This document shows positions 1-56,447 of a DNA stretch of 56,447 nt, piece by piece. Source of the stretch: a virus (Duplodnaviria > Caudoviricetes). The stretch's first letter is position 1, and each line of letters starts with the position of its first letter. The translations under genes were made by a program, and so were the position numbers. The stretch spans positions 1 to 56,447 of IMG/VR virus record IMGVR_UViG_3300023181_000034. One strand, given 5' to 3'. The notes under the pieces are model-generated. The model was not told the DNA's origin. It saw only the letters and a list, made by a program, of their open reading frames with translations, and did no database searches.

Positions 1-134
1 CAGTCACTAGGAGGCTAATCTCTCAACTTTAAAACGTAAAAAACCAATAAAAATATGAGGCGATTAAACAGTATTCAAAACTTAGATGATATGCTTACGG
101 GAGTATATTATGATGAGTCAAAAGGAGCATTTCA
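1..134. repeat. Terminal direct repeat, left copy (circular assembly overlap)
   Basis: Matches 56313-56447 except for one extra A in the right copy (CACTAGG vs CACTAAGG). Confidence 0.95.
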
Positions 135-360
135 TGTGTGCTCAAGAACCAAGGTAGTTGAAAATAAAAATTATGTAATGGTATGTGGCACACATCCAAA
201 CATAGCAGACTCTTTTGTTAGATGGGCATCTAAACTAAATAATTTATCTAATCAACCTGACAAGCCAATTGATTTCGTTGGAGAAAAGCCGGATATATTT
301 AAGATTGACTGCGATTGGCAATTGTTTAAATCAGTTTATCTATCAATAACTATCAAATGA
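55..360 (+). CDS. Hypothetical protein
   Basis: ATGA overlaps with the upstream ORF (across the circular junction) and with the downstream ORF. Confidence 0.65.
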   Translation: MRRLNSIQNLDDMLTGVYYDESKGAFHVCSRTKVVENKNYVMVCGTHPNIADSFVRWASKLNNLSNQPDKPIDFVGEKPDIFKIDCDWQLFKSVYLSITIK

Positions 361-809
361 ATTCAGAACAGATTTTGAAATCGGTTAATGAAGAATTTGA
401 AATAGCTAGTCCTACATGGGTGCCCTCTGAATTTAGAATCTTCATATTTTATATGATGAAACACGGCAGGCATGTGTATAACGATACATGGATTAAAAGT
501 GATGATGTTTCAGAGCTGATTATAAACAAAAAAATACGATGTGAGGGTGAACACTTCCATCAAGGGGAAAAATGCATTAGGTACAGCTTTATAGGGTTTA
601 AATACCCAACTAAATATTACCGATGCATACCAAGAGAAATGAGAGACTTAATACTGGACAGAGATAACAATTCTTGCGTAAAATGCAACGCCTATTATAA
701 GCTTTCAATTGATCATATTTTCCCATGGTCGCAGGGTGGATGGACAGAAATATCCAATCTACAAGTGCTCTGCAGAAAATGTAATTCAGAAAAAAGTAAT
801 AAATATTAA
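357..809 (+). CDS. HNH endonuclease
   Basis: RDNNSCVKC...IDHIFPWSQGG...NLQVLCRKCNSEK motif. Confidence 0.9.
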   Translation: MNSEQILKSVNEEFEIASPTWVPSEFRIFIFYMMKHGRHVYNDTWIKSDDVSELIINKKIRCEGEHFHQGEKCIRYSFIGFKYPTKYYRCIPREMRDLILDRDNNSCVKCNAYYKLSIDHIFPWSQGGWTEISNLQVLCRKCNSEKSNKY

Positions 810-813
810 CGCA

Positions 814-1452
814 ATGAGTAAGGAACTTCCATTTTTTAAATTTTACCCAAGCGAATGGTTGATAGGTAAAATTTCGTTCCAACCACTAGAGATCCAAGGG
901 GCATTCACTCAGTGTGTTTGTATGTATTGGCAAAACAACTGCACCTTAAGAGCAAGTGATGTTGACTTCAGAATAGGTCAAGACAACTTGAAAAAACTTA
1001 TTGATTTAGGCTTTGTATCTGAAGATGAAAACGGTTTAAATATTAAGTTTTTAAACGAACAGTTCTCTGATTTTGAAGGAGTTAGAAAGATTAGAGCTGA
1101 AGCAGGTGCTAAGGGTGGTAAAGCAAGTGCTAAGCAAACCGAAGCAAATGCTAAGCAAAATGAAGCAGAGAAGAGAAGAGATAGAGAAGATAAAGAGAAA
1201 GAAAAGAAAAGAGAAGAAGAGATAAAAGCGCCAGCGCTGTCTGATGTCCTCTCTTATTTTAAAGAAAAGGGTTATAAAGCGGATATTGCTGAAAAGGCAT
1301 TTAATTTTTACAACGGAAATAACTGGATTGACGGTAAAGGCAATAAAGTACGGAACTGGAAAATGAAGATGCAGTCAGTTTGGTTTAAAGAAGAAAACAA
1401 AACAAGACCAGAATTTTACGCAAGTGGTATACCTAGCAAATTTGTACCATGA
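814..1452 (+). CDS. Phage replication initiator/replisome organiser-like protein
   Basis: Likely start MSKELPFFKFYPSEWL at 814; low-complexity linker; C-terminal FYNGNNW..GKGNKVRNWK domain; directly upstream of the primase-helicase. Confidence 0.7.
   Translation: MSKELPFFKFYPSEWLIGKISFQPLEIQGAFTQCVCMYWQNNCTLRASDVDFRIGQDNLKKLIDLGFVSEDENGLNIKFLNEQFSDFEGVRKIRAEAGAKGGKASAKQTEANAKQNEAEKRRDREDKEKEKKREEEIKAPALSDVLSYFKEKGYKADIAEKAFNFYNGNNWIDGKGNKVRNWKMKMQSVWFKEENKTRPEFYASGIPSKFVP
1121..1168 (+). repeat. Iteron-like AAGCAA tandem repeats, candidate replication origin
   Basis: aagcaagtgct aagcaaaccg aagcaaatgct aagcaaaatg aagcag inside the initiator gene, followed by a purine-rich tract; lambda-O-like arrangement. 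Confidence 0.5.
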
Positions 1453-3221
1453 GAGATAAATTTTCCGACCTGGGCATTGAATTAAAAAGCATAAAAGAGA
1501 ATGGAAAAACCATTTGCCCGAAGTGCTCTCATGATAGAAAAAAGAAAACAGATCCTTGCTTATCAGTTGACGTAACCAAAGGAGCTTACAATTGTCATAA
1601 CTGCGGTTGGTCCGGTTATGTTGGAGAACGAGAAACAACTGAAAAGGAATACTCAAAACCTGCATTCAATAACAGAACTGAGCTTAGTGAGAATATTGTT
1701 AATTGGTTTTTTAAAAGAGGTATATCTCAACAGACACTTATAGATTTCAAAGTTACCGAAAGTTCAGAGTGGATGCCTCAGACTAGTAAAAATGAAAATT
1801 GCATAAATTTTAATTATTTCAGATCTGGTGAATTGGTTAATATCAAATACCGGGATGGCGCTAAGAGATTTAAGCTATTTAAAGATGCTGAATTAATCAT
1901 GTACAACATTGATTCTATATTTGATTCTAAGTCGTGCATAATTTGCGAAGGAGAGATTGATGCAATGTCATGGCATGAAGCTGGATTCAAAAATGTAGTT
2001 AGTGTTCCAAATGGCGCAAGCAAAAATCAAAAGATGCAGTATCTAGATAATTGCTGGAAGTACTTTGAGGATAAAGAGAAATTTTACTTATCAACTGACA
2101 ACGATGAACCAGGCATTAGGCTTAAGGATGAACTTATAAGAAGATTTGGAGCTGAAAGATGTTTTAGAATTGATTTAAATGGATTCAAAGACGCTAATGA
2201 AGCATTAACAGAAGCAGATCAAGGGTCGTTATTTTTAGTTGAATGTTTTAATAAAGCTAAAGAGATTCCAATTGAAGGTGTTTTTTCAATAATGGATATT
2301 GAGGATGATCTGGATAACATTTATCTAAATGGACTTCCGATAGGAGATAAAACAGGAGATGAGCAGTTAGATGATCATATTGGATTTATGCCTGGGGAAC
2401 TGACTGTAGTAACAGGTATTCCGGGTCATGGTAAGTCAATTTTCCTTGATCAAATTAGTATTGGCCTTGCTAAAAATGCTGAATGGAGATTTGCAATATG
2501 TTCACCTGAAAGTTATCCTTTAGCTTTCTATTACTCAAGACTTATAAAACGAATTGTAGGTAAAAAGTTCAGTCACGTCAACATTGATAGAAGCGACTAT
2601 ACTGAAGTTAAGAACTGGATTAAGGACAGGTACGATATAATCTTACCAGATGAAGGATTTAGTCTGGATGTGATTTTAGATAAAGCTAGATCGCTTGTTT
2701 TAAGGAAGGGGATAAAAGGATTGATTATAGATCCATGGAACAGAATTGAGGCTAATTTACCTCCAAATTACAACGAAGGTAAGTTTGTAAATGAGCAGCT
2801 AACAAAACTTATAAAATTTGCTCAAAAAACTGGTGTCCATGTGTTCCTGGTTGCGCACCCTACCAAAATGCAAAAAGAGAAGGATGGATTTAATTATGCA
2901 GTTCCAAATCTCTATAACATTTCAGGATCTGCAAACTTCTTCAATATGACTCAAAACGGTATGACAGTATACCGTAACTACGTGGAAGGAACTACTGAAG
3001 TTCATATCCAAAAAGTTAAATGGGAACATTTAGGTAAGCTTGGAATGTGTAGATATGTTTACCAGCTTGATAACGCAAGATTTGTTAGGGAAGGCGCTGA
3101 AGATTCAACCAACTGGATAAAACAGATAAGGCAGTCAGCTATCACTCCAAACTATCAATTTGATTACCCAACACCATTAACCATAAGGGCTGATGTAACA
3201 GAAGATGAACCTCCATTTTGA
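1449..3221 (+). CDS. Primase-helicase (Zn finger + TOPRIM + SF4 helicase, Twinkle/T7 gp4-like)
   Basis: CPKC...CHNCGWSG; CEGEIDAMS; DNDEPG; KDANE; Walker A GIPGHGKS; IIDPWN; LVAHP. Confidence 0.93.
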   Translation: MRDKFSDLGIELKSIKENGKTICPKCSHDRKKKTDPCLSVDVTKGAYNCHNCGWSGYVGERETTEKEYSKPAFNNRTELSENIVNWFFKRGISQQTLIDFKVTESSEWMPQTSKNENCINFNYFRSGELVNIKYRDGAKRFKLFKDAELIMYNIDSIFDSKSCIICEGEIDAMSWHEAGFKNVVSVPNGASKNQKMQYLDNCWKYFEDKEKFYLSTDNDEPGIRLKDELIRRFGAERCFRIDLNGFKDANEALTEADQGSLFLVECFNKAKEIPIEGVFSIMDIEDDLDNIYLNGLPIGDKTGDEQLDDHIGFMPGELTVVTGIPGHGKSIFLDQISIGLAKNAEWRFAICSPESYPLAFYYSRLIKRIVGKKFSHVNIDRSDYTEVKNWIKDRYDIILPDEGFSLDVILDKARSLVLRKGIKGLIIDPWNRIEANLPPNYNEGKFVNEQLTKLIKFAQKTGVHVFLVAHPTKMQKEKDGFNYAVPNLYNISGSANFFNMTQNGMTVYRNYVEGTTEVHIQKVKWEHLGKLGMCRYVYQLDNARFVREGAEDSTNWIKQIRQSAITPNYQFDYPTPLTIRADVTEDEPPF

Positions 3222-3226
3222 TCAAT

Positions 3227-4471
3227 ATGAAAACATTTGAATTAAGAGATTATCAAAGTGAACTTGCTGATAAGTCAGTCGCTATACTACAGGATTATAA
3301 AATTGTTTGTCTTGCTGCAGAAGTAAGATCCGGGAAAACATTAATCAGTTTAGAAACAGCTAACCGATACAAAGCCAATCATGTTTTATTCATTACGAAA
3401 CTGAAAGCTATCAGTAGTATTGAATCTGATTACGAATTGTTAAGCCCTGGTTTTAAACTCCAGGTTGTCAATTACGAATCGCTTCATAAAATTACTGAAC
3501 TAGACTTTGATTTCGTAGTGGTTGATGAATGCCATAAGCTAGGAGCATTCCCTAAGCCAGGAACCCAGCAAAAACTAATCAAACAACTGATAAAAGATAA
3601 ACCGTGTATTTTTATGAGTGGAACATTTACACCGGAATCATATAGCCAAATTTATCACATACTATCAGTTTCTGAAAATAGCCCTTTCGCTGAATACACA
3701 TCGTTTTACAAATGGGCTAAAGACTTCGTTACCCTTAAACATAAATTCCTATACGGAAGGCAGATAAACGACTACTCATGTGCTTTGAAGGAATCGATCG
3801 ACGAAAAAACAAAGCATCTGTTTTTATCACTTACCCAGGTGGAAGCCGGTTTCAATCAGGAAATAACAGAGAAAATATTTGAGGTACAAATGAAACCAGA
3901 AACTTATGATCTTGCAAAGCGATTAAAAAGAGATAAAGTTCTTATCGGTAAAACAGGGACCCTCCTTGCTGATACTGCAGTCAATATGATGAATAAACTC
4001 CATCAGTTATACTCAGGAACAATTAAGTTAGAGGAAGGTAATGCAATAACAATTGATGAAAGTAAAGCTGAATTTATCCGTGATAACTTTGGATCTAATA
4101 AGATAGCGATACTTTACAAATTTGTTGAGGAAGGTAATTTGTTAAGGGCTATGTTTAGCAATCATACGTGCTCGCCAGAGTATTTTAATGAAGGTAATGA
4201 CTCAGTGTTCATCGGACAAATACAAAGCTTTAGAGAGGGCGTAAATCTATCTTCAGCTGATTACCTGATCATGTACAACATTGACTATTCCGCAGTGAGT
4301 TATTTTCAGGCCCGGGCAAGGATGCAAAGTAAAGACAGAATTAAGCCTGCATTAGTCTATTGGATATTTGCAAAGAATAGCTTGGACCATAAAATTTACG
4401 ATATGGTTGCTAATAAGAAAAACTTTACCTTATCGCATTTTAAAGGCGCTTTAAACAAAATGTATGCTTGA
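3227..4471 (+). CDS. SF2 (SNF2/DEAD-like) helicase
   Basis: LRDYQ, RSGKT, VVDECH, SGT, EGVNL, QARAR motifs. Confidence 0.88.
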   Translation: MKTFELRDYQSELADKSVAILQDYKIVCLAAEVRSGKTLISLETANRYKANHVLFITKLKAISSIESDYELLSPGFKLQVVNYESLHKITELDFDFVVVDECHKLGAFPKPGTQQKLIKQLIKDKPCIFMSGTFTPESYSQIYHILSVSENSPFAEYTSFYKWAKDFVTLKHKFLYGRQINDYSCALKESIDEKTKHLFLSLTQVEAGFNQEITEKIFEVQMKPETYDLAKRLKRDKVLIGKTGTLLADTAVNMMNKLHQLYSGTIKLEEGNAITIDESKAEFIRDNFGSNKIAILYKFVEEGNLLRAMFSNHTCSPEYFNEGNDSVFIGQIQSFREGVNLSSADYLIMYNIDYSAVSYFQARARMQSKDRIKPALVYWIFAKNSLDHKIYDMVANKKNFTLSHFKGALNKMYA

Positions 4472-4733
4472 ATCCCCGGTCCAAACCAAAATCATGAAGG
4501 ATCTAAAAAAACGAGGCTTCTTTGTTAGGAAGATCATTCAAACGAACAAACCTGGAGATCCTGATTTATATGCTTTCAAGGAGGGTAGAACGATTTGGAT
4601 TGAATGCAAACGGCCCGGGAAGGCAGCAAGACCATTGCAAGAGTATAGAGGCGAAGAAATAAAGATATCAGGTATGGAATGGTATCAAGCAGATAGTTAC
4701 GAGAAATATGAATCGCTAAATCTTTTCCAATGA
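4464..4733 (+). CDS. VRR-NUC domain nuclease
   Basis: GDPDL...WIECKRPG...RPLQ PD-(D/E)xK motif. Confidence 0.85.
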   Translation: MLESPVQTKIMKDLKKRGFFVRKIIQTNKPGDPDLYAFKEGRTIWIECKRPGKAARPLQEYRGEEIKISGMEWYQADSYEKYESLNLFQ

Positions 4734-4954
4734 CTGACATTCAAAAACTATACTTCGACAACATGCTGCCAGGCGCACACATAACGACCACGAGCGTGAA
4801 GGATCCAGATGCCCTCATCAAAGCAGGAAAAGAATACATCGATCAAGGTGGATTCGCATATTTTAGCGATGATTACTCAGAGTTCGTGAAGGAAGATGCA
4901 TGGGTGCCAGTACGTCACATTACAATCCTAGTCGACGGACTGCCGCTATCGTGA
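4730..4954 (+). CDS. Hypothetical protein
   Basis: ATGA-coupled ORF. Confidence 0.6.
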   Translation: MTDIQKLYFDNMLPGAHITTTSVKDPDALIKAGKEYIDQGGFAYFSDDYSEFVKEDAWVPVRHITILVDGLPLS

Positions 4955-4985
4955 GTAGGTCGCGCACCACACAAATCTTTTTTCT

Positions 4986-5023
4986 ATAACAATTTGTTAT
5001 TGTAGTAATAATTCGTATGTTTG
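4986..5023 (+). promoter_or_regulatory. Class-I (early/moron) promoter with ATAACA-N3-TGTTAT palindrome
   Basis: ATAACAATTTGTTAT followed 30 nt later by TATGTTTG (Bacteroidota -7 box). Confidence 0.75.
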
Positions 5024-5072
5024 TGTTCAGGAAGGTCTATAGGGACACCATGAGCACCAACCACCCAAGAGC

Positions 5073-5558
5073 ATGAAAGCAGAAGTTTACGCAGCTAGAA
5101 TTTTGAGGTATACTGATCCAGGTCGGTATGAAGAGTTTGTTCGCAAAGCATCACCAATGCTGAATGCTAAGCACGTGGGTAGGGTGAAGCAGATCTACGA
5201 CAACACAGTGGCACTGTACGCATCCACCCATCCAACTCAGGAAGTTAACGATATTTTCATTGGAGCAACTTACAGCGTATTTTGCCCGGTATCATTTATC
5301 CCTGCTCACAAGACAGATGGTAAAGACGCAACTGCAGTCGGAAAGCTACCTGTTGGTGTTCGTGATATCATGGCTGAATGTATTGGTTTGAAACATGCTG
5401 AGGAAGTGAATAGATTAAAATCCTACATCAGTTCCTGGTTACGGCCATTCTATACTGGGCCGAAAAGACCGTTCGAGTTGAAGGTAGACGCTGTTGTCGA
5501 TACAATGCGCCCTTACTCAATTAACAAATGGGATCATCAATATGAAATGGCGATATGA
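5073..5558 (+). CDS. Hypothetical protein, candidate late-transcription regulator
   Basis: Own promoter; sits immediately upstream of terS; function is inferred from position only. Confidence 0.6.
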   Translation: MKAEVYAARILRYTDPGRYEEFVRKASPMLNAKHVGRVKQIYDNTVALYASTHPTQEVNDIFIGATYSVFCPVSFIPAHKTDGKDATAVGKLPVGVRDIMAECIGLKHAEEVNRLKSYISSWLRPFYTGPKRPFELKVDAVVDTMRPYSINKWDHQYEMAI

Positions 5559-5591
5559 GTACGGGGAACTGTGATATGACTGTGATTACCT

Positions 5592-5906
5592 ATGGCAAAT
5601 AGTAAACCTAACACTTCAGGATTAAAGCCCTTTAAAAAAGGCAATGACGAACGTCGAAACTTAGCAGGAGGACCAAAAAAGCTACCTGAGATAGATGCGC
5701 TATTAGCTGACGTATTAGGCTCTGAAGATGATGATAAGTCAGAAGCTAGGCAAGTTATTAAATCTTTGCTTACACAAGCTAAAAAAGGCAATGTGAGAGC
5801 AATTGAAGTTTTGCTAGATAGGGCCTACGGTAAGGCAAAGCAAACCATAGATAATCAAGTTACCATGGTTAAGCCATTGATAATTGATTGGGGAGAAGGT
5901 GAGTAA
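5592..5906 (+). CDS. terS: Terminase small subunit
   Basis: LKPFKKG...N..GGPKK N-terminus; AKKGNVRAIEVLLDRAYGK; directly upstream of terL. Confidence 0.8.
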   Translation: MANSKPNTSGLKPFKKGNDERRNLAGGPKKLPEIDALLADVLGSEDDDKSEARQVIKSLLTQAKKGNVRAIEVLLDRAYGKAKQTIDNQVTMVKPLIIDWGEGE

Positions 5907-7318
5907 TGTTACCAACAGAAGTAGAGCCAATAATTTTCAGGCCAACTCCAAAACAAAGAGAAGCTAAAGTACTTCTACAGAAAAACAGGATACTTTTATA
6001 CGGTGGCGCAATTAGAGGCGCTAAGAGCCATTTTGGATGCATGATGATCATATCGCTATGCCAGATGTATCCTAATAGCAGGTGGGTGATGTTACGTAAG
6101 GATAGCGTTGTATTAAAGGCCACACTCCTAAAGACATTCAAAGAAAACTTTATTGATAAGGGATGGCAGCAGGAGATTGAGCAATTCAATCAGACTGACT
6201 TGGTGCTTACCTGGAAGAACAAAAGTCAAATCCTATTTATGGGTGAAAACTTTGATCGAGATAAGGATTTGAATAGGTTTAAAGGGCTTGAATTCAATGG
6301 AGCGTTTATTGATGAGGTTAACGAGGTTCAAGAGCTTACACTTGACAAGATTATTGAACGTGCAGGATCTTGGTTTCATAGTCCGGGATGCCCTACTAAA
6401 ATACTAATGAGTTGCAACCCTACTCAAAATTGGGTTAAGAAACGTTTCTATGATAAATTCAAGGCAGGAACATTACCTGAAGGTGTAGCGTATCTGCAAG
6501 CTAAGATATTTGACAATCCACATATACCACAAGACTACTTAGATGCTCTAAAATTACTTCCTGTACATCAGTACCGGATTTTTGTCGATGGAGAGTGGGA
6601 TGTAGCAATGAAAACAGGTAATGAGTTTTTGCGAGAATTTGATACGGATAAGCATATACGACCTAATTCATGGGATATCAACAACCTATTCCACATAAGT
6701 ATTGATAATAACGTTTACCCGTACATTGCGGTTACCGTATGGCAGTTTGAAAAGAATGGATTAGGCTGGAAGATTAAGCTAGTTAATGAACTACCTGCTG
6801 TTGATCCTATAAATACAGCAACTAAGGCCGGGCGTAATGTTGGGCTATGGTTAACTAAAATAGGGTATAGCTCACGAGTTCTGATCTATGGCGATAAATC
6901 TACTAAAGCCCGGACCACAATAAGTGATGATAAGAAATCATTCTTTGACTTATTCACTGAAGCAATAGCGAAGGAAGGTTTTAAGATCGAAGATAAGATG
7001 TTAAAATTTGCTCCACCTGTTGCCGGAATCGCGGATTTCTGCAATGCTATATTCGCTGATGAAATACTAGGTCTTAATTACGAAATAGGCGAGAACTGCA
7101 AAGAGACGATCAACGATCTTATAGAAACAAAAACAGATCGTGATGGAACAATGCTAAAAAAACGTATTACTGATCCTAAGTCTGGAGTAAGCTACGAGCC
7201 TAATGGGCATTTGGTGGACACAATAAAAGATATGACAGTCTCAGCTTTCAACAAAGAATATATGGCATTTATCAATAAGAAAAAAGGACTTGGAATACGG
7301 GCTTTGTCAGGGATTTAA
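5906..7318 (+). CDS. terL: Terminase large subunit
   Basis: YGGAIRGAKS Walker A; FIDEVNE Walker B; SCNP coupling motif; C-terminal nuclease with H..D. Confidence 0.93.
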   Translation: MLPTEVEPIIFRPTPKQREAKVLLQKNRILLYGGAIRGAKSHFGCMMIISLCQMYPNSRWVMLRKDSVVLKATLLKTFKENFIDKGWQQEIEQFNQTDLVLTWKNKSQILFMGENFDRDKDLNRFKGLEFNGAFIDEVNEVQELTLDKIIERAGSWFHSPGCPTKILMSCNPTQNWVKKRFYDKFKAGTLPEGVAYLQAKIFDNPHIPQDYLDALKLLPVHQYRIFVDGEWDVAMKTGNEFLREFDTDKHIRPNSWDINNLFHISIDNNVYPYIAVTVWQFEKNGLGWKIKLVNELPAVDPINTATKAGRNVGLWLTKIGYSSRVLIYGDKSTKARTTISDDKKSFFDLFTEAIAKEGFKIEDKMLKFAPPVAGIADFCNAIFADEILGLNYEIGENCKETINDLIETKTDRDGTMLKKRITDPKSGVSYEPNGHLVDTIKDMTVSAFNKEYMAFINKKKGLGIRALSGI

Positions 7319-7355
7319 TTACATATTGATATACAAGTAATAATCCGTATATTTA
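7318..7355 (+). promoter_or_regulatory. Class-I promoter driving the GIY-YIG gene
   Basis: ATTACATATTGATAT then TATATTTA 30 nt later. Confidence 0.6.
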
Positions 7356-7380
7356 TGTTTCAATACCAACTTCACAACAC

Positions 7381-8133
7381 ATGATCGGGATATATAAAAT
7401 TACTTGCTTAAAAAATAAGCGTGTCTACGTTGGGCAGTCTATTGATGTAGATTTAAGACGTAGTTTTTATCAAAGGATAGACTGCAAAGGCCAGCCTAAG
7501 TTGTTTAATTCCCTTAAAAAATACGGTTGGTCGTGCCATAGTTTTGAAGTCGTTACAGAGTGTGATGTTGACGACCTAAATAAGTGGGAAAGATATTATC
7601 AGGATTTGTATTCGGCATGTGGAAAGAATGGATTAAACTGTAAATTAACAGGATATTCAGATCGAAGCGGTAGTCATTCAGAAGAGACTAGATTAAAGAT
7701 GTCTGAGGATAGAAAAGGTATTAACAGAAATACTCCTGAAAGAATTGCTTTATTAATCGAGTCAAATAAATCCAGAGTATGGAAGCAAGATTCTATTGAG
7801 AAGATGAAAAAATCAAAGACAGGAGTTAAGCTTAATTTGTCACCAGAACAACGACAAAAATTAAGGGATACATGGCTAGGTAGAAAGCATACACCAGAGA
7901 CAATAGCAAAAATGACTGGTAAAGTTAGATCAGAACAACATAGAATAAATAACATGAACGCTAACAAAGGAAAAACATCATTCAGTATGAGTAAAATAGT
8001 TTTACACGAAGCAACAGGGATATATTACACCAGCGCAAAAGAAGCCGCTACTCTTAATAAAATTACTTACACTTCTTTAATTAGTAAACTTAATGGCAGA
8101 AAAGAGAATACAAGCGGGTACATTTACGCTTGA
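7381..8133 (+). CDS. Free-standing GIY-YIG homing endonuclease with NUMOD3 repeats
   Basis: GIYKIT...YVGQS; HSEETRLKMS and HTPETIAKM repeats; inserted between terL and portal. Confidence 0.9.
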   Translation: MIGIYKITCLKNKRVYVGQSIDVDLRRSFYQRIDCKGQPKLFNSLKKYGWSCHSFEVVTECDVDDLNKWERYYQDLYSACGKNGLNCKLTGYSDRSGSHSEETRLKMSEDRKGINRNTPERIALLIESNKSRVWKQDSIEKMKKSKTGVKLNLSPEQRQKLRDTWLGRKHTPETIAKMTGKVRSEQHRINNMNANKGKTSFSMSKIVLHEATGIYYTSAKEAATLNKITYTSLISKLNGRKENTSGYIYA

Positions 8134-8135
8134 CG

Positions 8136-8197
8136 CTTACTATCATACTATAGTAAAAGCAAGTTTCATTTTACCACATCTACCTACGGTAAATTTA
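8136..8197 (+). promoter_or_regulatory. Class-II (late) promoter YTTAC-N12-GTAAR
   Basis: CTTAC-N12-GTAAA, with TAAATTTA starting 54 nt after the motif start. Confidence 0.7.
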
Positions 8198-8201
8198 CAA
8201 A

Positions 8202-9647
8202 ATGGAGCAGATTGAATTACAGGAGCTTTTAAAAACACCCACTAAGTTAGTTGATAAGATTAAAACCCTTGCTCCAACTATACCAGATGATGCTATTAAT
8301 TTTGAGCCTGAACAGCATAAAATTGTACTTGATAAAACTTATAGGCCTGATAGAAAAGTTGAAACACCTACTGGTAAAGATGCAAGTACTGGGGAAGTTA
8401 CTTATACGACAAACTACATACCTGTTCACCGTATACCCTCAGCTACACAAAAGCTGATAATTGACTGGAGTGTTTTCTTTGCGCTTGGAAATGGAGTTAA
8501 CATTGACGCTACACCAAGAGAAAAGGTAGCCACCGATCAAGTAATGATTGATATGCTGCAGCGTACGCTTGATGATAACAAATTTAGTTTTTTGGCTCAG
8601 GAGATTGAGAGAATTAAACAAAGGTTCCTTACTGTTCTATTGGTCTGGTATTCGGTTCCAGCAGAAGAAGGGTTTTGGTCCGATATCGCTTCATCAGCAT
8701 CTAAGTTTAAAATGCGTTGCACGATCCTATCTCCTAAAGATGGGGATACGATTGTGCCTATCCGGGATCAATATAAAGATATGATAGGTGCTGCCAGGTA
8801 CTACGTCGTAAAGGTGGATGATAAAGAGGTCAATAAGATGGATTTATTCTTACAGGATAAGTATATGACCTTTAAACAAGATAGCGCAGGATGGGTAGAA
8901 GAAAAGAGTACAGCTATACCATATGGTAAAGCTAACTTTATTTTAGATGAGCAAGAACGTACCGAATGGGCTGATGTTGCAGCGAAAATAGAGCGATTAG
9001 AGGAAATTGACAGTGACAATTCTGATGAAAATCAGCAAAGCGCTTTTCCAATTTTAGTTGCTACAGGAGATATATTGGCGGCTACTGGAGGCGGTGCATC
9101 GAATACCAGAAAGACATTTGAAATGTCTGGAGAAGGTGCGGACCTTAAGTATGTTGAATCTAAAGGAGGTCAAGAAAGCGCAAGTAATGAGCGCAAAAAT
9201 GTTCGTGCTGATGTCTTTATTGAAACTGCAACTCCAGATTTTAAGTTCGAAGATATAAGCGGAGATCTTCCAGGGGTTACAGTTGAAATGATGTTATTGC
9301 CTACTACAAACAAAGCTAAAGGTAAGCAACAAGGTTCTATTGGCATGTTTCACCAACGTAACTTTAACTTCCTAAAGGCAGCAATGGCAGTCATTAATGT
9401 ATCAGTTAAACCTAGTGTATCATTGCCTATTAAGCCACTGTTCTCAATTCCATTGCCCCGTAACCTCACGGAAGAAAGTAACAGAGCTATTGCACTTGTA
9501 GGAGCCGGGTTAATGTCAACACGGACTGCGGTCACTTCCTTAGGTTTTACAAAGGATATAGATGCCGAGATTGAAGCCATCGAGAAAGAAGTCGCAGCAC
9601 GGGCGCTGTTAGTAAAACCCGTAACACCACCTCCCGTCACAATATAA
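8202..9647 (+). CDS. Portal protein (SPP1-like)
   Basis: 481 aa, follows terL; TATPD...SG and PRNLTE, GLMSTRTA C-terminal features. Confidence 0.85.
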   Translation: MEQIELQELLKTPTKLVDKIKTLAPTIPDDAINFEPEQHKIVLDKTYRPDRKVETPTGKDASTGEVTYTTNYIPVHRIPSATQKLIIDWSVFFALGNGVNIDATPREKVATDQVMIDMLQRTLDDNKFSFLAQEIERIKQRFLTVLLVWYSVPAEEGFWSDIASSASKFKMRCTILSPKDGDTIVPIRDQYKDMIGAARYYVVKVDDKEVNKMDLFLQDKYMTFKQDSAGWVEEKSTAIPYGKANFILDEQERTEWADVAAKIERLEEIDSDNSDENQQSAFPILVATGDILAATGGGASNTRKTFEMSGEGADLKYVESKGGQESASNERKNVRADVFIETATPDFKFEDISGDLPGVTVEMMLLPTTNKAKGKQQGSIGMFHQRNFNFLKAAMAVINVSVKPSVSLPIKPLFSIPLPRNLTEESNRAIALVGAGLMSTRTAVTSLGFTKDIDAEIEAIEKEVAARALLVKPVTPPPVTI

Positions 9648-9650
9648 TTT

Positions 9651-9690
9651 ATAACATATTGTAATAAGTGTTATAAAATTGGTATATTGC
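9651..9690 (+). promoter_or_regulatory. Class-I promoter
   Basis: ATAACATATTGTAAT ... TATATTGC. Confidence 0.7.
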
Positions 9691-9759
9691 ATGCACAGGC
9701 CCACATCAGCGCCATCACACGCAACCACTTAACAAATTCCCTAAAGGGCATATAATATT

Positions 9760-10080
9760 ATGAAAAGAAGCAAACTAAGCATGTTAGGCGCAGGATTCGC
9801 TATGGCATTAGCAGGATTAATGGGATCAGCGCAAGCGGGGCAACCTACACTAGTCACAAGTCAGAACGTTAACGACTTCAAAGGAGTCAGAGAAACCAAA
9901 CGTGAAACAAAGAATATCGAGATTAATAATACAGGTGGTCTTGACTTCCCACCAATTTACCTGCCAGAGCCGGGACTTACCCCTATGCAGTACGGCTTGC
10001 GTTATGGTACTGGAGCTAGTAGGAAGGGTAAGTCGAATAGGCTTCGTTTGTCACACAATGCCAAGGTGGGGCGAAGATGA
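9760..10080 (+). CDS. Hypothetical protein with N-terminal signal-like segment
   Basis: Hydrophobic N-terminus ending SAQA; basic C-terminus. Confidence 0.65.
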   Translation: MKRSKLSMLGAGFAMALAGLMGSAQAGQPTLVTSQNVNDFKGVRETKRETKNIEINNTGGLDFPPIYLPEPGLTPMQYGLRYGTGASRKGKSNRLRLSHNAKVGRR

Positions 10081-10331
10081 ATCTAAAGACACCATTTGAA
10101 TTACAAATCTACTGGAAGAATGATCAGGCATGCCAGTTAGAAGAATTAGGTATCAGTGTAACTATTGAAGAAACACAGCCTATCATGTTTTATAGCGTTG
10201 ACATAGTCAGTAAAGGAACTATTGAAGGATCAGATAAAGAGATTGGATATATTGGTGTAGGTGGCGAAGAATATGCTACCACATTATCGTATGAGGAATT
10301 GAATGAATTGGTGATGAAAAATATGGGGTGA
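10077..10331 (+). CDS. Hypothetical protein
   Basis: ATGA-coupled acidic ORF. Confidence 0.65.
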   Translation: MNLKTPFELQIYWKNDQACQLEELGISVTIEETQPIMFYSVDIVSKGTIEGSDKEIGYIGVGGEEYATTLSYEELNELVMKNMG

Positions 10332-10342
10332 AAATAAATCTT

Positions 10343-10380
10343 ATAACAATTTGTTATATTAGTAATAATTACTATATTGC
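10343..10380 (+). promoter_or_regulatory. Class-I promoter upstream of tmRNA
   Basis: ATAACAATTTGTTAT ... TATATTGC. Confidence 0.75.
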
Positions 10381-10489
10381 ACTATGCTAACGCACCAATA
10401 GCCAGCCACCCTGCTAGGTAGGCACACACAGATCCAACGCTTAATCGGCTTGGATTTTTTGGGTGTCGGATGTACGGTAAATATATTTC

Positions 10490-10836
10490 GGGGGCGGTTA
10501 TGGATTTGACTGAGTAAGAAGTAATTAATGTCATGCACAGGAGTATCTACTGTTAAATGGATGCAAAGCTATAAAAGGCAAAAACACAGAAGCGAAAGTT
10601 ATTCAACTAGGTTCAATGACTTTCAATGATGCAATTGAATTGGTTTCTAACGACATTATTGTTAGAGAAGCAGCTTAGAACTGTAAAACGGATTGTCTGA
10701 TCTTTAAACAGAATGGTGGAACCCTTGCTTTTCCAAAGCGAGCCCTTTACTAATCAGGTAAAACAGATTGAAAGCATGTAGTAACGCATTAATCAACTAG
10801 TACGACAGGACAAGGGTTCGACTCCCTTCGCCTCCA
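10490..10836 (+). ncRNA. ssrA: tmRNA (one-piece), tag GKNTEAKVIQLGSMTFNDAIELVSNDIIVREAA*
   Basis: Acceptor stem GGGGGCG/CGCCTCC with G3-U wobble and A discriminator; GGATTTGAC D-loop region; T arm AAGGG-TTCGACT-CCCTT; helix 2 ATTAATG..CATGC/GCATG..CATTAAT; tag frame 10577-10678 ending AA-stop. Confidence 0.93.
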
Positions 10837-10910
10837 AGATTACGATGTTAAACTACCTCCACGCGGTGTAGTCTGGGTAACGCCAAATGTTTAACGAACA
10901 ATAAAAAGAT

Positions 10911-11339
10911 ATGGAAAGATTCTATTCAAAAGTACAAAAGACAAATTCATGTTGGAACTGGATCGCTGCATCTAGGGGAAACGGTTATGGTGCGTTTAGA
11001 TTAGGTGGTAAGATTATAGACGCTCATCGAGTATCATTCACTTTAAATAATGGAGAAATACCTGATGGACTTTATGTTTGCCATAAATGTGATAATAGAA
11101 AATGTGTTAATCCTGACCATTTATTTTTAGGAACACCAAAAGTTAACCATCAAGACGCTGTTGACAAAGGTAGAATTGTACTTCCGGTTATGCACGACTT
11201 GATTCACGGTACTAAGAGTGGATATATTAAACACAAATGTAGATGCAAACTGTGTTCAGATAATAAACTGACATACTACAAACTAAAGCAAAGGGAATAT
11301 CGAGAACGTAAAAAAGCGAGATCGCTAGAGACTGCATGA
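10911..11339 (+). CDS. HNH homing endonuclease (HNH_3-like)
   Basis: CWNW...GYG...AHRVSF...[21 protein letters not shown]. Confidence 0.9.
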
Positions 11340-11516
11340 TACTAAAGCCATCACCACACGGGAATCCGGCACGGTAGAGGCACACAACAAGCCCACATAG
11401 GGCAATTTTTAGTTTAGGTTGCTGCACATGCGGCGTTTAGTGGTGGGTTGTGGCGACTCACCACTTTATTGTACCTGGAGCCGCAGGATGTGTAACTAAT
11501 TGCCGAAAGGCGTAAA

Positions 11517-11855
11517 ATGAATATGGAATCACTAAGTGAAGTTTTAAAGAAAAGGGATCATTTGAATGATCTAGTTAACATTCATACTAATATGGATAAG
11601 ATATTCGAGGACTGCATAAAGGATAAAAGTAATTACGATTACATCCTGAAGGATGCTGAATTATCAAGTAACTATTTGATATTAAAGTTCCCTACTGCAA
11701 ATAAGGAATGGTCAGATGATATTTTACGAATTGCTATGAGGTTATGTGAATTAGGATCGTATATAGCCGTTCATTCGGGGGATAAATTGGGGCATATTAG
11801 GATTGATATTACCGACTGCATCAATTTTCTAACAACAAATAATCCAAATGATTAG
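11517..11855 (+). CDS. Hypothetical protein
   Basis: ORF in the accessory block. Confidence 0.6.
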   Translation: MNMESLSEVLKKRDHLNDLVNIHTNMDKIFEDCIKDKSNYDYILKDAELSSNYLILKFPTANKEWSDDILRIAMRLCELGSYIAVHSGDKLGHIRIDITDCINFLTTNNPND

Positions 11856-11957
11856 CGGGGCAATAGTGGGCACCCTCCTTTGGCTATGGCTGTTCTGGGA
11901 GGCTAAGAATGCACCGCAAGATCCTGAGGAATTGACACCAATAAACGAAAACAAGAT

Positions 11958-12308
11958 ATGAAAGTAGAAGAAATAGCTGAACAACTTTGGGATAAGTATT
12001 CAGAGCACATTGACGACAATTTGTTTTCATTGGATAGTGTTGCAGGAACATCTGTAATAACAAGTAGGAGATTGTTCTTAAAAGCAGTAAACGAAGCTGT
12101 GCAAATATCCAATGAATCACAATGGATTGATGTAAAACAACTACTACCTGAAGAAAATGTCGTAGTGCTAGTTCTGACCTTAGGGTGCATTGAAACTGCA
12201 TCATTTTATCACACTTCATTTTACAGCACAGTAGAAGGAACGTTCAGTTTTGTAACACATTGGATGCCTTTGCCAGATAAACCAACTAACAACCAAAGTC
12301 CCGAGTAG
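11958..12308 (+). CDS. DUF551-like protein
   Basis: WIDVKQLLP...VTHWMPLP. Confidence 0.75.
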   Translation: MKVEEIAEQLWDKYSEHIDDNLFSLDSVAGTSVITSRRLFLKAVNEAVQISNESQWIDVKQLLPEENVVVLVLTLGCIETASFYHTSFYSTVEGTFSFVTHWMPLPDKPTNNQSPE

Positions 12309-12348
12309 GGCACACACGAACCGCCAGCGATGGTGATAAATAAACAAT

Positions 12349-12630
12349 ATGAAAACAGATTTCTTTTTAACAATCAACTCCAGAGGTGGAGTCAAAACAA
12401 CCAAAAATAGACCGGGATTAGATTTTGATGAAGTAGCTATCAAAATGACTATGGAAGTTCCTGACATGCTTTTCAAAAAGCCTCAGTTAACGGCAAGCAT
12501 TATTATCCCTGAATCTGCAGCAACTCCTAAAGAGATTGATGTTGAAATGAGAGATAACATTCAAGATGCCATTGAGACAGTGACAGGCATGGAAGTTAAA
12601 TTAACAATTCAATCAGAAGGGGAAGCGTAA
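12349..12630 (+). CDS. Hypothetical protein
   Basis: ORF with A-rich translation start. Confidence 0.65.
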   Translation: MKTDFFLTINSRGGVKTTKNRPGLDFDEVAIKMTMEVPDMLFKKPQLTASIIIPESAATPKEIDVEMRDNIQDAIETVTGMEVKLTIQSEGEA

Positions 12631-12830
12631 TGGACCAGATCACACTATTAAAAAGAGATATAGCCTTGCTAAAGCAGCAACAGGCGGAGAGTACGAGACT
12701 ACTGAAAGCCTGTAAGGGGCACGTAGGCATGATGCTCGGAGAGGACATCGAATTACACTTAGCAGAAGTAACAGGAACCTACTTCAATGCTAAAGATTAC
12801 CATTCGGAAAGATTGCCCGGTGAACAATGA
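12630..12830 (+). CDS. Hypothetical protein
   Basis: TAATG-coupled ORF. Confidence 0.6.
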   Translation: MDQITLLKRDIALLKQQQAESTRLLKACKGHVGMMLGEDIELHLAEVTGTYFNAKDYHSERLPGEQ

Positions 12831-12942
12831 TCATTAAAACCATCCTCATCCTGATCGCTCTAGGACTAATCTATTATCTAGCGAAGGCATTAGGTAGGTG
12901 GTAAACTATTAAACCCATAAACGTCCGCGAGGGCATAGAAGT

Positions 12943-13155
12943 ATGAAAAAAAGAGAATTATTGCCTTTAGTGGCTCTTATCTTATTCCAGATAGCATTAC
13001 CAATCCTATTAGTTTGGGGTGAAGTATTATGCATCTACAAGTTTGTGAAATGTGATTTTTCAGATGCTACGAGTTATAAGCCTGAAATAGTTTATGGTAT
13101 CGGAACCTTTACGGGAACAGGTATTATCATTGGTTGGATGGATTTAGGTAAATAA
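12943..13155 (+). CDS. Small membrane protein
   Basis: Two hydrophobic segments. Confidence 0.6.
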   Translation: MKKRELLPLVALILFQIALPILLVWGEVLCIYKFVKCDFSDATSYKPEIVYGIGTFTGTGIIIGWMDLGK

Positions 13156-13162
13156 ACGGGAT

Positions 13163-13369
13163 ATGAACAACTGGCAATTATGTCCTAAATGTAATGGGCA
13201 AGGAACAAACTACAATAATAACGCTATAACGACATCTTGCATATGCGATTTATGCAATGGTCATAAAGTTATATCAGCATTTACAGGGAAACCACCTCAA
13301 TCGGTGAGCATTCAAGAATTTAAACCAAATCCATTTTTCAAAGAAACACAAGACACAACCAGAGGGTAA
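13163..13369 (+). CDS. DnaJ-type zinc-finger small protein
   Basis: CPKCNGQG...CDLCNG. Confidence 0.7.
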   Translation: MNNWQLCPKCNGQGTNYNNNAITTSCICDLCNGHKVISAFTGKPPQSVSIQEFKPNPFFKETQDTTRG

Positions 13370-13370
13370 C

Positions 13371-13862
13371 ATGAAAGACCAAAAAACAGTATCAAACGAG
13401 TTCCATGAACTGGAATACGTTGCAAAGAAATTTAACTTGCCTGTGTGGCAAGTAATGAAAGCTAAGGAGGAGTTAGGCACGAATGATAGGAAGTCAATCT
13501 ATCAGGAGTTGGAGAAGGTAGCGAACGGTGAAACCGTTTATTCTAAAGCTATGTTTTGGCTTAACAATGGGCAAACTGGAAGCAGTTCTGAAACAATGTG
13601 GAATTGCTTAATGGGTAACAAGGATTTCAGTATCAGTTTTCCTTACGATCCATCGGACTTCAATAGGTGTTATGGTTTACTTGAAATGGTTCCTGAATGG
13701 AAAAGCCGATTGAGTGAAGTTGCTGTATTAAGCCCTGAATGGAAAGGTATTATTGAAAATTGGGATAAGCTAGTGGCTTATTTGGAAGATCAAAAGAATA
13801 CAGGTAATCTTAACGGAATGTATCAGTTCATGCAGGATTTGAGAGGGGAGGCTAAATCATGA
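13371..13862 (+). CDS. Hypothetical protein (DUF3606-like N-terminus fused to a conserved phage domain)
   Basis: HELEYVAKKF...GTNDR then WLNNGQTGSSSETM...PYDPSDFNRC. Confidence 0.6.
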   Translation: MKDQKTVSNEFHELEYVAKKFNLPVWQVMKAKEELGTNDRKSIYQELEKVANGETVYSKAMFWLNNGQTGSSSETMWNCLMGNKDFSISFPYDPSDFNRCYGLLEMVPEWKSRLSEVAVLSPEWKGIIENWDKLVAYLEDQKNTGNLNGMYQFMQDLRGEAKS

Positions 13863-14494
13863 TCAGCAAAATAAACAAAGGCGAAAAGTTCGTGTGTGTG
13901 AACAGCCGCCCCAACGTGCACACAACAGTCGGTAAAGTCTACACATCACATGCTGATGGAGAACTTTATACTGACAACAATTTCAGAGTACTAGTTGACC
14001 TGAGCGATATTGCTTGCCAGACAACATTCTCGTTGGACTTCATCCTCTACACCTATGCCGCAGTTTCAGCGCATTACAGCACGCTCAAATCAATGGATGA
14101 AGCTGACCCCTTCGCAATGCTATTGCTTGACCTAGAACCTACGTTGGCTAGTGAGGCGTGTTCTTGTGGTGAGCATAGTCCTAATGGGATATATTCAGGC
14201 AAGGGTGGGTTAGGCTTCGTAACACCTGAGCAGATGAAAGAGGTGGATAAAAAAATCAATTGGAGGGATCAAGACCTGACGTATGCTAAACATACACCAG
14301 CAGCCAACCTCCCACCCTACTACGACAACACCAACGGTTCACTATACAAGATCGCAGAACAGAGGGGGTGGAACTTCTATCAGAGTGACTGCGTTAAAAG
14401 GATTGATCGTTGCTTAAAGAAAGGTAATTTCAAACAGGACATAGAGAAAACGATTGCATTATTAAACCTTTGGCTGGAGGAAACTAAATCATGA
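13859..14494 (+). CDS. Hypothetical protein
   Basis: C-terminal P.YYDN..GSLYK...KR..R..KKG...QDIEK segment resembles small phage nucleotide-binding domains. Confidence 0.6.
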   Translation: MISKINKGEKFVCVNSRPNVHTTVGKVYTSHADGELYTDNNFRVLVDLSDIACQTTFSLDFILYTYAAVSAHYSTLKSMDEADPFAMLLLDLEPTLASEACSCGEHSPNGIYSGKGGLGFVTPEQMKEVDKKINWRDQDLTYAKHTPAANLPPYYDNTNGSLYKIAEQRGWNFYQSDCVKRIDRCLKKGNFKQDIEKTIALLNLWLEETKS

Positions 14495-14892
14495 CCATCA
14501 AGAAAATAATTGGCTGGACAATCATAGCGTTCTTCTGGATTGGAATGATCTATTTTTATGCGACACAGGTGCCTTGGTATGCAATATTGATAGGCATAGG
14601 TGGACTAACTTTATTTACCGGAGGCATGGCGTTAGTTATTTGGTTGATATCAGATCCAAAAGCGGAAGATAATAAAACAGAAAATAACATGAAAGGATTA
14701 ACAGGAGGGCTTGAAAAATATAGATTCCCTTTCAGAGTCGGAAGAAAACAGAAAAGAGCGTTACTTGATGCTGATGGATTAGAGATTGTTATTTTTCCTA
14801 TCGGCAATGAAGAGATAGCTAGAATCACATGCGATATGTGGAACGATTGGCATAAAGAGTTATGTAAAAGTTGGGGGGATTTGGCATCATGA
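14491..14892 (+). CDS. Membrane-anchored hypothetical protein; soluble domain paralogous to 42356-42643
   Basis: Two TM segments then YRFPFRVGRKQKRALLDADG...ITCDMWN. Confidence 0.65.
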   Translation: MTIKKIIGWTIIAFFWIGMIYFYATQVPWYAILIGIGGLTLFTGGMALVIWLISDPKAEDNKTENNMKGLTGGLEKYRFPFRVGRKQKRALLDADGLEIVIFPIGNEEIARITCDMWNDWHKELCKSWGDLAS

Positions 14893-15236
14893 TCCGTAAA
14901 ATACAAGTCACACAAGCTAAAGTTCCAGCAATACTGCGTTCTCTCAGTCTCGTTAAGATAGCAACTGACGTAGCGAACATTGAATACACTCAGTATCTCG
15001 ATCACAATCTAAGATCCCCAACTATCCACGCTAAACTAAACACAGCATCAGCGAACCTGGAATATGCTGGTAAACAAATTGCAAGCGCATTCCTGACCGT
15101 TCCTAACGAGGATGTAACAGAGGGGATCACATTCAAACTTCACGAGATCATGCAATTGATTATGAAACTAGATGAGCCAACGGTTGATGAGTTGTTGGGC
15201 AATCTGCAGAAGGTAACAACGGAGGCGCAATCATGA
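14889..15236 (+). CDS. Hypothetical protein
   Basis: ATGA-coupled start at 14889. Confidence 0.6.
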   Translation: MIRKIQVTQAKVPAILRSLSLVKIATDVANIEYTQYLDHNLRSPTIHAKLNTASANLEYAGKQIASAFLTVPNEDVTEGITFKLHEIMQLIMKLDEPTVDELLGNLQKVTTEAQS

Positions 15237-15372
15237 CCAGACCCAAATCAATGTTTATCGCAATAATTATTACAATAATCATATACCTATCAGTAAAGAC
15301 AGCGCTTGAGTTGGGTGAACAAGATAGGGTGGATTGGTTCCCGAATCACTCACGTATTCCAGAGCAGACAAG

Positions 15373-15741
15373 ATGAAACCAAACAGACAAGCCATCCTAG
15401 AAAAATACGCTAATCGATGCGGCTATTGTGGCATCCCTATAACATTAAAAGAAATGCAGGTTGATCACATTATTCCTCAGTATTGGATTGAGTGCAATCA
15501 AGCAACTAAGGAGCAGGTTTATTGCATTGACAACCTTATGCCAGCATGCAGATCATGTAACGGTTTTAAAGACACCTTTAGTTTAGAAACATTTAGATCA
15601 GAAGTTTCAGAACAACCCAACCGATTAAGAAAATACAAACACACCTTCCGACTAGCCGAACGTTTTGGATTGATATCGTGCACACCTAAGCCTATTGTAT
15701 TTTGGTTTGAAAAGTATGAGTTGGAGCATACCAATAAATAA
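15373..15741 (+). CDS. HNH endonuclease
   Basis: CGYCG...MQVDHIIP...NLMPACRSCN..K. Confidence 0.88.
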   Translation: MKPNRQAILEKYANRCGYCGIPITLKEMQVDHIIPQYWIECNQATKEQVYCIDNLMPACRSCNGFKDTFSLETFRSEVSEQPNRLRKYKHTFRLAERFGLISCTPKPIVFWFEKYELEHTNK

Positions 15742-15791
15742 AAACACATAATAATTGAATACCAATTAAAAGTTAGTATATTGCATTATAT

Positions 15792-15889
15792 TAACGAAGC
15801 GGAATTTCGTTAGGCATATTAAAGAACTTTAGAGGCTATTTGAACATGGTTGCAGGATTCCGCCCTGATCCGGTTTAAGTAGCTTTTTT
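15792..15889 (+). ncRNA. Kissing-loop leader element A
   Basis: TAACGAA-[GCGGAAT]-TTCGTTA hairpin; long terminator-like hairpin with apical CAGG-[ATTCCGC]-CCTG; U tract; TATATTGC at 15777. Confidence 0.7.
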
Positions 15890-15904
15890 AATTGGATAGG
15901 AATT

Positions 15905-16465
15905 ATGAAATTGGAATTACGCCACTTAGCGCCCTACTTGCCTTATAAACTTAAAGGTAGATTTAAATTAAAGGATGTGGTTAACACATATAAAGACGAA
16001 GTAAGAGAAAAAGAGTTGAACACTGATAGTGCAACTTTTTTCTTGCTTTATTGTAAACCGATACTAAGACCTTTATCAGATATGATTATTGATATTACTT
16101 CGAATGGTAAGACAGTAGTTCCAATGATTGAAATACTTAAAATAAGTGAGCCATATTCCGCATTTACTTTGGATGATATAGATCGATTAAGACTAAAAAT
16201 TACACATGAGCATTACAGCACTTCAATTGGTGAAACTGATACTTATACCGCTGAATATGTAATAAAAACTGGAAATATGGGTGATCTTACTCATCATTTT
16301 CAATACTGGGAGCAATTACAAAGATTTTCAAAACGTGACGTTACTAGAGACGTAACGCTTGGTACCGCAAGGCAGCTAGAAATGTTCCAAAAACTATTTG
16401 AATACCATTTTGATGTTTTCGGACTGATTGAACAAGGATTAGCTATTGATATAAACATAATGTAA
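15905..16465 (+). CDS. Hypothetical protein (LAPYLPY family, paralog of 47652-48044)
   Basis: MKLELRHLAPYLPY...KPILRPLSD...HFDVFGLI..GLAIDIN. Confidence 0.7.
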   Translation: MKLELRHLAPYLPYKLKGRFKLKDVVNTYKDEVREKELNTDSATFFLLYCKPILRPLSDMIIDITSNGKTVVPMIEILKISEPYSAFTLDDIDRLRLKITHEHYSTSIGETDTYTAEYVIKTGNMGDLTHHFQYWEQLQRFSKRDVTRDVTLGTARQLEMFQKLFEYHFDVFGLIEQGLAIDINIM

Positions 16466-16475
16466 CAGGAATATT

Positions 16476-16712
16476 ATGGAACCAATAGGTAAATATATTG
16501 AAGGCACTGATATGGAACAATTCGAGCATGTACCTCAGATAAGTGTTTACAATAATAATTATTACAAAGGATTCGATAATGATGTGTTATTCGCTCATTC
16601 TGACGATGACAATACAACCGAATGGTATTTAGTGAATAAAGGAGGCGGGCTTAAATTTATTAAGATTGGTCTATCTTTTTGTGACAAAGAGGAATTATGT
16701 TTAATAGATTAA
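16476..16712 (+). CDS. Hypothetical protein
   Basis: ORF in operon. Confidence 0.6.
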   Translation: MEPIGKYIEGTDMEQFEHVPQISVYNNNYYKGFDNDVLFAHSDDDNTTEWYLVNKGGGLKFIKIGLSFCDKEELCLID

Positions 16713-16778
16713 ATCATACCCCCTATAACGTGCCGCCCTGTAAAGGCAGCATTTTGTGGTACAAAGCAAATAAGAATC

Positions 16779-17180
16779 ATGGGTTACGAAGTAAGAAGTA
16801 GAGATTTAAAAGGCATTTCAAATAGCGGAATGTACGCACAAGAATCATATAAGGACTATAAAAAGTACATTATATCAAAGGATTCCACTATGTACGGCTA
16901 TCTATTAATTAAAACGAAACAAGTAAAACAAGGATTCGTTGTTAAATTTAGATTTCATACACGTGGTATTTGGTATTGGAAACCTGACCTTAGATTCCGT
17001 TGGAAGTGGGAAGGTATAATGATTAACTGGCTATGCTTCTTTATCCATATCGAACCTATTTTCACTGATGTAACCGATAAGGTTGTTGGCGACCATTTAG
17101 GTGAACTAGAGGGTAATTCTTTAGTAGGTAAAACCATAAAACAAAGCAGATTTAATTTCAAAACTAAAATAGTAAACTAA
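16779..17180 (+). CDS. Hypothetical protein
   Basis: ORF in operon. Confidence 0.6.
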   Translation: MGYEVRSRDLKGISNSGMYAQESYKDYKKYIISKDSTMYGYLLIKTKQVKQGFVVKFRFHTRGIWYWKPDLRFRWKWEGIMINWLCFFIHIEPIFTDVTDKVVGDHLGELEGNSLVGKTIKQSRFNFKTKIVN

Positions 17181-17422
17181 TGAATATACCAACCCAACAA
17201 GAAGTAGAAGAAGCCGCAGAACAGGTGGGAACCAATCGTTTCAGTAAGATAAACGGGAACACGCATCGGGACTTAGCTAATGAAGAACATTACTTCTTTG
17301 AAGGACATAAGGAAGGAGCTAATTGGGCGCTTCAACAACTCGAACCGCTTATCACTGAGTTAGGAATGGAAAATGTGAGGTTGAGGAAGGCGTTGGAAGC
17401 ACGGGATGTGGAAGGAAATTAG
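17180..17422 (+). CDS. Hypothetical protein
   Basis: TAATG-coupled; F.EGA.WA motif typical of small phage proteins. Confidence 0.6.
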   Translation: MNIPTQQEVEEAAEQVGTNRFSKINGNTHRDLANEEHYFFEGHKEGANWALQQLEPLITELGMENVRLRKALEARDVEGN

Positions 17423-17434
17423 TATATTTAGGGT

Positions 17435-17617
17435 ATGGAAATGACGAAGATAAAAGGAATAGAAACCAAAGAAGACATAGATAAGCTTTTATCTAAAATA
17501 AAAGATTTGTTAGAACACGGATTGAGTGTTAATAAGAAAATCACCTTATCTATTGATAAACCAAGTCAAGATGTTTTTGACGGTTATAAGCCGACAACAA
17601 TTACTATAACTGTATAA
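17435..17617 (+). CDS. Hypothetical protein
   Basis: Short ORF in operon. Confidence 0.5.
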   Translation: MEMTKIKGIETKEDIDKLLSKIKDLLEHGLSVNKKITLSIDKPSQDVFDGYKPTTITITV

Positions 17618-17671
17618 CGCACTTGCAGCCCTCACTGGGCAAGAGTTGGAATTTAAAGAAAACGCATAGTT

Positions 17672-18277
17672 ATGAAACGAGAGATACCAAAATTAGGAAC
17701 AACCAAGAAAAGTGAAGCAGATTATTCTAAGTTTGCTAAAATGAGCGAACCATCAGAAGAAATGAAAGCAAAAACTAAGCTAATTACGGATAGCATGTTC
17801 GAAGGTATAACCTCTAATTTTAACGCATTTAACGAAGAACTAGATTCTGAATTTTTTAGGGTTGTTAGGGAATTAGATTTACCATTAGATAGAGACGCGA
17901 TCAAAGCTGCTGGAGTTGTAATTGAGAGAGGTGAAACTCAGATATTCATGGAAGACAGACCGACTCCTTATTCATCAATGGACCAAACAGCAGTAATCAC
18001 ACGATACGGTAAGCCTATTTCTCGAGTTATTAAGATGACCGATAGTCGTATTGATTCAAATTGCTTAAGTCCAACACTCAAAGATTCACTTATCAAAGGA
18101 GGCGCCTTATGTGAGGTATTAGATGATTTAAAACGCATGACCTCCGATGCTACCAAAACATTACAGCAATTGTTAGATGAACCTAAACAACCCGATCATA
18201 ATTGCACAGAAATTGAAGTAGATCCAAAGAATCATAAAATTAACAGAGTTGTTTGCTTAGGTATAGAATATAAGTAA
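17672..18277 (+). CDS. Hypothetical protein
   Basis: 201-aa ORF followed by a terminator. Confidence 0.65.
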   Translation: MKREIPKLGTTKKSEADYSKFAKMSEPSEEMKAKTKLITDSMFEGITSNFNAFNEELDSEFFRVVRELDLPLDRDAIKAAGVVIERGETQIFMEDRPTPYSSMDQTAVITRYGKPISRVIKMTDSRIDSNCLSPTLKDSLIKGGALCEVLDDLKRMTSDATKTLQQLLDEPKQPDHNCTEIEVDPKNHKINRVVCLGIEYK

Positions 18278-18299
18278 CTACCTCCTGCACTTACGACCT

Positions 18300-18325
18300 A
18301 GCCTTCCATAACCGGAGGGCTTTTT
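18300..18325. terminator. Intrinsic terminator between convergent genes
   Basis: AGCCTTCC-ATAACC-GGAGGGCT-TTTT. Confidence 0.75.
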
Positions 18326-18524
18326 ACATTTCATAATCCTCTATAAGCTCACCGATCTGAGCAACCAAATCCAAGTCAGCAACACCGGTTACCAATCCCC
18401 AGGTAACGCCTAAATCATTTAAGAAAGGCTGGATTACTATATCTAAGTCAGGACCAACAACACCAAAGGTTTCGTCCTCATTGTCCGTCACGCTGTAAAC
18501 AGCATCATCTATTGTTATTTTCAT
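18324..18524 (-). CDS. Small acidic hypothetical protein
   Basis: Minus-strand ORF overlapping the end of 18505-18735. Confidence 0.6.
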   Translation of the reverse strand: MKITIDDAVYSVTDNEDETFGVVGPDLDIVIQPFLNDLGVTWGLVTGVADLDLVAQIGELIEDYEM

Positions 18525-18735
18525 ATTCTTCTATTCTATCTGAAATTGCATCCATATCATCGGCATCCATAAGCTCAGGATCTTGCAGCAACACTACCCA
18601 TTTGTTATTACGTAAGCAAATCTGCCCCCAGTAATGATTATCAATATAGATATGGTAATACCCACCCATAAGTTTAGATAGCACAACTGTTTTGTCATGA
18701 TCACCGAAAGCCGCTAGGAAAGTAATGTCTGGCAT
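18505..18735 (-). CDS. Small acidic hypothetical protein
   Basis: GGYYHIYIDNHYWGQI...W; divergent from the head operon. Confidence 0.65.
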   Translation of the reverse strand: MPDITFLAAFGDHDKTVVLSKLMGGYYHIYIDNHYWGQICLRNNKWVVLLQDPELMDADDMDAISDRIEEYENNNR

Positions 18736-18764
18736 AGGTATGTAACAGCGTTTGTGTCGGTTTG

Positions 18765-18826
18765 TTTACTTACGATGCGTAGTAAGCTAACCTGTTTCGG
18801 TGGGCGTTATGCGCGAGGTAATTTCG
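18765..18826 (+). promoter_or_regulatory. Class-II (late) promoter
   Basis: TTTAC-N12-GTAAG; GCGCGA; TAATTTCG at +54. Confidence 0.75.
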
Positions 18827-18894
18827 TATCAAAGCGAGGTGTAGCACGAGTAATTAACGGATGCAACTCAGCTAAAAAACCAAAACGAAATTAT

Positions 18895-19566
18895 ATGTCA
18901 CTTAAAATTAAGATTGCAGCACGACTGAAAGCAAAAGCAGCAGGAGTGAATCTATCTCAAAAGCGTATTGATGCTATTGTAGCAAAAGCAGAAAAGGGAT
19001 TAACGGACGAATCGGACGACACCGCTATTGATGCTAATTTGGATGCTATTAATGATCTGACTCCGTTTACGGAAATCGCATCATTTGATGATCACCAAAG
19101 AGCAAAAGCAACCAAAGACGCAGCAGAGAAAGAAGCTGCAAGACTAAAGGCCATTGAAGAAGGTAAAACTATCGAACCAGAGTTGCCAGCCGATACGCCA
19201 GAATGGATGAAAGTATTCATGAAGCAACAAGCTGACACTAACAAAGCTCTGCAAGATCAGATTGCCAAATTCGGTCAAAAAGAAGTGGCAACAACCCGTA
19301 GGGAACAATTCATTAAGTCAATGGAAGGAACTTCCAAAGAATACCAAGCGAGAGAGTTAAAGAAATTTGATAGGATCAGTTTCAAAGATGATGCAGATTT
19401 TACTTCATTCATTGATGATACCAAAGACGATCACGCAACTGCTATTCAGGAAGAAGCTAATTCAGGACTTGGTGGAGATAAACCAGCGGGTGGTGCAGGT
19501 GGTAACGCCACAAAACAAAAGGTAGCATCCAAGGAAGAGCTTGATGCAATCATGAACTCAATTTAA
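18895..19566 (+). CDS. Capsid scaffold protein
   Basis: Likely start MSLKIK at 18895; helical with P.W motif; upstream of decoration/MCP genes. Confidence 0.75.
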   Translation: MSLKIKIAARLKAKAAGVNLSQKRIDAIVAKAEKGLTDESDDTAIDANLDAINDLTPFTEIASFDDHQRAKATKDAAEKEAARLKAIEEGKTIEPELPADTPEWMKVFMKQQADTNKALQDQIAKFGQKEVATTRREQFIKSMEGTSKEYQARELKKFDRISFKDDADFTSFIDDTKDDHATAIQEEANSGLGGDKPAGGAGGNATKQKVASKEELDAIMNSI

Positions 19567-19579
19567 ACTAAAAACAACT

Positions 19580-19975
19580 ATGTACGCAGATTTAAGCAAT
19601 GCACTCGTAACGGTTGACACATCGAAAGACAGTGTTATTATCGTTGACAGGTTCGCAACAGTGAGGGGAGGCCGTACGCTTGATGTTACAGGATTTACAC
19701 CTGATGTTATTTACGCTGGTCATCCGATCATTGTAGAGACAGCAACAGGTGTTCATAAGCCTCTACCATTGAACGGAGGTGCAACCGCTTACGGAACCCT
19801 ACCAGCAGGACATACCTATACAGGTGTTCTTAATGGTTCAATATTAAAAACTAAGCCTTTCGCTGGTATTCTAACGCAAGGAACTATTAACCCAACAGCA
19901 GCCTACTATGACTTTGCTACAATTGCAGCAGCGTTCAAAGCAGCAGTGCCGTTAATTGATCAGAGGGCCGATTAA
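19580..19975 (+). CDS. Head decoration protein
   Basis: 131 aa between scaffold and MCP; GGRTLD...AG.P. Confidence 0.7.
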   Translation: MYADLSNALVTVDTSKDSVIIVDRFATVRGGRTLDVTGFTPDVIYAGHPIIVETATGVHKPLPLNGGATAYGTLPAGHTYTGVLNGSILKTKPFAGILTQGTINPTAAYYDFATIAAAFKAAVPLIDQRAD

Positions 19976-19977
19976 TC

Positions 19978-21066
19978 ATGGATTATAAAAAGTATATACA
20001 AGACGGAGGCCAGTTAAATGGCGTAATCCAGAGAACAATCGAAACCATCAATGGTACCGATGCGACTCCAACACAATACTACCATTTGAGAATGCTTAAA
20101 AAAGTGTTATCAATCAGTGGGAATTGGGAAAGTATCACCACTGCATATAGCCAGATAATGGCTCATGTTGTAGCGATGAACTCAGATCTTCCATTAGGTA
20201 AGATGGATAGTTTATCTATTGCAAGCGGTAAAATTCCTAAAATGGGTTTACAGTATGCATTAGACGAGCAGCAACTGACCGACATTGATTACATGATCCA
20301 GACAGGTGTTGTCGGAGCAAAGATTTCAGCTTTATTGTTAGCTCATGCTACTAAATTATTGAAAGCTGTTCCTGAAAGAAACGAAGAGATTTTCCTAAAA
20401 GGATTGTCAACTGGTTTCGCTATCGTTAATGACGATGAAAACACTGGAACTGGTATTCGTTTAGACTACGGCTACCTTTCGGCTAACAAATTCGGTGTAA
20501 CTACTCTATGGAGTAACGTAGCATCTAAACCGTTTGATGATATTCAACGTGTGCTTGATAAAGCGGCATTGGATGGTAATACCATCACAAATGTAATGTT
20601 GGATAGAACTGCATTTAACAACATGGCTAAGACTACTCAAGCTAAAGAGTTGTTTGCATTTAACCAGGGCTTTGTTGGTGCTAACATTCCAACTCCATCA
20701 TTGACTCAATTAAACGGATTCACTTCAGATCGTTACGGATTCACTTTCGAAATTATCACTAAGTCATTCCGTTATGAGAAAAATGGACAACAAACAGTTG
20801 TGACTCCATGGGCTTCAGGTGCAGTTGTATTCTTAACTCAAGAGGAAGTTGGAACATTGACTTACGCTCCATTGGCTGAGTCTAATCCGGCTCATCAAGT
20901 GGCGGGTGTTACTTACAATTTAGTTGACGACTATATGTTGTTCTCTAAATGGGGCCAGAACAAGCCATATCTAGCTGAATTCTCATCTATCCAATCAAGA
21001 GTAGCACCAATCATCAACAACGGTGATCAAATCTACTTATTGGATTCAACAACAGTTCAAGCGTAA
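19978..21066 (+). CDS. Major capsid protein (lambda gpE-like)
   Basis: 362 aa; GKIPKMG, LSTG, DYG...NK..V...W, PFDDI features; position. Confidence 0.85.
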   Translation: MDYKKYIQDGGQLNGVIQRTIETINGTDATPTQYYHLRMLKKVLSISGNWESITTAYSQIMAHVVAMNSDLPLGKMDSLSIASGKIPKMGLQYALDEQQLTDIDYMIQTGVVGAKISALLLAHATKLLKAVPERNEEIFLKGLSTGFAIVNDDENTGTGIRLDYGYLSANKFGVTTLWSNVASKPFDDIQRVLDKAALDGNTITNVMLDRTAFNNMAKTTQAKELFAFNQGFVGANIPTPSLTQLNGFTSDRYGFTFEIITKSFRYEKNGQQTVVTPWASGAVVFLTQEEVGTLTYAPLAESNPAHQVAGVTYNLVDDYMLFSKWGQNKPYLAEFSSIQSRVAPIINNGDQIYLLDSTTVQA

Positions 21067-21395
21067 TGGAAAATTTCAATAAAAATTCACTAAAAGCAGC
21101 CGTTGCAAAATACGGCTCGCTTGTTTCAGACGGGAAGTCTGAGGTGGAGATTAAAGAATTATTAACGGCTGATGAGAAAGGTTATTATGCAGAACAGGTT
21201 GATTTGATCTATGATGCAATGATAGCCTCCCCAGAAGATAAGGATAAAGTGGTTTACAAAGTAGTCGAAGGTTTTTCGTTCCGTGATAAGGATGATTTTA
21301 CTAAAGAATATAATGCTGAATCGGATCTGAGTCATTTGGAACAAGATCGTATTGATCACCTTATCAGTATTGGATACGTACATATCGCAGACTAG
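21066..21395 (+). CDS. Hypothetical virion/head-associated protein
   Basis: FRDK...Y...RIDHLISIG motif directly after MCP. Confidence 0.6.
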   Translation: MENFNKNSLKAAVAKYGSLVSDGKSEVEIKELLTADEKGYYAEQVDLIYDAMIASPEDKDKVVYKVVEGFSFRDKDDFTKEYNAESDLSHLEQDRIDHLISIGYVHIAD

Positions 21396-21397
21396 CC

Positions 21398-21715
21398 ATG
21401 ACCATAAAAGAAGCCCTTACCACCAAAGTTGCACCTCTATCCATTAGTGATGCAGCACTTGACTTAGCTTTACTTGAAGCTGGACTGGACGGTTCGTCCG
21501 ACTATAGCCCGAGCACGGATGGTAAAGCAGTTGATATGGTATGGGCGGGGCTTCTTTTAACTACTATTCAGGTAGTGGAAGTAAAAGAGGATGATGTGTC
21601 GATAAAATACGCAACGAATTTACGAGGCATATACAGCATGCTCATGCTACGTTGGGGCTTACCTGATCCGTTTGCTATTGCTAAACCGACTGTAACACAA
21701 AAACTGTTTTGGTAG
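21398..21715 (+). CDS. Head-tail adaptor
   Basis: Size, position, E.DVSI motif. Confidence 0.65.
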   Translation: MTIKEALTTKVAPLSISDAALDLALLEAGLDGSSDYSPSTDGKAVDMVWAGLLLTTIQVVEVKEDDVSIKYATNLRGIYSMLMLRWGLPDPFAIAKPTVTQKLFW

Positions 21716-21717
21716 CC

Positions 21718-22041
21718 ATGGTACGCAAACACACCCTAACATTTACTTTACCCGGTACGGGTGGTGGTGAAGATCCCGTAACAGGGTTGCCACTTCCAGA
21801 AGTTCCAGGCGAGTCCGTACAAGTTTCTTGCAGATTCCACCAAAACAGCACTAAGGTGTTGAAAAATGAGGACAGCACAGAATCATTGCAAGTAGGACGT
21901 ATTAGGGTGGCTATTGGATCAGTAATGCCGAAGATGTGGCAGACGGTAGTTGTGAGTGAGGGAGATATAGTGCATTTCAGCGGACCAGTTAGGTACGTAG
22001 ACAGAACAGGAACATTGCTAAGTTGGAGGATTGACGTATGA
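21718..22041 (+). CDS. Head closure protein
   Basis: DPVTG.P; position. Confidence 0.6.
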   Translation: MVRKHTLTFTLPGTGGGEDPVTGLPLPEVPGESVQVSCRFHQNSTKVLKNEDSTESLQVGRIRVAIGSVMPKMWQTVVVSEGDIVHFSGPVRYVDRTGTLLSWRIDV

Positions 22042-22484
22042 TAACGATAACTGCAGACTTTGATATAGCGCAAATCGAGGCTTACATCAACGGTGAAGAA
22101 GAAGCTTGGTATGATGAGATTGTTGATTCGCTAAGAAAGCTTGGTGAACGCCTTGTTGATAAAGCACGTAGACAGACTAAGCAGGATGGAGGATTCGGTA
22201 ACATTACATGGAACCTACGCTCGTCAATCGGGATGTGTATAGTTGATGAAACCGGACTAATCAGAGAAACCTACTTCCCGCCAATAGGTAAAGGCGAACA
22301 TGGGAATAAAATAGGTAGAGAAATGTCAGAGGCAATAGCATTGTATGGACGGGAAGCGCAAGAGATATGTATGGTTTTCGTAGCTGCTGAGCAGTATGCA
22401 ACTTTCGTACAGGCCAAAGGTAAGGATGTAATTAAACACGTGATTGGGGATAGCCTGGAATCAGAATTAGCTAAAATACTATGA
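22038..22484 (+). CDS. Neck/tail completion protein (HK97 gp10-like)
   Basis: T.NLRSSIG and YA.FV..KG.DV motifs. Confidence 0.75.
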   Translation: MITITADFDIAQIEAYINGEEEAWYDEIVDSLRKLGERLVDKARRQTKQDGGFGNITWNLRSSIGMCIVDETGLIRETYFPPIGKGEHGNKIGREMSEAIALYGREAQEICMVFVAAEQYATFVQAKGKDVIKHVIGDSLESELAKIL

Positions 22485-22897
22485 AAGATTCATTCGATAT
22501 AACTATTGACGTTCGGGGGTTATTGAATGTGTCAGCCATTACTGCTTTACTTGGTGCTGATGGTAAAATCTTCCAAACAGAAAGGCCAACAGGTCGTACT
22601 ACTTTTACTGACATAGTTATCAACGCACTTGGGATCACTAACACCACATTGCAGAAGGGATCAGGAAACGTTAATTGTTACGTTCCAACGGTTACTTCCG
22701 GAAGCGTGAAAGTAGCAGACCAAGCTAAGATGATGTTATTATCAAGGGCAGTGATTGCGCTTATAGATGAACAATACAAGACGACCTTCCAAACGTGGAT
22801 AGAAGACAGCCAAAATATACTGCAAGATACCGATGGGAGTTACTTTGTGAACATACCATTTGAATATCAATCAGTACAAAATTATAAGAATATTTAA
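22481..22897 (+). CDS. Tail terminator protein
   Basis: Position before major tail; NVNCYVP. Confidence 0.65.
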   Translation: MKDSFDITIDVRGLLNVSAITALLGADGKIFQTERPTGRTTFTDIVINALGITNTTLQKGSGNVNCYVPTVTSGSVKVADQAKMMLLSRAVIALIDEQYKTTFQTWIEDSQNILQDTDGSYFVNIPFEYQSVQNYKNI

Positions 22898-22927
22898 CCG
22901 CCTTAGGGCATAAAAACAAAATAGATT

Positions 22928-23494
22928 ATGGCAACTTATGTAGTTGGTGGTGTCGAAAAAATTGAGGTTTGTCCAGCCTTTTTTACGGAAGCAGGCGTAA
23001 GCACAGCCGTATGGACGCAGGTAGAGTATATAGCTCCTGACACCGTAGTATACACTAGAAATAGTGACTCAGAAACAGATTTAGTACCGGAGGACAAAGA
23101 CACAGCATTCTTGACGTTTTATACTCCTGGAGAACCTGATACAATCGCATTTGGTATTCTGCAGCAGTATCCTACTATTATGGCAATGTTGTTCAATCAG
23201 GAGTATGTAGCCGCAACATCCAAAACTACGATACTTGCTAAACGTAAAATTGCAAACTTGGGGGTTCGCATAACTACGCGTAGTATGAAAGATTCGAGAA
23301 AACAAACAATTGTTCTGCCGAATGTGAACTTCACAACTACTTTCGTGAATAACCTTTCTAAAACGACCGTTCAACAATTGCTTTTAATAGGTAAGGTTGG
23401 AAGTTTCAAAACTACGACCACCCTATTGGATGCCCTAAGTATCAAAACTTTCATCACCGATGCTGGAGCAGTAATTGATTCAACTACACCATAA
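22928..23494 (+). CDS. Major tail (tube) protein
   Basis: 188 aa, Thr-rich, position. Confidence 0.7.
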   Translation: MATYVVGGVEKIEVCPAFFTEAGVSTAVWTQVEYIAPDTVVYTRNSDSETDLVPEDKDTAFLTFYTPGEPDTIAFGILQQYPTIMAMLFNQEYVAATSKTTILAKRKIANLGVRITTRSMKDSRKQTIVLPNVNFTTTFVNNLSKTTVQQLLLIGKVGSFKTTTTLLDALSIKTFITDAGAVIDSTTP

Positions 23495-23513
23495 CTGAAA
23501 GGAGGTTAGTTCT

Positions 23514-23741
23514 ATGAATAGCATTAAAGTAAAGTTTTTAGAATCGCTTCATGTTGAGCAGAACAGCACAACTTATTTGAAAGGCGCAGAGGTTGAAGTA
23601 CCTCAATACATTGTAGACAGACACGGACCGGAAGGCACAGGACTCTTAGAGTTGTTGCCTGAAGATACAATCCTACCACCTGTTGAAGTTGTAAAGGAAC
23701 CGCTTCAAGTCGATAAGCCAACGAAGAAGAAAGCAAAATAA
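23514..23741 (+). CDS. Hypothetical protein
   Basis: Small ORF before terminator. Confidence 0.55.
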   Translation: MNSIKVKFLESLHVEQNSTTYLKGAEVEVPQYIVDRHGPEGTGLLELLPEDTILPPVEVVKEPLQVDKPTKKKAK

Positions 23742-23746
23742 ACCTG

Positions 23747-23775
23747 AAGCCCTAGCAAATCGTTAGGGCTTTCTT
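23747..23775 (+). terminator. Intrinsic terminator
   Basis: AAGCCCTAGC-AAATC-GTTAGGGCTT-TCTT. Confidence 0.7.
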
Positions 23776-23799
23776 ATCAAGCCAATACGGGACTGAATT

Positions 23800-24375
23800 A
23801 TGGAAGACAAACAAGTACTCAAAAATATAGCTAATACGCTGACACAGGCACCGATTCATGAAATGGATCTAGTTGTTAGGTATGTGCCCGAGCCGCATCC
23901 TGTCATTGTTCCAGAGAGAACATTTATGGATAAGTTGTTACGTAGGCCAATACCAGAAGTACCGCCTGTACCTGAACCAGAAAGGGTGAGACATCTTGTG
24001 TTCCATGAAGCAGTTGTCGCTAATCAAATTAGGATTGCAGGTGAAGCCGCTTTGTTGCCTGACACCATATTTCAGGACAATTCATTCAACGTTGGGTTGG
24101 TCAGCGAACATATGCCCCGGATTGTCTACATGATCGCTTGTGCTTTGCAGAATGATCATAAAGAGCCTGCCGCTGAATTGATCACCTTCCTAACCAACAA
24201 CCTAACGGGATCCCAACTACGTGATGCCTTAGTGGCCTCCTTCCAATCGTTAAACATGGAGGCTTTTACCGATTCTATCATCTTAATGAAAGGGACAGTG
24301 AAGATACTGATGCCGGAAGAGATGAGTCCAACAGAAGGGAGCGAGTTGATAGCCTCCCACAACGCAACATCCTAA
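23800..24375 (+). CDS. Tail assembly chaperone (G)
   Basis: Between major tail and tape measure genes; overlapped by an open -1 frame. Confidence 0.75.
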   Translation: MEDKQVLKNIANTLTQAPIHEMDLVVRYVPEPHPVIVPERTFMDKLLRRPIPEVPPVPEPERVRHLVFHEAVVANQIRIAGEAALLPDTIFQDNSFNVGLVSEHMPRIVYMIACALQNDHKEPAAELITFLTNNLTGSQLRDALVASFQSLNMEAFTDSIILMKGTVKILMPEEMSPTEGSELIASHNATS

Positions 24376-24533
24376 GTTTATGCAAATATTCGGAGGGAGC
24401 ATTCACCCCAAATTCAATTTTATACGAAACCACCTGGAATAACTACATACTTTATTTAGCATCTATACCCAAGACGGGAGGTGGGGATAAGAAAGAGAAG
24501 ATTGAGGTTAAGGATTCTGATGATATATTCTAG
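24225..24533 (+). CDS. Tail assembly chaperone frameshift extension (GT), -1 frame
   Basis: -1 frame open from 24225 to TAG at 24531-24533, ending ...ILYETTWNNYILYLASIPK...DDIF; no in-frame ATG. Confidence 0.65.
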   Translation, partial: CLSGLLPIVKHGGFYRFYHLNERDSEDTDAGRDESNRRERVDSLPQRNILSLCKYSEGAFTPNSILYETTWNNYILYLASIPKTGGGDKKEKIEVKDSDDIF

Positions 24534-24534
24534 A

Positions 24535-24596
24535 CTTACCACCACAACGCAGTAAGCACAAAGACCCCACTACGCGCGAGGCTTAATCTACTTTTG
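24535..24596 (+). promoter_or_regulatory. Class-II (late) promoter
   Basis: CTTAC-N12-GTAAG; ACGCGCGA; TACTTTTG at +54. Confidence 0.75.
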
Positions 24597-24601
24597 TTAT
24601 T

Positions 24602-27600
24602 ATGGCGAAAGGCAAAGGCTTACAGTTTCAAACCACAGTAGATATATCTCAATCCAAAGCTAGACTTTTGGAGCTTAAACGACTGATTAGCGAGGTTGGT
24701 GGGATATCAATGTCTGGTGGAAATTCAGCAAACTTCACTGCTGCCCAAGCGGCAATGACACGAACAATGCGAGCTTCATTGTTAGAAACTGAAAGGTTAA
24801 GACAGGAAGGTGTACGTTTAAGGAATGAATATGAATCCGGACGTATTTCAGCACAACAGCTTGCAGCGCAAACACGGGCTTTAAATGAGCAACGTAGACA
24901 AGAAGCGGCAGCACTAAGAGCAGCCCGTACTGTTCAAACAGCAGCTAACGGATCCTATCAAGAAGCGCAAAATAGACTTAGGCAACTAAGTGTACAGATA
25001 CGTAGTGTTGAGGGTGGATTCAGTGGACTTGGCCGTGTTCAGCAAGCTAGGATTGCCGAATACCGTAGGCTTAATGACTCTTTAACTGAATTCGACAGAC
25101 GTATGGGTAACAACCAGCGGAACGTCGGCAACTACTCTAGTGCCATATCAGGTGTTAAAGGTCAATTGACCGGGTTAATTACAACCTACGTTTCAGCAGC
25201 AGCAGCAATTGGTTTAGTAACAAGCGCATTCAGCCAATCCCTCAAATCATCTGCAGTTCGCACTTCTTTAGAATTTACATTCGGTTCAGTTGATTTAGCT
25301 GATGCTAAGCTGGAGCAATTGCTTGACACAGCAAATCGGTTGGGGGTTAATTACAACGCTCTCACAAGTTCGTACAAGTCATTTACAGGTGCAGTAGTAG
25401 CGTCTAATTTTGATTTCCAAGAAGGTGAAAGAATATTCAATGCGGTTGCCGGGGCATCATCTAAACTGAAGTTGTCGTCCGAAGATACCGAAGGTGCGCT
25501 TCGTGCCTTGCAACAAATGATATCTAAGGGAAATGTCCAAGCGGAAGAGCTGCGCGGACAGTTAGGTGAGCGTATTCCAGGCGCATTCAGTATTGCAGCA
25601 CGAGCAATCGGAGTTACCGAAACGCAGTTGAATAAAATGCTTCAGAAAGGGGAGGTATTAGCGGCTGACTTATTACCAAAACTAGCTACTGAATTAGAAA
25701 AAACATTTGGTCTTGAAAGTACTACAGCTGTTGAGGGATTGAATGCTGAAACAGAACGTTTCTTTAACATGTTCTCAGGGGCTGTTGCTGAAAGCTCAAA
25801 TATCAATAAATTCTTTGCAAATGTTGTTGGTGGCTTCAATGAAATATTCGGCACCATATTTAAAATGGTTAACTCTGATACCTGGGGTGAATTTTGGACG
25901 AGGTTAATTGATGGAGCAGGACCAGCAGAAGCAATTAAAAATATCGGCAAATCATACGACCAAGCCAGTAAAGCGATAAAGAATTCATTAAATATTACTG
26001 CCGGAGATAGTAAGAAAGCGTTATTCGCCTTAGAGGAAGTTAGAATAGGGTATGATAAAGCAACTAAGGCATTAGAACAATATAAGGCAGGGGTAAAAGA
26101 TGGCTCATTAAAAGATGGTGGTGACGTTACTATTTCAGCGTTAGAGAATACCGTAAAAGTTGCTGAAGCAAGATTAAAGGCGTTAGAGAAATTGCAGCCT
26201 GCTAAAAAATCGGTAGTGATCGGGGAAACAGCCTCTGAGAAAGCGGCACGATTGAAGGCAGAAAGAGAAGCAGAACGCGAACTAAATGCACAACGCATTT
26301 TACAAAAGAAAATTACCGATTTGAAAAACGAGGCCAACCGAAAAACTCTGACTAAGGATGAGGAAGAAGTTCAGACGGTACGTGATAAGTTTTCAAAGAT
26401 TGCTGAAGAAATACGTTTGTTTAATGCGAATCCAAAAAACAAACTAAAAGTTGACGGTAGCGGATTGGAGCCCGCGATGAAAGCTCAAATCGTATCGATT
26501 GAATATAAACAGGATACCGACAAGCTAAAGGAAAGTTTAGAGGTTCAGAAGGGTTTATATGAACAATATGAGTCGTACCGTACTGAATTAGGTAAAAAAG
26601 CAGCAGATGATCGTTTTGGTGCTGAAATCGATACTACCAAAAAATACGGGGATGTTCTGCAGGCTGAGTATTCAAAGGTGTTAGAGCAAGGATCCAAAAC
26701 AGGATTTACAGGTGCAATGACCGAAAGAATGAAAGTCCTGGAAAAACAGATACGTGAAGAAGGAGTAGTCGAGAATAAAAGGCAGGATGATTTAATGAAG
26801 TCCATTATTTCATTTGATAATGAAGTTAAATCCCTAAACGAAAAGTATGAGCAGGACCGGATTGATGTATTAGCAAAAGGAGGTGGTAAAGATTTAGAAG
26901 TATTAACGAAAAACCATAACCTAAAACTCGCTGCCCTAGGTGATGCTCACTTAAAAGAAATCGATGCATTCAAAGAACTGTATAACGGTATAGACAGACT
27001 CAGTGACCAGAATGCGCGTAAAGTTATTGGTAATGCTGAGGATGCACTGAAAGCGCTTAAGGCTAAAGGTGTGGTCATATCCAAGGAATTGGAAGCCGAA
27101 TTGAAGCGCCTATTTGCTGACTCAAAGTTAGCCATTGCAGATAGATTACCGGAACGCCTCATTGCATTAGCTAATCAAATTAGTAATGTTGCCTCTTCAG
27201 TATCAGGAGTTGACGAAAACTTTGGTAAGGTATTAGGTACCGTAGGAAACATTGTAGGTCAGGTTGGTAATATCAAGAAAGGATTGCTAGACTTTAATAA
27301 ACCTGGAGCGACTGGACTAGAGAAATTAACAGCAGGTCTTGGTATATTTAGTTCTGGGGTAGGCATTTTCTCAGCTGGAATATCTGGCATTAAAACCATA
27401 TCTAACCTGTTTGGAGATCTTAAGGCAGGCGCAGAACAGCAAGCTTATGCGATGGAACTTCAAAACAAACAAAGTGATGCATTGAATAAATCTTTGCAAC
27501 GTCAAATTGAGTTGTTAGATGATGTTTACGGGACAAAGCGAATAGCTGAATATGAAATAGCCAGGAAGAAAGCTGAAGAAAACAGATTACAATATCTATC

Positions 27601-28501
27601 TGATCTTAGCGGAAAATATTTAAGAACAGGAGACAAACAGACCGATGAGATCATAAAAGTCCTTAACGAAGGAGGTAGCCTACCGGGTATGTCTCGTGAG
27701 TTTGTAGATAAAGTGTTAGGAAATGCTGGGGCCAAAAAAGTAGGTGATTTGTCAAAGCTTACATTGAGACAATTAAAGGATTTATCAGATAGCATTAATA
27801 TAGATGAAATAACATCTAAAACACTAGCAAATCTTATTGAATCAGTTCAAGCCGCACAAGACCTAGACAATGCGCTTGCAGCGGATCGCATAGGCGCCGG
27901 GCTCGATACCATTGTAGACGAATTCATGACGAACCTGGAAGATGGGGTCGGAGGTATTGAGGATGTGCTGACCAAAGCAATACGTCGTGGGCTACTGAAT
28001 TCACTTAAGGGTGATATTACAGATAAGTTCTTACAGGATTATTATACTATGCTTGATAAGGCTCTTACTGATGGGAACATTAGTGCTGATGAAGATGCTT
28101 TATTAAGAGAGCAGTTGAAGAAAGCTGATGAATACGGAAAAGCTAGGCTGGATTACATCAATAAAGCAGCGCCAGAGGTTGCAAGCGGTGCATCTAGCGC
28201 AACGTTGGCAGGGGCAATTCAAGCGATCACGCAAACACAGGCCGATAAATTGGTTGGTGTATTTACCGGGGTTCAGGTTGCTACGATAAAGACTAACGCT
28301 GCGATTGGGGTGAGTAACGATTGGTTGGGTCGCACGTACAGCCTACTTACCGATAACCTTAGATCAATCCAAGCCAACACCCTACGTACAGCCAATAATA
28401 CTGACAGGCTGCAAGCGATGGAGGGTTACTTGTCTACGTTGGTACGGAAAGCAGATGACAACAAGAATGCGTTGGGGGGATCGGGTAGGCCTGTGATATA
28501 A
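24602..28501 (+). CDS. Tape measure protein
   Basis: 1299 aa, helical; RNVGNY; ALQQMISKGNVQAEELRGQLGERIPGA tape-measure domain. Confidence 0.93.
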   Translation: MAKGKGLQFQTTVDISQSKARLLELKRLISEVGGISMSGGNSANFTAAQAAMTRTMRASLLETERLRQEGVRLRNEYESGRISAQQLAAQTRALNEQRRQEAAALRAARTVQTAANGSYQEAQNRLRQLSVQIRSVEGGFSGLGRVQQARIAEYRRLNDSLTEFDRRMGNNQRNVGNYSSAISGVKGQLTGLITTYVSAAAAIGLVTSAFSQSLKSSAVRTSLEFTFGSVDLADAKLEQLLDTANRLGVNYNALTSSYKSFTGAVVASNFDFQEGERIFNAVAGASSKLKLSSEDTEGALRALQQMISKGNVQAEELRGQLGERIPGAFSIAARAIGVTETQLNKMLQKGEVLAADLLPKLATELEKTFGLESTTAVEGLNAETERFFNMFSGAVAESSNINKFFANVVGGFNEIFGTIFKMVNSDTWGEFWTRLIDGAGPAEAIKNIGKSYDQASKAIKNSLNITAGDSKKALFALEEVRIGYDKATKALEQYKAGVKDGSLKDGGDVTISALENTVKVAEARLKALEKLQPAKKSVVIGETASEKAARLKAEREAERELNAQRILQKKITDLKNEANRKTLTKDEEEVQTVRDKFSKIAEEIRLFNANPKNKLKVDGSGLEPAMKAQIVSIEYKQDTDKLKESLEVQKGLYEQYESYRTELGKKAADDRFGAEIDTTKKYGDVLQAEYSKVLEQGSKTGFTGAMTERMKVLEKQIREEGVVENKRQDDLMKSIISFDNEVKSLNEKYEQDRIDVLAKGGGKDLEVLTKNHNLKLAALGDAHLKEIDAFKELYNGIDRLSDQNARKVIGNAEDALKALKAKGVVISKELEAELKRLFADSKLAIADRLPERLIALANQISNVASSVSGVDENFGKVLGTVGNIVGQVGNIKKGLLDFNKPGATGLEKLTAGLGIFSSGVGIFSAGISGIKTISNLFGDLKAGAEQQAYAMELQNKQSDALNKSLQRQIELLDDVYGTKRIAEYEIARKKAEENRLQYLSDLSGKYLRTGDKQTDEIIKVLNEGGSLPGMSREFVDKVLGNAGAKKVGDLSKLTLRQLKDLSDSINIDEITSKTLANLIESVQAAQDLDNALAADRIGAGLDTIVDEFMTNLEDGVGGIEDVLTKAIRRGLLNSLKGDITDKFLQDYYTMLDKALTDGNISADEDALLREQLKKADEYGKARLDYINKAAPEVASGASSATLAGAIQAITQTQADKLVGVFTGVQVATIKTNAAIGVSNDWLGRTYSLLTDNLRSIQANTLRTANNTDRLQAMEGYLSTLVRKADDNKNALGGSGRPVI

Positions 28502-28536
28502 CAATTTGTTATTGTTGTTATATTTAACTATATTTG
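28498..28536 (+). promoter_or_regulatory. Class-I promoter of the tail-region moron
   Basis: ATAACAATTTGTTAT ... TATATTTG. Confidence 0.8.
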
Positions 28537-28541
28537 AATAA

Positions 28542-28636
28542 GCTAAGGAGGTGAGATCAAATTAGCGGTTCAAAAACATTCATGAAAGCCTGTTAGCAGA
28601 GTAGGAATCTCACTCCGAAATGCTGACAGGTTTTTT
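28542..28636 (+). ncRNA. Kissing-loop leader element B
   Basis: GCTAA..[GTGAGAT]..TTAGC hairpin; AAAGCCTGTTAGCA...GGA-[ATCTCAC]-TCC...TGCTGACAGGTTTTTT. Confidence 0.7.
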
Positions 28637-28649
28637 AAGTAAAAGGAGT

Positions 28650-29177
28650 ATGGAAAAGCAATACAGAGATATTGAAATCACAGAAGGACTACGATTATTT
28701 AATCCTAGATACGGGGAGGGAGTAGTATCTATGGTAGCTAAAAATGCAGGAGTAATGCTAATAGATTATGGTGAAAATAATTTAGAAAGTCATACATCCA
28801 ATGCTAAAGATATTCTACTTATTGATGGGGATTTTTGGCTAAGTAAAAGTGAATACCTAAACAAAATTAACGCTTATAAGGAAGCAGGTGATAGGGTAAA
28901 AGATAAAAAATTTCGTATTGTCGAGCAATGGTTAGTCCGGGGTGGGAAAGAGTTTTACAACGATATTTACCAAGAATTATCTTACCAATTAGAAGAAGAA
29001 GTTGATTTTTTTTCTTTTTCGAAACTAAGAAAGTCTAAAAAATGGAAGGCAGTCGATCAGGAAAAAATAAAGTACTTTATCCCGCCTGTTTGGTATTCAT
29101 TTGGTATTAGGGAAATAAAAGAGGTAGATATGAATGATAAAATCATTTTTTATTCAACTCGAAAAAAACCATTTTAA
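28650..29177 (+). CDS. Moron-encoded hypothetical protein
   Basis: AT-rich ORF; likely start MEKQY; own promoter and downstream terminator. Confidence 0.65.
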   Translation: MEKQYRDIEITEGLRLFNPRYGEGVVSMVAKNAGVMLIDYGENNLESHTSNAKDILLIDGDFWLSKSEYLNKINAYKEAGDRVKDKKFRIVEQWLVRGGKEFYNDIYQELSYQLEEEVDFFSFSKLRKSKKWKAVDQEKIKYFIPPVWYSFGIREIKEVDMNDKIIFYSTRKKPF

Positions 29178-29454
29178 TCATGCTACAACCAGAATATTTT
29201 CTCTGTATCTTATTAGTATTAGGGTTCATAAAATTTTTGAGGGTATTAAATAGACATGATAAGGAATTTCAATAAAGTAATCAATAAATAATCTATGCGA
29301 AGTAAATATCATATCGACCTATTTTATGTAATAATGGCCGTAGGAATAAGTTTGAGAGTTTTATTGATGTGCTTATACGGATTAGATTGGGATAGCTTTA
29401 CTATAATCACGCTATGCATATTCTTAATGGTGGCAAAATCAAAAAATAATAAAT

Positions 29455-29586
29455 ATGGATAATCTTAAATTAGCGTATAAGCAGTGGTGCAAGGAAACCA
29501 AGCGCAACGGAGGCGTGCTAGTTGGTGGTTCAATTAACGAGTTCTTTGATTGGCTATATAAACAAGGCTACAACCTAATTAAATAA
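29455..29586 (+). CDS. Small hypothetical protein (43 aa)
   Basis: MDNLKLAYKQWCKETKRNGGVLVGGSINEFFDWLYKQGYNLIK*, ends just before the terminator. Confidence 0.5.
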   Translation: MDNLKLAYKQWCKETKRNGGVLVGGSINEFFDWLYKQGYNLIK

Positions 29587-29607
29587 TCCATACCCAAATA
29601 TACCTAT

Positions 29608-29637
29608 AGCCTTACCCTAATCCGGTAGGGCTTTTTT
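29608..29637 (+). terminator. Intrinsic terminator ending the moron
   Basis: AGCCTTACC-CTAATCC-GGTAGGGCT-TTTTT. Confidence 0.8.
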
Positions 29638-29641
29638 GTGC

Positions 29642-29703
29642 CTTACCAACCCCCTCACGTAAACCATCACGTTAGTCTACGCGCGACAGTCACGGTACTT
29701 TTA
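29642..29703 (+). promoter_or_regulatory. Class-II (late) promoter
   Basis: CTTAC-N12-GTAAA; ACGCGCGA; TACTTTTA at +54. Confidence 0.75.
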
Positions 29704-29708
29704 CATAC

Positions 29709-30152
29709 ATGCAGGCGACTATCAATACACTTGACTTTGAGACCATTTACGGGGTAACATTCCTGAATGGATTGAAGGATATGGAACAGCCTGCACCGAT
29801 GAAAGAAGCGGAATCATATGATTGGCCTGAACGTGATGGACGCGAATACTTCATGTCAGGCAAGGTGGAGGATTACGATGTTTCATTAGATGTGGTTCAA
29901 GTGGGTGCTGATATGTCGGAGTTCTTGGCGCGTAAGGCGGCCTTGGTCGGAGTACTTCAATCCCCAATCTTCCATGCTATCTATGTAGCATCAACGGGGG
30001 TCAGCTATTCAACTAAATACAAGAGCATAACAAGCTACCAACACCTGACAGGACTCGTGGGTCAGGTAGGTGCAAAATATACGATCAATTTAACGGTACT
30101 CACAGGGGGGCAGGTTGCACCACTATTTATTTTAGACGGAAATGGCAACTGA
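29709..30152 (+). CDS. Distal tail protein (Dit-like)
   Basis: YGV...KE....W.E.DG motif; follows tape measure. Confidence 0.7.
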   Translation: MQATINTLDFETIYGVTFLNGLKDMEQPAPMKEAESYDWPERDGREYFMSGKVEDYDVSLDVVQVGADMSEFLARKAALVGVLQSPIFHAIYVASTGVSYSTKYKSITSYQHLTGLVGQVGAKYTINLTVLTGGQVAPLFILDGNGN

Positions 30153-33120
30153 GTTTAGTAGAATATTAATGCGACGCAAGTCAGCGGCAGAATGGAACGC
30201 TATCAATGAAATATTGATGGAGGGTGAATTTGGAATCGTTTTAGGTACCAACCCGGTCTCGTTCAAGATAGGTAATGGACTAAAGGCATGGTCTGAACTT
30301 CCGTTCGTGTTGAACAACGAAGCTATTCAGGCTATGATTGATGCGTTAGAGGCTGGTCAGATTAATGCTGTTATCGGAGTTGCGCCACCCTCAAATATAG
30401 TTGTAGCAAACGTTACGGAACCAGGTACTTATCCATTATATGGTGGATTAGTGGTTTCTTCAGGCGATCTGTCTGGAAATTTAGTTCAATTTAGAAAAAT
30501 ATCAGGGGCTTGGAGCAAAATTCTAACGCCTGTGTTAGCTCCAGCGCCTATTGATAGCCTTACGTCAAGCGCAACTAACTTGCCGTTATCAGCTAACCAA
30601 GGCCGTGTTATTGGATTGTTCAAGGCCGAGTCAGAAGACAAATCAAACTACGTAATTAAAAAAGCAGATGTTTTAGCCCCTATTACTCAGAACACATTAC
30701 TTACATCAGTTAAAAATGCCCAGATTATACTAGCCGCCGTTTCGGCAGCTACTGCATATTTAGTTGGGAAAAATTTTTATGATACTTTTTGGGTAACTGG
30801 AGGACAACAAACATCGTTAATAAGCCAAGGAATAAATTCAATTGATGTAAATGTAACAGCCGGTAACTTTAGAAATGTTATTCTAAATAATAAACAAATC
30901 CCATCTGGAGAATTTACAGTTTCAATTGAATTACTCTTGTTAAGCGGTACGGTTAATGTTCTGCCAAGTTTATATTTTTATCGTGCTGGACAGTCGCAAA
31001 TTGTTGTTAATGCTACGTATGATTCGGCATCAGGATTATATAAAGCAAAAGCCACTTTTACAAATCTAACTCAGCTTTTATCACACATAGAAATTCAATT
31101 TTCTACTGGATCAGCCACAAATGCAACAACTTGGCGCTTAACAACTCAGATAGAATCTGGGGCTTTAAATACTACAATTGTTCCATATATTGGACTTACG
31201 CAAGCCATAGGAGCTAATAGTCAGGTTAGTATTCCAAGGGGGGTATATCAGTATATTTTTGGTACTGGATTTGATTTGAAATATACTTTTTATGGACTTG
31301 AGTGCGCTAATGATTTAAAAACAGATTCTGTAACCACTCCGCTTAGTGCTCAGCAAGGAAAAGTATTAGGAGACTTTAAAGATTTAACCGAGTATAAGTT
31401 AAATTCAATATCTGCTGAAAAAACAAATAGCTTAGTTCTTGCTGGTCTTGAAGATATATCTAGTTTAGATGCTGGTACAATACTAAAATTGTTATCAACT
31501 AGTGGCTCAACAGCAAGACTTCGGGGAAAGAATCTGTATGATACCTTTTGGGTCACAGGAGGAGAAAGCACATCACTCCTTGCACAAGGTGTGAATTTGA
31601 TCGACGTTAACGTTACTGCTGGTGTTTCCCGTTCGGTTAGAATGGTTACTAAGAGACTTCCAGCAGGTCAAGTAATTGCGTCTATTGAAATGGAAATTTT
31701 AACAGGGGTGGTAAACATAACCCCTGTGTTAAATATAATTAGACCGTCCCAAACGCCCACTGCTTCAGGATTGCCGATGACCTTAGTTAATGGTATATAT
31801 AAAGTTAGCGTTACGGTAACAAATCCAGTAGAATTAGATGCGAGGCTTGAAGTTCTATTTTCAAATGCTACAGCTACAAATGCCTTGACTGTTAGGATCA
31901 AAACCCAGATAGAAATAGGAAATGTGGCGACAATACCAAAAGTGCCTTACATAGGTCAGGATATTACTTTAGCCGCGGGTGTAGCACAATCAATTGTTAA
32001 TCCTGGGTTTAAAATTGCATTTGGGGCTGGTTACGTTCTGTCTTATAGCACGATAAGCTTAAAAAGCGGGTCTAAGGAAATCACCGTCATCAGCGACTCA
32101 TTAAGCGCAGATCCTGGGGCTACTACAGGCAAACACTCATCAGATACTAACGTTGATGGGTCATGGCCTGGCGTGTTGGGTCGCGCATTAGGCTCCGACT
32201 ATAAAGTTAACAATATGGGTGTCGGTGGCGAACCTTCGTGGATGATCGTAGGTAGGCAGGGCGGGATACCTGTTAAAATCTTACCTACGACAATTCCTTC
32301 TGAAGTAATTGCAACCAAAGTTGATTTACGAGGACAAGAAGCTAATTATCTTTATGACGGTTCAAAATGGACCTACGCGCCAAATAGTCTTCGATATAAC
32401 ATATCCACAGATATTGGCAAAGGTGTAAATCCATGCATTATCAATGGAATCAAAGGCAACTTGTCAAGGGTAAAAGTTTCCAGCGGTGTACCAGATCCAG
32501 TAACAGGAGAAACAACAAAAAGTGACGTCTACGAATTTTACTTTACCAGGCAGGTTGCAGGTGAGGCCAGTACATTTGTAATTGAAAAAGAGCTTATAAC
32601 TTTTGCTTCTATAAATTACAATAGAAGTATTTTGATCACCTACTTCGGAACTAATGATGGGGAGGTTGTTAGCGGAGCGACCATTGTTCAGACTGGCGCT
32701 ATTCAAAGAGCAAGAAGAGCCATCGATTTATGGAAAGCTACAAATGGAAATAGATTTTTGGTTATGAGTCCCCCGGCGGGGAATAATGTGAGCAATGCTA
32801 TTTCCGATCAACAGTACGGTTTAGAATTTGGACACAATTACATAAATACCCGATTAATGATGGTTAAATATGGCGTTGCAATTGCTAATTCTTTAGGCTT
32901 GGGATACTCTTTTTCTAACAGTTCACCAAACGCTTATCCAATTGGCGCTCCCAACAACGGAGGCGTCCCAGATCCAACCTATCCTACTGTAGGAGATGCT
33001 CTTGCATCTGGTGTTGTTCCTAGAATATTTAAACGAGACGAACCACATAACAATTGGATAGGCGATCAAGTGCTGGAAAAAATTGTTGAGTCAGCAGGTC
33101 ATGAATTGGGATATTGGTAA
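30142..33120 (+). CDS. Tail fibre/receptor-binding protein with duplicated domain and C-terminal SGNH hydrolase
   Basis: N-terminal RR.SAAEW...N.IL.EGE.G...FKIGNG anchor; two PLSA.QG + GKN.YDTFWVTGG repeats; SDSLS, GVGGE, GTND, DEPH SGNH blocks. Confidence 0.75.
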   Translation: MATEFSRILMRRKSAAEWNAINEILMEGEFGIVLGTNPVSFKIGNGLKAWSELPFVLNNEAIQAMIDALEAGQINAVIGVAPPSNIVVANVTEPGTYPLYGGLVVSSGDLSGNLVQFRKISGAWSKILTPVLAPAPIDSLTSSATNLPLSANQGRVIGLFKAESEDKSNYVIKKADVLAPITQNTLLTSVKNAQIILAAVSAATAYLVGKNFYDTFWVTGGQQTSLISQGINSIDVNVTAGNFRNVILNNKQIPSGEFTVSIELLLLSGTVNVLPSLYFYRAGQSQIVVNATYDSASGLYKAKATFTNLTQLLSHIEIQFSTGSATNATTWRLTTQIESGALNTTIVPYIGLTQAIGANSQVSIPRGVYQYIFGTGFDLKYTFYGLECANDLKTDSVTTPLSAQQGKVLGDFKDLTEYKLNSISAEKTNSLVLAGLEDISSLDAGTILKLLSTSGSTARLRGKNLYDTFWVTGGESTSLLAQGVNLIDVNVTAGVSRSVRMVTKRLPAGQVIASIEMEILTGVVNITPVLNIIRPSQTPTASGLPMTLVNGIYKVSVTVTNPVELDARLEVLFSNATATNALTVRIKTQIEIGNVATIPKVPYIGQDITLAAGVAQSIVNPGFKIAFGAGYVLSYSTISLKSGSKEITVISDSLSADPGATTGKHSSDTNVDGSWPGVLGRALGSDYKVNNMGVGGEPSWMIVGRQGGIPVKILPTTIPSEVIATKVDLRGQEANYLYDGSKWTYAPNSLRYNISTDIGKGVNPCIINGIKGNLSRVKVSSGVPDPVTGETTKSDVYEFYFTRQVAGEASTFVIEKELITFASINYNRSILITYFGTNDGEVVSGATIVQTGAIQRARRAIDLWKATNGNRFLVMSPPAGNNVSNAISDQQYGLEFGHNYINTRLMMVKYGVAIANSLGLGYSFSNSSPNAYPIGAPNNGGVPDPTYPTVGDALASGVVPRIFKRDEPHNNWIGDQVLEKIVESAGHELGYW

Positions 33121-33133
33121 TAAACTACAATAA

Positions 33134-35572
33134 ATGAACTACACCATATACCGTAACACCTATCCAATCCACATCTGCCGACCAACAGGGCAGCAGGAAC
33201 GCGCGATCATGGAGAAAGACCTCGTGTCATTCAGCTTCTCGTCACCAGACCCCGTACAACTGCAAATTGGCGACTACATCGACGTTTGGGGTAGTAGGTA
33301 TGAATTGCAGGTGGCAGCCAACGTGACTAAGGACAGCACCCAACAGTATGTATATGAATGCGCGTTCGTTGCTGAATACTACAAGTTGTCCAAATGGAAC
33401 ATGCTTGGGTACGACGCTACGAACACGCTGTCATTACCCGAATGGGAGTTGCAGGGTTCTCTAACCGACTTCCTAGAGATAGCTGTTGCCAATGCAAACC
33501 GCAAATCAACGGGATGGGTAGTAGGCGACGTAGACCCTGCTACGGCTGGCATCATGAAGTACCTGACATTCACACAAGAAAACAACATCCTGTTATCCCT
33601 ATCCCAAATTGCAGCAGCGTTTGATACTGAATGGTGGGTGGTTGGACGTACAATCCATTTCACGAAAAGGCAGGAAGTATCAGGACATAGCTTTGAGTAT
33701 GGGTACGATATGGGTCTCCGTGGTGGACTTCGAAAAACCGCAAGCGATACATCAAATGTATTCAGTCAGTTATTCGTTCAGGGGTCAGAGCAGAATATAC
33801 CGGCCTCATACCGTAGTGGGCAAAGGAGACTACAGCTTCCCACAGGAACGGATTATCTCCAAGGCACCAAATGGGGGCAGGATGAGATTGAACGTTGGAT
33901 TACATTTGACGATATCAGACCTGAAAGAATAGGAACGGTTACGGCATCGACGGGCACACTCTCTTTCACAGACTCAGGTATTGACTTTGACTTAAATGCA
34001 CCTGGAACTTTGCTCCCCGGTGTCAGCGCCAAAGTATCATTTCTGACTGGTAACCTTAGTGGGTATAACTTCGAGATCGCAAAGGGGGGGTATGATCATG
34101 CAACGCGTACAGTTCGCATAGTGACCAACGAACAGGAGAAAGGAAACATCCTACCTGACGACACACGCAGACCAGAAGTTGGAGATACTTATTTCTTCTT
34201 TGATATCGTGATGCCTGATAGCTATGTGACAAGCGCGGAATCACGTTTGTTAGCAGCAGGGACAGCACATCTATTCAAAAACGGATCACCTAAGTTTGCC
34301 TTTGAAGTACCACCAGATCATTTCTTTTTCACGCGAAACAGCACGTTGCTAACATTAGGTGACACGGTTCACGTGAAAGATTTAGATTTGGGACTCGATA
34401 ACGATATCAGAATCACGGCCTACACACGCTCACTACACAACGAATTTGAGTACACTAGCATGAGCCTGTCCGATTTCGTGACTACTCCCGCTATTGTTAG
34501 ACAATATGCAGCAGCAGAAATCACTAAGAAAGCACTGGAAGCTGGAAAGGTGTACGATATCAAAAGGGCACGTAACAATTGGAGGACGACTGCAGAACTG
34601 TCAACACTACTCGATACCGTTCGGGCTGAAATGCTGTTGATTGTTACTGATGGAGGATCTTATACCACCACAATAACCGCAACGCTTACAACGACTGATT
34701 TCACAACTACAGGAGGGCAACTCACTCAGGAGCAATATTTGGGAGATACAAATGGTATTTGGACAGTCGCACCGTTTACCGGGTCGGTTACGGGTGGAGC
34801 AAAGTTCGTCTACATTCGTGCTAGTAAAACAGCCAATACAGCTAACATAATACTATCTGACACTAAAATTGGTGTTGAGTCAGTAAGCGGTGTTTATCAT
34901 TTCCCTTTAGGCATAATCTCCAGCGTTATCGACAGCGCAAGGACTTTTACCCGGTTATTTGGCCGAACATCAATTACAGGTGGACAGGTAGCAACTGGGG
35001 AGATCGTATCAAATAGCGGTGACTCACGCATAAATTTAGATGATGGTACATTTAGCTTTGAGAACACGCTTGCCTCCATTAAGTTTACAGATGCCGGGGT
35101 TATATTGGAAGGAACCATAATCGCTACTAGTGCGGAGTTTATTAATTTGATTGTGCAGAACTTACGGACTGCGAACGTTGGAGAAAAAAGGGTTGTTATT
35201 GATGCCGATCAAAACAACATCAGATTGTACAATGCTGCAAATCAAGTGTTATTGGAAGTGGATGACGATGCAGCGGTTGAGGGCTTTGGTGATGCTATCC
35301 CGGCTATGGGTCCAGGTCTTAGGGTTGGACTTCATGATGGTAATAGAGCAACAGTAAGCAACCGTGGGTTTTATGTGGTAAATGGAACAACTGGAGAGAA
35401 GTCTTATGTAGCTTCTGACAGAATAGTAACTGAGGGCGATTTACTTGTAGGTGGTGATGTAACGTTCATAGGTAGCATGAAGTCAGGCTCAGATACAGGC
35501 GCTACATCAAATATAGATGCGGGTGGTGCTCATATGAGGTTTGTTAACGGACTTTACGTTGGAGTTTGGTAG
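33134..35572 (+). CDS. Tail tip/hub protein (Tal-like)
   Basis: GSEQNIP..YR...RLQLP; FDDIRP...GTV; F.TG.LSGY.FEI; GD.Y...DI.MP.SYV..AE..L. Confidence 0.8.
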   Translation: MNYTIYRNTYPIHICRPTGQQERAIMEKDLVSFSFSSPDPVQLQIGDYIDVWGSRYELQVAANVTKDSTQQYVYECAFVAEYYKLSKWNMLGYDATNTLSLPEWELQGSLTDFLEIAVANANRKSTGWVVGDVDPATAGIMKYLTFTQENNILLSLSQIAAAFDTEWWVVGRTIHFTKRQEVSGHSFEYGYDMGLRGGLRKTASDTSNVFSQLFVQGSEQNIPASYRSGQRRLQLPTGTDYLQGTKWGQDEIERWITFDDIRPERIGTVTASTGTLSFTDSGIDFDLNAPGTLLPGVSAKVSFLTGNLSGYNFEIAKGGYDHATRTVRIVTNEQEKGNILPDDTRRPEVGDTYFFFDIVMPDSYVTSAESRLLAAGTAHLFKNGSPKFAFEVPPDHFFFTRNSTLLTLGDTVHVKDLDLGLDNDIRITAYTRSLHNEFEYTSMSLSDFVTTPAIVRQYAAAEITKKALEAGKVYDIKRARNNWRTTAELSTLLDTVRAEMLLIVTDGGSYTTTITATLTTTDFTTTGGQLTQEQYLGDTNGIWTVAPFTGSVTGGAKFVYIRASKTANTANIILSDTKIGVESVSGVYHFPLGIISSVIDSARTFTRLFGRTSITGGQVATGEIVSNSGDSRINLDDGTFSFENTLASIKFTDAGVILEGTIIATSAEFINLIVQNLRTANVGEKRVVIDADQNNIRLYNAANQVLLEVDDDAAVEGFGDAIPAMGPGLRVGLHDGNRATVSNRGFYVVNGTTGEKSYVASDRIVTEGDLLVGGDVTFIGSMKSGSDTGATSNIDAGGAHMRFVNGLYVGVW

Positions 35573-35573
35573 T

Positions 35574-35900
35574 TTAATGAACCACATCTAATGTATGAAC
35601 AGCCTTTCCTCCATTCATACACATAGATTTTATCTCCTTGTAAGCTACCTTACCATTGATTATTATTTTGACTTCAGAGTCTGAATTCCCTTCCGTAATT
35701 ACGGTAAGTTTTGATAAATGGTTTGTGTCTAAAATGGTAGAATCTTTAGCGACAGTCATTTCTTTAAATCCATTTTCAGTCTCAATTTTTGCTATGCAAT
35801 TTTCGCAATGTATCAGATACTCTATGTTGGATGTTTGAGTTTCTTTTTTGCAGCCTAGTAAACTTGCGGCAACTGTCAGGGTAAGTAGTAATTTTTTCAT
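35574..35900 (-). CDS. Lipoprotein (possible superinfection-exclusion moron)
   Basis: MKKLLLTLTVAASLLG/CKKE lipobox; opposite strand between tail and lysis genes. Confidence 0.7.
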   Translation of the reverse strand: MKKLLLTLTVAASLLGCKKETQTSNIEYLIHCENCIAKIETENGFKEMTVAKDSTILDTNHLSKLTVITEGNSDSEVKIIINGKVAYKEIKSMCMNGGKAVHTLDVVH

Positions 35901-36085
35901 AGCGTTATATTTGGATGTGCTAATGTACTGATAATTAATTTGGTATTCTTTACGGGTTCCCGTAGTTGGGATCAACCTGCTCTTATATAATTTGCCTTTG
36001 TTTTCATACTTCAAAGGTATGATCACCCACTATACCAAACAATCCCAAATAACTACTAGATGGAATGTACTACATAGGGGCGTGG

Positions 36086-36147
36086 TTTACGTGGTATGCG
36101 TGGTAAGTTAGCGAGTAGTTTTCTCGCACGCGCAAGGCATACTTTTG
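36086..36147 (+). promoter_or_regulatory. Class-II (late) promoter of lysis cassette
   Basis: TTTAC-N12-GTAAG; ACGCGCAA; TACTTTTG at +54. Confidence 0.75.
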
Positions 36148-36152
36148 CTTAC

Positions 36153-36314
36153 ATGATTAAATCGTATGAGCCCTATTCACAATATGTTCCTATCATAATG
36201 GCGACAGTTCAGTCTTTACAGCTTGTAGCCTTATGTATAATTATGGTATTGCTAGTGGTGCAAAACAGACAGAATAAAAAGCTGGAAGCAAAATTAGACA
36301 GATTGATCGGGTAA
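36153..36314 (+). CDS. Small single-TM protein (lysis cassette)
   Basis: Likely start MIKSYE; one hydrophobic segment. Confidence 0.5.
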   Translation: MIKSYEPYSQYVPIIMATVQSLQLVALCIIMVLLVVQNRQNKKLEAKLDRLIG

Positions 36315-36317
36315 TGA

Positions 36318-36614
36318 ATGTCACAAGAGGAAAAAGCGAAGATGGAACTACCAAACGGATGGAAGAAAATAAACTTCTATTCCCTAAACCTTGCTTATTG
36401 CTTTTTCGTGCTATTTGTTCCTTTACAAGTGGGTACGGTTAAGACGATACTGATAAAAGCATTCAATGAAAGCATGTATGATGCTCTAAATGGATGGATA
36501 TTGATAGGACTTCTCATCACAGCGAGCGGAGCCGGAATATTAGGATTTATCAGAATGATAAGTGTAAAGAAGATTATTAGCGCATTGGAAAATAATGATA
36601 GAGAAAACAATTAG
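36318..36614 (+). CDS. Membrane protein, holin candidate
   Basis: Two TM segments, charged C-terminus. Confidence 0.55.
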   Translation: MSQEEKAKMELPNGWKKINFYSLNLAYCFFVLFVPLQVGTVKTILIKAFNESMYDALNGWILIGLLITASGAGILGFIRMISVKKIISALENNDRENN

Positions 36615-36990
36615 TTTCGGAATCTTCATGCTGATTGAGAACTTAATCATTCTCACATTACTTGGGGATCTTATTCGTAGGGTTGCGACTAAAGTATATT
36701 TCATCAGGCACCCACATATCTATTGGACAGGAGGTGTAATATTCCTGGCATATCTGATTTGTGTATTCATTGGGAATGCATCTGAGACTTATACCGGACT
36801 TATGGCTTATGTTTTCGGAGATAAACCGATAGAAACGATGACAGTTGCAGCAAGGGTATTTAATAGATCAATGTTCTTATGCGCTAAATCCCTGCTTTGG
36901 TATTATACAGTGAATCATGGGTTTGAAATATTCTCTCGTAAAAGTAATCACAGCGATGATTTAGGAGATAGTAAAGGATATAAATTATAA
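36595..36990 (+). CDS. Membrane protein, holin candidate
   Basis: About three TM segments, immediately upstream of the endolysin. Confidence 0.55.
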   Translation: MIEKTISFGIFMLIENLIILTLLGDLIRRVATKVYFIRHPHIYWTGGVIFLAYLICVFIGNASETYTGLMAYVFGDKPIETMTVAARVFNRSMFLCAKSLLWYYTVNHGFEIFSRKSNHSDDLGDSKGYKL

Positions 36991-36997
36991 AAATGAT

Positions 36998-37561
36998 ATG
37001 GCAAAATTTGAAATAGCAGAAAGCATAACCGGAAGGAATGAGGGAGGTTATGCGAACAATCCAGCAGACAGTGGAGGGGAAACTTACGCAGGTATAGCCC
37101 GTAATTATTGGCCTAAATGGGAGGGTTGGAAGTATTTAGATGTGTTTAAAAAGGAATTTGTTTTCACAAACAAAAGAAACCCAACAGCCAAAGAAATTAA
37201 TAAAGCTATGTCTGCTTCGTCTTATATAAAAGAGGCTATTTCTAAATTCTACAAACAGAACTTCTGGGATGTAAATAAGCTTGATCAGATCAATGATCAA
37301 CAAATTGCTAATACCGTTTATGACTTTGGAGTAAATTCCGGTACGGGTAGAGCAGCTAAGTATTTACAACAAGCATTAGGTGTAGCTCAAGATAGTAAGA
37401 TTGGCCCGGCTACGCTTGCTGCAGTCAATAGCATTCCGCCAAAGATTACTCATAATAAATTTAATTCGTTGCGTGAAACATTCTATAGGTCTATTGCTAA
37501 AGGGAATCAGGCGGAATTTCTTCGTAGTTGGTTGAGCAGGCTTAAACCATATCAGGGTTAG
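36998..37561 (+). CDS. Endolysin, glycoside hydrolase family 108
   Basis: EGGYANNPADSGGETYAGI; YDFGVNSG; LQ.ALGV..D.KIGP.TL; FL.SWL.R. Confidence 0.92.
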   Translation: MAKFEIAESITGRNEGGYANNPADSGGETYAGIARNYWPKWEGWKYLDVFKKEFVFTNKRNPTAKEINKAMSASSYIKEAISKFYKQNFWDVNKLDQINDQQIANTVYDFGVNSGTGRAAKYLQQALGVAQDSKIGPATLAAVNSIPPKITHNKFNSLRETFYRSIAKGNQAEFLRSWLSRLKPYQG

Positions 37562-37564
37562 GTT

Positions 37565-37852
37565 ATGGCATCAGAACACGACTTAGATCAAAAGACCAGA
37601 TCAGGGATCGCTTACATATCAACAATATCGTGCTGGCTGATAATTGCCTTTATTGTCTACAGGTATGGTGACAAAACTGAAATCCTTACGCTAATCATTG
37701 GGTTAATCAGCGGTTCTATAGGAACGGTGCTTGCCCTTTACTTTGGCGGGGTGATCAATCCTAAGCCTAAGACTCCAACTATTCCAGGTCAGACTACTAC
37801 TGAGGTGAATATGACCACAACCGAGCCGACACCTATTATTGAAGAGAAATGA
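37565..37852 (+). CDS. Holin-like two-TM protein
   Basis: Two TM segments ending YFGG. Confidence 0.6.
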   Translation: MASEHDLDQKTRSGIAYISTISCWLIIAFIVYRYGDKTEILTLIIGLISGSIGTVLALYFGGVINPKPKTPTIPGQTTTEVNMTTTEPTPIIEEK

Positions 37853-38184
37853 GTGAATTGAAAGATCTTTCCCCCAGAATATCCTTTAACCAAGTTTTAA
37901 AGTCGCCACCAACTTATATGTTGATCGTGGCTGTTTCGCTGTTGTGGTATTTCGTGTATCAGTTTACGGGTTCCATTGATCAGGTAAATATCAATTGTGA
38001 GGCTGAAAAGAAGCAATTGCGTATTGAATTGACTCAAGCTCGTGCTGATAAGGACGCGCTGACTACCGCTTTGCTGGTAAAGAATGGAATCATATTGCAG
38101 CAGGCGCAAGATAAGAAAGAACTAGATAGTACGATAAGGACAACAGTTGGAACAAAAGCAAAGAAAATACTTAAGGAGGAATAA
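37849..38184 (+). CDS. TM + coiled-coil protein (i-spanin-like)
   Basis: N-terminal TM segment, coiled coil. Confidence 0.5.
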   Translation: MSELKDLSPRISFNQVLKSPPTYMLIVAVSLLWYFVYQFTGSIDQVNINCEAEKKQLRIELTQARADKDALTTALLVKNGIILQQAQDKKELDSTIRTTVGTKAKKILKEE

Positions 38185-38189
38185 TAATT

Positions 38190-38993
38190 ATGAAAAACAT
38201 TAAACTATACATTGTAATTGGCCTCCTGTCAGTAGGGGTTGTATTACTCGTGAGGCAATGCATAAATCAGCATGCTAAGATCACGGCAAAAGAGAAACAA
38301 GATGCCCGGGTGGTTAAAGCAATCGTTACTGAGGCTAAAGAGATAGCCCGTAAGGTTGACGAAAAAGGCATAGAGACAGTTATCTACGACGTTACCGGGA
38401 ATCGGGCTAAGATAGCCCAGATTGAATCAAATGACGCAACCAAAGGTATTATAGACACAACCGCAATGGCGCTGGATATCAGAACTAAGCAATTGAAGCA
38501 GATCCTTGTTGTCAATAGCACATTGGAAGCTGAAAACCTTCGCTTAAAGAGACAGGTAGACGCAAACAATCGCCCATACTATACCTACAAAGGAAATGGA
38601 CTTGATTTACGTTTCACCCCGGCCGATGCCTTGGATAGCAATAGCGTTGCCACCGCAGATTTTAGTGCAAACGTAAAGATCAAAGCAACTCAGTACTGGA
38701 AGCGGTCGTGGTTCTTAGGAGCTAATAAGTCAATTCTAGCCGTATCATCAGACAACCCTATGTTCAAGGTTAACGGTGCCGACTACGTAGAGTTCGAACA
38801 GAAACAACCTGGATTTGGATTACGCCTGCAAGCAAACGGCTCATACAACGTTACCACTGGAGAATTAAGTTATGGTCCTGCGTTACGCGTAGACCTTGGC
38901 AGATTATCAATACAAGGGCGTTACAGTAGGTTTCCTAGCAATGAAAGGTGGGTACCAAGTATTAACGCAAGTTATGATTTGTTGAGGTTTTAA
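38190..38993 (+). CDS. Membrane-anchored lysis accessory (spanin-like) protein
   Basis: N-terminal TM, coiled coil, beta-rich C-terminus ending in F. Confidence 0.5.
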   Translation: MKNIKLYIVIGLLSVGVVLLVRQCINQHAKITAKEKQDARVVKAIVTEAKEIARKVDEKGIETVIYDVTGNRAKIAQIESNDATKGIIDTTAMALDIRTKQLKQILVVNSTLEAENLRLKRQVDANNRPYYTYKGNGLDLRFTPADALDSNSVATADFSANVKIKATQYWKRSWFLGANKSILAVSSDNPMFKVNGADYVEFEQKQPGFGLRLQANGSYNVTTGELSYGPALRVDLGRLSIQGRYSRFPSNERWVPSINASYDLLRF

Positions 38994-38995
38994 TT

Positions 38996-39034
38996 ATTAC
39001 AATTTGTTATATTGGTAATAAATAGTTATCTTCG
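38996..39034 (+). promoter_or_regulatory. Class-I promoter
   Basis: ATTACAATTTGTTAT ... TATCTTCG. Confidence 0.7.
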
Positions 39035-39040
39035 TTTCAT

Positions 39041-39141
39041 GCTTGCCTGATCTGAAGTACGTAAGCCATATAAAGACATTTAAAAGAAGTTTTTCCCCAA
39101 AGTAACCGAGTCAGATCCGGCGAAACAGGGAGAAACTTTTT
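39041..39141 (+). ncRNA. Kissing-loop leader element C
   Basis: GCTTGC..[GATCTGA]..GTAAGC; AGAAGTTTTTCCC...CCG-AG[TCAGATC]-CGG...GGGAGAAACTTTTT. Confidence 0.7.
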
Positions 39142-39156
39142 AAGTATAAATGTATT

Positions 39157-39783
39157 ATGGAACCTAAGATATTACAAATAAGAAACACAGTTAATTATTT
39201 CATTTCTAGTGAAGGGTATTGTTTTAAATCAAAAAATGGAAAAGATGTTGAAGTAGAGGTAAATGTGGTTAGAAGAATCCCTTACGTTCTTATTTGCGGC
39301 ATCAAGCATAACTTAGGTTATTTAATGGCTGAATATTTTTTGGCAGAGTCTAGCGATATAGGTCTTTACGATAGAGTTTCTTTTAAGTTTGAGAATAATA
39401 GATTGATTTTAAGTAGCATAAATATAAAAAGGTATTTAGAAAAGAATAGTCATGAACAAAGGCAAATTTTTCAATATGGTTGTGACATTAAGGTTAGTAA
39501 CCACAATAATAGAGTAGATTATCAGAATAGTATTAGCTCTTTAGATATTTTAAATGCGCTAAAAAGATCAAATTTTAAATGTTTGTATTGTGGGGATCCT
39601 ATTAAACCAAAGAAATGGCATTTAGACCATGTAATTCCTTTATCCTTGGGTGGTAAAAATACTTTTACAAATATTGCCGCAACATGCATACACTGTAATA
39701 TGATGAAGGGCGCATTCGGTATGGATAAATTTTTATCCCAATGTAAAAAAATAACTAGATATAATAGTGAAATTATAAGCTGA
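39157..39783 (+). CDS. HNH endonuclease
   Basis: CLYCG...HLDHVIPLSLGG.N...NI...C.HCN..KG. Confidence 0.88.
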   Translation: MEPKILQIRNTVNYFISSEGYCFKSKNGKDVEVEVNVVRRIPYVLICGIKHNLGYLMAEYFLAESSDIGLYDRVSFKFENNRLILSSINIKRYLEKNSHEQRQIFQYGCDIKVSNHNNRVDYQNSISSLDILNALKRSNFKCLYCGDPIKPKKWHLDHVIPLSLGGKNTFTNIAATCIHCNMMKGAFGMDKFLSQCKKITRYNSEIIS

Positions 39784-39784
39784 T

Positions 39785-40258
39785 ATGTGTGAATTAGTTA
39801 AAAAATGTACCAAGTGTGAAGAAGAGATGGCGCTAGATTTATTTGGGGCAGAAAAGAAAGGTAAATATGGAGTTAGGTCTCAGTGCAAAAAATGCCGATT
39901 AAAGTTAAAGCAGGAATGGGAAGCTCAAAATAAAGATAAGTCAAAGGTTTATTGGAAAAAAAGCAGAGATAAGAATAAAGTTAAAAACCTAGAAAAAACC
40001 AACTTAAGAAATAAGAAATGGCAATCTGAAAATAAAGATAAATACACTACGGTAAGTCGTTTATCAAATGTTAAATACTACAAAAACAACAAAGATAAAA
40101 TTAATCATCGGCGAAAAGAATATATAAATAACCTTTTAGATCCTTATATTAAGATTCGACTTAAGCTCTCTAATGTGCCTGTTACGCCCGAATTGATAGA
40201 TGTCAAAAGAAATATCATAATGATTAAAAGGCTTACAAAGAAAGTAAATGGAAAGTAA
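39785..40258 (+). CDS. Zinc-finger basic protein (paralog of next gene)
   Basis: KKCTKC...F...K.GKYG.RS.CK.C; L.D.YIK...VP.TPELI. Confidence 0.7.
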   Translation: MCELVKKCTKCEEEMALDLFGAEKKGKYGVRSQCKKCRLKLKQEWEAQNKDKSKVYWKKSRDKNKVKNLEKTNLRNKKWQSENKDKYTTVSRLSNVKYYKNNKDKINHRRKEYINNLLDPYIKIRLKLSNVPVTPELIDVKRNIIMIKRLTKKVNGK

Positions 40259-40724
40259 GGTTTGTTCTAAATGTGGGATTGATAAACCATTTGATCAATA
40301 TGGCAAGGCTAAGCTTGGTAAGTTTGGATTAAGAGCAATATGTAAAGCTTGTAAATTTATCCAAGATAAAGAGTGGGCTGAAAATAATAGAGATAAAAGA
40401 TCTGATTCAGTTAGAAAGTATGCTAAAGCTAATAAAGTAAAAGTTAAGGCTGCAAAAAAGAAATGGGAAAAATCAAATCCTGAAAAGCATAAAGCTATCA
40501 AAGATAGATGGGCTGAAAAATATCCTGAGGTAAAAAGGGAAGCGGCTAATAAGTATCGTAAAAAAGTAGTTGATAAATTAGAAGAAACTTACATCAAAGA
40601 TAAATTAGTTAGACAGCAAGTGCCAATAACCCCTGAAACAATAGAATTAAAAAAAGATATAATTTCAATTAAAAGACTAATCAAAAAACAAAATGGAAAA
40701 ACCAACACAACTACCTCCAAGTAA
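40248..40724 (+). CDS. Zinc-finger basic protein
   Basis: KVCSKC...K.GKFG.R..CK.C; LEE.YIK...VPITPETI. Confidence 0.7.
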   Translation: MESKVCSKCGIDKPFDQYGKAKLGKFGLRAICKACKFIQDKEWAENNRDKRSDSVRKYAKANKVKVKAAKKKWEKSNPEKHKAIKDRWAEKYPEVKREAANKYRKKVVDKLEETYIKDKLVRQQVPITPETIELKKDIISIKRLIKKQNGKTNTTTSK

Positions 40725-40935
40725 TAACAAAGCTATATTTCACTCATTAGCTAAGATATTCGCTCAAGTAGCAAACGGAGAAATCGACTTAGAATCAGCA
40801 ACTGTATTGATTAATGCGGCTAAGGCTATGCAGAAGTCAATGGAAATTGAGATCAACCTAGCTAAGACTAAACACTTAATAGGACAGACCGACGCTAATG
40901 TCAGAGCTATTGAAATAACTAATCCAGAGGCATAA
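40693..40935 (+). CDS. Hypothetical protein
   Basis: Overlapping helical ORF. Confidence 0.65.
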   Translation: MEKPTQLPPSNNKAIFHSLAKIFAQVANGEIDLESATVLINAAKAMQKSMEIEINLAKTKHLIGQTDANVRAIEITNPEA

Positions 40936-41075
40936 TGGAAACTAGACCATTCTTAAAAATAGGCATTCATGGAGTGCTGAAAGTTTTTTGGTGGAAGTAT
41001 ACAGAAATAGAAAATAGTAATGATTTTCCTTGGTATCAACATAAATTCATAGGAGCAAATTAAAAAAAAAATATA

Positions 41076-41753
41076 ATGAACAAAGGGCAAAAAGAAATCT
41101 TGCAAGAGTGCGAGATAGCAGGTATAACGAAAGATTTGGCTGAATTTAGAGCTTACGATAATCAACTATTTAGTTATGAACTTAGGAAAGAATCTGGTTT
41201 AATTCATGGTTTTGAGTTCTGCGGTGATGTTGAGGTAATGGCTAACATGAGAGTTGAGTCATTGGTAGCATTAGAAGGATTGACTTACTTTAAACATTCG
41301 GTTGTATTGGACGAAAAGTTTATCGGAAGTCAAACGGTTTACTTTGCTGAAGAGCGTATAAACAAACTTAAAGGCCGAATTGAGATGATAACAGCAAATC
41401 AAGCAGATAAGTTAGCTGGATATATAAAGAACCATAATGATGGTTTAGATGAAGCTAGAGAGAACACTGAGGCCTTAAGTAATATGTATAAGCAACTTTC
41501 TGATAATCTAAATAAAATACAGGAAAATACTTTACGTCAGGCTAAAGATTTCAGTAAATCTCCTTTAGTTGATTTGCCAGAATCTAAGAGACGCTTGATT
41601 GAATTAAAACAAATGATTGAATCTGTTAGGCCGGAATACTTAGATGCTAGTAAGTCGAGTGTTTTGCGTAATCTAGAATTAATAAAGATTCATGTTCAGA
41701 AGATTATTGATATGTTGAGTGATACGGGTTTAAGTGAAACGGGGAGAGTATAA
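41076..41753 (+). CDS. Hypothetical coiled-coil protein
   Basis: 225-aa ORF. Confidence 0.65.
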   Translation: MNKGQKEILQECEIAGITKDLAEFRAYDNQLFSYELRKESGLIHGFEFCGDVEVMANMRVESLVALEGLTYFKHSVVLDEKFIGSQTVYFAEERINKLKGRIEMITANQADKLAGYIKNHNDGLDEARENTEALSNMYKQLSDNLNKIQENTLRQAKDFSKSPLVDLPESKRRLIELKQMIESVRPEYLDASKSSVLRNLELIKIHVQKIIDMLSDTGLSETGRV

Positions 41754-41998
41754 TGGAAACAGCGGAAATCTTAGAAGCAATTGGAGATATGTTTTTATTC
41801 AGAACAACAAACCAAATGAGCCGTCGGTTGGAAATTTATTATGGGATACTTGGTTGGTTATTAATAGGAGTTATTATTTGGTCTATTCTTAAAAATAAAG
41901 AACAAAATATTTTAGTAGATATTTTTATTTACATATCTATTGCATCTGTTATACCAATGGTAATTATGGCTTATTATTCATTTAGACCTAAAAAATAA
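41753..41998 (+). CDS. Small membrane protein
   Basis: Two TM segments; TAATG coupling. Confidence 0.6.
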   Translation: METAEILEAIGDMFLFRTTNQMSRRLEIYYGILGWLLIGVIIWSILKNKEQNILVDIFIYISIASVIPMVIMAYYSFRPKK

Positions 41999-42366
41999 TG
42001 AAAACAGCAGAATTTAGAGTTGGGAACCTTTTATTAAAAAATAATGAAGTTGTTACCGTTATGAATATATTTGGGCCAAGCGGTTTAGTGCAATTCAAAG
42101 AGGAACCATTTCAAAGAATACCTTTATTGGTTGCTGATATTCAAGGTATCAAATTAACGGAGGAATGGTTGATTAATTTTGGATATACCTTAATCACTAC
42201 ATCACCTAGTTTTAAAGTATTTCAAGGCCCTAGATACAGTATTTATTTATATAACGACGGTAATATTATTATGAATATGGGTGATTCTCTAAAATATGTC
42301 CACAACTTTCAAAATAGAATTTACAGCTTGACTGGCGAAGAATTGGAGGTGAAAGGTGAAGGATAA
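41998..42366 (+). CDS. Hypothetical protein (paralog of 54473-54943)
   Basis: EFRVGN...I.LTEEWL..FG...VH..QN..Y.LTGEEL. Confidence 0.7.
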   Translation: MKTAEFRVGNLLLKNNEVVTVMNIFGPSGLVQFKEEPFQRIPLLVADIQGIKLTEEWLINFGYTLITTSPSFKVFQGPRYSIYLYNDGNIIMNMGDSLKYVHNFQNRIYSLTGEELEVKGEG

Positions 42367-42643
42367 AACAAAAATACCGACAGTAGAAAACCCTATACCT
42401 TATAAGTTCCCATTAAGAGTAGGGAGAAAACAAGGTAGAGCATTGTTGGATGCTGATGGTATTGAGGTAGTTGTTTTTCCTAAAGGCGCAGAATTAATGG
42501 CTAAAATAACTTGCGATCTTTGGAATAATGCTCATGCTAGTATTATAGATAAATACGCTTCTTTAATTTCTAAAATTGATAAAAATGAAGTAGATCCTGA
42601 AATAAAGGAAGTTATCAATAAGAAATTTTGGGATATGCTTTAA
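42356..42643 (+). CDS. Hypothetical protein (paralog of 14491-14892 soluble domain)
   Basis: YKFPLRVGRKQGRALLDADG...ITCDLWN. Confidence 0.7.
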   Translation: MKDKTKIPTVENPIPYKFPLRVGRKQGRALLDADGIEVVVFPKGAELMAKITCDLWNNAHASIIDKYASLISKIDKNEVDPEIKEVINKKFWDML

Positions 42644-42661
42644 GTAGATTAACTTTGTGAT

Positions 42662-43012
42662 GCTTAATAAATTATCTGTCATTTAAAACAAAAACATCCT
42701 GCTTGAATGCAGACAGTAACGGAATTCCCTTTATAGTTAGTGTTAAAGTAACCATGGGAGAGCAAGGTTGCCTGTTACAAGATATATCCAATATCTGTTG
42801 TCTGAGGTAGAGTTACATGCAAGAGTAGCAGTGAAAGACTGAAAATCTTTAGCCCTATGATGAAGAGATACTTATATTTCTGAAAAGAATAAGTAGAGGT
42901 AGAGTGTAATCCATTGGAAATTGGACAGAATGTTTTTAAAAGTCTACACGTTTGGCTAGGCGTTGGGATAAATAACCAAGCTAAGCCTACTCTTCATCGG
43001 GTAGGCTTTTTT
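42662..43012 (+). ncRNA. Unidentified structured ncRNA (core ~42690-42937)
   Basis: TAACTTTG promoter at 42650; no ORF of 60 aa or more; nested helices closed by AAAAACATCCTG/CAGAATGTTTTT; terminator at 42983-43012. Confidence 0.7.
42983..43012 (+). terminator. Intrinsic terminator
   Basis: AAGCCTACTC-TTCATC-GGGTAGGCTT-TTTT. Confidence 0.85.
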
Positions 43013-43040
43013 ATTTAAAACGTATTCGCCATATTTGAAT

Positions 43041-43313
43041 ATGTATAGTTATGATGACGAATTGGAAAGAGTTCAGAAAAAGATTGATGCTCTAAAAAAA
43101 GAGTACGAAAGATTAAATATGGATTTGCAAAAGGATGTTATGTCTTTACAGGATATATGCGAATACCTTTCTTTTACCCCATCACAAATTGCAGAATTGG
43201 TAAATAACGAACACATAAACGAGTATGATTTCAGAGATCAAAAAATCTACAGTAAGTTTGAAATAGATTTTTATATAGATATTAATTACTATAAAAAACC
43301 AACTCCAAAGTAA
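43041..43313 (+). CDS. Coiled-coil + MerR/Xis-like HTH protein
   Basis: VMSLQDICEYLSFT...IYSKFEID; convergent with integrase. Confidence 0.55.
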   Translation: MYSYDDELERVQKKIDALKKEYERLNMDLQKDVMSLQDICEYLSFTPSQIAELVNNEHINEYDFRDQKIYSKFEIDFYIDINYYKKPTPK

Positions 43314-44501
43314 TCACCCAAATATATCATCAGCTGCAGCATCCAATACATCATCCTTCCTCAGGTCGTTTAGGTATGCTTGATGTACAGCAAGCGAACT
43401 ATGCCCAAGCAACTCCATAGTGATCATTGGATTGTTAATCTTATCAATTGCCATACGCGCAAACGTGTGCCGGGCAATGTGGGAGGTAAGAGGTTTTGTT
43501 ATTCCGGCCATGATGGCAACTTGACGCAGATATTTGTTGACAACCGAAGTACAGTTTTCCTTCATCTTGATGCGGGCACGTTCATTTTGGAATGCGGTTA
43601 GTGACTTCATAGGGGCCCACTTGAATAACGAGAATAGCCTTTGGTGACGACGAGCCGCCCACTTATCAACTATCGCCACGGCACTAGGTATGAGCTTTAC
43701 ACTTTCCTCACGCCCTGTTTTATCAGCCTTATAGTAAAACCTACCATCTTTAAATTGAGCGGCACGAGCTTGTAGAACGTCTCCAACACGAATACCGCGT
43801 AAATATACTTGCATTAGAAATATATCCCTTGTAGCTTCAATGTTTGTGTTTTCTTCTAGTTCCAGGTTCTCTATCGCTTCCAATTCTGCCGCTGTCAACT
43901 TCTGCTTTACCGTTCGCGTAGTGGTAATGGTCACGGCTTTCACCTCCCTAGTAACTCCTTTGCTGGAATAGCGCAGTATAACGCCCCTCAACAACTTTAT
44001 CTTTTTCTTAATGGTATTATTGGAATTACCCACCCGAACGCCCCCAAGCATTTTAATAAACTTACCAAACCATTTCTCATCTATGTCCTCGATTGGGATA
44101 TCGCCATCTGTTATTTGCTTCCTAATGGCGCAAATCTTATCATAATACCCTGACTTAAATTCTTTCTCCAGCCTGATTAGCTCTTGATCGAATGCGTCAT
44201 CTAGCGTCATCACGTTCCCGCGCGTTCCCAGTACAGCGCCCGCACCAATCTTACCCTGATTGAAGTCAAAAACAGCTTGTTCAGCCTTTGCGTATTCTGC
44301 AGCAATAGTTGCGTTGATCTTTGCTGAATCACCCGCCCGTGGCCTAACTCTTAACTTGCGTACATCCCAATCTGACTCCAAGCAGGATCCCAACACACGC
44401 TTGCTCCTTTTGCCGTTTATGGTGTGCATCAAAACTATTGGATATGTGCCATTAGAGTACTGTTTAGACGTATATAAGTGGAGCCTTATCGATGCTTTCA
44501 T
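43314..44501 (-). CDS. int: Tyrosine integrase
   Basis: Likely start MKASIRL; arm-binding N-terminus; catalytic R (GIRVGD), K (KADKTG), HIARH, LGHSS, Y. Confidence 0.92.
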   Translation of the reverse strand: MKASIRLHLYTSKQYSNGTYPIVLMHTINGKRSKRVLGSCLESDWDVRKLRVRPRAGDSAKINATIAAEYAKAEQAVFDFNQGKIGAGAVLGTRGNVMTLDDAFDQELIRLEKEFKSGYYDKICAIRKQITDGDIPIEDIDEKWFGKFIKMLGGVRVGNSNNTIKKKIKLLRGVILRYSSKGVTREVKAVTITTTRTVKQKLTAAELEAIENLELEENTNIEATRDIFLMQVYLRGIRVGDVLQARAAQFKDGRFYYKADKTGREESVKLIPSAVAIVDKWAARRHQRLFSLFKWAPMKSLTAFQNERARIKMKENCTSVVNKYLRQVAIMAGITKPLTSHIARHTFARMAIDKINNPMITMELLGHSSLAVHQAYLNDLRKDDVLDAAADDIFG

Positions 44502-44560
44502 GGTGTGCTTGCTTATTTTGTGGACGGTGTGTTCTTGGTGTGCATAAATATAGAAATATA

Positions 44561-44700
44561 TACCACTAAATACCACTAAAAGAATGCGAGAATATGCCTT
44601 TAAATGATAAAGACTAGCAATCTTTGGTAGATGCTAGTCTAATCGGTGGAGCCGAAGGAACTAATTGTAATTTTTGTAACTAGCAATATACCAATCAATT
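44561..44700 (-). other. Candidate attP (t(m)RNA 3'-end core, hairpin, arm repeats)
   Basis: Minus strand TTCCTTCGGCTCCACC (44645-44660); hairpin AGACTAGCA/TGCTAGTCT (44611-44640); TACCACTAAA x2 (44561-44580) next to int. Confidence 0.6.
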
Positions 44701-44729
44701 ACCTGCCATCCTCACATAAGCGGTGTGCT

Positions 44730-45176
44730 CTAGGTGTGCTTTTTTGGATTTTCCAGCTTATAAATCCGTTCTTCCATCTTCTCCATTTTCGCATCCATCA
44801 TGCTCATCACTTTAGAATAATGGTTGATGTTTGCGTGTAATATTTTGATGGTCTTAAGCAAGTGATTTATATCTGTATGCGCTGCCTGTAGCGAGTTCTT
44901 AGCGGTTTTCTTCTCTTCTATATTACTTTGAGGATCGCCTTCGTCTGCAAGCAGCCAATCGCTATTAAGGTTGTAATCCTTAATCATTCTATCAATCATA
45001 TCAAAAGTAATCGGCCTCTTGCCTTTTTCGATAAATGAAATTAGTGCCTGATGAACACCAAGCTTTGTCGCGGCCTCCGCCTGAGTCTTAGCTATAAACT
45101 TCTTTCTGAAGTAACTAAACCGCTTCGCCTTATCTAAACTGTATTTTGCATTTTTATCGAGTCCTGTTATTCTCAT
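44730..45176 (-). CDS. XRE-family HTH regulator with C-terminal coiled coil
   Basis: TQAEAATKLGVHQALISFIEKGKR...LNSDWLL; likely start MRITG. Confidence 0.85.
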   Translation of the reverse strand: MRITGLDKNAKYSLDKAKRFSYFRKKFIAKTQAEAATKLGVHQALISFIEKGKRPITFDMIDRMIKDYNLNSDWLLADEGDPQSNIEEKKTAKNSLQAAHTDINHLLKTIKILHANINHYSKVMSMMDAKMEKMEERIYKLENPKKHT

Positions 45177-45178
45177 TG

Positions 45179-45625
45179 TTATTGTGTGAAAGTAAATCTG
45201 AAGTGTACGCCAGAATACTGTAGTCCAGTAAAATAGCAATCAGTATGGTAAAAATAATTATCTGCTTCTTGTTCGCTCGTAAAGTGAACACCGTCATAAA
45301 TTGCCTGATCTAGTATAAGGTCAATTTGTTTTGATTGCTTGTAACATCTTGCTCCTGATTTATTTAAAATTTTAAAATATATTGCTTGCCATGTTGGCTT
45401 TCCGTTCTCAAATTCCATTCTTGCCGAATAACGGACACTATCTGATTTATCAAATTCATTTACAAACCCCGCCAAGAAACCGCGCTTGGGCCAAAGGCTG
45501 GTGTCGTATAAGTGAGAGTCGTGTAATAAGTGCATCGCAGCGGAGCACACCCGTGCTATCATCGGTAACTTACGTTCCGTGTCAGCTTTTTTCTGCGCTA
45601 ATATTATCTGTCTTGGGGTGGGCAT
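45179..45625 (-). CDS. Hypothetical protein of the immunity operon
   Basis: Between two XRE genes on the same strand. Confidence 0.6.
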   Translation of the reverse strand: MPTPRQIILAQKKADTERKLPMIARVCSAAMHLLHDSHLYDTSLWPKRGFLAGFVNEFDKSDSVRYSARMEFENGKPTWQAIYFKILNKSGARCYKQSKQIDLILDQAIYDGVHFTSEQEADNYFYHTDCYFTGLQYSGVHFRFTFTQ

Positions 45626-45655
45626 ATTAAAACAATAGGGATGATTATTTTAGGC

Positions 45656-46417
45656 TTACAAAGAATTTAAACGTGGCGCTGGTGTCCATCCCTTAATTAA
45701 GTACAACTCTACTACCTGATCGTAATCGATTTCAAAGTCGGGAGCAGTTTTAGATTGGGCTGACTTCAATAGAAAGGGCTTCTTCTTTCCCGGGTAAAGG
45801 TATCGCTCTAAGATGTAATGGTTCATTACAATCACATAGCATTTGCCAGGAACTATCATTTTCTCGTAATCCTCTTTCGGGATCTTCTTAACTCCTATGA
45901 ATGAGTTTTCATCAAAGAAACCTGTCATTGCCGGGTCGCTATGTCTAATCACTAAATCACATCCCTGAAACGCTCCATTTAGAAGCAGGATGTCGGGTAC
46001 TTTTGAGCTGTTAATTAATCCAGCAACACTTCCTGTCGTCAGGTGAACATTGTAGACAGAGGTAACATCGATCTGCTCGTCGATATCCCTGTCCTTGTTA
46101 ATGATCCTTGAGAGTTCTTCCATAATTTTGTTTGGTTTATCATATTGTTTATGCTGCGATTTCGTGGTGGGTAGTGGGCTATTAAGGAATATATCTCCTT
46201 TGCCTTCTGTGATGAATTGTTTACTGATATTGAATTTCTCTTGAAGTTTAATCAAGATCGATAATGTTGGAAGGCGTTTGGTCTCAGCCTCATTTTCTAT
46301 TTTACTAATTGCCGACTTGTCTACATCGATGGCATTTGCCAACTCTACTTGACTTAATTTTAAAGCATTTCTCACTTTAATGAATCTAATTTTCTGAGGG
46401 TTTTCGGCAATTGTCAT
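45656..46417 (-). CDS. CI-like repressor (XRE HTH + S24-like C-terminal domain)
   Basis: LSQVELANAIDVDKSAISKIE; C-terminal S24-like pattern with degenerate catalytic residues; divergent from the early operon. Confidence 0.8.
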   Translation of the reverse strand: MTIAENPQKIRFIKVRNALKLSQVELANAIDVDKSAISKIENEAETKRLPTLSILIKLQEKFNISKQFITEGKGDIFLNSPLPTTKSQHKQYDKPNKIMEELSRIINKDRDIDEQIDVTSVYNVHLTTGSVAGLINSSKVPDILLLNGAFQGCDLVIRHSDPAMTGFFDENSFIGVKKIPKEDYEKMIVPGKCYVIVMNHYILERYLYPGKKKPFLLKSAQSKTAPDFEIDYDQVVELYLIKGWTPAPRLNSL

Positions 46418-46461
46418 TATAATATTAAATTATTCTATCTGTCTATCAAGTAGTTATGTAA

Positions 46462-46519
46462 TAAAAGTAGACAAATGTCACTTATCTATTGTTGGTGGTG
46501 ACAAATGTCTTTATATTTG
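46462..46519. promoter_or_regulatory. Lysis/lysogeny switch: two GACAAATGTC operators and divergent promoters
   Basis: GACAAATGTC at 46470 and 46500; TATATTTG (+) at 46512; TACTTTTA (-) at 46469-46462. Confidence 0.7.
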
Positions 46520-46584
46520 TATTAGATAACAGAAACAAAGGTAATTATAATCATTTAAAACACATATCCCAAATCCCTACTACA

Positions 46585-46824
46585 ATGAACCCTCTAACAA
46601 ACATCTACGGCGTACCAACATTTGACTTTGAGGTTGGTGCCCTCACTACAAGAGAAATTGAAGTGATGCAAAGGACGTTACTTCCCGACAGAAACATTGC
46701 TATTGATCTTCAGATCAGCTATCACACTGTAATGTCGCATTTGAAAAACATTAGAAATAAAACCGGAATGCACAATAAGGAGCATATGGTCTATTTCGCA
46801 TTAAAGAAAGGATTAATCAACTAA
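46585..46824 (+). CDS. LuxR/GerE-type HTH protein
   Basis: LTTREIEV...IA..LQISYHTV.SHLKNIR.K.G.......AL..GL. Confidence 0.85.
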   Translation: MNPLTNIYGVPTFDFEVGALTTREIEVMQRTLLPDRNIAIDLQISYHTVMSHLKNIRNKTGMHNKEHMVYFALKKGLIN

Positions 46825-47036
46825 TGAGTGAACAATTTGCAAAACCCGTAGCCGGGGTATCAATAGCACAGTTGCTAAGAGATATAAAAGAAGGAGAAAT
46901 CAGACCATTTGAAAAGAAGTACACGAATTACCTCAGATCAAAGTCAAGCCAATTAAGGCATGAGTTTCCGGATCGGACTTACAGTGTTACCGAGCTTGAA
47001 AGTAAAACGCAAGTATCCTGGAAGTCAAAAGACTGA
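46824..47036 (+). CDS. Hypothetical small DNA-binding-like protein
   Basis: TAATG-coupled ORF. Confidence 0.6.
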   Translation: MSEQFAKPVAGVSIAQLLRDIKEGEIRPFEKKYTNYLRSKSSQLRHEFPDRTYSVTELESKTQVSWKSKD

Positions 47037-47233
47037 ATCAATTAATAAGCCTCTGCCCGTCGGCAAACAAAACAGAGGCCATTTAACCACACCAAAACAA
47101 GTACAGTTATGTCAAAGTTAGAAAAATCATTAGTAATCCACAGGATCATCAGTTCTAAGAAAGCTGGATTGGTTAGTGCTGAACAGTTCAAGTTGAATGC
47201 GCTTCGTTTGCGCACGGATAGGAGGGCAGCGTC

Positions 47234-47500
47234 ATGTTAACTAACACCACCTGCAACGATATCAACATTGAGGCCGTTGAACAGTACATCTGCAGGGTAC
47301 AATCATTAACTGCACTATTACGTAAGTCTCAAGACCGCGCCCGTGAGCAGGCATGCTTACCATACTTTGGAATATTCGGTACGGATGCTGAAATGCACCA
47401 GGTAGTTGAAAGGCAGAATGCAGTCACTAGTAGGATCGCTGGTTACCTACTAGCTACGATCAGAAAGGAGTTGGGAAACGTGGGAGGGAATGGAATATGA
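47234..47500 (+). CDS. Hypothetical protein
   Basis: ORF in early operon. Confidence 0.6.
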   Translation: MLTNTTCNDINIEAVEQYICRVQSLTALLRKSQDRAREQACLPYFGIFGTDAEMHQVVERQNAVTSRIAGYLLATIRKELGNVGGNGI

Positions 47501-47651
47501 TTGTTAAAGAAAAATGCCAAATTTTTAAATTAGGAATTAGCCACTTGGGTAACAAAGCTAATAAGAAATGCAAAAGCATTGCGATGCATGAATTAAATGG
47601 TAAAAAAATGTGCGTTAACTGCTACACTAACGCATTAGGAGGGTCTTCGAA

Positions 47652-48044
47652 ATGAAATTAGAATTAAAACACCTAGCACCATACTTACCTTATGGTTTAG
47701 TATTTAACTTGACAAGATCACACAATCCGTTTACATGCATTGGTTTGACTGTTCATGAAGACGGAATAATGGCTCATCGTAAAGGCGGATCATCAAACGT
47801 ATCACTTGATAAGTATTACAAGCCAGTATTGAGACCAATGTCGGATTTAACAAACGAAATGGCTCATAAAAGCGGATACAAGAATGCTAACGCTTTAAAA
47901 TTGATGGTGATATCTCATAAAATCCCATATATAGGTATGGATAATTTATTCACTCACCACTTCGATGTATTCGGGCTAATTCACGCAGGATTGGCTATTG
48001 ACATCAACACCCAACCATTATCATTAGGAGGGCTGTTATCATGA
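47652..48044 (+). CDS. Hypothetical protein (LAPYLPY family)
   Basis: Paralog of 15905-16465. Confidence 0.7.
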   Translation: MKLELKHLAPYLPYGLVFNLTRSHNPFTCIGLTVHEDGIMAHRKGGSSNVSLDKYYKPVLRPMSDLTNEMAHKSGYKNANALKLMVISHKIPYIGMDNLFTHHFDVFGLIHAGLAIDINTQPLSLGGLLS

Positions 48045-48337
48045 ACGGAGTAACGATTATAGAAACTGACAAGCTTAATGCAATAATAGCAAACATGGAG
48101 CGAATGGTAGCCTACGTACGTGATGCTGCTCAGGAAACTAAGCTAGGTAAGAAAGCCTACTTATCCCTTTCAGAAACCGCAGAATTTACGGGGTACTCAG
48201 TAAAATGGGTTCGTAACAATAAAGATGAAATCGGTTGCAGCAAAGTTGGAGGCGATTACCGCTTCAAACGCACAGATGTGATTGAATTCATGGAACAGAA
48301 TTATTTCAAAGCACAAAACAGAAGGAGAGCATCATGA
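48041..48337 (+). CDS. Excisionase-like HTH protein
   Basis: YLSLSETAEFTGYS...KVGG.YRF.R.DV.EF. Confidence 0.75.
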   Translation: MNGVTIIETDKLNAIIANMERMVAYVRDAAQETKLGKKAYLSLSETAEFTGYSVKWVRNNKDEIGCSKVGGDYRFKRTDVIEFMEQNYFKAQNRRRAS

Positions 48338-48645
48338 AAAGTATTGCTGATTACCTAGCTATGATAGCTAAAGAGACTGAGGTTCTATTTACGGAACTAT
48401 ACGCAAGCGTGGGACGCATTGCTAAGCGGATGTTGGCTAAGTGCAAGAAGGAAACGTTTCCAACCGTCAGGGAGCCAAGTAGCGCCAAACCACAAGGCAT
48501 GCGAAGCACATATTACCCGCCAAACTACGGTGATATCCATTTCTACAGACAACATCAGATGTTAAATAGGGTACTGGAAGAGATAGCGATGGAAAAGGTG
48601 CACTACGAGGCACTAGAAATATTATCAGGTAAAGAAACTAATTGA
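48334..48645 (+). CDS. Hypothetical protein
   Basis: ATGA-coupled ORF. Confidence 0.6.
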   Translation: MKSIADYLAMIAKETEVLFTELYASVGRIAKRMLAKCKKETFPTVREPSSAKPQGMRSTYYPPNYGDIHFYRQHQMLNRVLEEIAMEKVHYEALEILSGKETN

Positions 48646-48691
48646 TTACACACACCCTGACCGAAAGCGAGGGGGTAAAAATATAAAGATT

Positions 48692-49726
48692 ATGATGCAG
48701 TTGAAAAGAGCTTCACGGAAGCAAGTCAAACTTAGATTAAACATATCAGCGCCAGCAGGAGCGGGTAAAACGTATTCAGCCTTATTAATGGCTAAGGGGT
48801 TAGTTAGCGATTGGAGTAAAATAGCGGTAGTTGATACTGAAAACGGATCTTCGTCCCTTTATTCAAACTTAGGGGAATTCAATGTTATTGATATGGAAGC
48901 GCCATTTACACCTGAAAAGTATACGCAAGCAATAAAGGCGTGTGTTGATGCTGGAATGGAATGTATTATCCTTGATAGTACGACTCATGAATGGGTTTGT
49001 TTACTTGAAGAAAATGAAATGCTTGCACAAGCTAAATTCAAAGGCAACACTTGGAGTGCATGGTCTGTAACCACACCTAGACACGATAAATTCTTGCAAG
49101 CAGTATTGCAATGCCCGGCACACGTAATCACTTGTACCCGTTCCAAAATGGATACTGTGCTAGTTGAAAACAACGGACGTAAAGAGGTTAAGAAAGTAGG
49201 ATTGAAAGACGAACAGCGCAGTGGCTGGGAATATGAGCTTACTGTATCATTAAATATTGACAGAGATACCCATTGCGCAATACCGAGTAAAGACAGGACT
49301 AACCTATTCGAAGGTAAAAATCCTTTTGTGATCACTGAGAAAACAGGTGAAATGATAAAGGAATGGTGTGAGTCGGGTGTTGCGGATAAAGCAGGTGATG
49401 TTAAGCTACGTGAAGCCACTACTGTAACTGAATTAGCAAATGTGTTCAAAGGGTTGACACGTGAAGAACAGGAACGCTTTGTTGCTGTAAAGGATGAAAT
49501 GAAAGGCAAATTAGCGCCTGAATTGACTCCTGTTGCCGCGCCTGCCCCCCTTCCTGCTATGCCGGATGATAGGTATAAGAAATTAATCACATCTATTAAG
49601 AAAGTAGATGCTGATATCACGGGGATCCTTAAGTCAGCACGTGAGCAGTTCACCTTCACCCCTGAACAAGAAACAGAGTTTACAAACATCATTGCTACAG
49701 CAGCATCTAAAAAACAAGCGGCGTAA
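48692..49726 (+). CDS. AAA ATPase, Sak4-like recombination protein
   Basis: APAGAGKTYSAL; VDTENGS; ILDSTTHEW; EYE; KDRT. Confidence 0.85.
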   Translation: MMQLKRASRKQVKLRLNISAPAGAGKTYSALLMAKGLVSDWSKIAVVDTENGSSSLYSNLGEFNVIDMEAPFTPEKYTQAIKACVDAGMECIILDSTTHEWVCLLEENEMLAQAKFKGNTWSAWSVTTPRHDKFLQAVLQCPAHVITCTRSKMDTVLVENNGRKEVKKVGLKDEQRSGWEYELTVSLNIDRDTHCAIPSKDRTNLFEGKNPFVITEKTGEMIKEWCESGVADKAGDVKLREATTVTELANVFKGLTREEQERFVAVKDEMKGKLAPELTPVAAPAPLPAMPDDRYKKLITSIKKVDADITGILKSAREQFTFTPEQETEFTNIIATAASKKQAA

Positions 49727-49914
49727 TGGAAAAGAAAACCGTAGATGCGATTTTAGCTAGGCTAAGATCAAACGCTAAATGCTGCCCCAACTCAACTGCA
49801 ATCGATAGAGCTAGAAAAGGAGCTTATGTTGATTCAATCGTAATCATTGAGCAAATGGTTAGGCAAAGTGAATCGGATGCTTTAACCAAAGCAAAAGGAG
49901 GTAATCATGAATAA
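49726..49914 (+). CDS. Hypothetical protein
   Basis: TAATG-coupled ORF. Confidence 0.55.
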   Translation: MEKKTVDAILARLRSNAKCCPNSTAIDRARKGAYVDSIVIIEQMVRQSESDALTKAKGGNHE

Positions 49915-50353
49915 CAAACTATTAACCCTAAAAGCGGAGGACTTGGCTGTAATGTATGCAGCCTCGTTCTCTAAAAAGGATGCAGAAGCAGCCGGACAAA
50001 ATCTAGCACACGATGTATTTGAAAAAGGAGAGGTAGATCCTTTACATGTGCTGTCCAACCTATCACGTCTTAAGTGCGTAATTGATAGCGCAGAAAAGGT
50101 GTTCCGTTCTCGATTGGTCCTGAATACTGCTGATACCTGGAATGGAGTTTCTTTCACTCCAAAGAATGGATCTGAGAAACTTCAATATTCAGAAGATCAT
50201 GAAGTAGCTGAATTGGAGGAAAAGCTAAAGGAGCGCAAAGAGTTGGTTAAGCTCGCTACCAAATCAAAGGACGTGATCTTTGATAGTACAGGGGCAGAAG
50301 TTCCAAAGGTGTCAACGGTTTATGATAAGTCGTCAATTGTAATTAGCTTTTAG
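49907..50353 (+). CDS. Hypothetical protein (recombination module)
   Basis: GEVDPL...D.TG.EVP motif; next to the AAA gene. Confidence 0.7.
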   Translation: MNNKLLTLKAEDLAVMYAASFSKKDAEAAGQNLAHDVFEKGEVDPLHVLSNLSRLKCVIDSAEKVFRSRLVLNTADTWNGVSFTPKNGSEKLQYSEDHEVAELEEKLKERKELVKLATKSKDVIFDSTGAEVPKVSTVYDKSSIVISF

Positions 50354-50521
50354 TTATGAGCTCAATCACCAAAGCAAACCGAAAGCTAGATGAGATGCTT
50401 TTCGATTTTGAGGAATTACTAAATGTTCAAATGCTTGAATTGCAATATGGACCTAACTATGTTAGTAATATCCTTGATGATATAATCGCTGAATTGTCAA
50501 CAGATAAAATAATTGGACGCT

Positions 50522-50776
50522 ATGAAAAATACTAAACCCAAACCCCTAGCAACCCTTCCAATCCATATCAGACAAGTGCCACGTACCAACACATTCGTGA
50601 ACTCACATACAGGCGAACGCTATTCCTACACTAAGGCTTTGAGTATTGCCCAAGCGCATGCTCCGCGCATCCAACCCGATCACTCTGCCATCCTTGAGAA
50701 ACGTTGGGATTTGAGAATGGATACTCACGAAATTAATGAGGATGGGTTGTACATAAGGACCGTTCAGGGAATTTAA
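50522..50776 (+). CDS. Hypothetical protein
   Basis: ATG at 50522. Confidence 0.5.
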   Translation: MKNTKPKPLATLPIHIRQVPRTNTFVNSHTGERYSYTKALSIAQAHAPRIQPDHSAILEKRWDLRMDTHEINEDGLYIRTVQGI

Positions 50777-50778
50777 TT

Positions 50779-50816
50779 ATTACATATTGTTATATAGGTA
50801 ATAATGTGTATATTGC
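50779..50816 (+). promoter_or_regulatory. Class-I promoter
   Basis: ATTACATATTGTTAT ... TATATTGC. Confidence 0.75.
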
Positions 50817-50822
50817 ATGACG

Positions 50823-50906
50823 GTAGTGTGGTAGCTACATAAAAACATTCATTCCATTGGGAGAAGCGACTACCACAATAGCTGATCCCGATGGAATTAT
50901 TTATTT
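50823..50906 (+). ncRNA. Kissing-loop leader element D
   Basis: GTAG-[TGTGGTAG]-CTAC; ATTCCATTGGGA...AGC-GA[CTACCACA]ATA-GCT...TCCCGATGGAAT. Confidence 0.7.
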
Positions 50907-50915
50907 AAAGAGAAT

Positions 50916-51674
50916 ATGAAAAAACATGAGTTGCTGAAATATGCGTACGACAATTACCCTAATGGGACGAAATTTAATGCCCTTAGGACATCTGATGTTA
51001 AAGTGTCAGACGGAGATCTTAATTTGATTAAAGAGTTTGGCGATATTATCATCCTTTCAGATAGTAATATACTATATGAAGCTGGATGCTGGGCTAAAGT
51101 TGTAAAACCCTCAATACTAGATGGTAAAGCATTAATAGTTGTCGAAAACTATAGGCAATTTACTTTACTTAATACCTATTTAGGGTTAAATTTAAGTACC
51201 CCTAGCACATATCCAGTTTATTATGATGCTGACAAAAAATATGGCTCTTATTCTTATACTACAAAACAAAAGTTAATCTCATTCGCGGGCTTCGCTAAAG
51301 AAATAGGCATCAAAGTGCCTAAATTTATAATTAAGTCAGAAGATGGAGTTGATTTGTATGAGGGGGATGATCTTTACACTGCCAAATTATGCAACGGAGA
51401 ATGGGTTTATGATGACTATCACGGACAACCATATAATATTAGTAAAAATTCACTTGTTGTAAGGGAACAGGATGAATACAAGGCTTTCTCCACCCGTGAA
51501 GCAGCCGAAAAATGGATTGCAGAAATGAATAAGCCTAAAGATATTGAATTAGATATTAACGCTTATGGTTCAGCTTTAATCAAACCTAGCGAAGTAGTAT
51601 TCAATGGTTACGTCAATAGAATAACAGGGGCGCAAATTGAGTCCATCTACAAAGCCTACCAATCCCTCCAATAA
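50916..51674 (+). CDS. Hypothetical protein
   Basis: SEDGVDLYEGD...FSTREAAEKWI motif. Confidence 0.65.
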   Translation: MKKHELLKYAYDNYPNGTKFNALRTSDVKVSDGDLNLIKEFGDIIILSDSNILYEAGCWAKVVKPSILDGKALIVVENYRQFTLLNTYLGLNLSTPSTYPVYYDADKKYGSYSYTTKQKLISFAGFAKEIGIKVPKFIIKSEDGVDLYEGDDLYTAKLCNGEWVYDDYHGQPYNISKNSLVVREQDEYKAFSTREAAEKWIAEMNKPKDIELDINAYGSALIKPSEVVFNGYVNRITGAQIESIYKAYQSLQ

Positions 51675-51758
51675 CCCCCTACAGTGATTAACAACCGCCC
51701 AATGTTGGGTGAAGCGGGTCACGCGTATGGCGAATAGCATTAAACAAAAACAAAACAT

Positions 51759-52067
51759 ATGTCACAACTTATCAATGGCAGTTTATGCCTCACAGACTTA
51801 ATTGCTAAAGCAAAAGAGCAACATTCATCATTCAGTAAAGCAGCGAATGGTAAGATCTACGCCAACATAACTATGTGGGTTAACGATGAGCCGGATACCT
51901 ATGGAAACACTGTCAGCTTGCAATTAAACAGCACACAAGAGAAGCGAGAAGCAGAAGGTAAAGTTTACGTTGGAAATGGTAAACCTTCAAAGAAAAAAGA
52001 ACCAGAAGCCGTTGCTGCATCTGACTTGGCTACGGTTGAGGACGATTTAAACTCGCTACCATTTTAA
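51759..52067 (+). CDS. Single-stranded DNA-binding protein-like
   Basis: OB-like N-terminus; acidic tail ending LPF. Confidence 0.7.
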   Translation: MSQLINGSLCLTDLIAKAKEQHSSFSKAANGKIYANITMWVNDEPDTYGNTVSLQLNSTQEKREAEGKVYVGNGKPSKKKEPEAVAASDLATVEDDLNSLPF

Positions 52068-52261
52068 GAGGATAATCACCCCTATCAACGCCCTGTATGG
52101 AAACATACGGGGTTTGTGGGTACTCGATAACAGTAAAGACCGATAACAGGTATTAACAACTAAACAGAAGGAGGGCACCATGAACAAGTAACCGAATCAA
52201 AAGAACTTACTAAAGACCTGTACAGAGATGTACGGGTTTTTGAGGTACAAGAACATTCATT

Positions 52262-53032
52262 ATGAGTTTAATTAAAGAAGGAATCACTAAAGATTTATTG
52301 GCTTCCATTAACATGGACAAGCAACATAGTCCTGTACAATTAATGCCAGACGAAACACCTGTAAAGCTTATTAAGTGTGGTACGGGTTATTGGGTAATGC
52401 TTGAATTTGGCGAGTATCTGAAAGACGAAAAAAATAGACTAATTGTCATTTCAGATAAGGATGCTAAGATTGGCAGAGCACGATATATGATTAATTACGC
52501 TACAGAGATCGAGCAGGAAAGGCTTGATAAATTAGAAGAGGCTATTAATTCAGAAATGGATATTCTTAAAGCTAAAGTAGACGAAAAGCTAAATTCTGAT
52601 ATTAAAAAAAGCCGTGAAATACTAGTATTAGCTGGCAAGATTGAATTAGAGGGTATAGAAAAAATACTTACTGATGCTGTTAGGCAAGCTAACGGTAGTG
52701 ATCCATATAATTTAAACTCAAATGATAGTTACAGATACGAACAACGTGCTAAAATAGCAAAAGAATTAGCTACACCAGAATTTGAAGATTCATATAAATT
52801 ATTGCTACGTCTAAAAGAAAACACGCCTTACAATAGCTTATATCAACAATATTTTCAAGAGGGATTACCTTTAGTTGGTTCATTTCAAACCAATAGCCCG
52901 TCTGACCTAGAGGCACTGAAAAAGTTGTTTAGTCGTTCAGCTCTCGATCAAACTTCTGATGACATGCAGAATAAAGATCATTTGTATATGGTGGCTAAAG
53001 TTAATGTAGAAAAACGACTTGCACGATCATGA
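52262..53032 (+). CDS. Hypothetical protein
   Basis: 256-aa ORF. Confidence 0.65.
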   Translation: MSLIKEGITKDLLASINMDKQHSPVQLMPDETPVKLIKCGTGYWVMLEFGEYLKDEKNRLIVISDKDAKIGRARYMINYATEIEQERLDKLEEAINSEMDILKAKVDEKLNSDIKKSREILVLAGKIELEGIEKILTDAVRQANGSDPYNLNSNDSYRYEQRAKIAKELATPEFEDSYKLLLRLKENTPYNSLYQQYFQEGLPLVGSFQTNSPSDLEALKKLFSRSALDQTSDDMQNKDHLYMVAKVNVEKRLARS

Positions 53033-53325
53033 ACCCTACTCAACTCTTAACCCCCAACGCCATAACCTACTCAACCATAACGGTGCATACGCCCTCCCCG
53101 TATAAGAAGATGCCACCCATAGCGCACACAACAACTTGCGTAATCAGCGTAGGCGAAGATTGGGATGGATGGTTGCGTATGACACGCCCACTGCATGCAA
53201 TGGTACTGGCGCATTTGGGACTGGACAGGGATGCGGAGGTAGTATCGGTGAGCGTGAAGGTGGATTTGGGATGGAGGAATGGGTATAGGCCCGGGGTGGC
53301 GAAAGAATTAAATAAAGAGATATGA
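53029..53325 (+). CDS. Hypothetical protein
   Basis: ATGA-coupled at both ends. Confidence 0.55.
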   Translation: MNPTQLLTPNAITYSTITVHTPSPYKKMPPIAHTTTCVISVGEDWDGWLRMTRPLHAMVLAHLGLDRDAEVVSVSVKVDLGWRNGYRPGVAKELNKEI

Positions 53326-54044
53326 AACACGGATCATTGTTCTCAGGTATTGGCGGTTTTGATCTGGCAGCAGACTTAATGGGATGGCAAAATATATTTC
53401 ATTGTGAAAAAGAAGAATATCAAAGAAGTGTTTTAAAAAAACATTTTCCAAAAAGCAAAAGCTATGAAGACATTAAAAATTTCAGCGCAACCGAATACCG
53501 AAATAGGATCAACGTCTTATCCGGAGGATTCCCCTGCCAAGACATTTCTGCAGCCAATTTTAAATCAGTTGGAATTGTGGGGAAAAGATCAGGATTATGG
53601 TCGGAATATGCCCGTGTTATACACGAGGTCAGACCTGATTACGTCGTTATCGAGAATAGCCCAAACCTCCTTAAAAAGGGATTTGAAACAGTCTTATTTG
53701 ACCTTTCCGAAATCGGGTACAATGCAGAATGGGAATGTTTCACTGCGGAAGCGTTTGGATTTCCTCACAAAAGAGAGCGGGTTTACGTTATTGCCTACCC
53801 CAATGGCGTCAGACAACCGGGATCGAGGGACATACTTGGTAACATCAGCTATAACCAGGAGAGTAGAGATTGGCAAACAAATAGGGTTATCAATGCTATT
53901 CAACAAAAAACCCTGCCCCCATTGTGTGAGTCAAATAATGGGTTTCCCACCCAATTGCCTCTTACAGGATTAGGTAATGCCATTGTCCCTGCTATAGCTC
54001 ATAGCATATTTAAAGCCATTGAAAAATACGAAAATACTATATGA
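53322..54044 (+). CDS. DNA (cytosine-5) methyltransferase, large (alpha) polypeptide
   Basis: Motif I LFSGIGG; IV GGFPCQD; VI ENS; VIII HKRER; X GLGNAIVP; only 240 aa. Confidence 0.92.
   Translation: MKHGSLFSGIGGFDLAADLMGWQNIFHCEKEEYQRSVLKKHFPKSKSYEDIKNFSATEYRNRINVLSGGFPCQDISAANFKSVGIVGKRSGLWSEYARVIHEVRPDYVVIENSPNLLKKGFETVLFDLSEIGYNAEWECFTAEAFGFPHKRERVYVIAYPNGVRQPGSRDILGNISYNQESRDWQTNRVINAIQQKTLPPLCESNNGFPTQLPLTGLGNAIVPAIAHSIFKAIEKYENTI
53464..53973 (+). CDS. Nested alternative-frame C5-MTase small (beta) polypeptide
   Basis: 169-aa ORF fully inside the MTase gene; LLPTPMASD and P...SQIMGFP motif-IX-like segment. Confidence 0.7.
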   Translation: MKTLKISAQPNTEIGSTSYPEDSPAKTFLQPILNQLELWGKDQDYGRNMPVLYTRSDLITSLSRIAQTSLKRDLKQSYLTFPKSGTMQNGNVSLRKRLDFLTKESGFTLLPTPMASDNRDRGTYLVTSAITRRVEIGKQIGLSMLFNKKPCPHCVSQIMGFPPNCLLQD

Positions 54045-54050
54045 TTACTA

Positions 54051-54119
54051 GCTATGTTAGGTTAACAGGAAAACCGACTGATATTTCAGTAGACATGCGT
54101 TCGAGGCGGATCCGTAGCT
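54051..54119 (+). tRNA. tRNA-like gene/pseudo-tRNA lacking a canonical anticodon loop
   Basis: GCTATG/CGTAGC acceptor; TA; D arm GGTT-AACAGGAA-AACC; ACTGA-TATT-TCAGT; AGAC; ATGCG-TTCGAGG-CGGAT. Confidence 0.55.
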
Positions 54120-54242
54120 CAATTAATAGTTAATGAATAACACAGACCCCCTAACACCCTTCCTCCTTTGGGCTGAAGGTCTTGATTGGGATTACAGCGT
54201 GCCAGTGGAAGTGGAAGTAAGTAAACAATTAGAATTAGAATT

Positions 54243-54476
54243 ATGAGAAACGCATTATTTAACACATTAGATGTAATGGCCGATATTGATTGGCATTACT
54301 TCGTATTAGGAAACATAGCTGAGTCAAAGGATATGACAGCTAAAGAAATCCGTAGGCATTCATTCAATCACCTACGTGCAATTATCAAACGTAAAGCATT
54401 GTTAGGCTACGACACGACACCAGATCAAAAGGCATACGATGATCTTAAAGCAGTAAAGGGAGGGGCGGCATCATGA
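54243..54476 (+). CDS. Hypothetical protein
   Basis: ORF in operon. Confidence 0.6.
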   Translation: MRNALFNTLDVMADIDWHYFVLGNIAESKDMTAKEIRRHSFNHLRAIIKRKALLGYDTTPDQKAYDDLKAVKGGAAS

Positions 54477-54943
54477 ATGAATTAAAAGCAGCCGATCTAC
54501 GGATTGGGAATTTGGTGAGCGTGCCAAGGGAAGATCAGTCACCATTTAGGGTTGACTTAATAGAATATGCATCTGCCACCTATTGTAAGGTTGGAATGAA
54601 TGTACATAAGTTCGATACACCATTTGGTGTTATTGATGGCCACCCTCTTACTTGGGAGTTGCCAGATTTGCGGAGCATTCCATTAACCTCGGAATGGCTT
54701 GAGAAACTAGGCTTCACTACACTATCAGGCACTTACTCAAAATCAACTGAATTGGATATGCATATCATGTTAATCCAATCAACAGATGGGTTTTACCCTC
54801 AATTATTACAAGATGCAGAAATGTCGTGTGATGAAACTCAGTGCGTATCATTACCACGTGCTGAGACAGTCCACGCTTTACAGAACCTTTTTTACATAAT
54901 CAGCGGAGGCCAAGAACTAACGATAGGAGAAACATCGAAATGA
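54473..54943 (+). CDS. Hypothetical protein (paralog of 41998-42366)
   Basis: DLRIGN...IPLT.EWL.KLGF...VHALQNL.Y. Confidence 0.7.
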   Translation: MNELKAADLRIGNLVSVPREDQSPFRVDLIEYASATYCKVGMNVHKFDTPFGVIDGHPLTWELPDLRSIPLTSEWLEKLGFTTLSGTYSKSTELDMHIMLIQSTDGFYPQLLQDAEMSCDETQCVSLPRAETVHALQNLFYIISGGQELTIGETSK

Positions 54944-55524
54944 TACAATACACACCAAAATACCTAAAACAGAAAGCATTGCGTGAAGCACGTAAAGCAG
55001 CAGGTTTACCAGCAATGACGGAAGAAACTAAAGCCAAAAACGCAGCTAGGTACCAAAAGAAAAAATCAGAAGGCCTGATATCATTCAAAGGTAGGCCAAA
55101 AACAGAGGCGCAGAAGAATTGGAAGCCATCTGGAGAGAAAGGGTTGGCGTTAGCAAGGATAAGAAAGGATAAGGCCAACCAGAAGGACAGAGAAAAACGG
55201 AGGTTAGCTAGGGAGTCAGGTGTACCGGATAAAAGAAAAAAAGAGAATAGGGTTAAGGAACATTACAAAACGGCATTGGCCGCACCAAAACCAGCACCCA
55301 AAGAAACCCGCCTACCTCAATCACCAAAGGTCACGCTGCTACGTAAGGAGAGAAAGCCTCGTGCGCAAGATCCCGTGTGCAAGATCCCGACCCAAGACCC
55401 AACCACCACTAAGACCTGGATTCCTGAATTAAAGATGCATGTATTCTTGCGACCTGGGCAGTCGGTAGCAGATGTGGTCGATAAGTACACACAAAGACCG
55501 GGTGCGAAGATTGGTAAATGGTGA
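54940..55524 (+). CDS. Highly basic hypothetical protein
   Basis: K/R-rich, ATGA-coupled. Confidence 0.6.
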   Translation: MIQYTPKYLKQKALREARKAAGLPAMTEETKAKNAARYQKKKSEGLISFKGRPKTEAQKNWKPSGEKGLALARIRKDKANQKDREKRRLARESGVPDKRKKENRVKEHYKTALAAPKPAPKETRLPQSPKVTLLRKERKPRAQDPVCKIPTQDPTTTKTWIPELKMHVFLRPGQSVADVVDKYTQRPGAKIGKW

Positions 55525-55544
55525 TTTTTTTTTTGCCTAAAATT

Positions 55545-55583
55545 ATAACATATTGTTATTGTTGTTATAAAATTGTATATTTA
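55545..55583 (+). promoter_or_regulatory. Class-I promoter
   Basis: ATAACATATTGTTAT ... TATATTTA. Confidence 0.75.
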
Positions 55584-55589
55584 CACTTC

Positions 55590-55705
55590 AAATGGGTTGA
55601 CAGCCTAAAGACATTTAAACATTATTCCCCTGTGAACTATCTAAGCGCCTTTAATCGGTGCACATAAGCTGTCAACTTTAAGTTTATGGGGGAGTAATGT
55701 TGTTT
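55590..55705 (+). ncRNA. Kissing-loop leader element E
   Basis: GTTGACAGC (55596-55604) in the first hairpin; GCTGTCAAC (55668-55676) in a branch of the long AACATTATTCCCCTGTGAACT/AGTTTATGGGGGAGTAATGTT hairpin. Confidence 0.7.
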
Positions 55706-55726
55706 ACGCTTGAAGAAAGATTAATT

Positions 55727-56371
55727 ATGAATAAATCTACACTGCTCAAGAAAGCTAAGGCTATTCTTAATGATAATCCTATCGGAACTGTATTTGATAA
55801 TACAAGTGAGGATTACAGATTCTTATTAAGAATATTTCAAGGTCACCCGGAATATCATATAAAGGTTGGTTCTGGAATAGCTAACGTATACACTGGTAAA
55901 GGAGAAACTTATAATACGAGATGTTTCTTTCTGACTCGTGTTGATGGTAGTAGTAGTGATATTTCATACATCAGATCTATTAACGGGGCCACAACTAAAA
56001 TAAGTGATATTAAATGTGCTTGCCGATCAGCAATAGATGATATTATAATTCAATTTAAATCATCCGTCCGTTTTGGATTTGATACTTGCCCGATTAGTGG
56101 GCACATTCTTTATACTCAAAATACTCATATCGACCATTATGATAAGAAATTTGATGAATTATTTCAGATATGGATTAAAAGTAAAAATATTGATTCTACC
56201 CATCAGTTATTGAATGACACTACCAAAGATCATGAGCAGAAAATATATTTTGTCTCCAGGTCGATACGTGAAGATTTTATAGCTTTTCACAATGCCAATA
56301 CCAACCTAAGAGCAGTCACTAAGGAGGCTAATCTCTCAACTTTAAAACGTAAAAAACCAATAAAAATATGA
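55727..56371 (+). CDS. DCL/DUF3223-like domain protein with HNH-like C-terminus
   Basis: HPE...KVGSGI...RCFF..R.DGS..D.SY; then CPISG...HIDH...FH...NLR. Confidence 0.7.
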   Translation: MNKSTLLKKAKAILNDNPIGTVFDNTSEDYRFLLRIFQGHPEYHIKVGSGIANVYTGKGETYNTRCFFLTRVDGSSSDISYIRSINGATTKISDIKCACRSAIDDIIIQFKSSVRFGFDTCPISGHILYTQNTHIDHYDKKFDELFQIWIKSKNIDSTHQLLNDTTKDHEQKIYFVSRSIREDFIAFHNANTNLRAVTKEANLSTLKRKKPIKI

Positions 56372-56447
56372 GGCGATTAAACAGTATTCAAAACTTAGAT
56401 GATATGCTTACGGGAGTATATTATGATGAGTCAAAAGGAGCATTTCA
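56313..56447. repeat. Terminal direct repeat, right copy
   Basis: Matches 1-134. Confidence 0.95.

Follow-up and report, generated by a model that had tools for sequence, protein, structure and literature searches.

A previously undescribed family of promoter-proximal leader RNAs with internal loop pairing in uncultured phages

The DNA analysed here, referred to as the window, comprises 56,447 nucleotides of a Caudoviricetes virus (IMG/VR record IMGVR_UViG_3300023181_000034, positions 1 to 56,447) and carries on its plus strand five elements, A to E, with a common layout: reading and folding of the sequence show a promoter, next a short hairpin at the 5' end, then a linker rich in A and finally a second, long hairpin. 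All five are located directly 3' of promoters of the Bacteroidota type, and in each of them an exact complement of 7–9 nt links the loop of hairpin 1 to the interior of hairpin 2. Judged by position, A stands at the start of the head-tail block, which runs through the tape-measure gene, and B and E at the start of the distal tail genes and the replication genes, respectively; the operons are not mainly of the accessory or moron kind, which a preliminary description of this DNA had named together with replication operons. The runs headed by the elements, up to the next promoter or terminator, extend over approx. 12.6 (A), 10.4 (B), 3.6 (C), 4.7 (D) and 5.8 kb (E). B lies among the tail genes, a place in which strong termination without regulation would do harm. 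Of 40 window proteins compared with PHROGs, 20 of them also with Pfam, none was recognised as an antiterminator, and the only candidate regulator seen in these comparisons was a small LuxR/GerE-type HTH protein.

Element A (15777..15889) has its -7 box, TATATTGC, at 15777–15784, hairpin 1 at 15791–15813, a linker at 15814–15830 that contains AAAGAACUUU, and hairpin 2 at 15831–15887; its loop GCGGAAU (15799–15805) is complementary to AUUCCGC (15857–15863), a U6 tract ends at 15889, and the start codon follows at 15905. Element B (28498..28636) begins with a promoter palindrome (28498–28512) and the -7 box TATATTTG (28529–28536), followed by hairpin 1 (28542–28566), the linker AAAAACAUU (28572–28580), hairpin 2 (28584–28635) with U6, and a start codon at 28650, the paired loops being GUGAGAU (28551–28557) and AUCUCAC (28607–28613). 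In element C (38996..39141), the promoter palindrome (38996–39010), hairpin 1 (39041–39066), the linker AAAGACAUU (39072–39080) and hairpin 2 (39084–39141) with U5 precede the start codon of an HNH endonuclease gene at 39157, and GAUCUGA (39049–39055) pairs with UCAGAUC (39111–39117). Element D (50779..50906) consists of a promoter (50779–50816), hairpin 1 (50823–50838), the linker AAAAACAUU (50841–50849) and hairpin 2 (50851–50897) with a weak U tract, upstream of a start codon at 50916; here, UGUGGUAG (50827–50834) is matched by CUACCACA (50870–50877). Element E (55545..55705) comprises a promoter (55545–55582), a weak hairpin 1 (55593–55607), the linker AAAGACAUU (55607–55615) and a long hairpin 2 (55618–55701) that encloses an inner hairpin and is followed by a weak U tract, with the likely start codon, that of a DUF3223 protein, at 55727; the pair is GUUGACAGC (55596–55604) and GCUGUCAAC (55668–55676). 

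The folding energies of A–E fell below those of dinucleotide shuffles (z from -2.2 to -4.1). The chance of obtaining the complements was estimated by shuffling all sequence 3' of hairpin 1, with 100000 shuffles per element, and the observed length was reached in 269 (A), 2062 (B), 3121 (C), 111 (D) and 20 (E) of these, which gives a combined product of ~4e-13. The claim that the five elements have one architecture and an exact complement each thus held under reading, folding and shuffling. The related claim, that the first loop always faces an apical loop of hairpin 2, was correct as to the exact complements (5 of 5), but not as to E, whose 3' partner is the 3'-side internal loop behind the inner hairpin. 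Cognate loops are complementary over 7–9 nt versus at most 4 nt for non-cognate combinations. Hairpin 1 is only 4 bp long in D and only 3 bp in E, and the pairing 7-mers of B and C are portions of larger loops of 14–15 nt.

The promoters had been recognised previously by their -7 box alone; the box is present, but in B–E it belongs to a larger consensus of ~40 nt, from which A has diverged. Eight promoters in the window have this consensus in common (ATAACAwwTTGTTAT, 4 nt, GTwATAA, 4–6 nt, TATATTkn), and a folded leader is present at four of the eight (B–E). The four others, on the plus strand at 4986, 7321, 9651 and 10343 (4986..10357), have C/A-rich, unfolded leaders and constitute a comparison class without the element. 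No relatives were found to share the promoter, and a scan of viral contigs for the consensus returned 53 stretches, almost all single and chance-like. Hairpin 1 starts 6–10 nt after the -7 box in A–E and likewise in the outside leaders L130 and L007. Given its own promoter and terminator-like end, each element might be an independent small RNA gene, releasing at hairpin 2 a transcript of ~90–110 nt that acts in trans through its loops or through the single-stranded linker, whose conservation would suit a seed; P1 c4 and P4 CI are precedents of phage RNAs cut from leaders. However, the gap of 15–40 nt to the start codon is too short for a further promoter in all of A–E, and the downstream genes, having none of their own there, therefore depend on read-through; the loops are occupied by one another, and a by-eye check for linker targets near start codons yielded none that was consistent. 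We consider such release very improbable.

A possible sixth, atypical copy (42857..43018, plus strand), which we do not count as a member, combines a 3-bp hairpin (UAU / AUA) carrying the loop GAUGAAGAG with a terminator located ~110 nt 3' of it, GCCUAC-UCUUCAUCGG-GUAGGC followed by U6, whose loop is a 9-nt complement of the former; no promoter was seen for it. A stretch at 52170–52241 that scored 16.5 bits with the covariance model R1 was rejected, as it has AAAGAACUU and a short terminator hairpin without the pseudoknot. Hand-written descriptors returned mostly noise (24 matches versus a shuffle mean of 13.35), and so did two looser ones (139 versus 156 and 106 versus 93 in reversed sequence) and another one (1290 versus 1366). 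A scan for kissing between loops of minimum-free-energy folds gave 8 versus 4 matches in 388 intergenic gaps and missed A, E and the outside leader L066, and a test for complements to terminator interiors gave 41/363 versus 22, 20, 12 and 51 in controls, an enrichment of ~2-fold in which the extra matches that were inspected were coding-region noise. A simple scan of 38000–56447 found 15 internal terminators, not above the 12.7 expected by chance; none of C, D and E was flagged, as the loops of their long, interrupted hairpins exceed the limit of the scan.

The same architecture was found 5' of replication genes in ~30 of 80 related phage loci, and 19 further distinct loop codes occupy the same position in other phages. 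The preliminary description had proposed a covariance model and a search of Bacteroidota phages. In 82 kb, model R1, for which only A, B and C of the window were used, detected the outside members L175 (26.3 bits, E 0.007), L194 (E 0.026) and L174 (E 0.043), while L007, L066, L130 and L145 did not rise above its noise. A search of 608 kb with model R2 gave 15 matches at E<=1, every one of them on the strand of the gene; at E<=0.001 the model matched none of 151 genomes sampled from the class to which one Bacteroidia genome belongs, an uninformative negative in which only 28 candidates were scored for each genome. As many as five copies stand at operon heads in a genome, and the family extends over dozens of uncultured phage contigs; G001, an L130-like phage (29 kb, 93% complete), has only one such leader. 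Relatives of the gene after A were found at four loci, where the homologue of that gene is without such a leader and L007–L009 carry one before the next gene. No relatives of the gene 3' of B were found, close relatives identified through the major capsid protein amounted to one viral locus and no genome loci, and megablast of 20 kb against named phages gave no match.

Conservation and covariation are evident among close relatives. L130 and L161 differ at 1 position in the 97-nt element versus 22/299 upstream and 22/300 downstream, and L007 and L009 at none in 88 nt versus 96/300 upstream. In alignment A10, which comprises four orthologues, all 132 of 132 cells are paired (100%), and both sides have changed in 9 of 33 pairs, 4 of which are among the 7 pseudoknot pairs; this was reached in 0 of 500 shuffles, slid controls gave at most two such pairs, and the loop-loop covariation anticipated for a structured family after promoters is thereby supported. 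Column counts were made for group Ib only, since MAFFT misaligned groups Ia and II, leaving their loops out of register. It could be argued, from the noise of the loose descriptor scans, that the complementarity is accidental or a DNA-level inverted repeat with no role in RNA. Against this stand the shuffle product, the 19 further codes at one position and the compensatory changes, and a common DNA-binding protein is excluded because the sequence differs in every copy; we regard this explanation as hardly credible.

Two earlier expectations about the pairing were not supported by the comparison with relatives. Kissing between hairpin loops is not universal, as the 5' partner in some relatives is the single-stranded linker rather than a hairpin loop. 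Nor are individual loop codes required as a guard against cross-talk: codes differ as freely between orthologous leaders of different phages, with three codes among four near-identical ones, and since they also drift between orthologues, designed orthogonality is unnecessary. The diversity of codes is accounted for without it, either by compensatory drift that is neutral or by the avoidance of repeats inside a genome.

The linker reads AAAnACAUU in B–E and has its separate form, AAAGAACUUU, in A, as described earlier; the linkers AAAAACAUUUA, UAAGAACUUAUU and AAGAUAUU occur in other phages as well, so that the motifs of the window are common to outside members, and L130 and L145 are without the motif. 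The reported contrast between U tracts, clear in A, B and C (U6, U6 and U5) and weak in D and E, was confirmed. A GC-rich outer stem followed by U5–U10 is present in A, B, C, L007, L066, L130, L145 and every outside member in a listing for which the U run was one of the filters, so that the evidence from this listing is not independent. Another possible explanation is that the leader is a 5' stabiliser and translation insulator, in which a locked 5' hairpin would guard a long operon mRNA from 5'-end-dependent decay while an A/U-rich ribosome landing site, the U tract included, stays unpaired. Bacteroidota do not rely on Shine-Dalgarno pairing, the region from hairpin 2 to the AUG is A/U-rich in all five window copies, and in L130 the AUG directly follows a U8 run; furthermore, the predicted 5' end is where hairpin 1 lies, the fold persists in D and E despite their poor U tracts, and the longer transcription units are those headed by A–E. 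On the other hand, a GC-rich stem with U5–U10 is the standard signal of intrinsic termination and is kept by most members, a plain stabiliser would have no need of a conserved linker sequence or of a pseudoknot, and in the L130 group the whole element is more conserved in sequence than its stems alone would require. A stabiliser is possible in our view, although doubtful.

The preliminary description had recognised no named family. Comparison with Rfam 15 gave no match overlapping A–E in the whole window at the gathering score or up to E<=10; a small-space search of the five excerpts and the outside members (E<=5 and E<=1) likewise overlapped no element. The Rfam set searched presumably includes the C4 antisense RNA, riboswitch classes, EAR/epsC, and the pistol, hammerhead and twister ribozymes. 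No description of the motif was found among the literature search results that were inspected. A–E and the outside members are a structured RNA family, previously undescribed, and the leaders are probably a new kind of transcription control element.

We favour, with a probability of about 45%, a promoter-proximal leader that acts in cis, is closed by the helix of an intrinsic terminator and serves as a checkpoint of attenuation or antitermination. What is observed is how the leaders fold and covary, where they lie and how widely they occur among phages; that hairpin 2 terminates transcription, and that this is controlled in any way, we infer. The transcript would start a few bases 3' of a Bacteroidota-type promoter (-33 TTTG, -7 TAnnTTTG), and the leader would fold compactly as an upstream segment, usually the 5'-terminal hairpin loop, pairs over 7–9 nt with the tip loop of hairpin 2, to which it is connected by the A-rich linker (AARAnnUU). 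The outer helix of hairpin 2, with a U tract in most copies, is a predicted intrinsic terminator 15–40 nt 5' of the first start codon, and the pseudoknot may pre-organise and lock this large hairpin. The number of polymerases entering the operon would be set by a recogniser of the conserved linker and fold, candidates being a protein of phage or host, a small ligand and the polymerase. The attenuator suggested initially is reasonable where a copy combines a GC-rich stem with a U tract; termination is not the sole conserved property, since D and E are without a good U tract, and the leader is not a classical two-state attenuator, as no alternative antiterminator pairing was found by eye. A bolder and, in our opinion, unlikely extension of the checkpoint is a new class of sensing leaders governing most phage transcription, each a pseudoknotted, aptamer-like module embedded in the terminator and with a pocket formed by the conserved linker and the internal loop. 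In response to the polymerase, to a protein of the phage or to a signal from the host, they would open all major operons together, i.e., as a riboswitch- or put-like master switch of Bacteroidota phages with freely evolvable codes.

Very little is known of how Bacteroidota phages control their genes, and the hosts have unusual promoters and ribosome-binding rules. If the leaders gate transcription, they would offer builders of RNA regulators for gut Bacteroidota a compact natural part, a specificity-free scaffold that tolerates many loops, and a new example of how phages without known antiterminator proteins time their operons. If they only stabilise, they would still be a useful mark for annotating operon starts in these phages.

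Several known systems resemble the leaders in part. In ColE1, RNA I and RNA II form fully paired 7-nt loop-loop helices of variable sequence, recognised in shape by Rop, for plasmid copy control; 7-nt loop helices with variable sequence recur here, but the pairing is intramolecular instead of intermolecular and a Rop-like protein was not identified. The preQ1, ZTP and fluoride riboswitches are pseudoknotted domains that control a terminator through a closing helix, and the present leaders similarly have a compact pseudoknotted domain directly 5' of, or merged with, a predicted terminator; they differ in matching no Rfam riboswitch and in conserving only ~8 linker nucleotides and small internal-loop motifs, and the gene context suggests no ligand, as the operons encode structural, replication and endonuclease genes. 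The loops of the P1/P7 c4 and P4 CI RNAs pair with sites in their own transcript, and compensating changes distinguish heteroimmune phages; these RNAs are processed, either act on sites close to a ribosome-binding site or bring about distal termination, and make up a single immunity system in each phage, whereas the present family has five cis copies on lytic operons and no Rfam match at E<=10. In the pT181 and pIP501 attenuators, kissing takes place between two molecules, leader and countertranscript, and switches the fold. Loop-loop kissing coupled to a terminator, here a predicted one, in a leader 5' of replication genes, with specificity set by the loops, is common to both, but here the partners reside in one leader and no competing fold was seen by eye; in a brief look at the sequence after B, no minus-strand -7 box was seen. 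Orthogonal versions of antisense attenuators have been engineered, according to the accessible part of PMC3753616.

Mobile elements are known to contain leader RNAs that control termination in cis, as the available portions of the respective papers describe for put (PMC9378689) and for canT, EAR and conAn2 (PMC11658703). With HK022 put and these RNAs, the present leaders have in common that they are promoter-proximal, folded in cis, present in more than one copy per genome and placed at the heads of long operons. A put-like processive antiterminator would bind its own polymerase and confer terminator resistance along the operon, hairpin 2 being the first terminator bypassed. The position at the head of multi-kilobase operons, like that of putL just 3' of PL (PMC9378689, in part), the several copies per genome with little sequence in common beyond a short single-stranded motif, and the compact tertiary fold are consistent with this. 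The internal terminators of 38000–56447, at chance level, argue otherwise, and put, in the part of PMC9378689 available, has ~70 nt in two stem-loops arranged in a V shape, without loop-loop pairing or a built-in terminator, the words 'pseudoknot' and 'kissing' occurring there 0 times; we judge this reading unlikely. Compared by description, and with antitermination here putative, the layout of two stem-loops just 3' of a promoter, beginning 6–10 nt after the -7 box, is that of put, and the loop-loop pairing and the predicted built-in terminator belong to the present leaders only.

On folding, each of the five leaders, all on the plus strand at 15777-15889 (A), 28498-28636 (B), 38996-39141 (C), 50779-50906 (D) and 55545-55705 (E), was found to possess the architecture attributed to them in the preliminary description, namely a short hairpin at the 5' end and a long second one, joined by an A-rich linker; the folding z-scores are -2.2 to -4.1. 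The first loop has an exact reverse complement of 7, 7, 7, 8 and 9 nt in A to E, respectively. When everything 3' of hairpin 1 was shuffled (100000 trials per element), the observed length was reached in 269, 2062, 3121, 111 and 20 trials, giving a combined product of approx. 4e-13, and the loop pairs previously claimed were thus borne out in all five copies. The partner resides in the apical loop of the second hairpin, as had been stated, in A-D, but not in E, where it occupies an internal loop 3' of an inner hairpin. Hairpin 1 has merely 4 bp in D and 3 bp in E, and good U tracts are absent from both. The 8-mers AUUCCGCC and GGCGGAAU of element A's loop pair recur at approx. 37440 and 37530 inside an ORF (36998-37561).

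As the phage has few close relatives, related phage loci (designated by L-numbers) were fetched via the primase and then via the replication-organiser protein. By eye and with scripts, the same leader design was detected between a TAnnTTTG box and the first replication gene, immediately 5' of the latter, in L066, L130 and L145, and likewise in the near-identical kin of L130 (L161-L163 and L169); in L007-L009 the leader precedes a different gene. The element is present in 30 of the 80 loci fetched via the replication-organiser protein, which comprise 15 distinct sequences, 11 loci with identical copies and the loci L170, L173, L220 and L223, with L177 as the least certain member. The outside members form groups sharing window linker motifs, their linkers containing AAAAACAUUUA (also in B-E), UAAGAACUUAUU (also in A) or AAGAUAUU, and the internal loop of hairpin 2 has common features as well (UGGAUrGGA-loop-CCyUGAA in the relatives vs GAGUA-GGA-loop-UCC-GAAA in B). 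All the outside members combined bring 19 new pairing sequences, each different. L174 carries two elements that differ in code, which repeats the window pattern of several copies per genome; one nearly complete L130-like phage has a single copy. The single-stranded linker, and not a hairpin loop, holds the 5' partner in L220 and in one set of loci (group Ib). What the family has in general is thus a pseudoknot that engages the tip of the terminator hairpin, and the loop-loop kiss is its common special case. The leader family thus extends well beyond the window genome. A different leader-like element was observed in L147 (852-1035) and L148 (8886-9089), in which a long-range helix closes approx. 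60 nt before a U7 tract and a compensating G-C to A-U change distinguishes the two.

A covariance model built from copies A, B and C only (R1) matched, in 82 kb, L175 (26.3 bits, E 0.0068), L194 (E 0.026) and the second L174 site (E 0.043), and did not pick up L007, L066, L130 or L145. Rebuilt with these three sites (R2), it matched 15 sites at E<=1 in 608 kb, every one of them on the strand of the gene, and among them D (21.9 bits) and new members; under strict filters, no match was obtained in 151 sampled bacterial genomes. In an alignment of four orthologous leaders, variation is concentrated in paired columns, and the loop covariation expected among homologues was recovered: 132 of 132 cells pair, and both sides change in 9 of 33 pairs (pseudoknot 4/7, tip stem 3/6, outer stem 2/15), a level reached in none of 500 shuffles, this being a formal and not an independent count from four sequences with three codes found by complementarity search. 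Sliding the partners by 1-3 columns left 28-42% of cells paired and at most two pairs with changes on both sides. The elements are more conserved than their flanks, with one difference in 97 positions between L130 and L161 (flanks, 22/299 and 22/300) and none in 88 between L007 and L009 (96/300 upstream). With generic hand descriptors, noise dominated the results. In a separate count, terminator interiors with an upstream complement were no more than about two-fold over controls, and the additional matches inspected were coding-region noise. The leader feature itself is real and statistically secure.

Non-cognate loops among A-E have at most 4 nt in common, and the preliminary description took the individual codes to prevent cross-talk. 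This idea is not required, because the codes change between orthologues of different phages; inside a single genome, drift or selection against long repeats would likewise make them diverge.

In Bacteroidota, promoters follow the consensus TTTG at -33 and TAnnTTTG at -7, and those ahead of A-E fit it. A promoter consensus of approx. 40 nt, in which a palindrome covers the -33 region, is common to eight sites (4986, 7321, 9651, 10343, 28498, 38996, 50779 and 55545), that of element A being a diverged version; none of the relatives fetched shares it. Each promoter starts no more than a few bases away from the stop codon upstream, and hairpin 1 begins 6-10 nt past the -7 box, at the expected RNA 5' end. 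Judging from the coordinates, the promoters would divide the genome into about ten units, the longer ones headed by A-E (approx. 12.6, 10.4, 3.6, 4.7 and 5.8 kb), with A heading the head-tail block, B the distal tail genes and E the replication genes. The four promoters from 4986 to 10343 are followed by C/A-rich, unfolded leaders (5015-5072, 7355-7380, 9690-9759 and 10385-10489; e.g. CACCAACCACCCAAGAGC), which may represent a second leader type. The palindrome of the eight near-identical promoters, ATAACAwwTTGTTAT, looks like a common operator, and one candidate to bind it is a small LuxR/GerE-type HTH protein (46489-46824, Pfam E 1.7e-8), the product of an early gene that diverges from that of the repressor.

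The virus is a temperate tailed phage, its record estimated to be 98% complete, with genes for an integrase (43314-44576, minus strand), CI-like repressor (45656-46417, minus strand), primase-helicase (1449-3221), large terminase (5906-7318), portal (8202-9647), major head protein (19978-21066) and tape measure (24602-28501). The portal is distantly similar (25-30% identity) to those of Porphyromonas, Bacteroides and Riemerella phages, and primase relatives were found in Bacteroidia, Flavobacteriales and other Bacteroidota metagenome-assembled genomes, so that the host is a member of Bacteroidota. Two paralogous genes belong to the uncharacterised phage family phrog_10841 (15905-16465, directly 3' of element A, and 47652-48044). 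Four free-standing homing-endonuclease-like genes, three HNH and one GIY-YIG (357-809, 7381-8133, 10911-11339 and 39157-39783), were also seen, several directly 3' of a conserved promoter or between conserved phage genes.

A tmRNA lies within 10490-10894 (81 bits; ARAGORN predicts its tag peptide); a small terminator-like hairpin separates it from the conserved promoter at 10343, from which it is transcribed. Sub-threshold matches to three HDV-like ribozyme models (24, 20.9 and 17.6 bits; E 0.0077 in a 151-nt search) coincide immediately at the tmRNA 3' end (10837). Their placement recalls theta ribozymes, which are located on the 3' side of phage tRNAs (PMC10879173). The HNH gene at 10911-11339 comes next, followed by a GC-rich intergenic region with several hairpins (11340-11516) and no Rfam match. 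A 670-nt non-coding stretch (42644-43313) lies next to the integrase gene, on its 3' side, and is ended by a strong terminator (42983-43008). A small hairpin approx. 120 nt upstream contains 9 nt complementary to the terminator loop, and the structure may be either a sixth, atypical copy or a structured RNA of its own. The stretch probably also holds the attachment site. A weak model match (52170-52241, 16.5 bits) has a linker-like AAAGAACUU and a short terminator hairpin just before the gene at 52262, with neither promoter consensus nor pseudoknot, and perhaps represents a decayed copy or else a plain attenuator.

Operon starts carry a conserved pseudoknotted leader with a conserved short single-stranded linker, and its outer helix has, in most members, the sequence signature of an intrinsic terminator. 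We suggest that the fold would pre-organise the large terminator hairpin, and that something recognising linker and fold would set read-through into the operon. No competing antiterminator helix was seen in the leaders, no leader peptide common to the copies, and no recognisable antiterminator protein among the window proteins examined; as the U tracts of D and E are also poor, three main rivals have to be weighed, in which the leader would act as a 5' stabiliser and translation insulator, as a put-like RNA modifying the polymerase, or as a source of released small RNAs. The element would belong to the known kind of structured leader RNAs that regulate in cis and contain a terminator, of which it is a new form. 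No Rfam 15 model matched any element, either across the whole window (gathering score and E<=10) or in small search spaces including the outside members, and no description of the motif was among the literature search results examined, so that A-E belong to no existing Rfam family and the leader family is undescribed in Rfam and in these results. Cis-acting antiterminator RNAs occur in phages and conjugative elements, but their folds differ from those of the window leaders (PMC9378689; PMC11658703).
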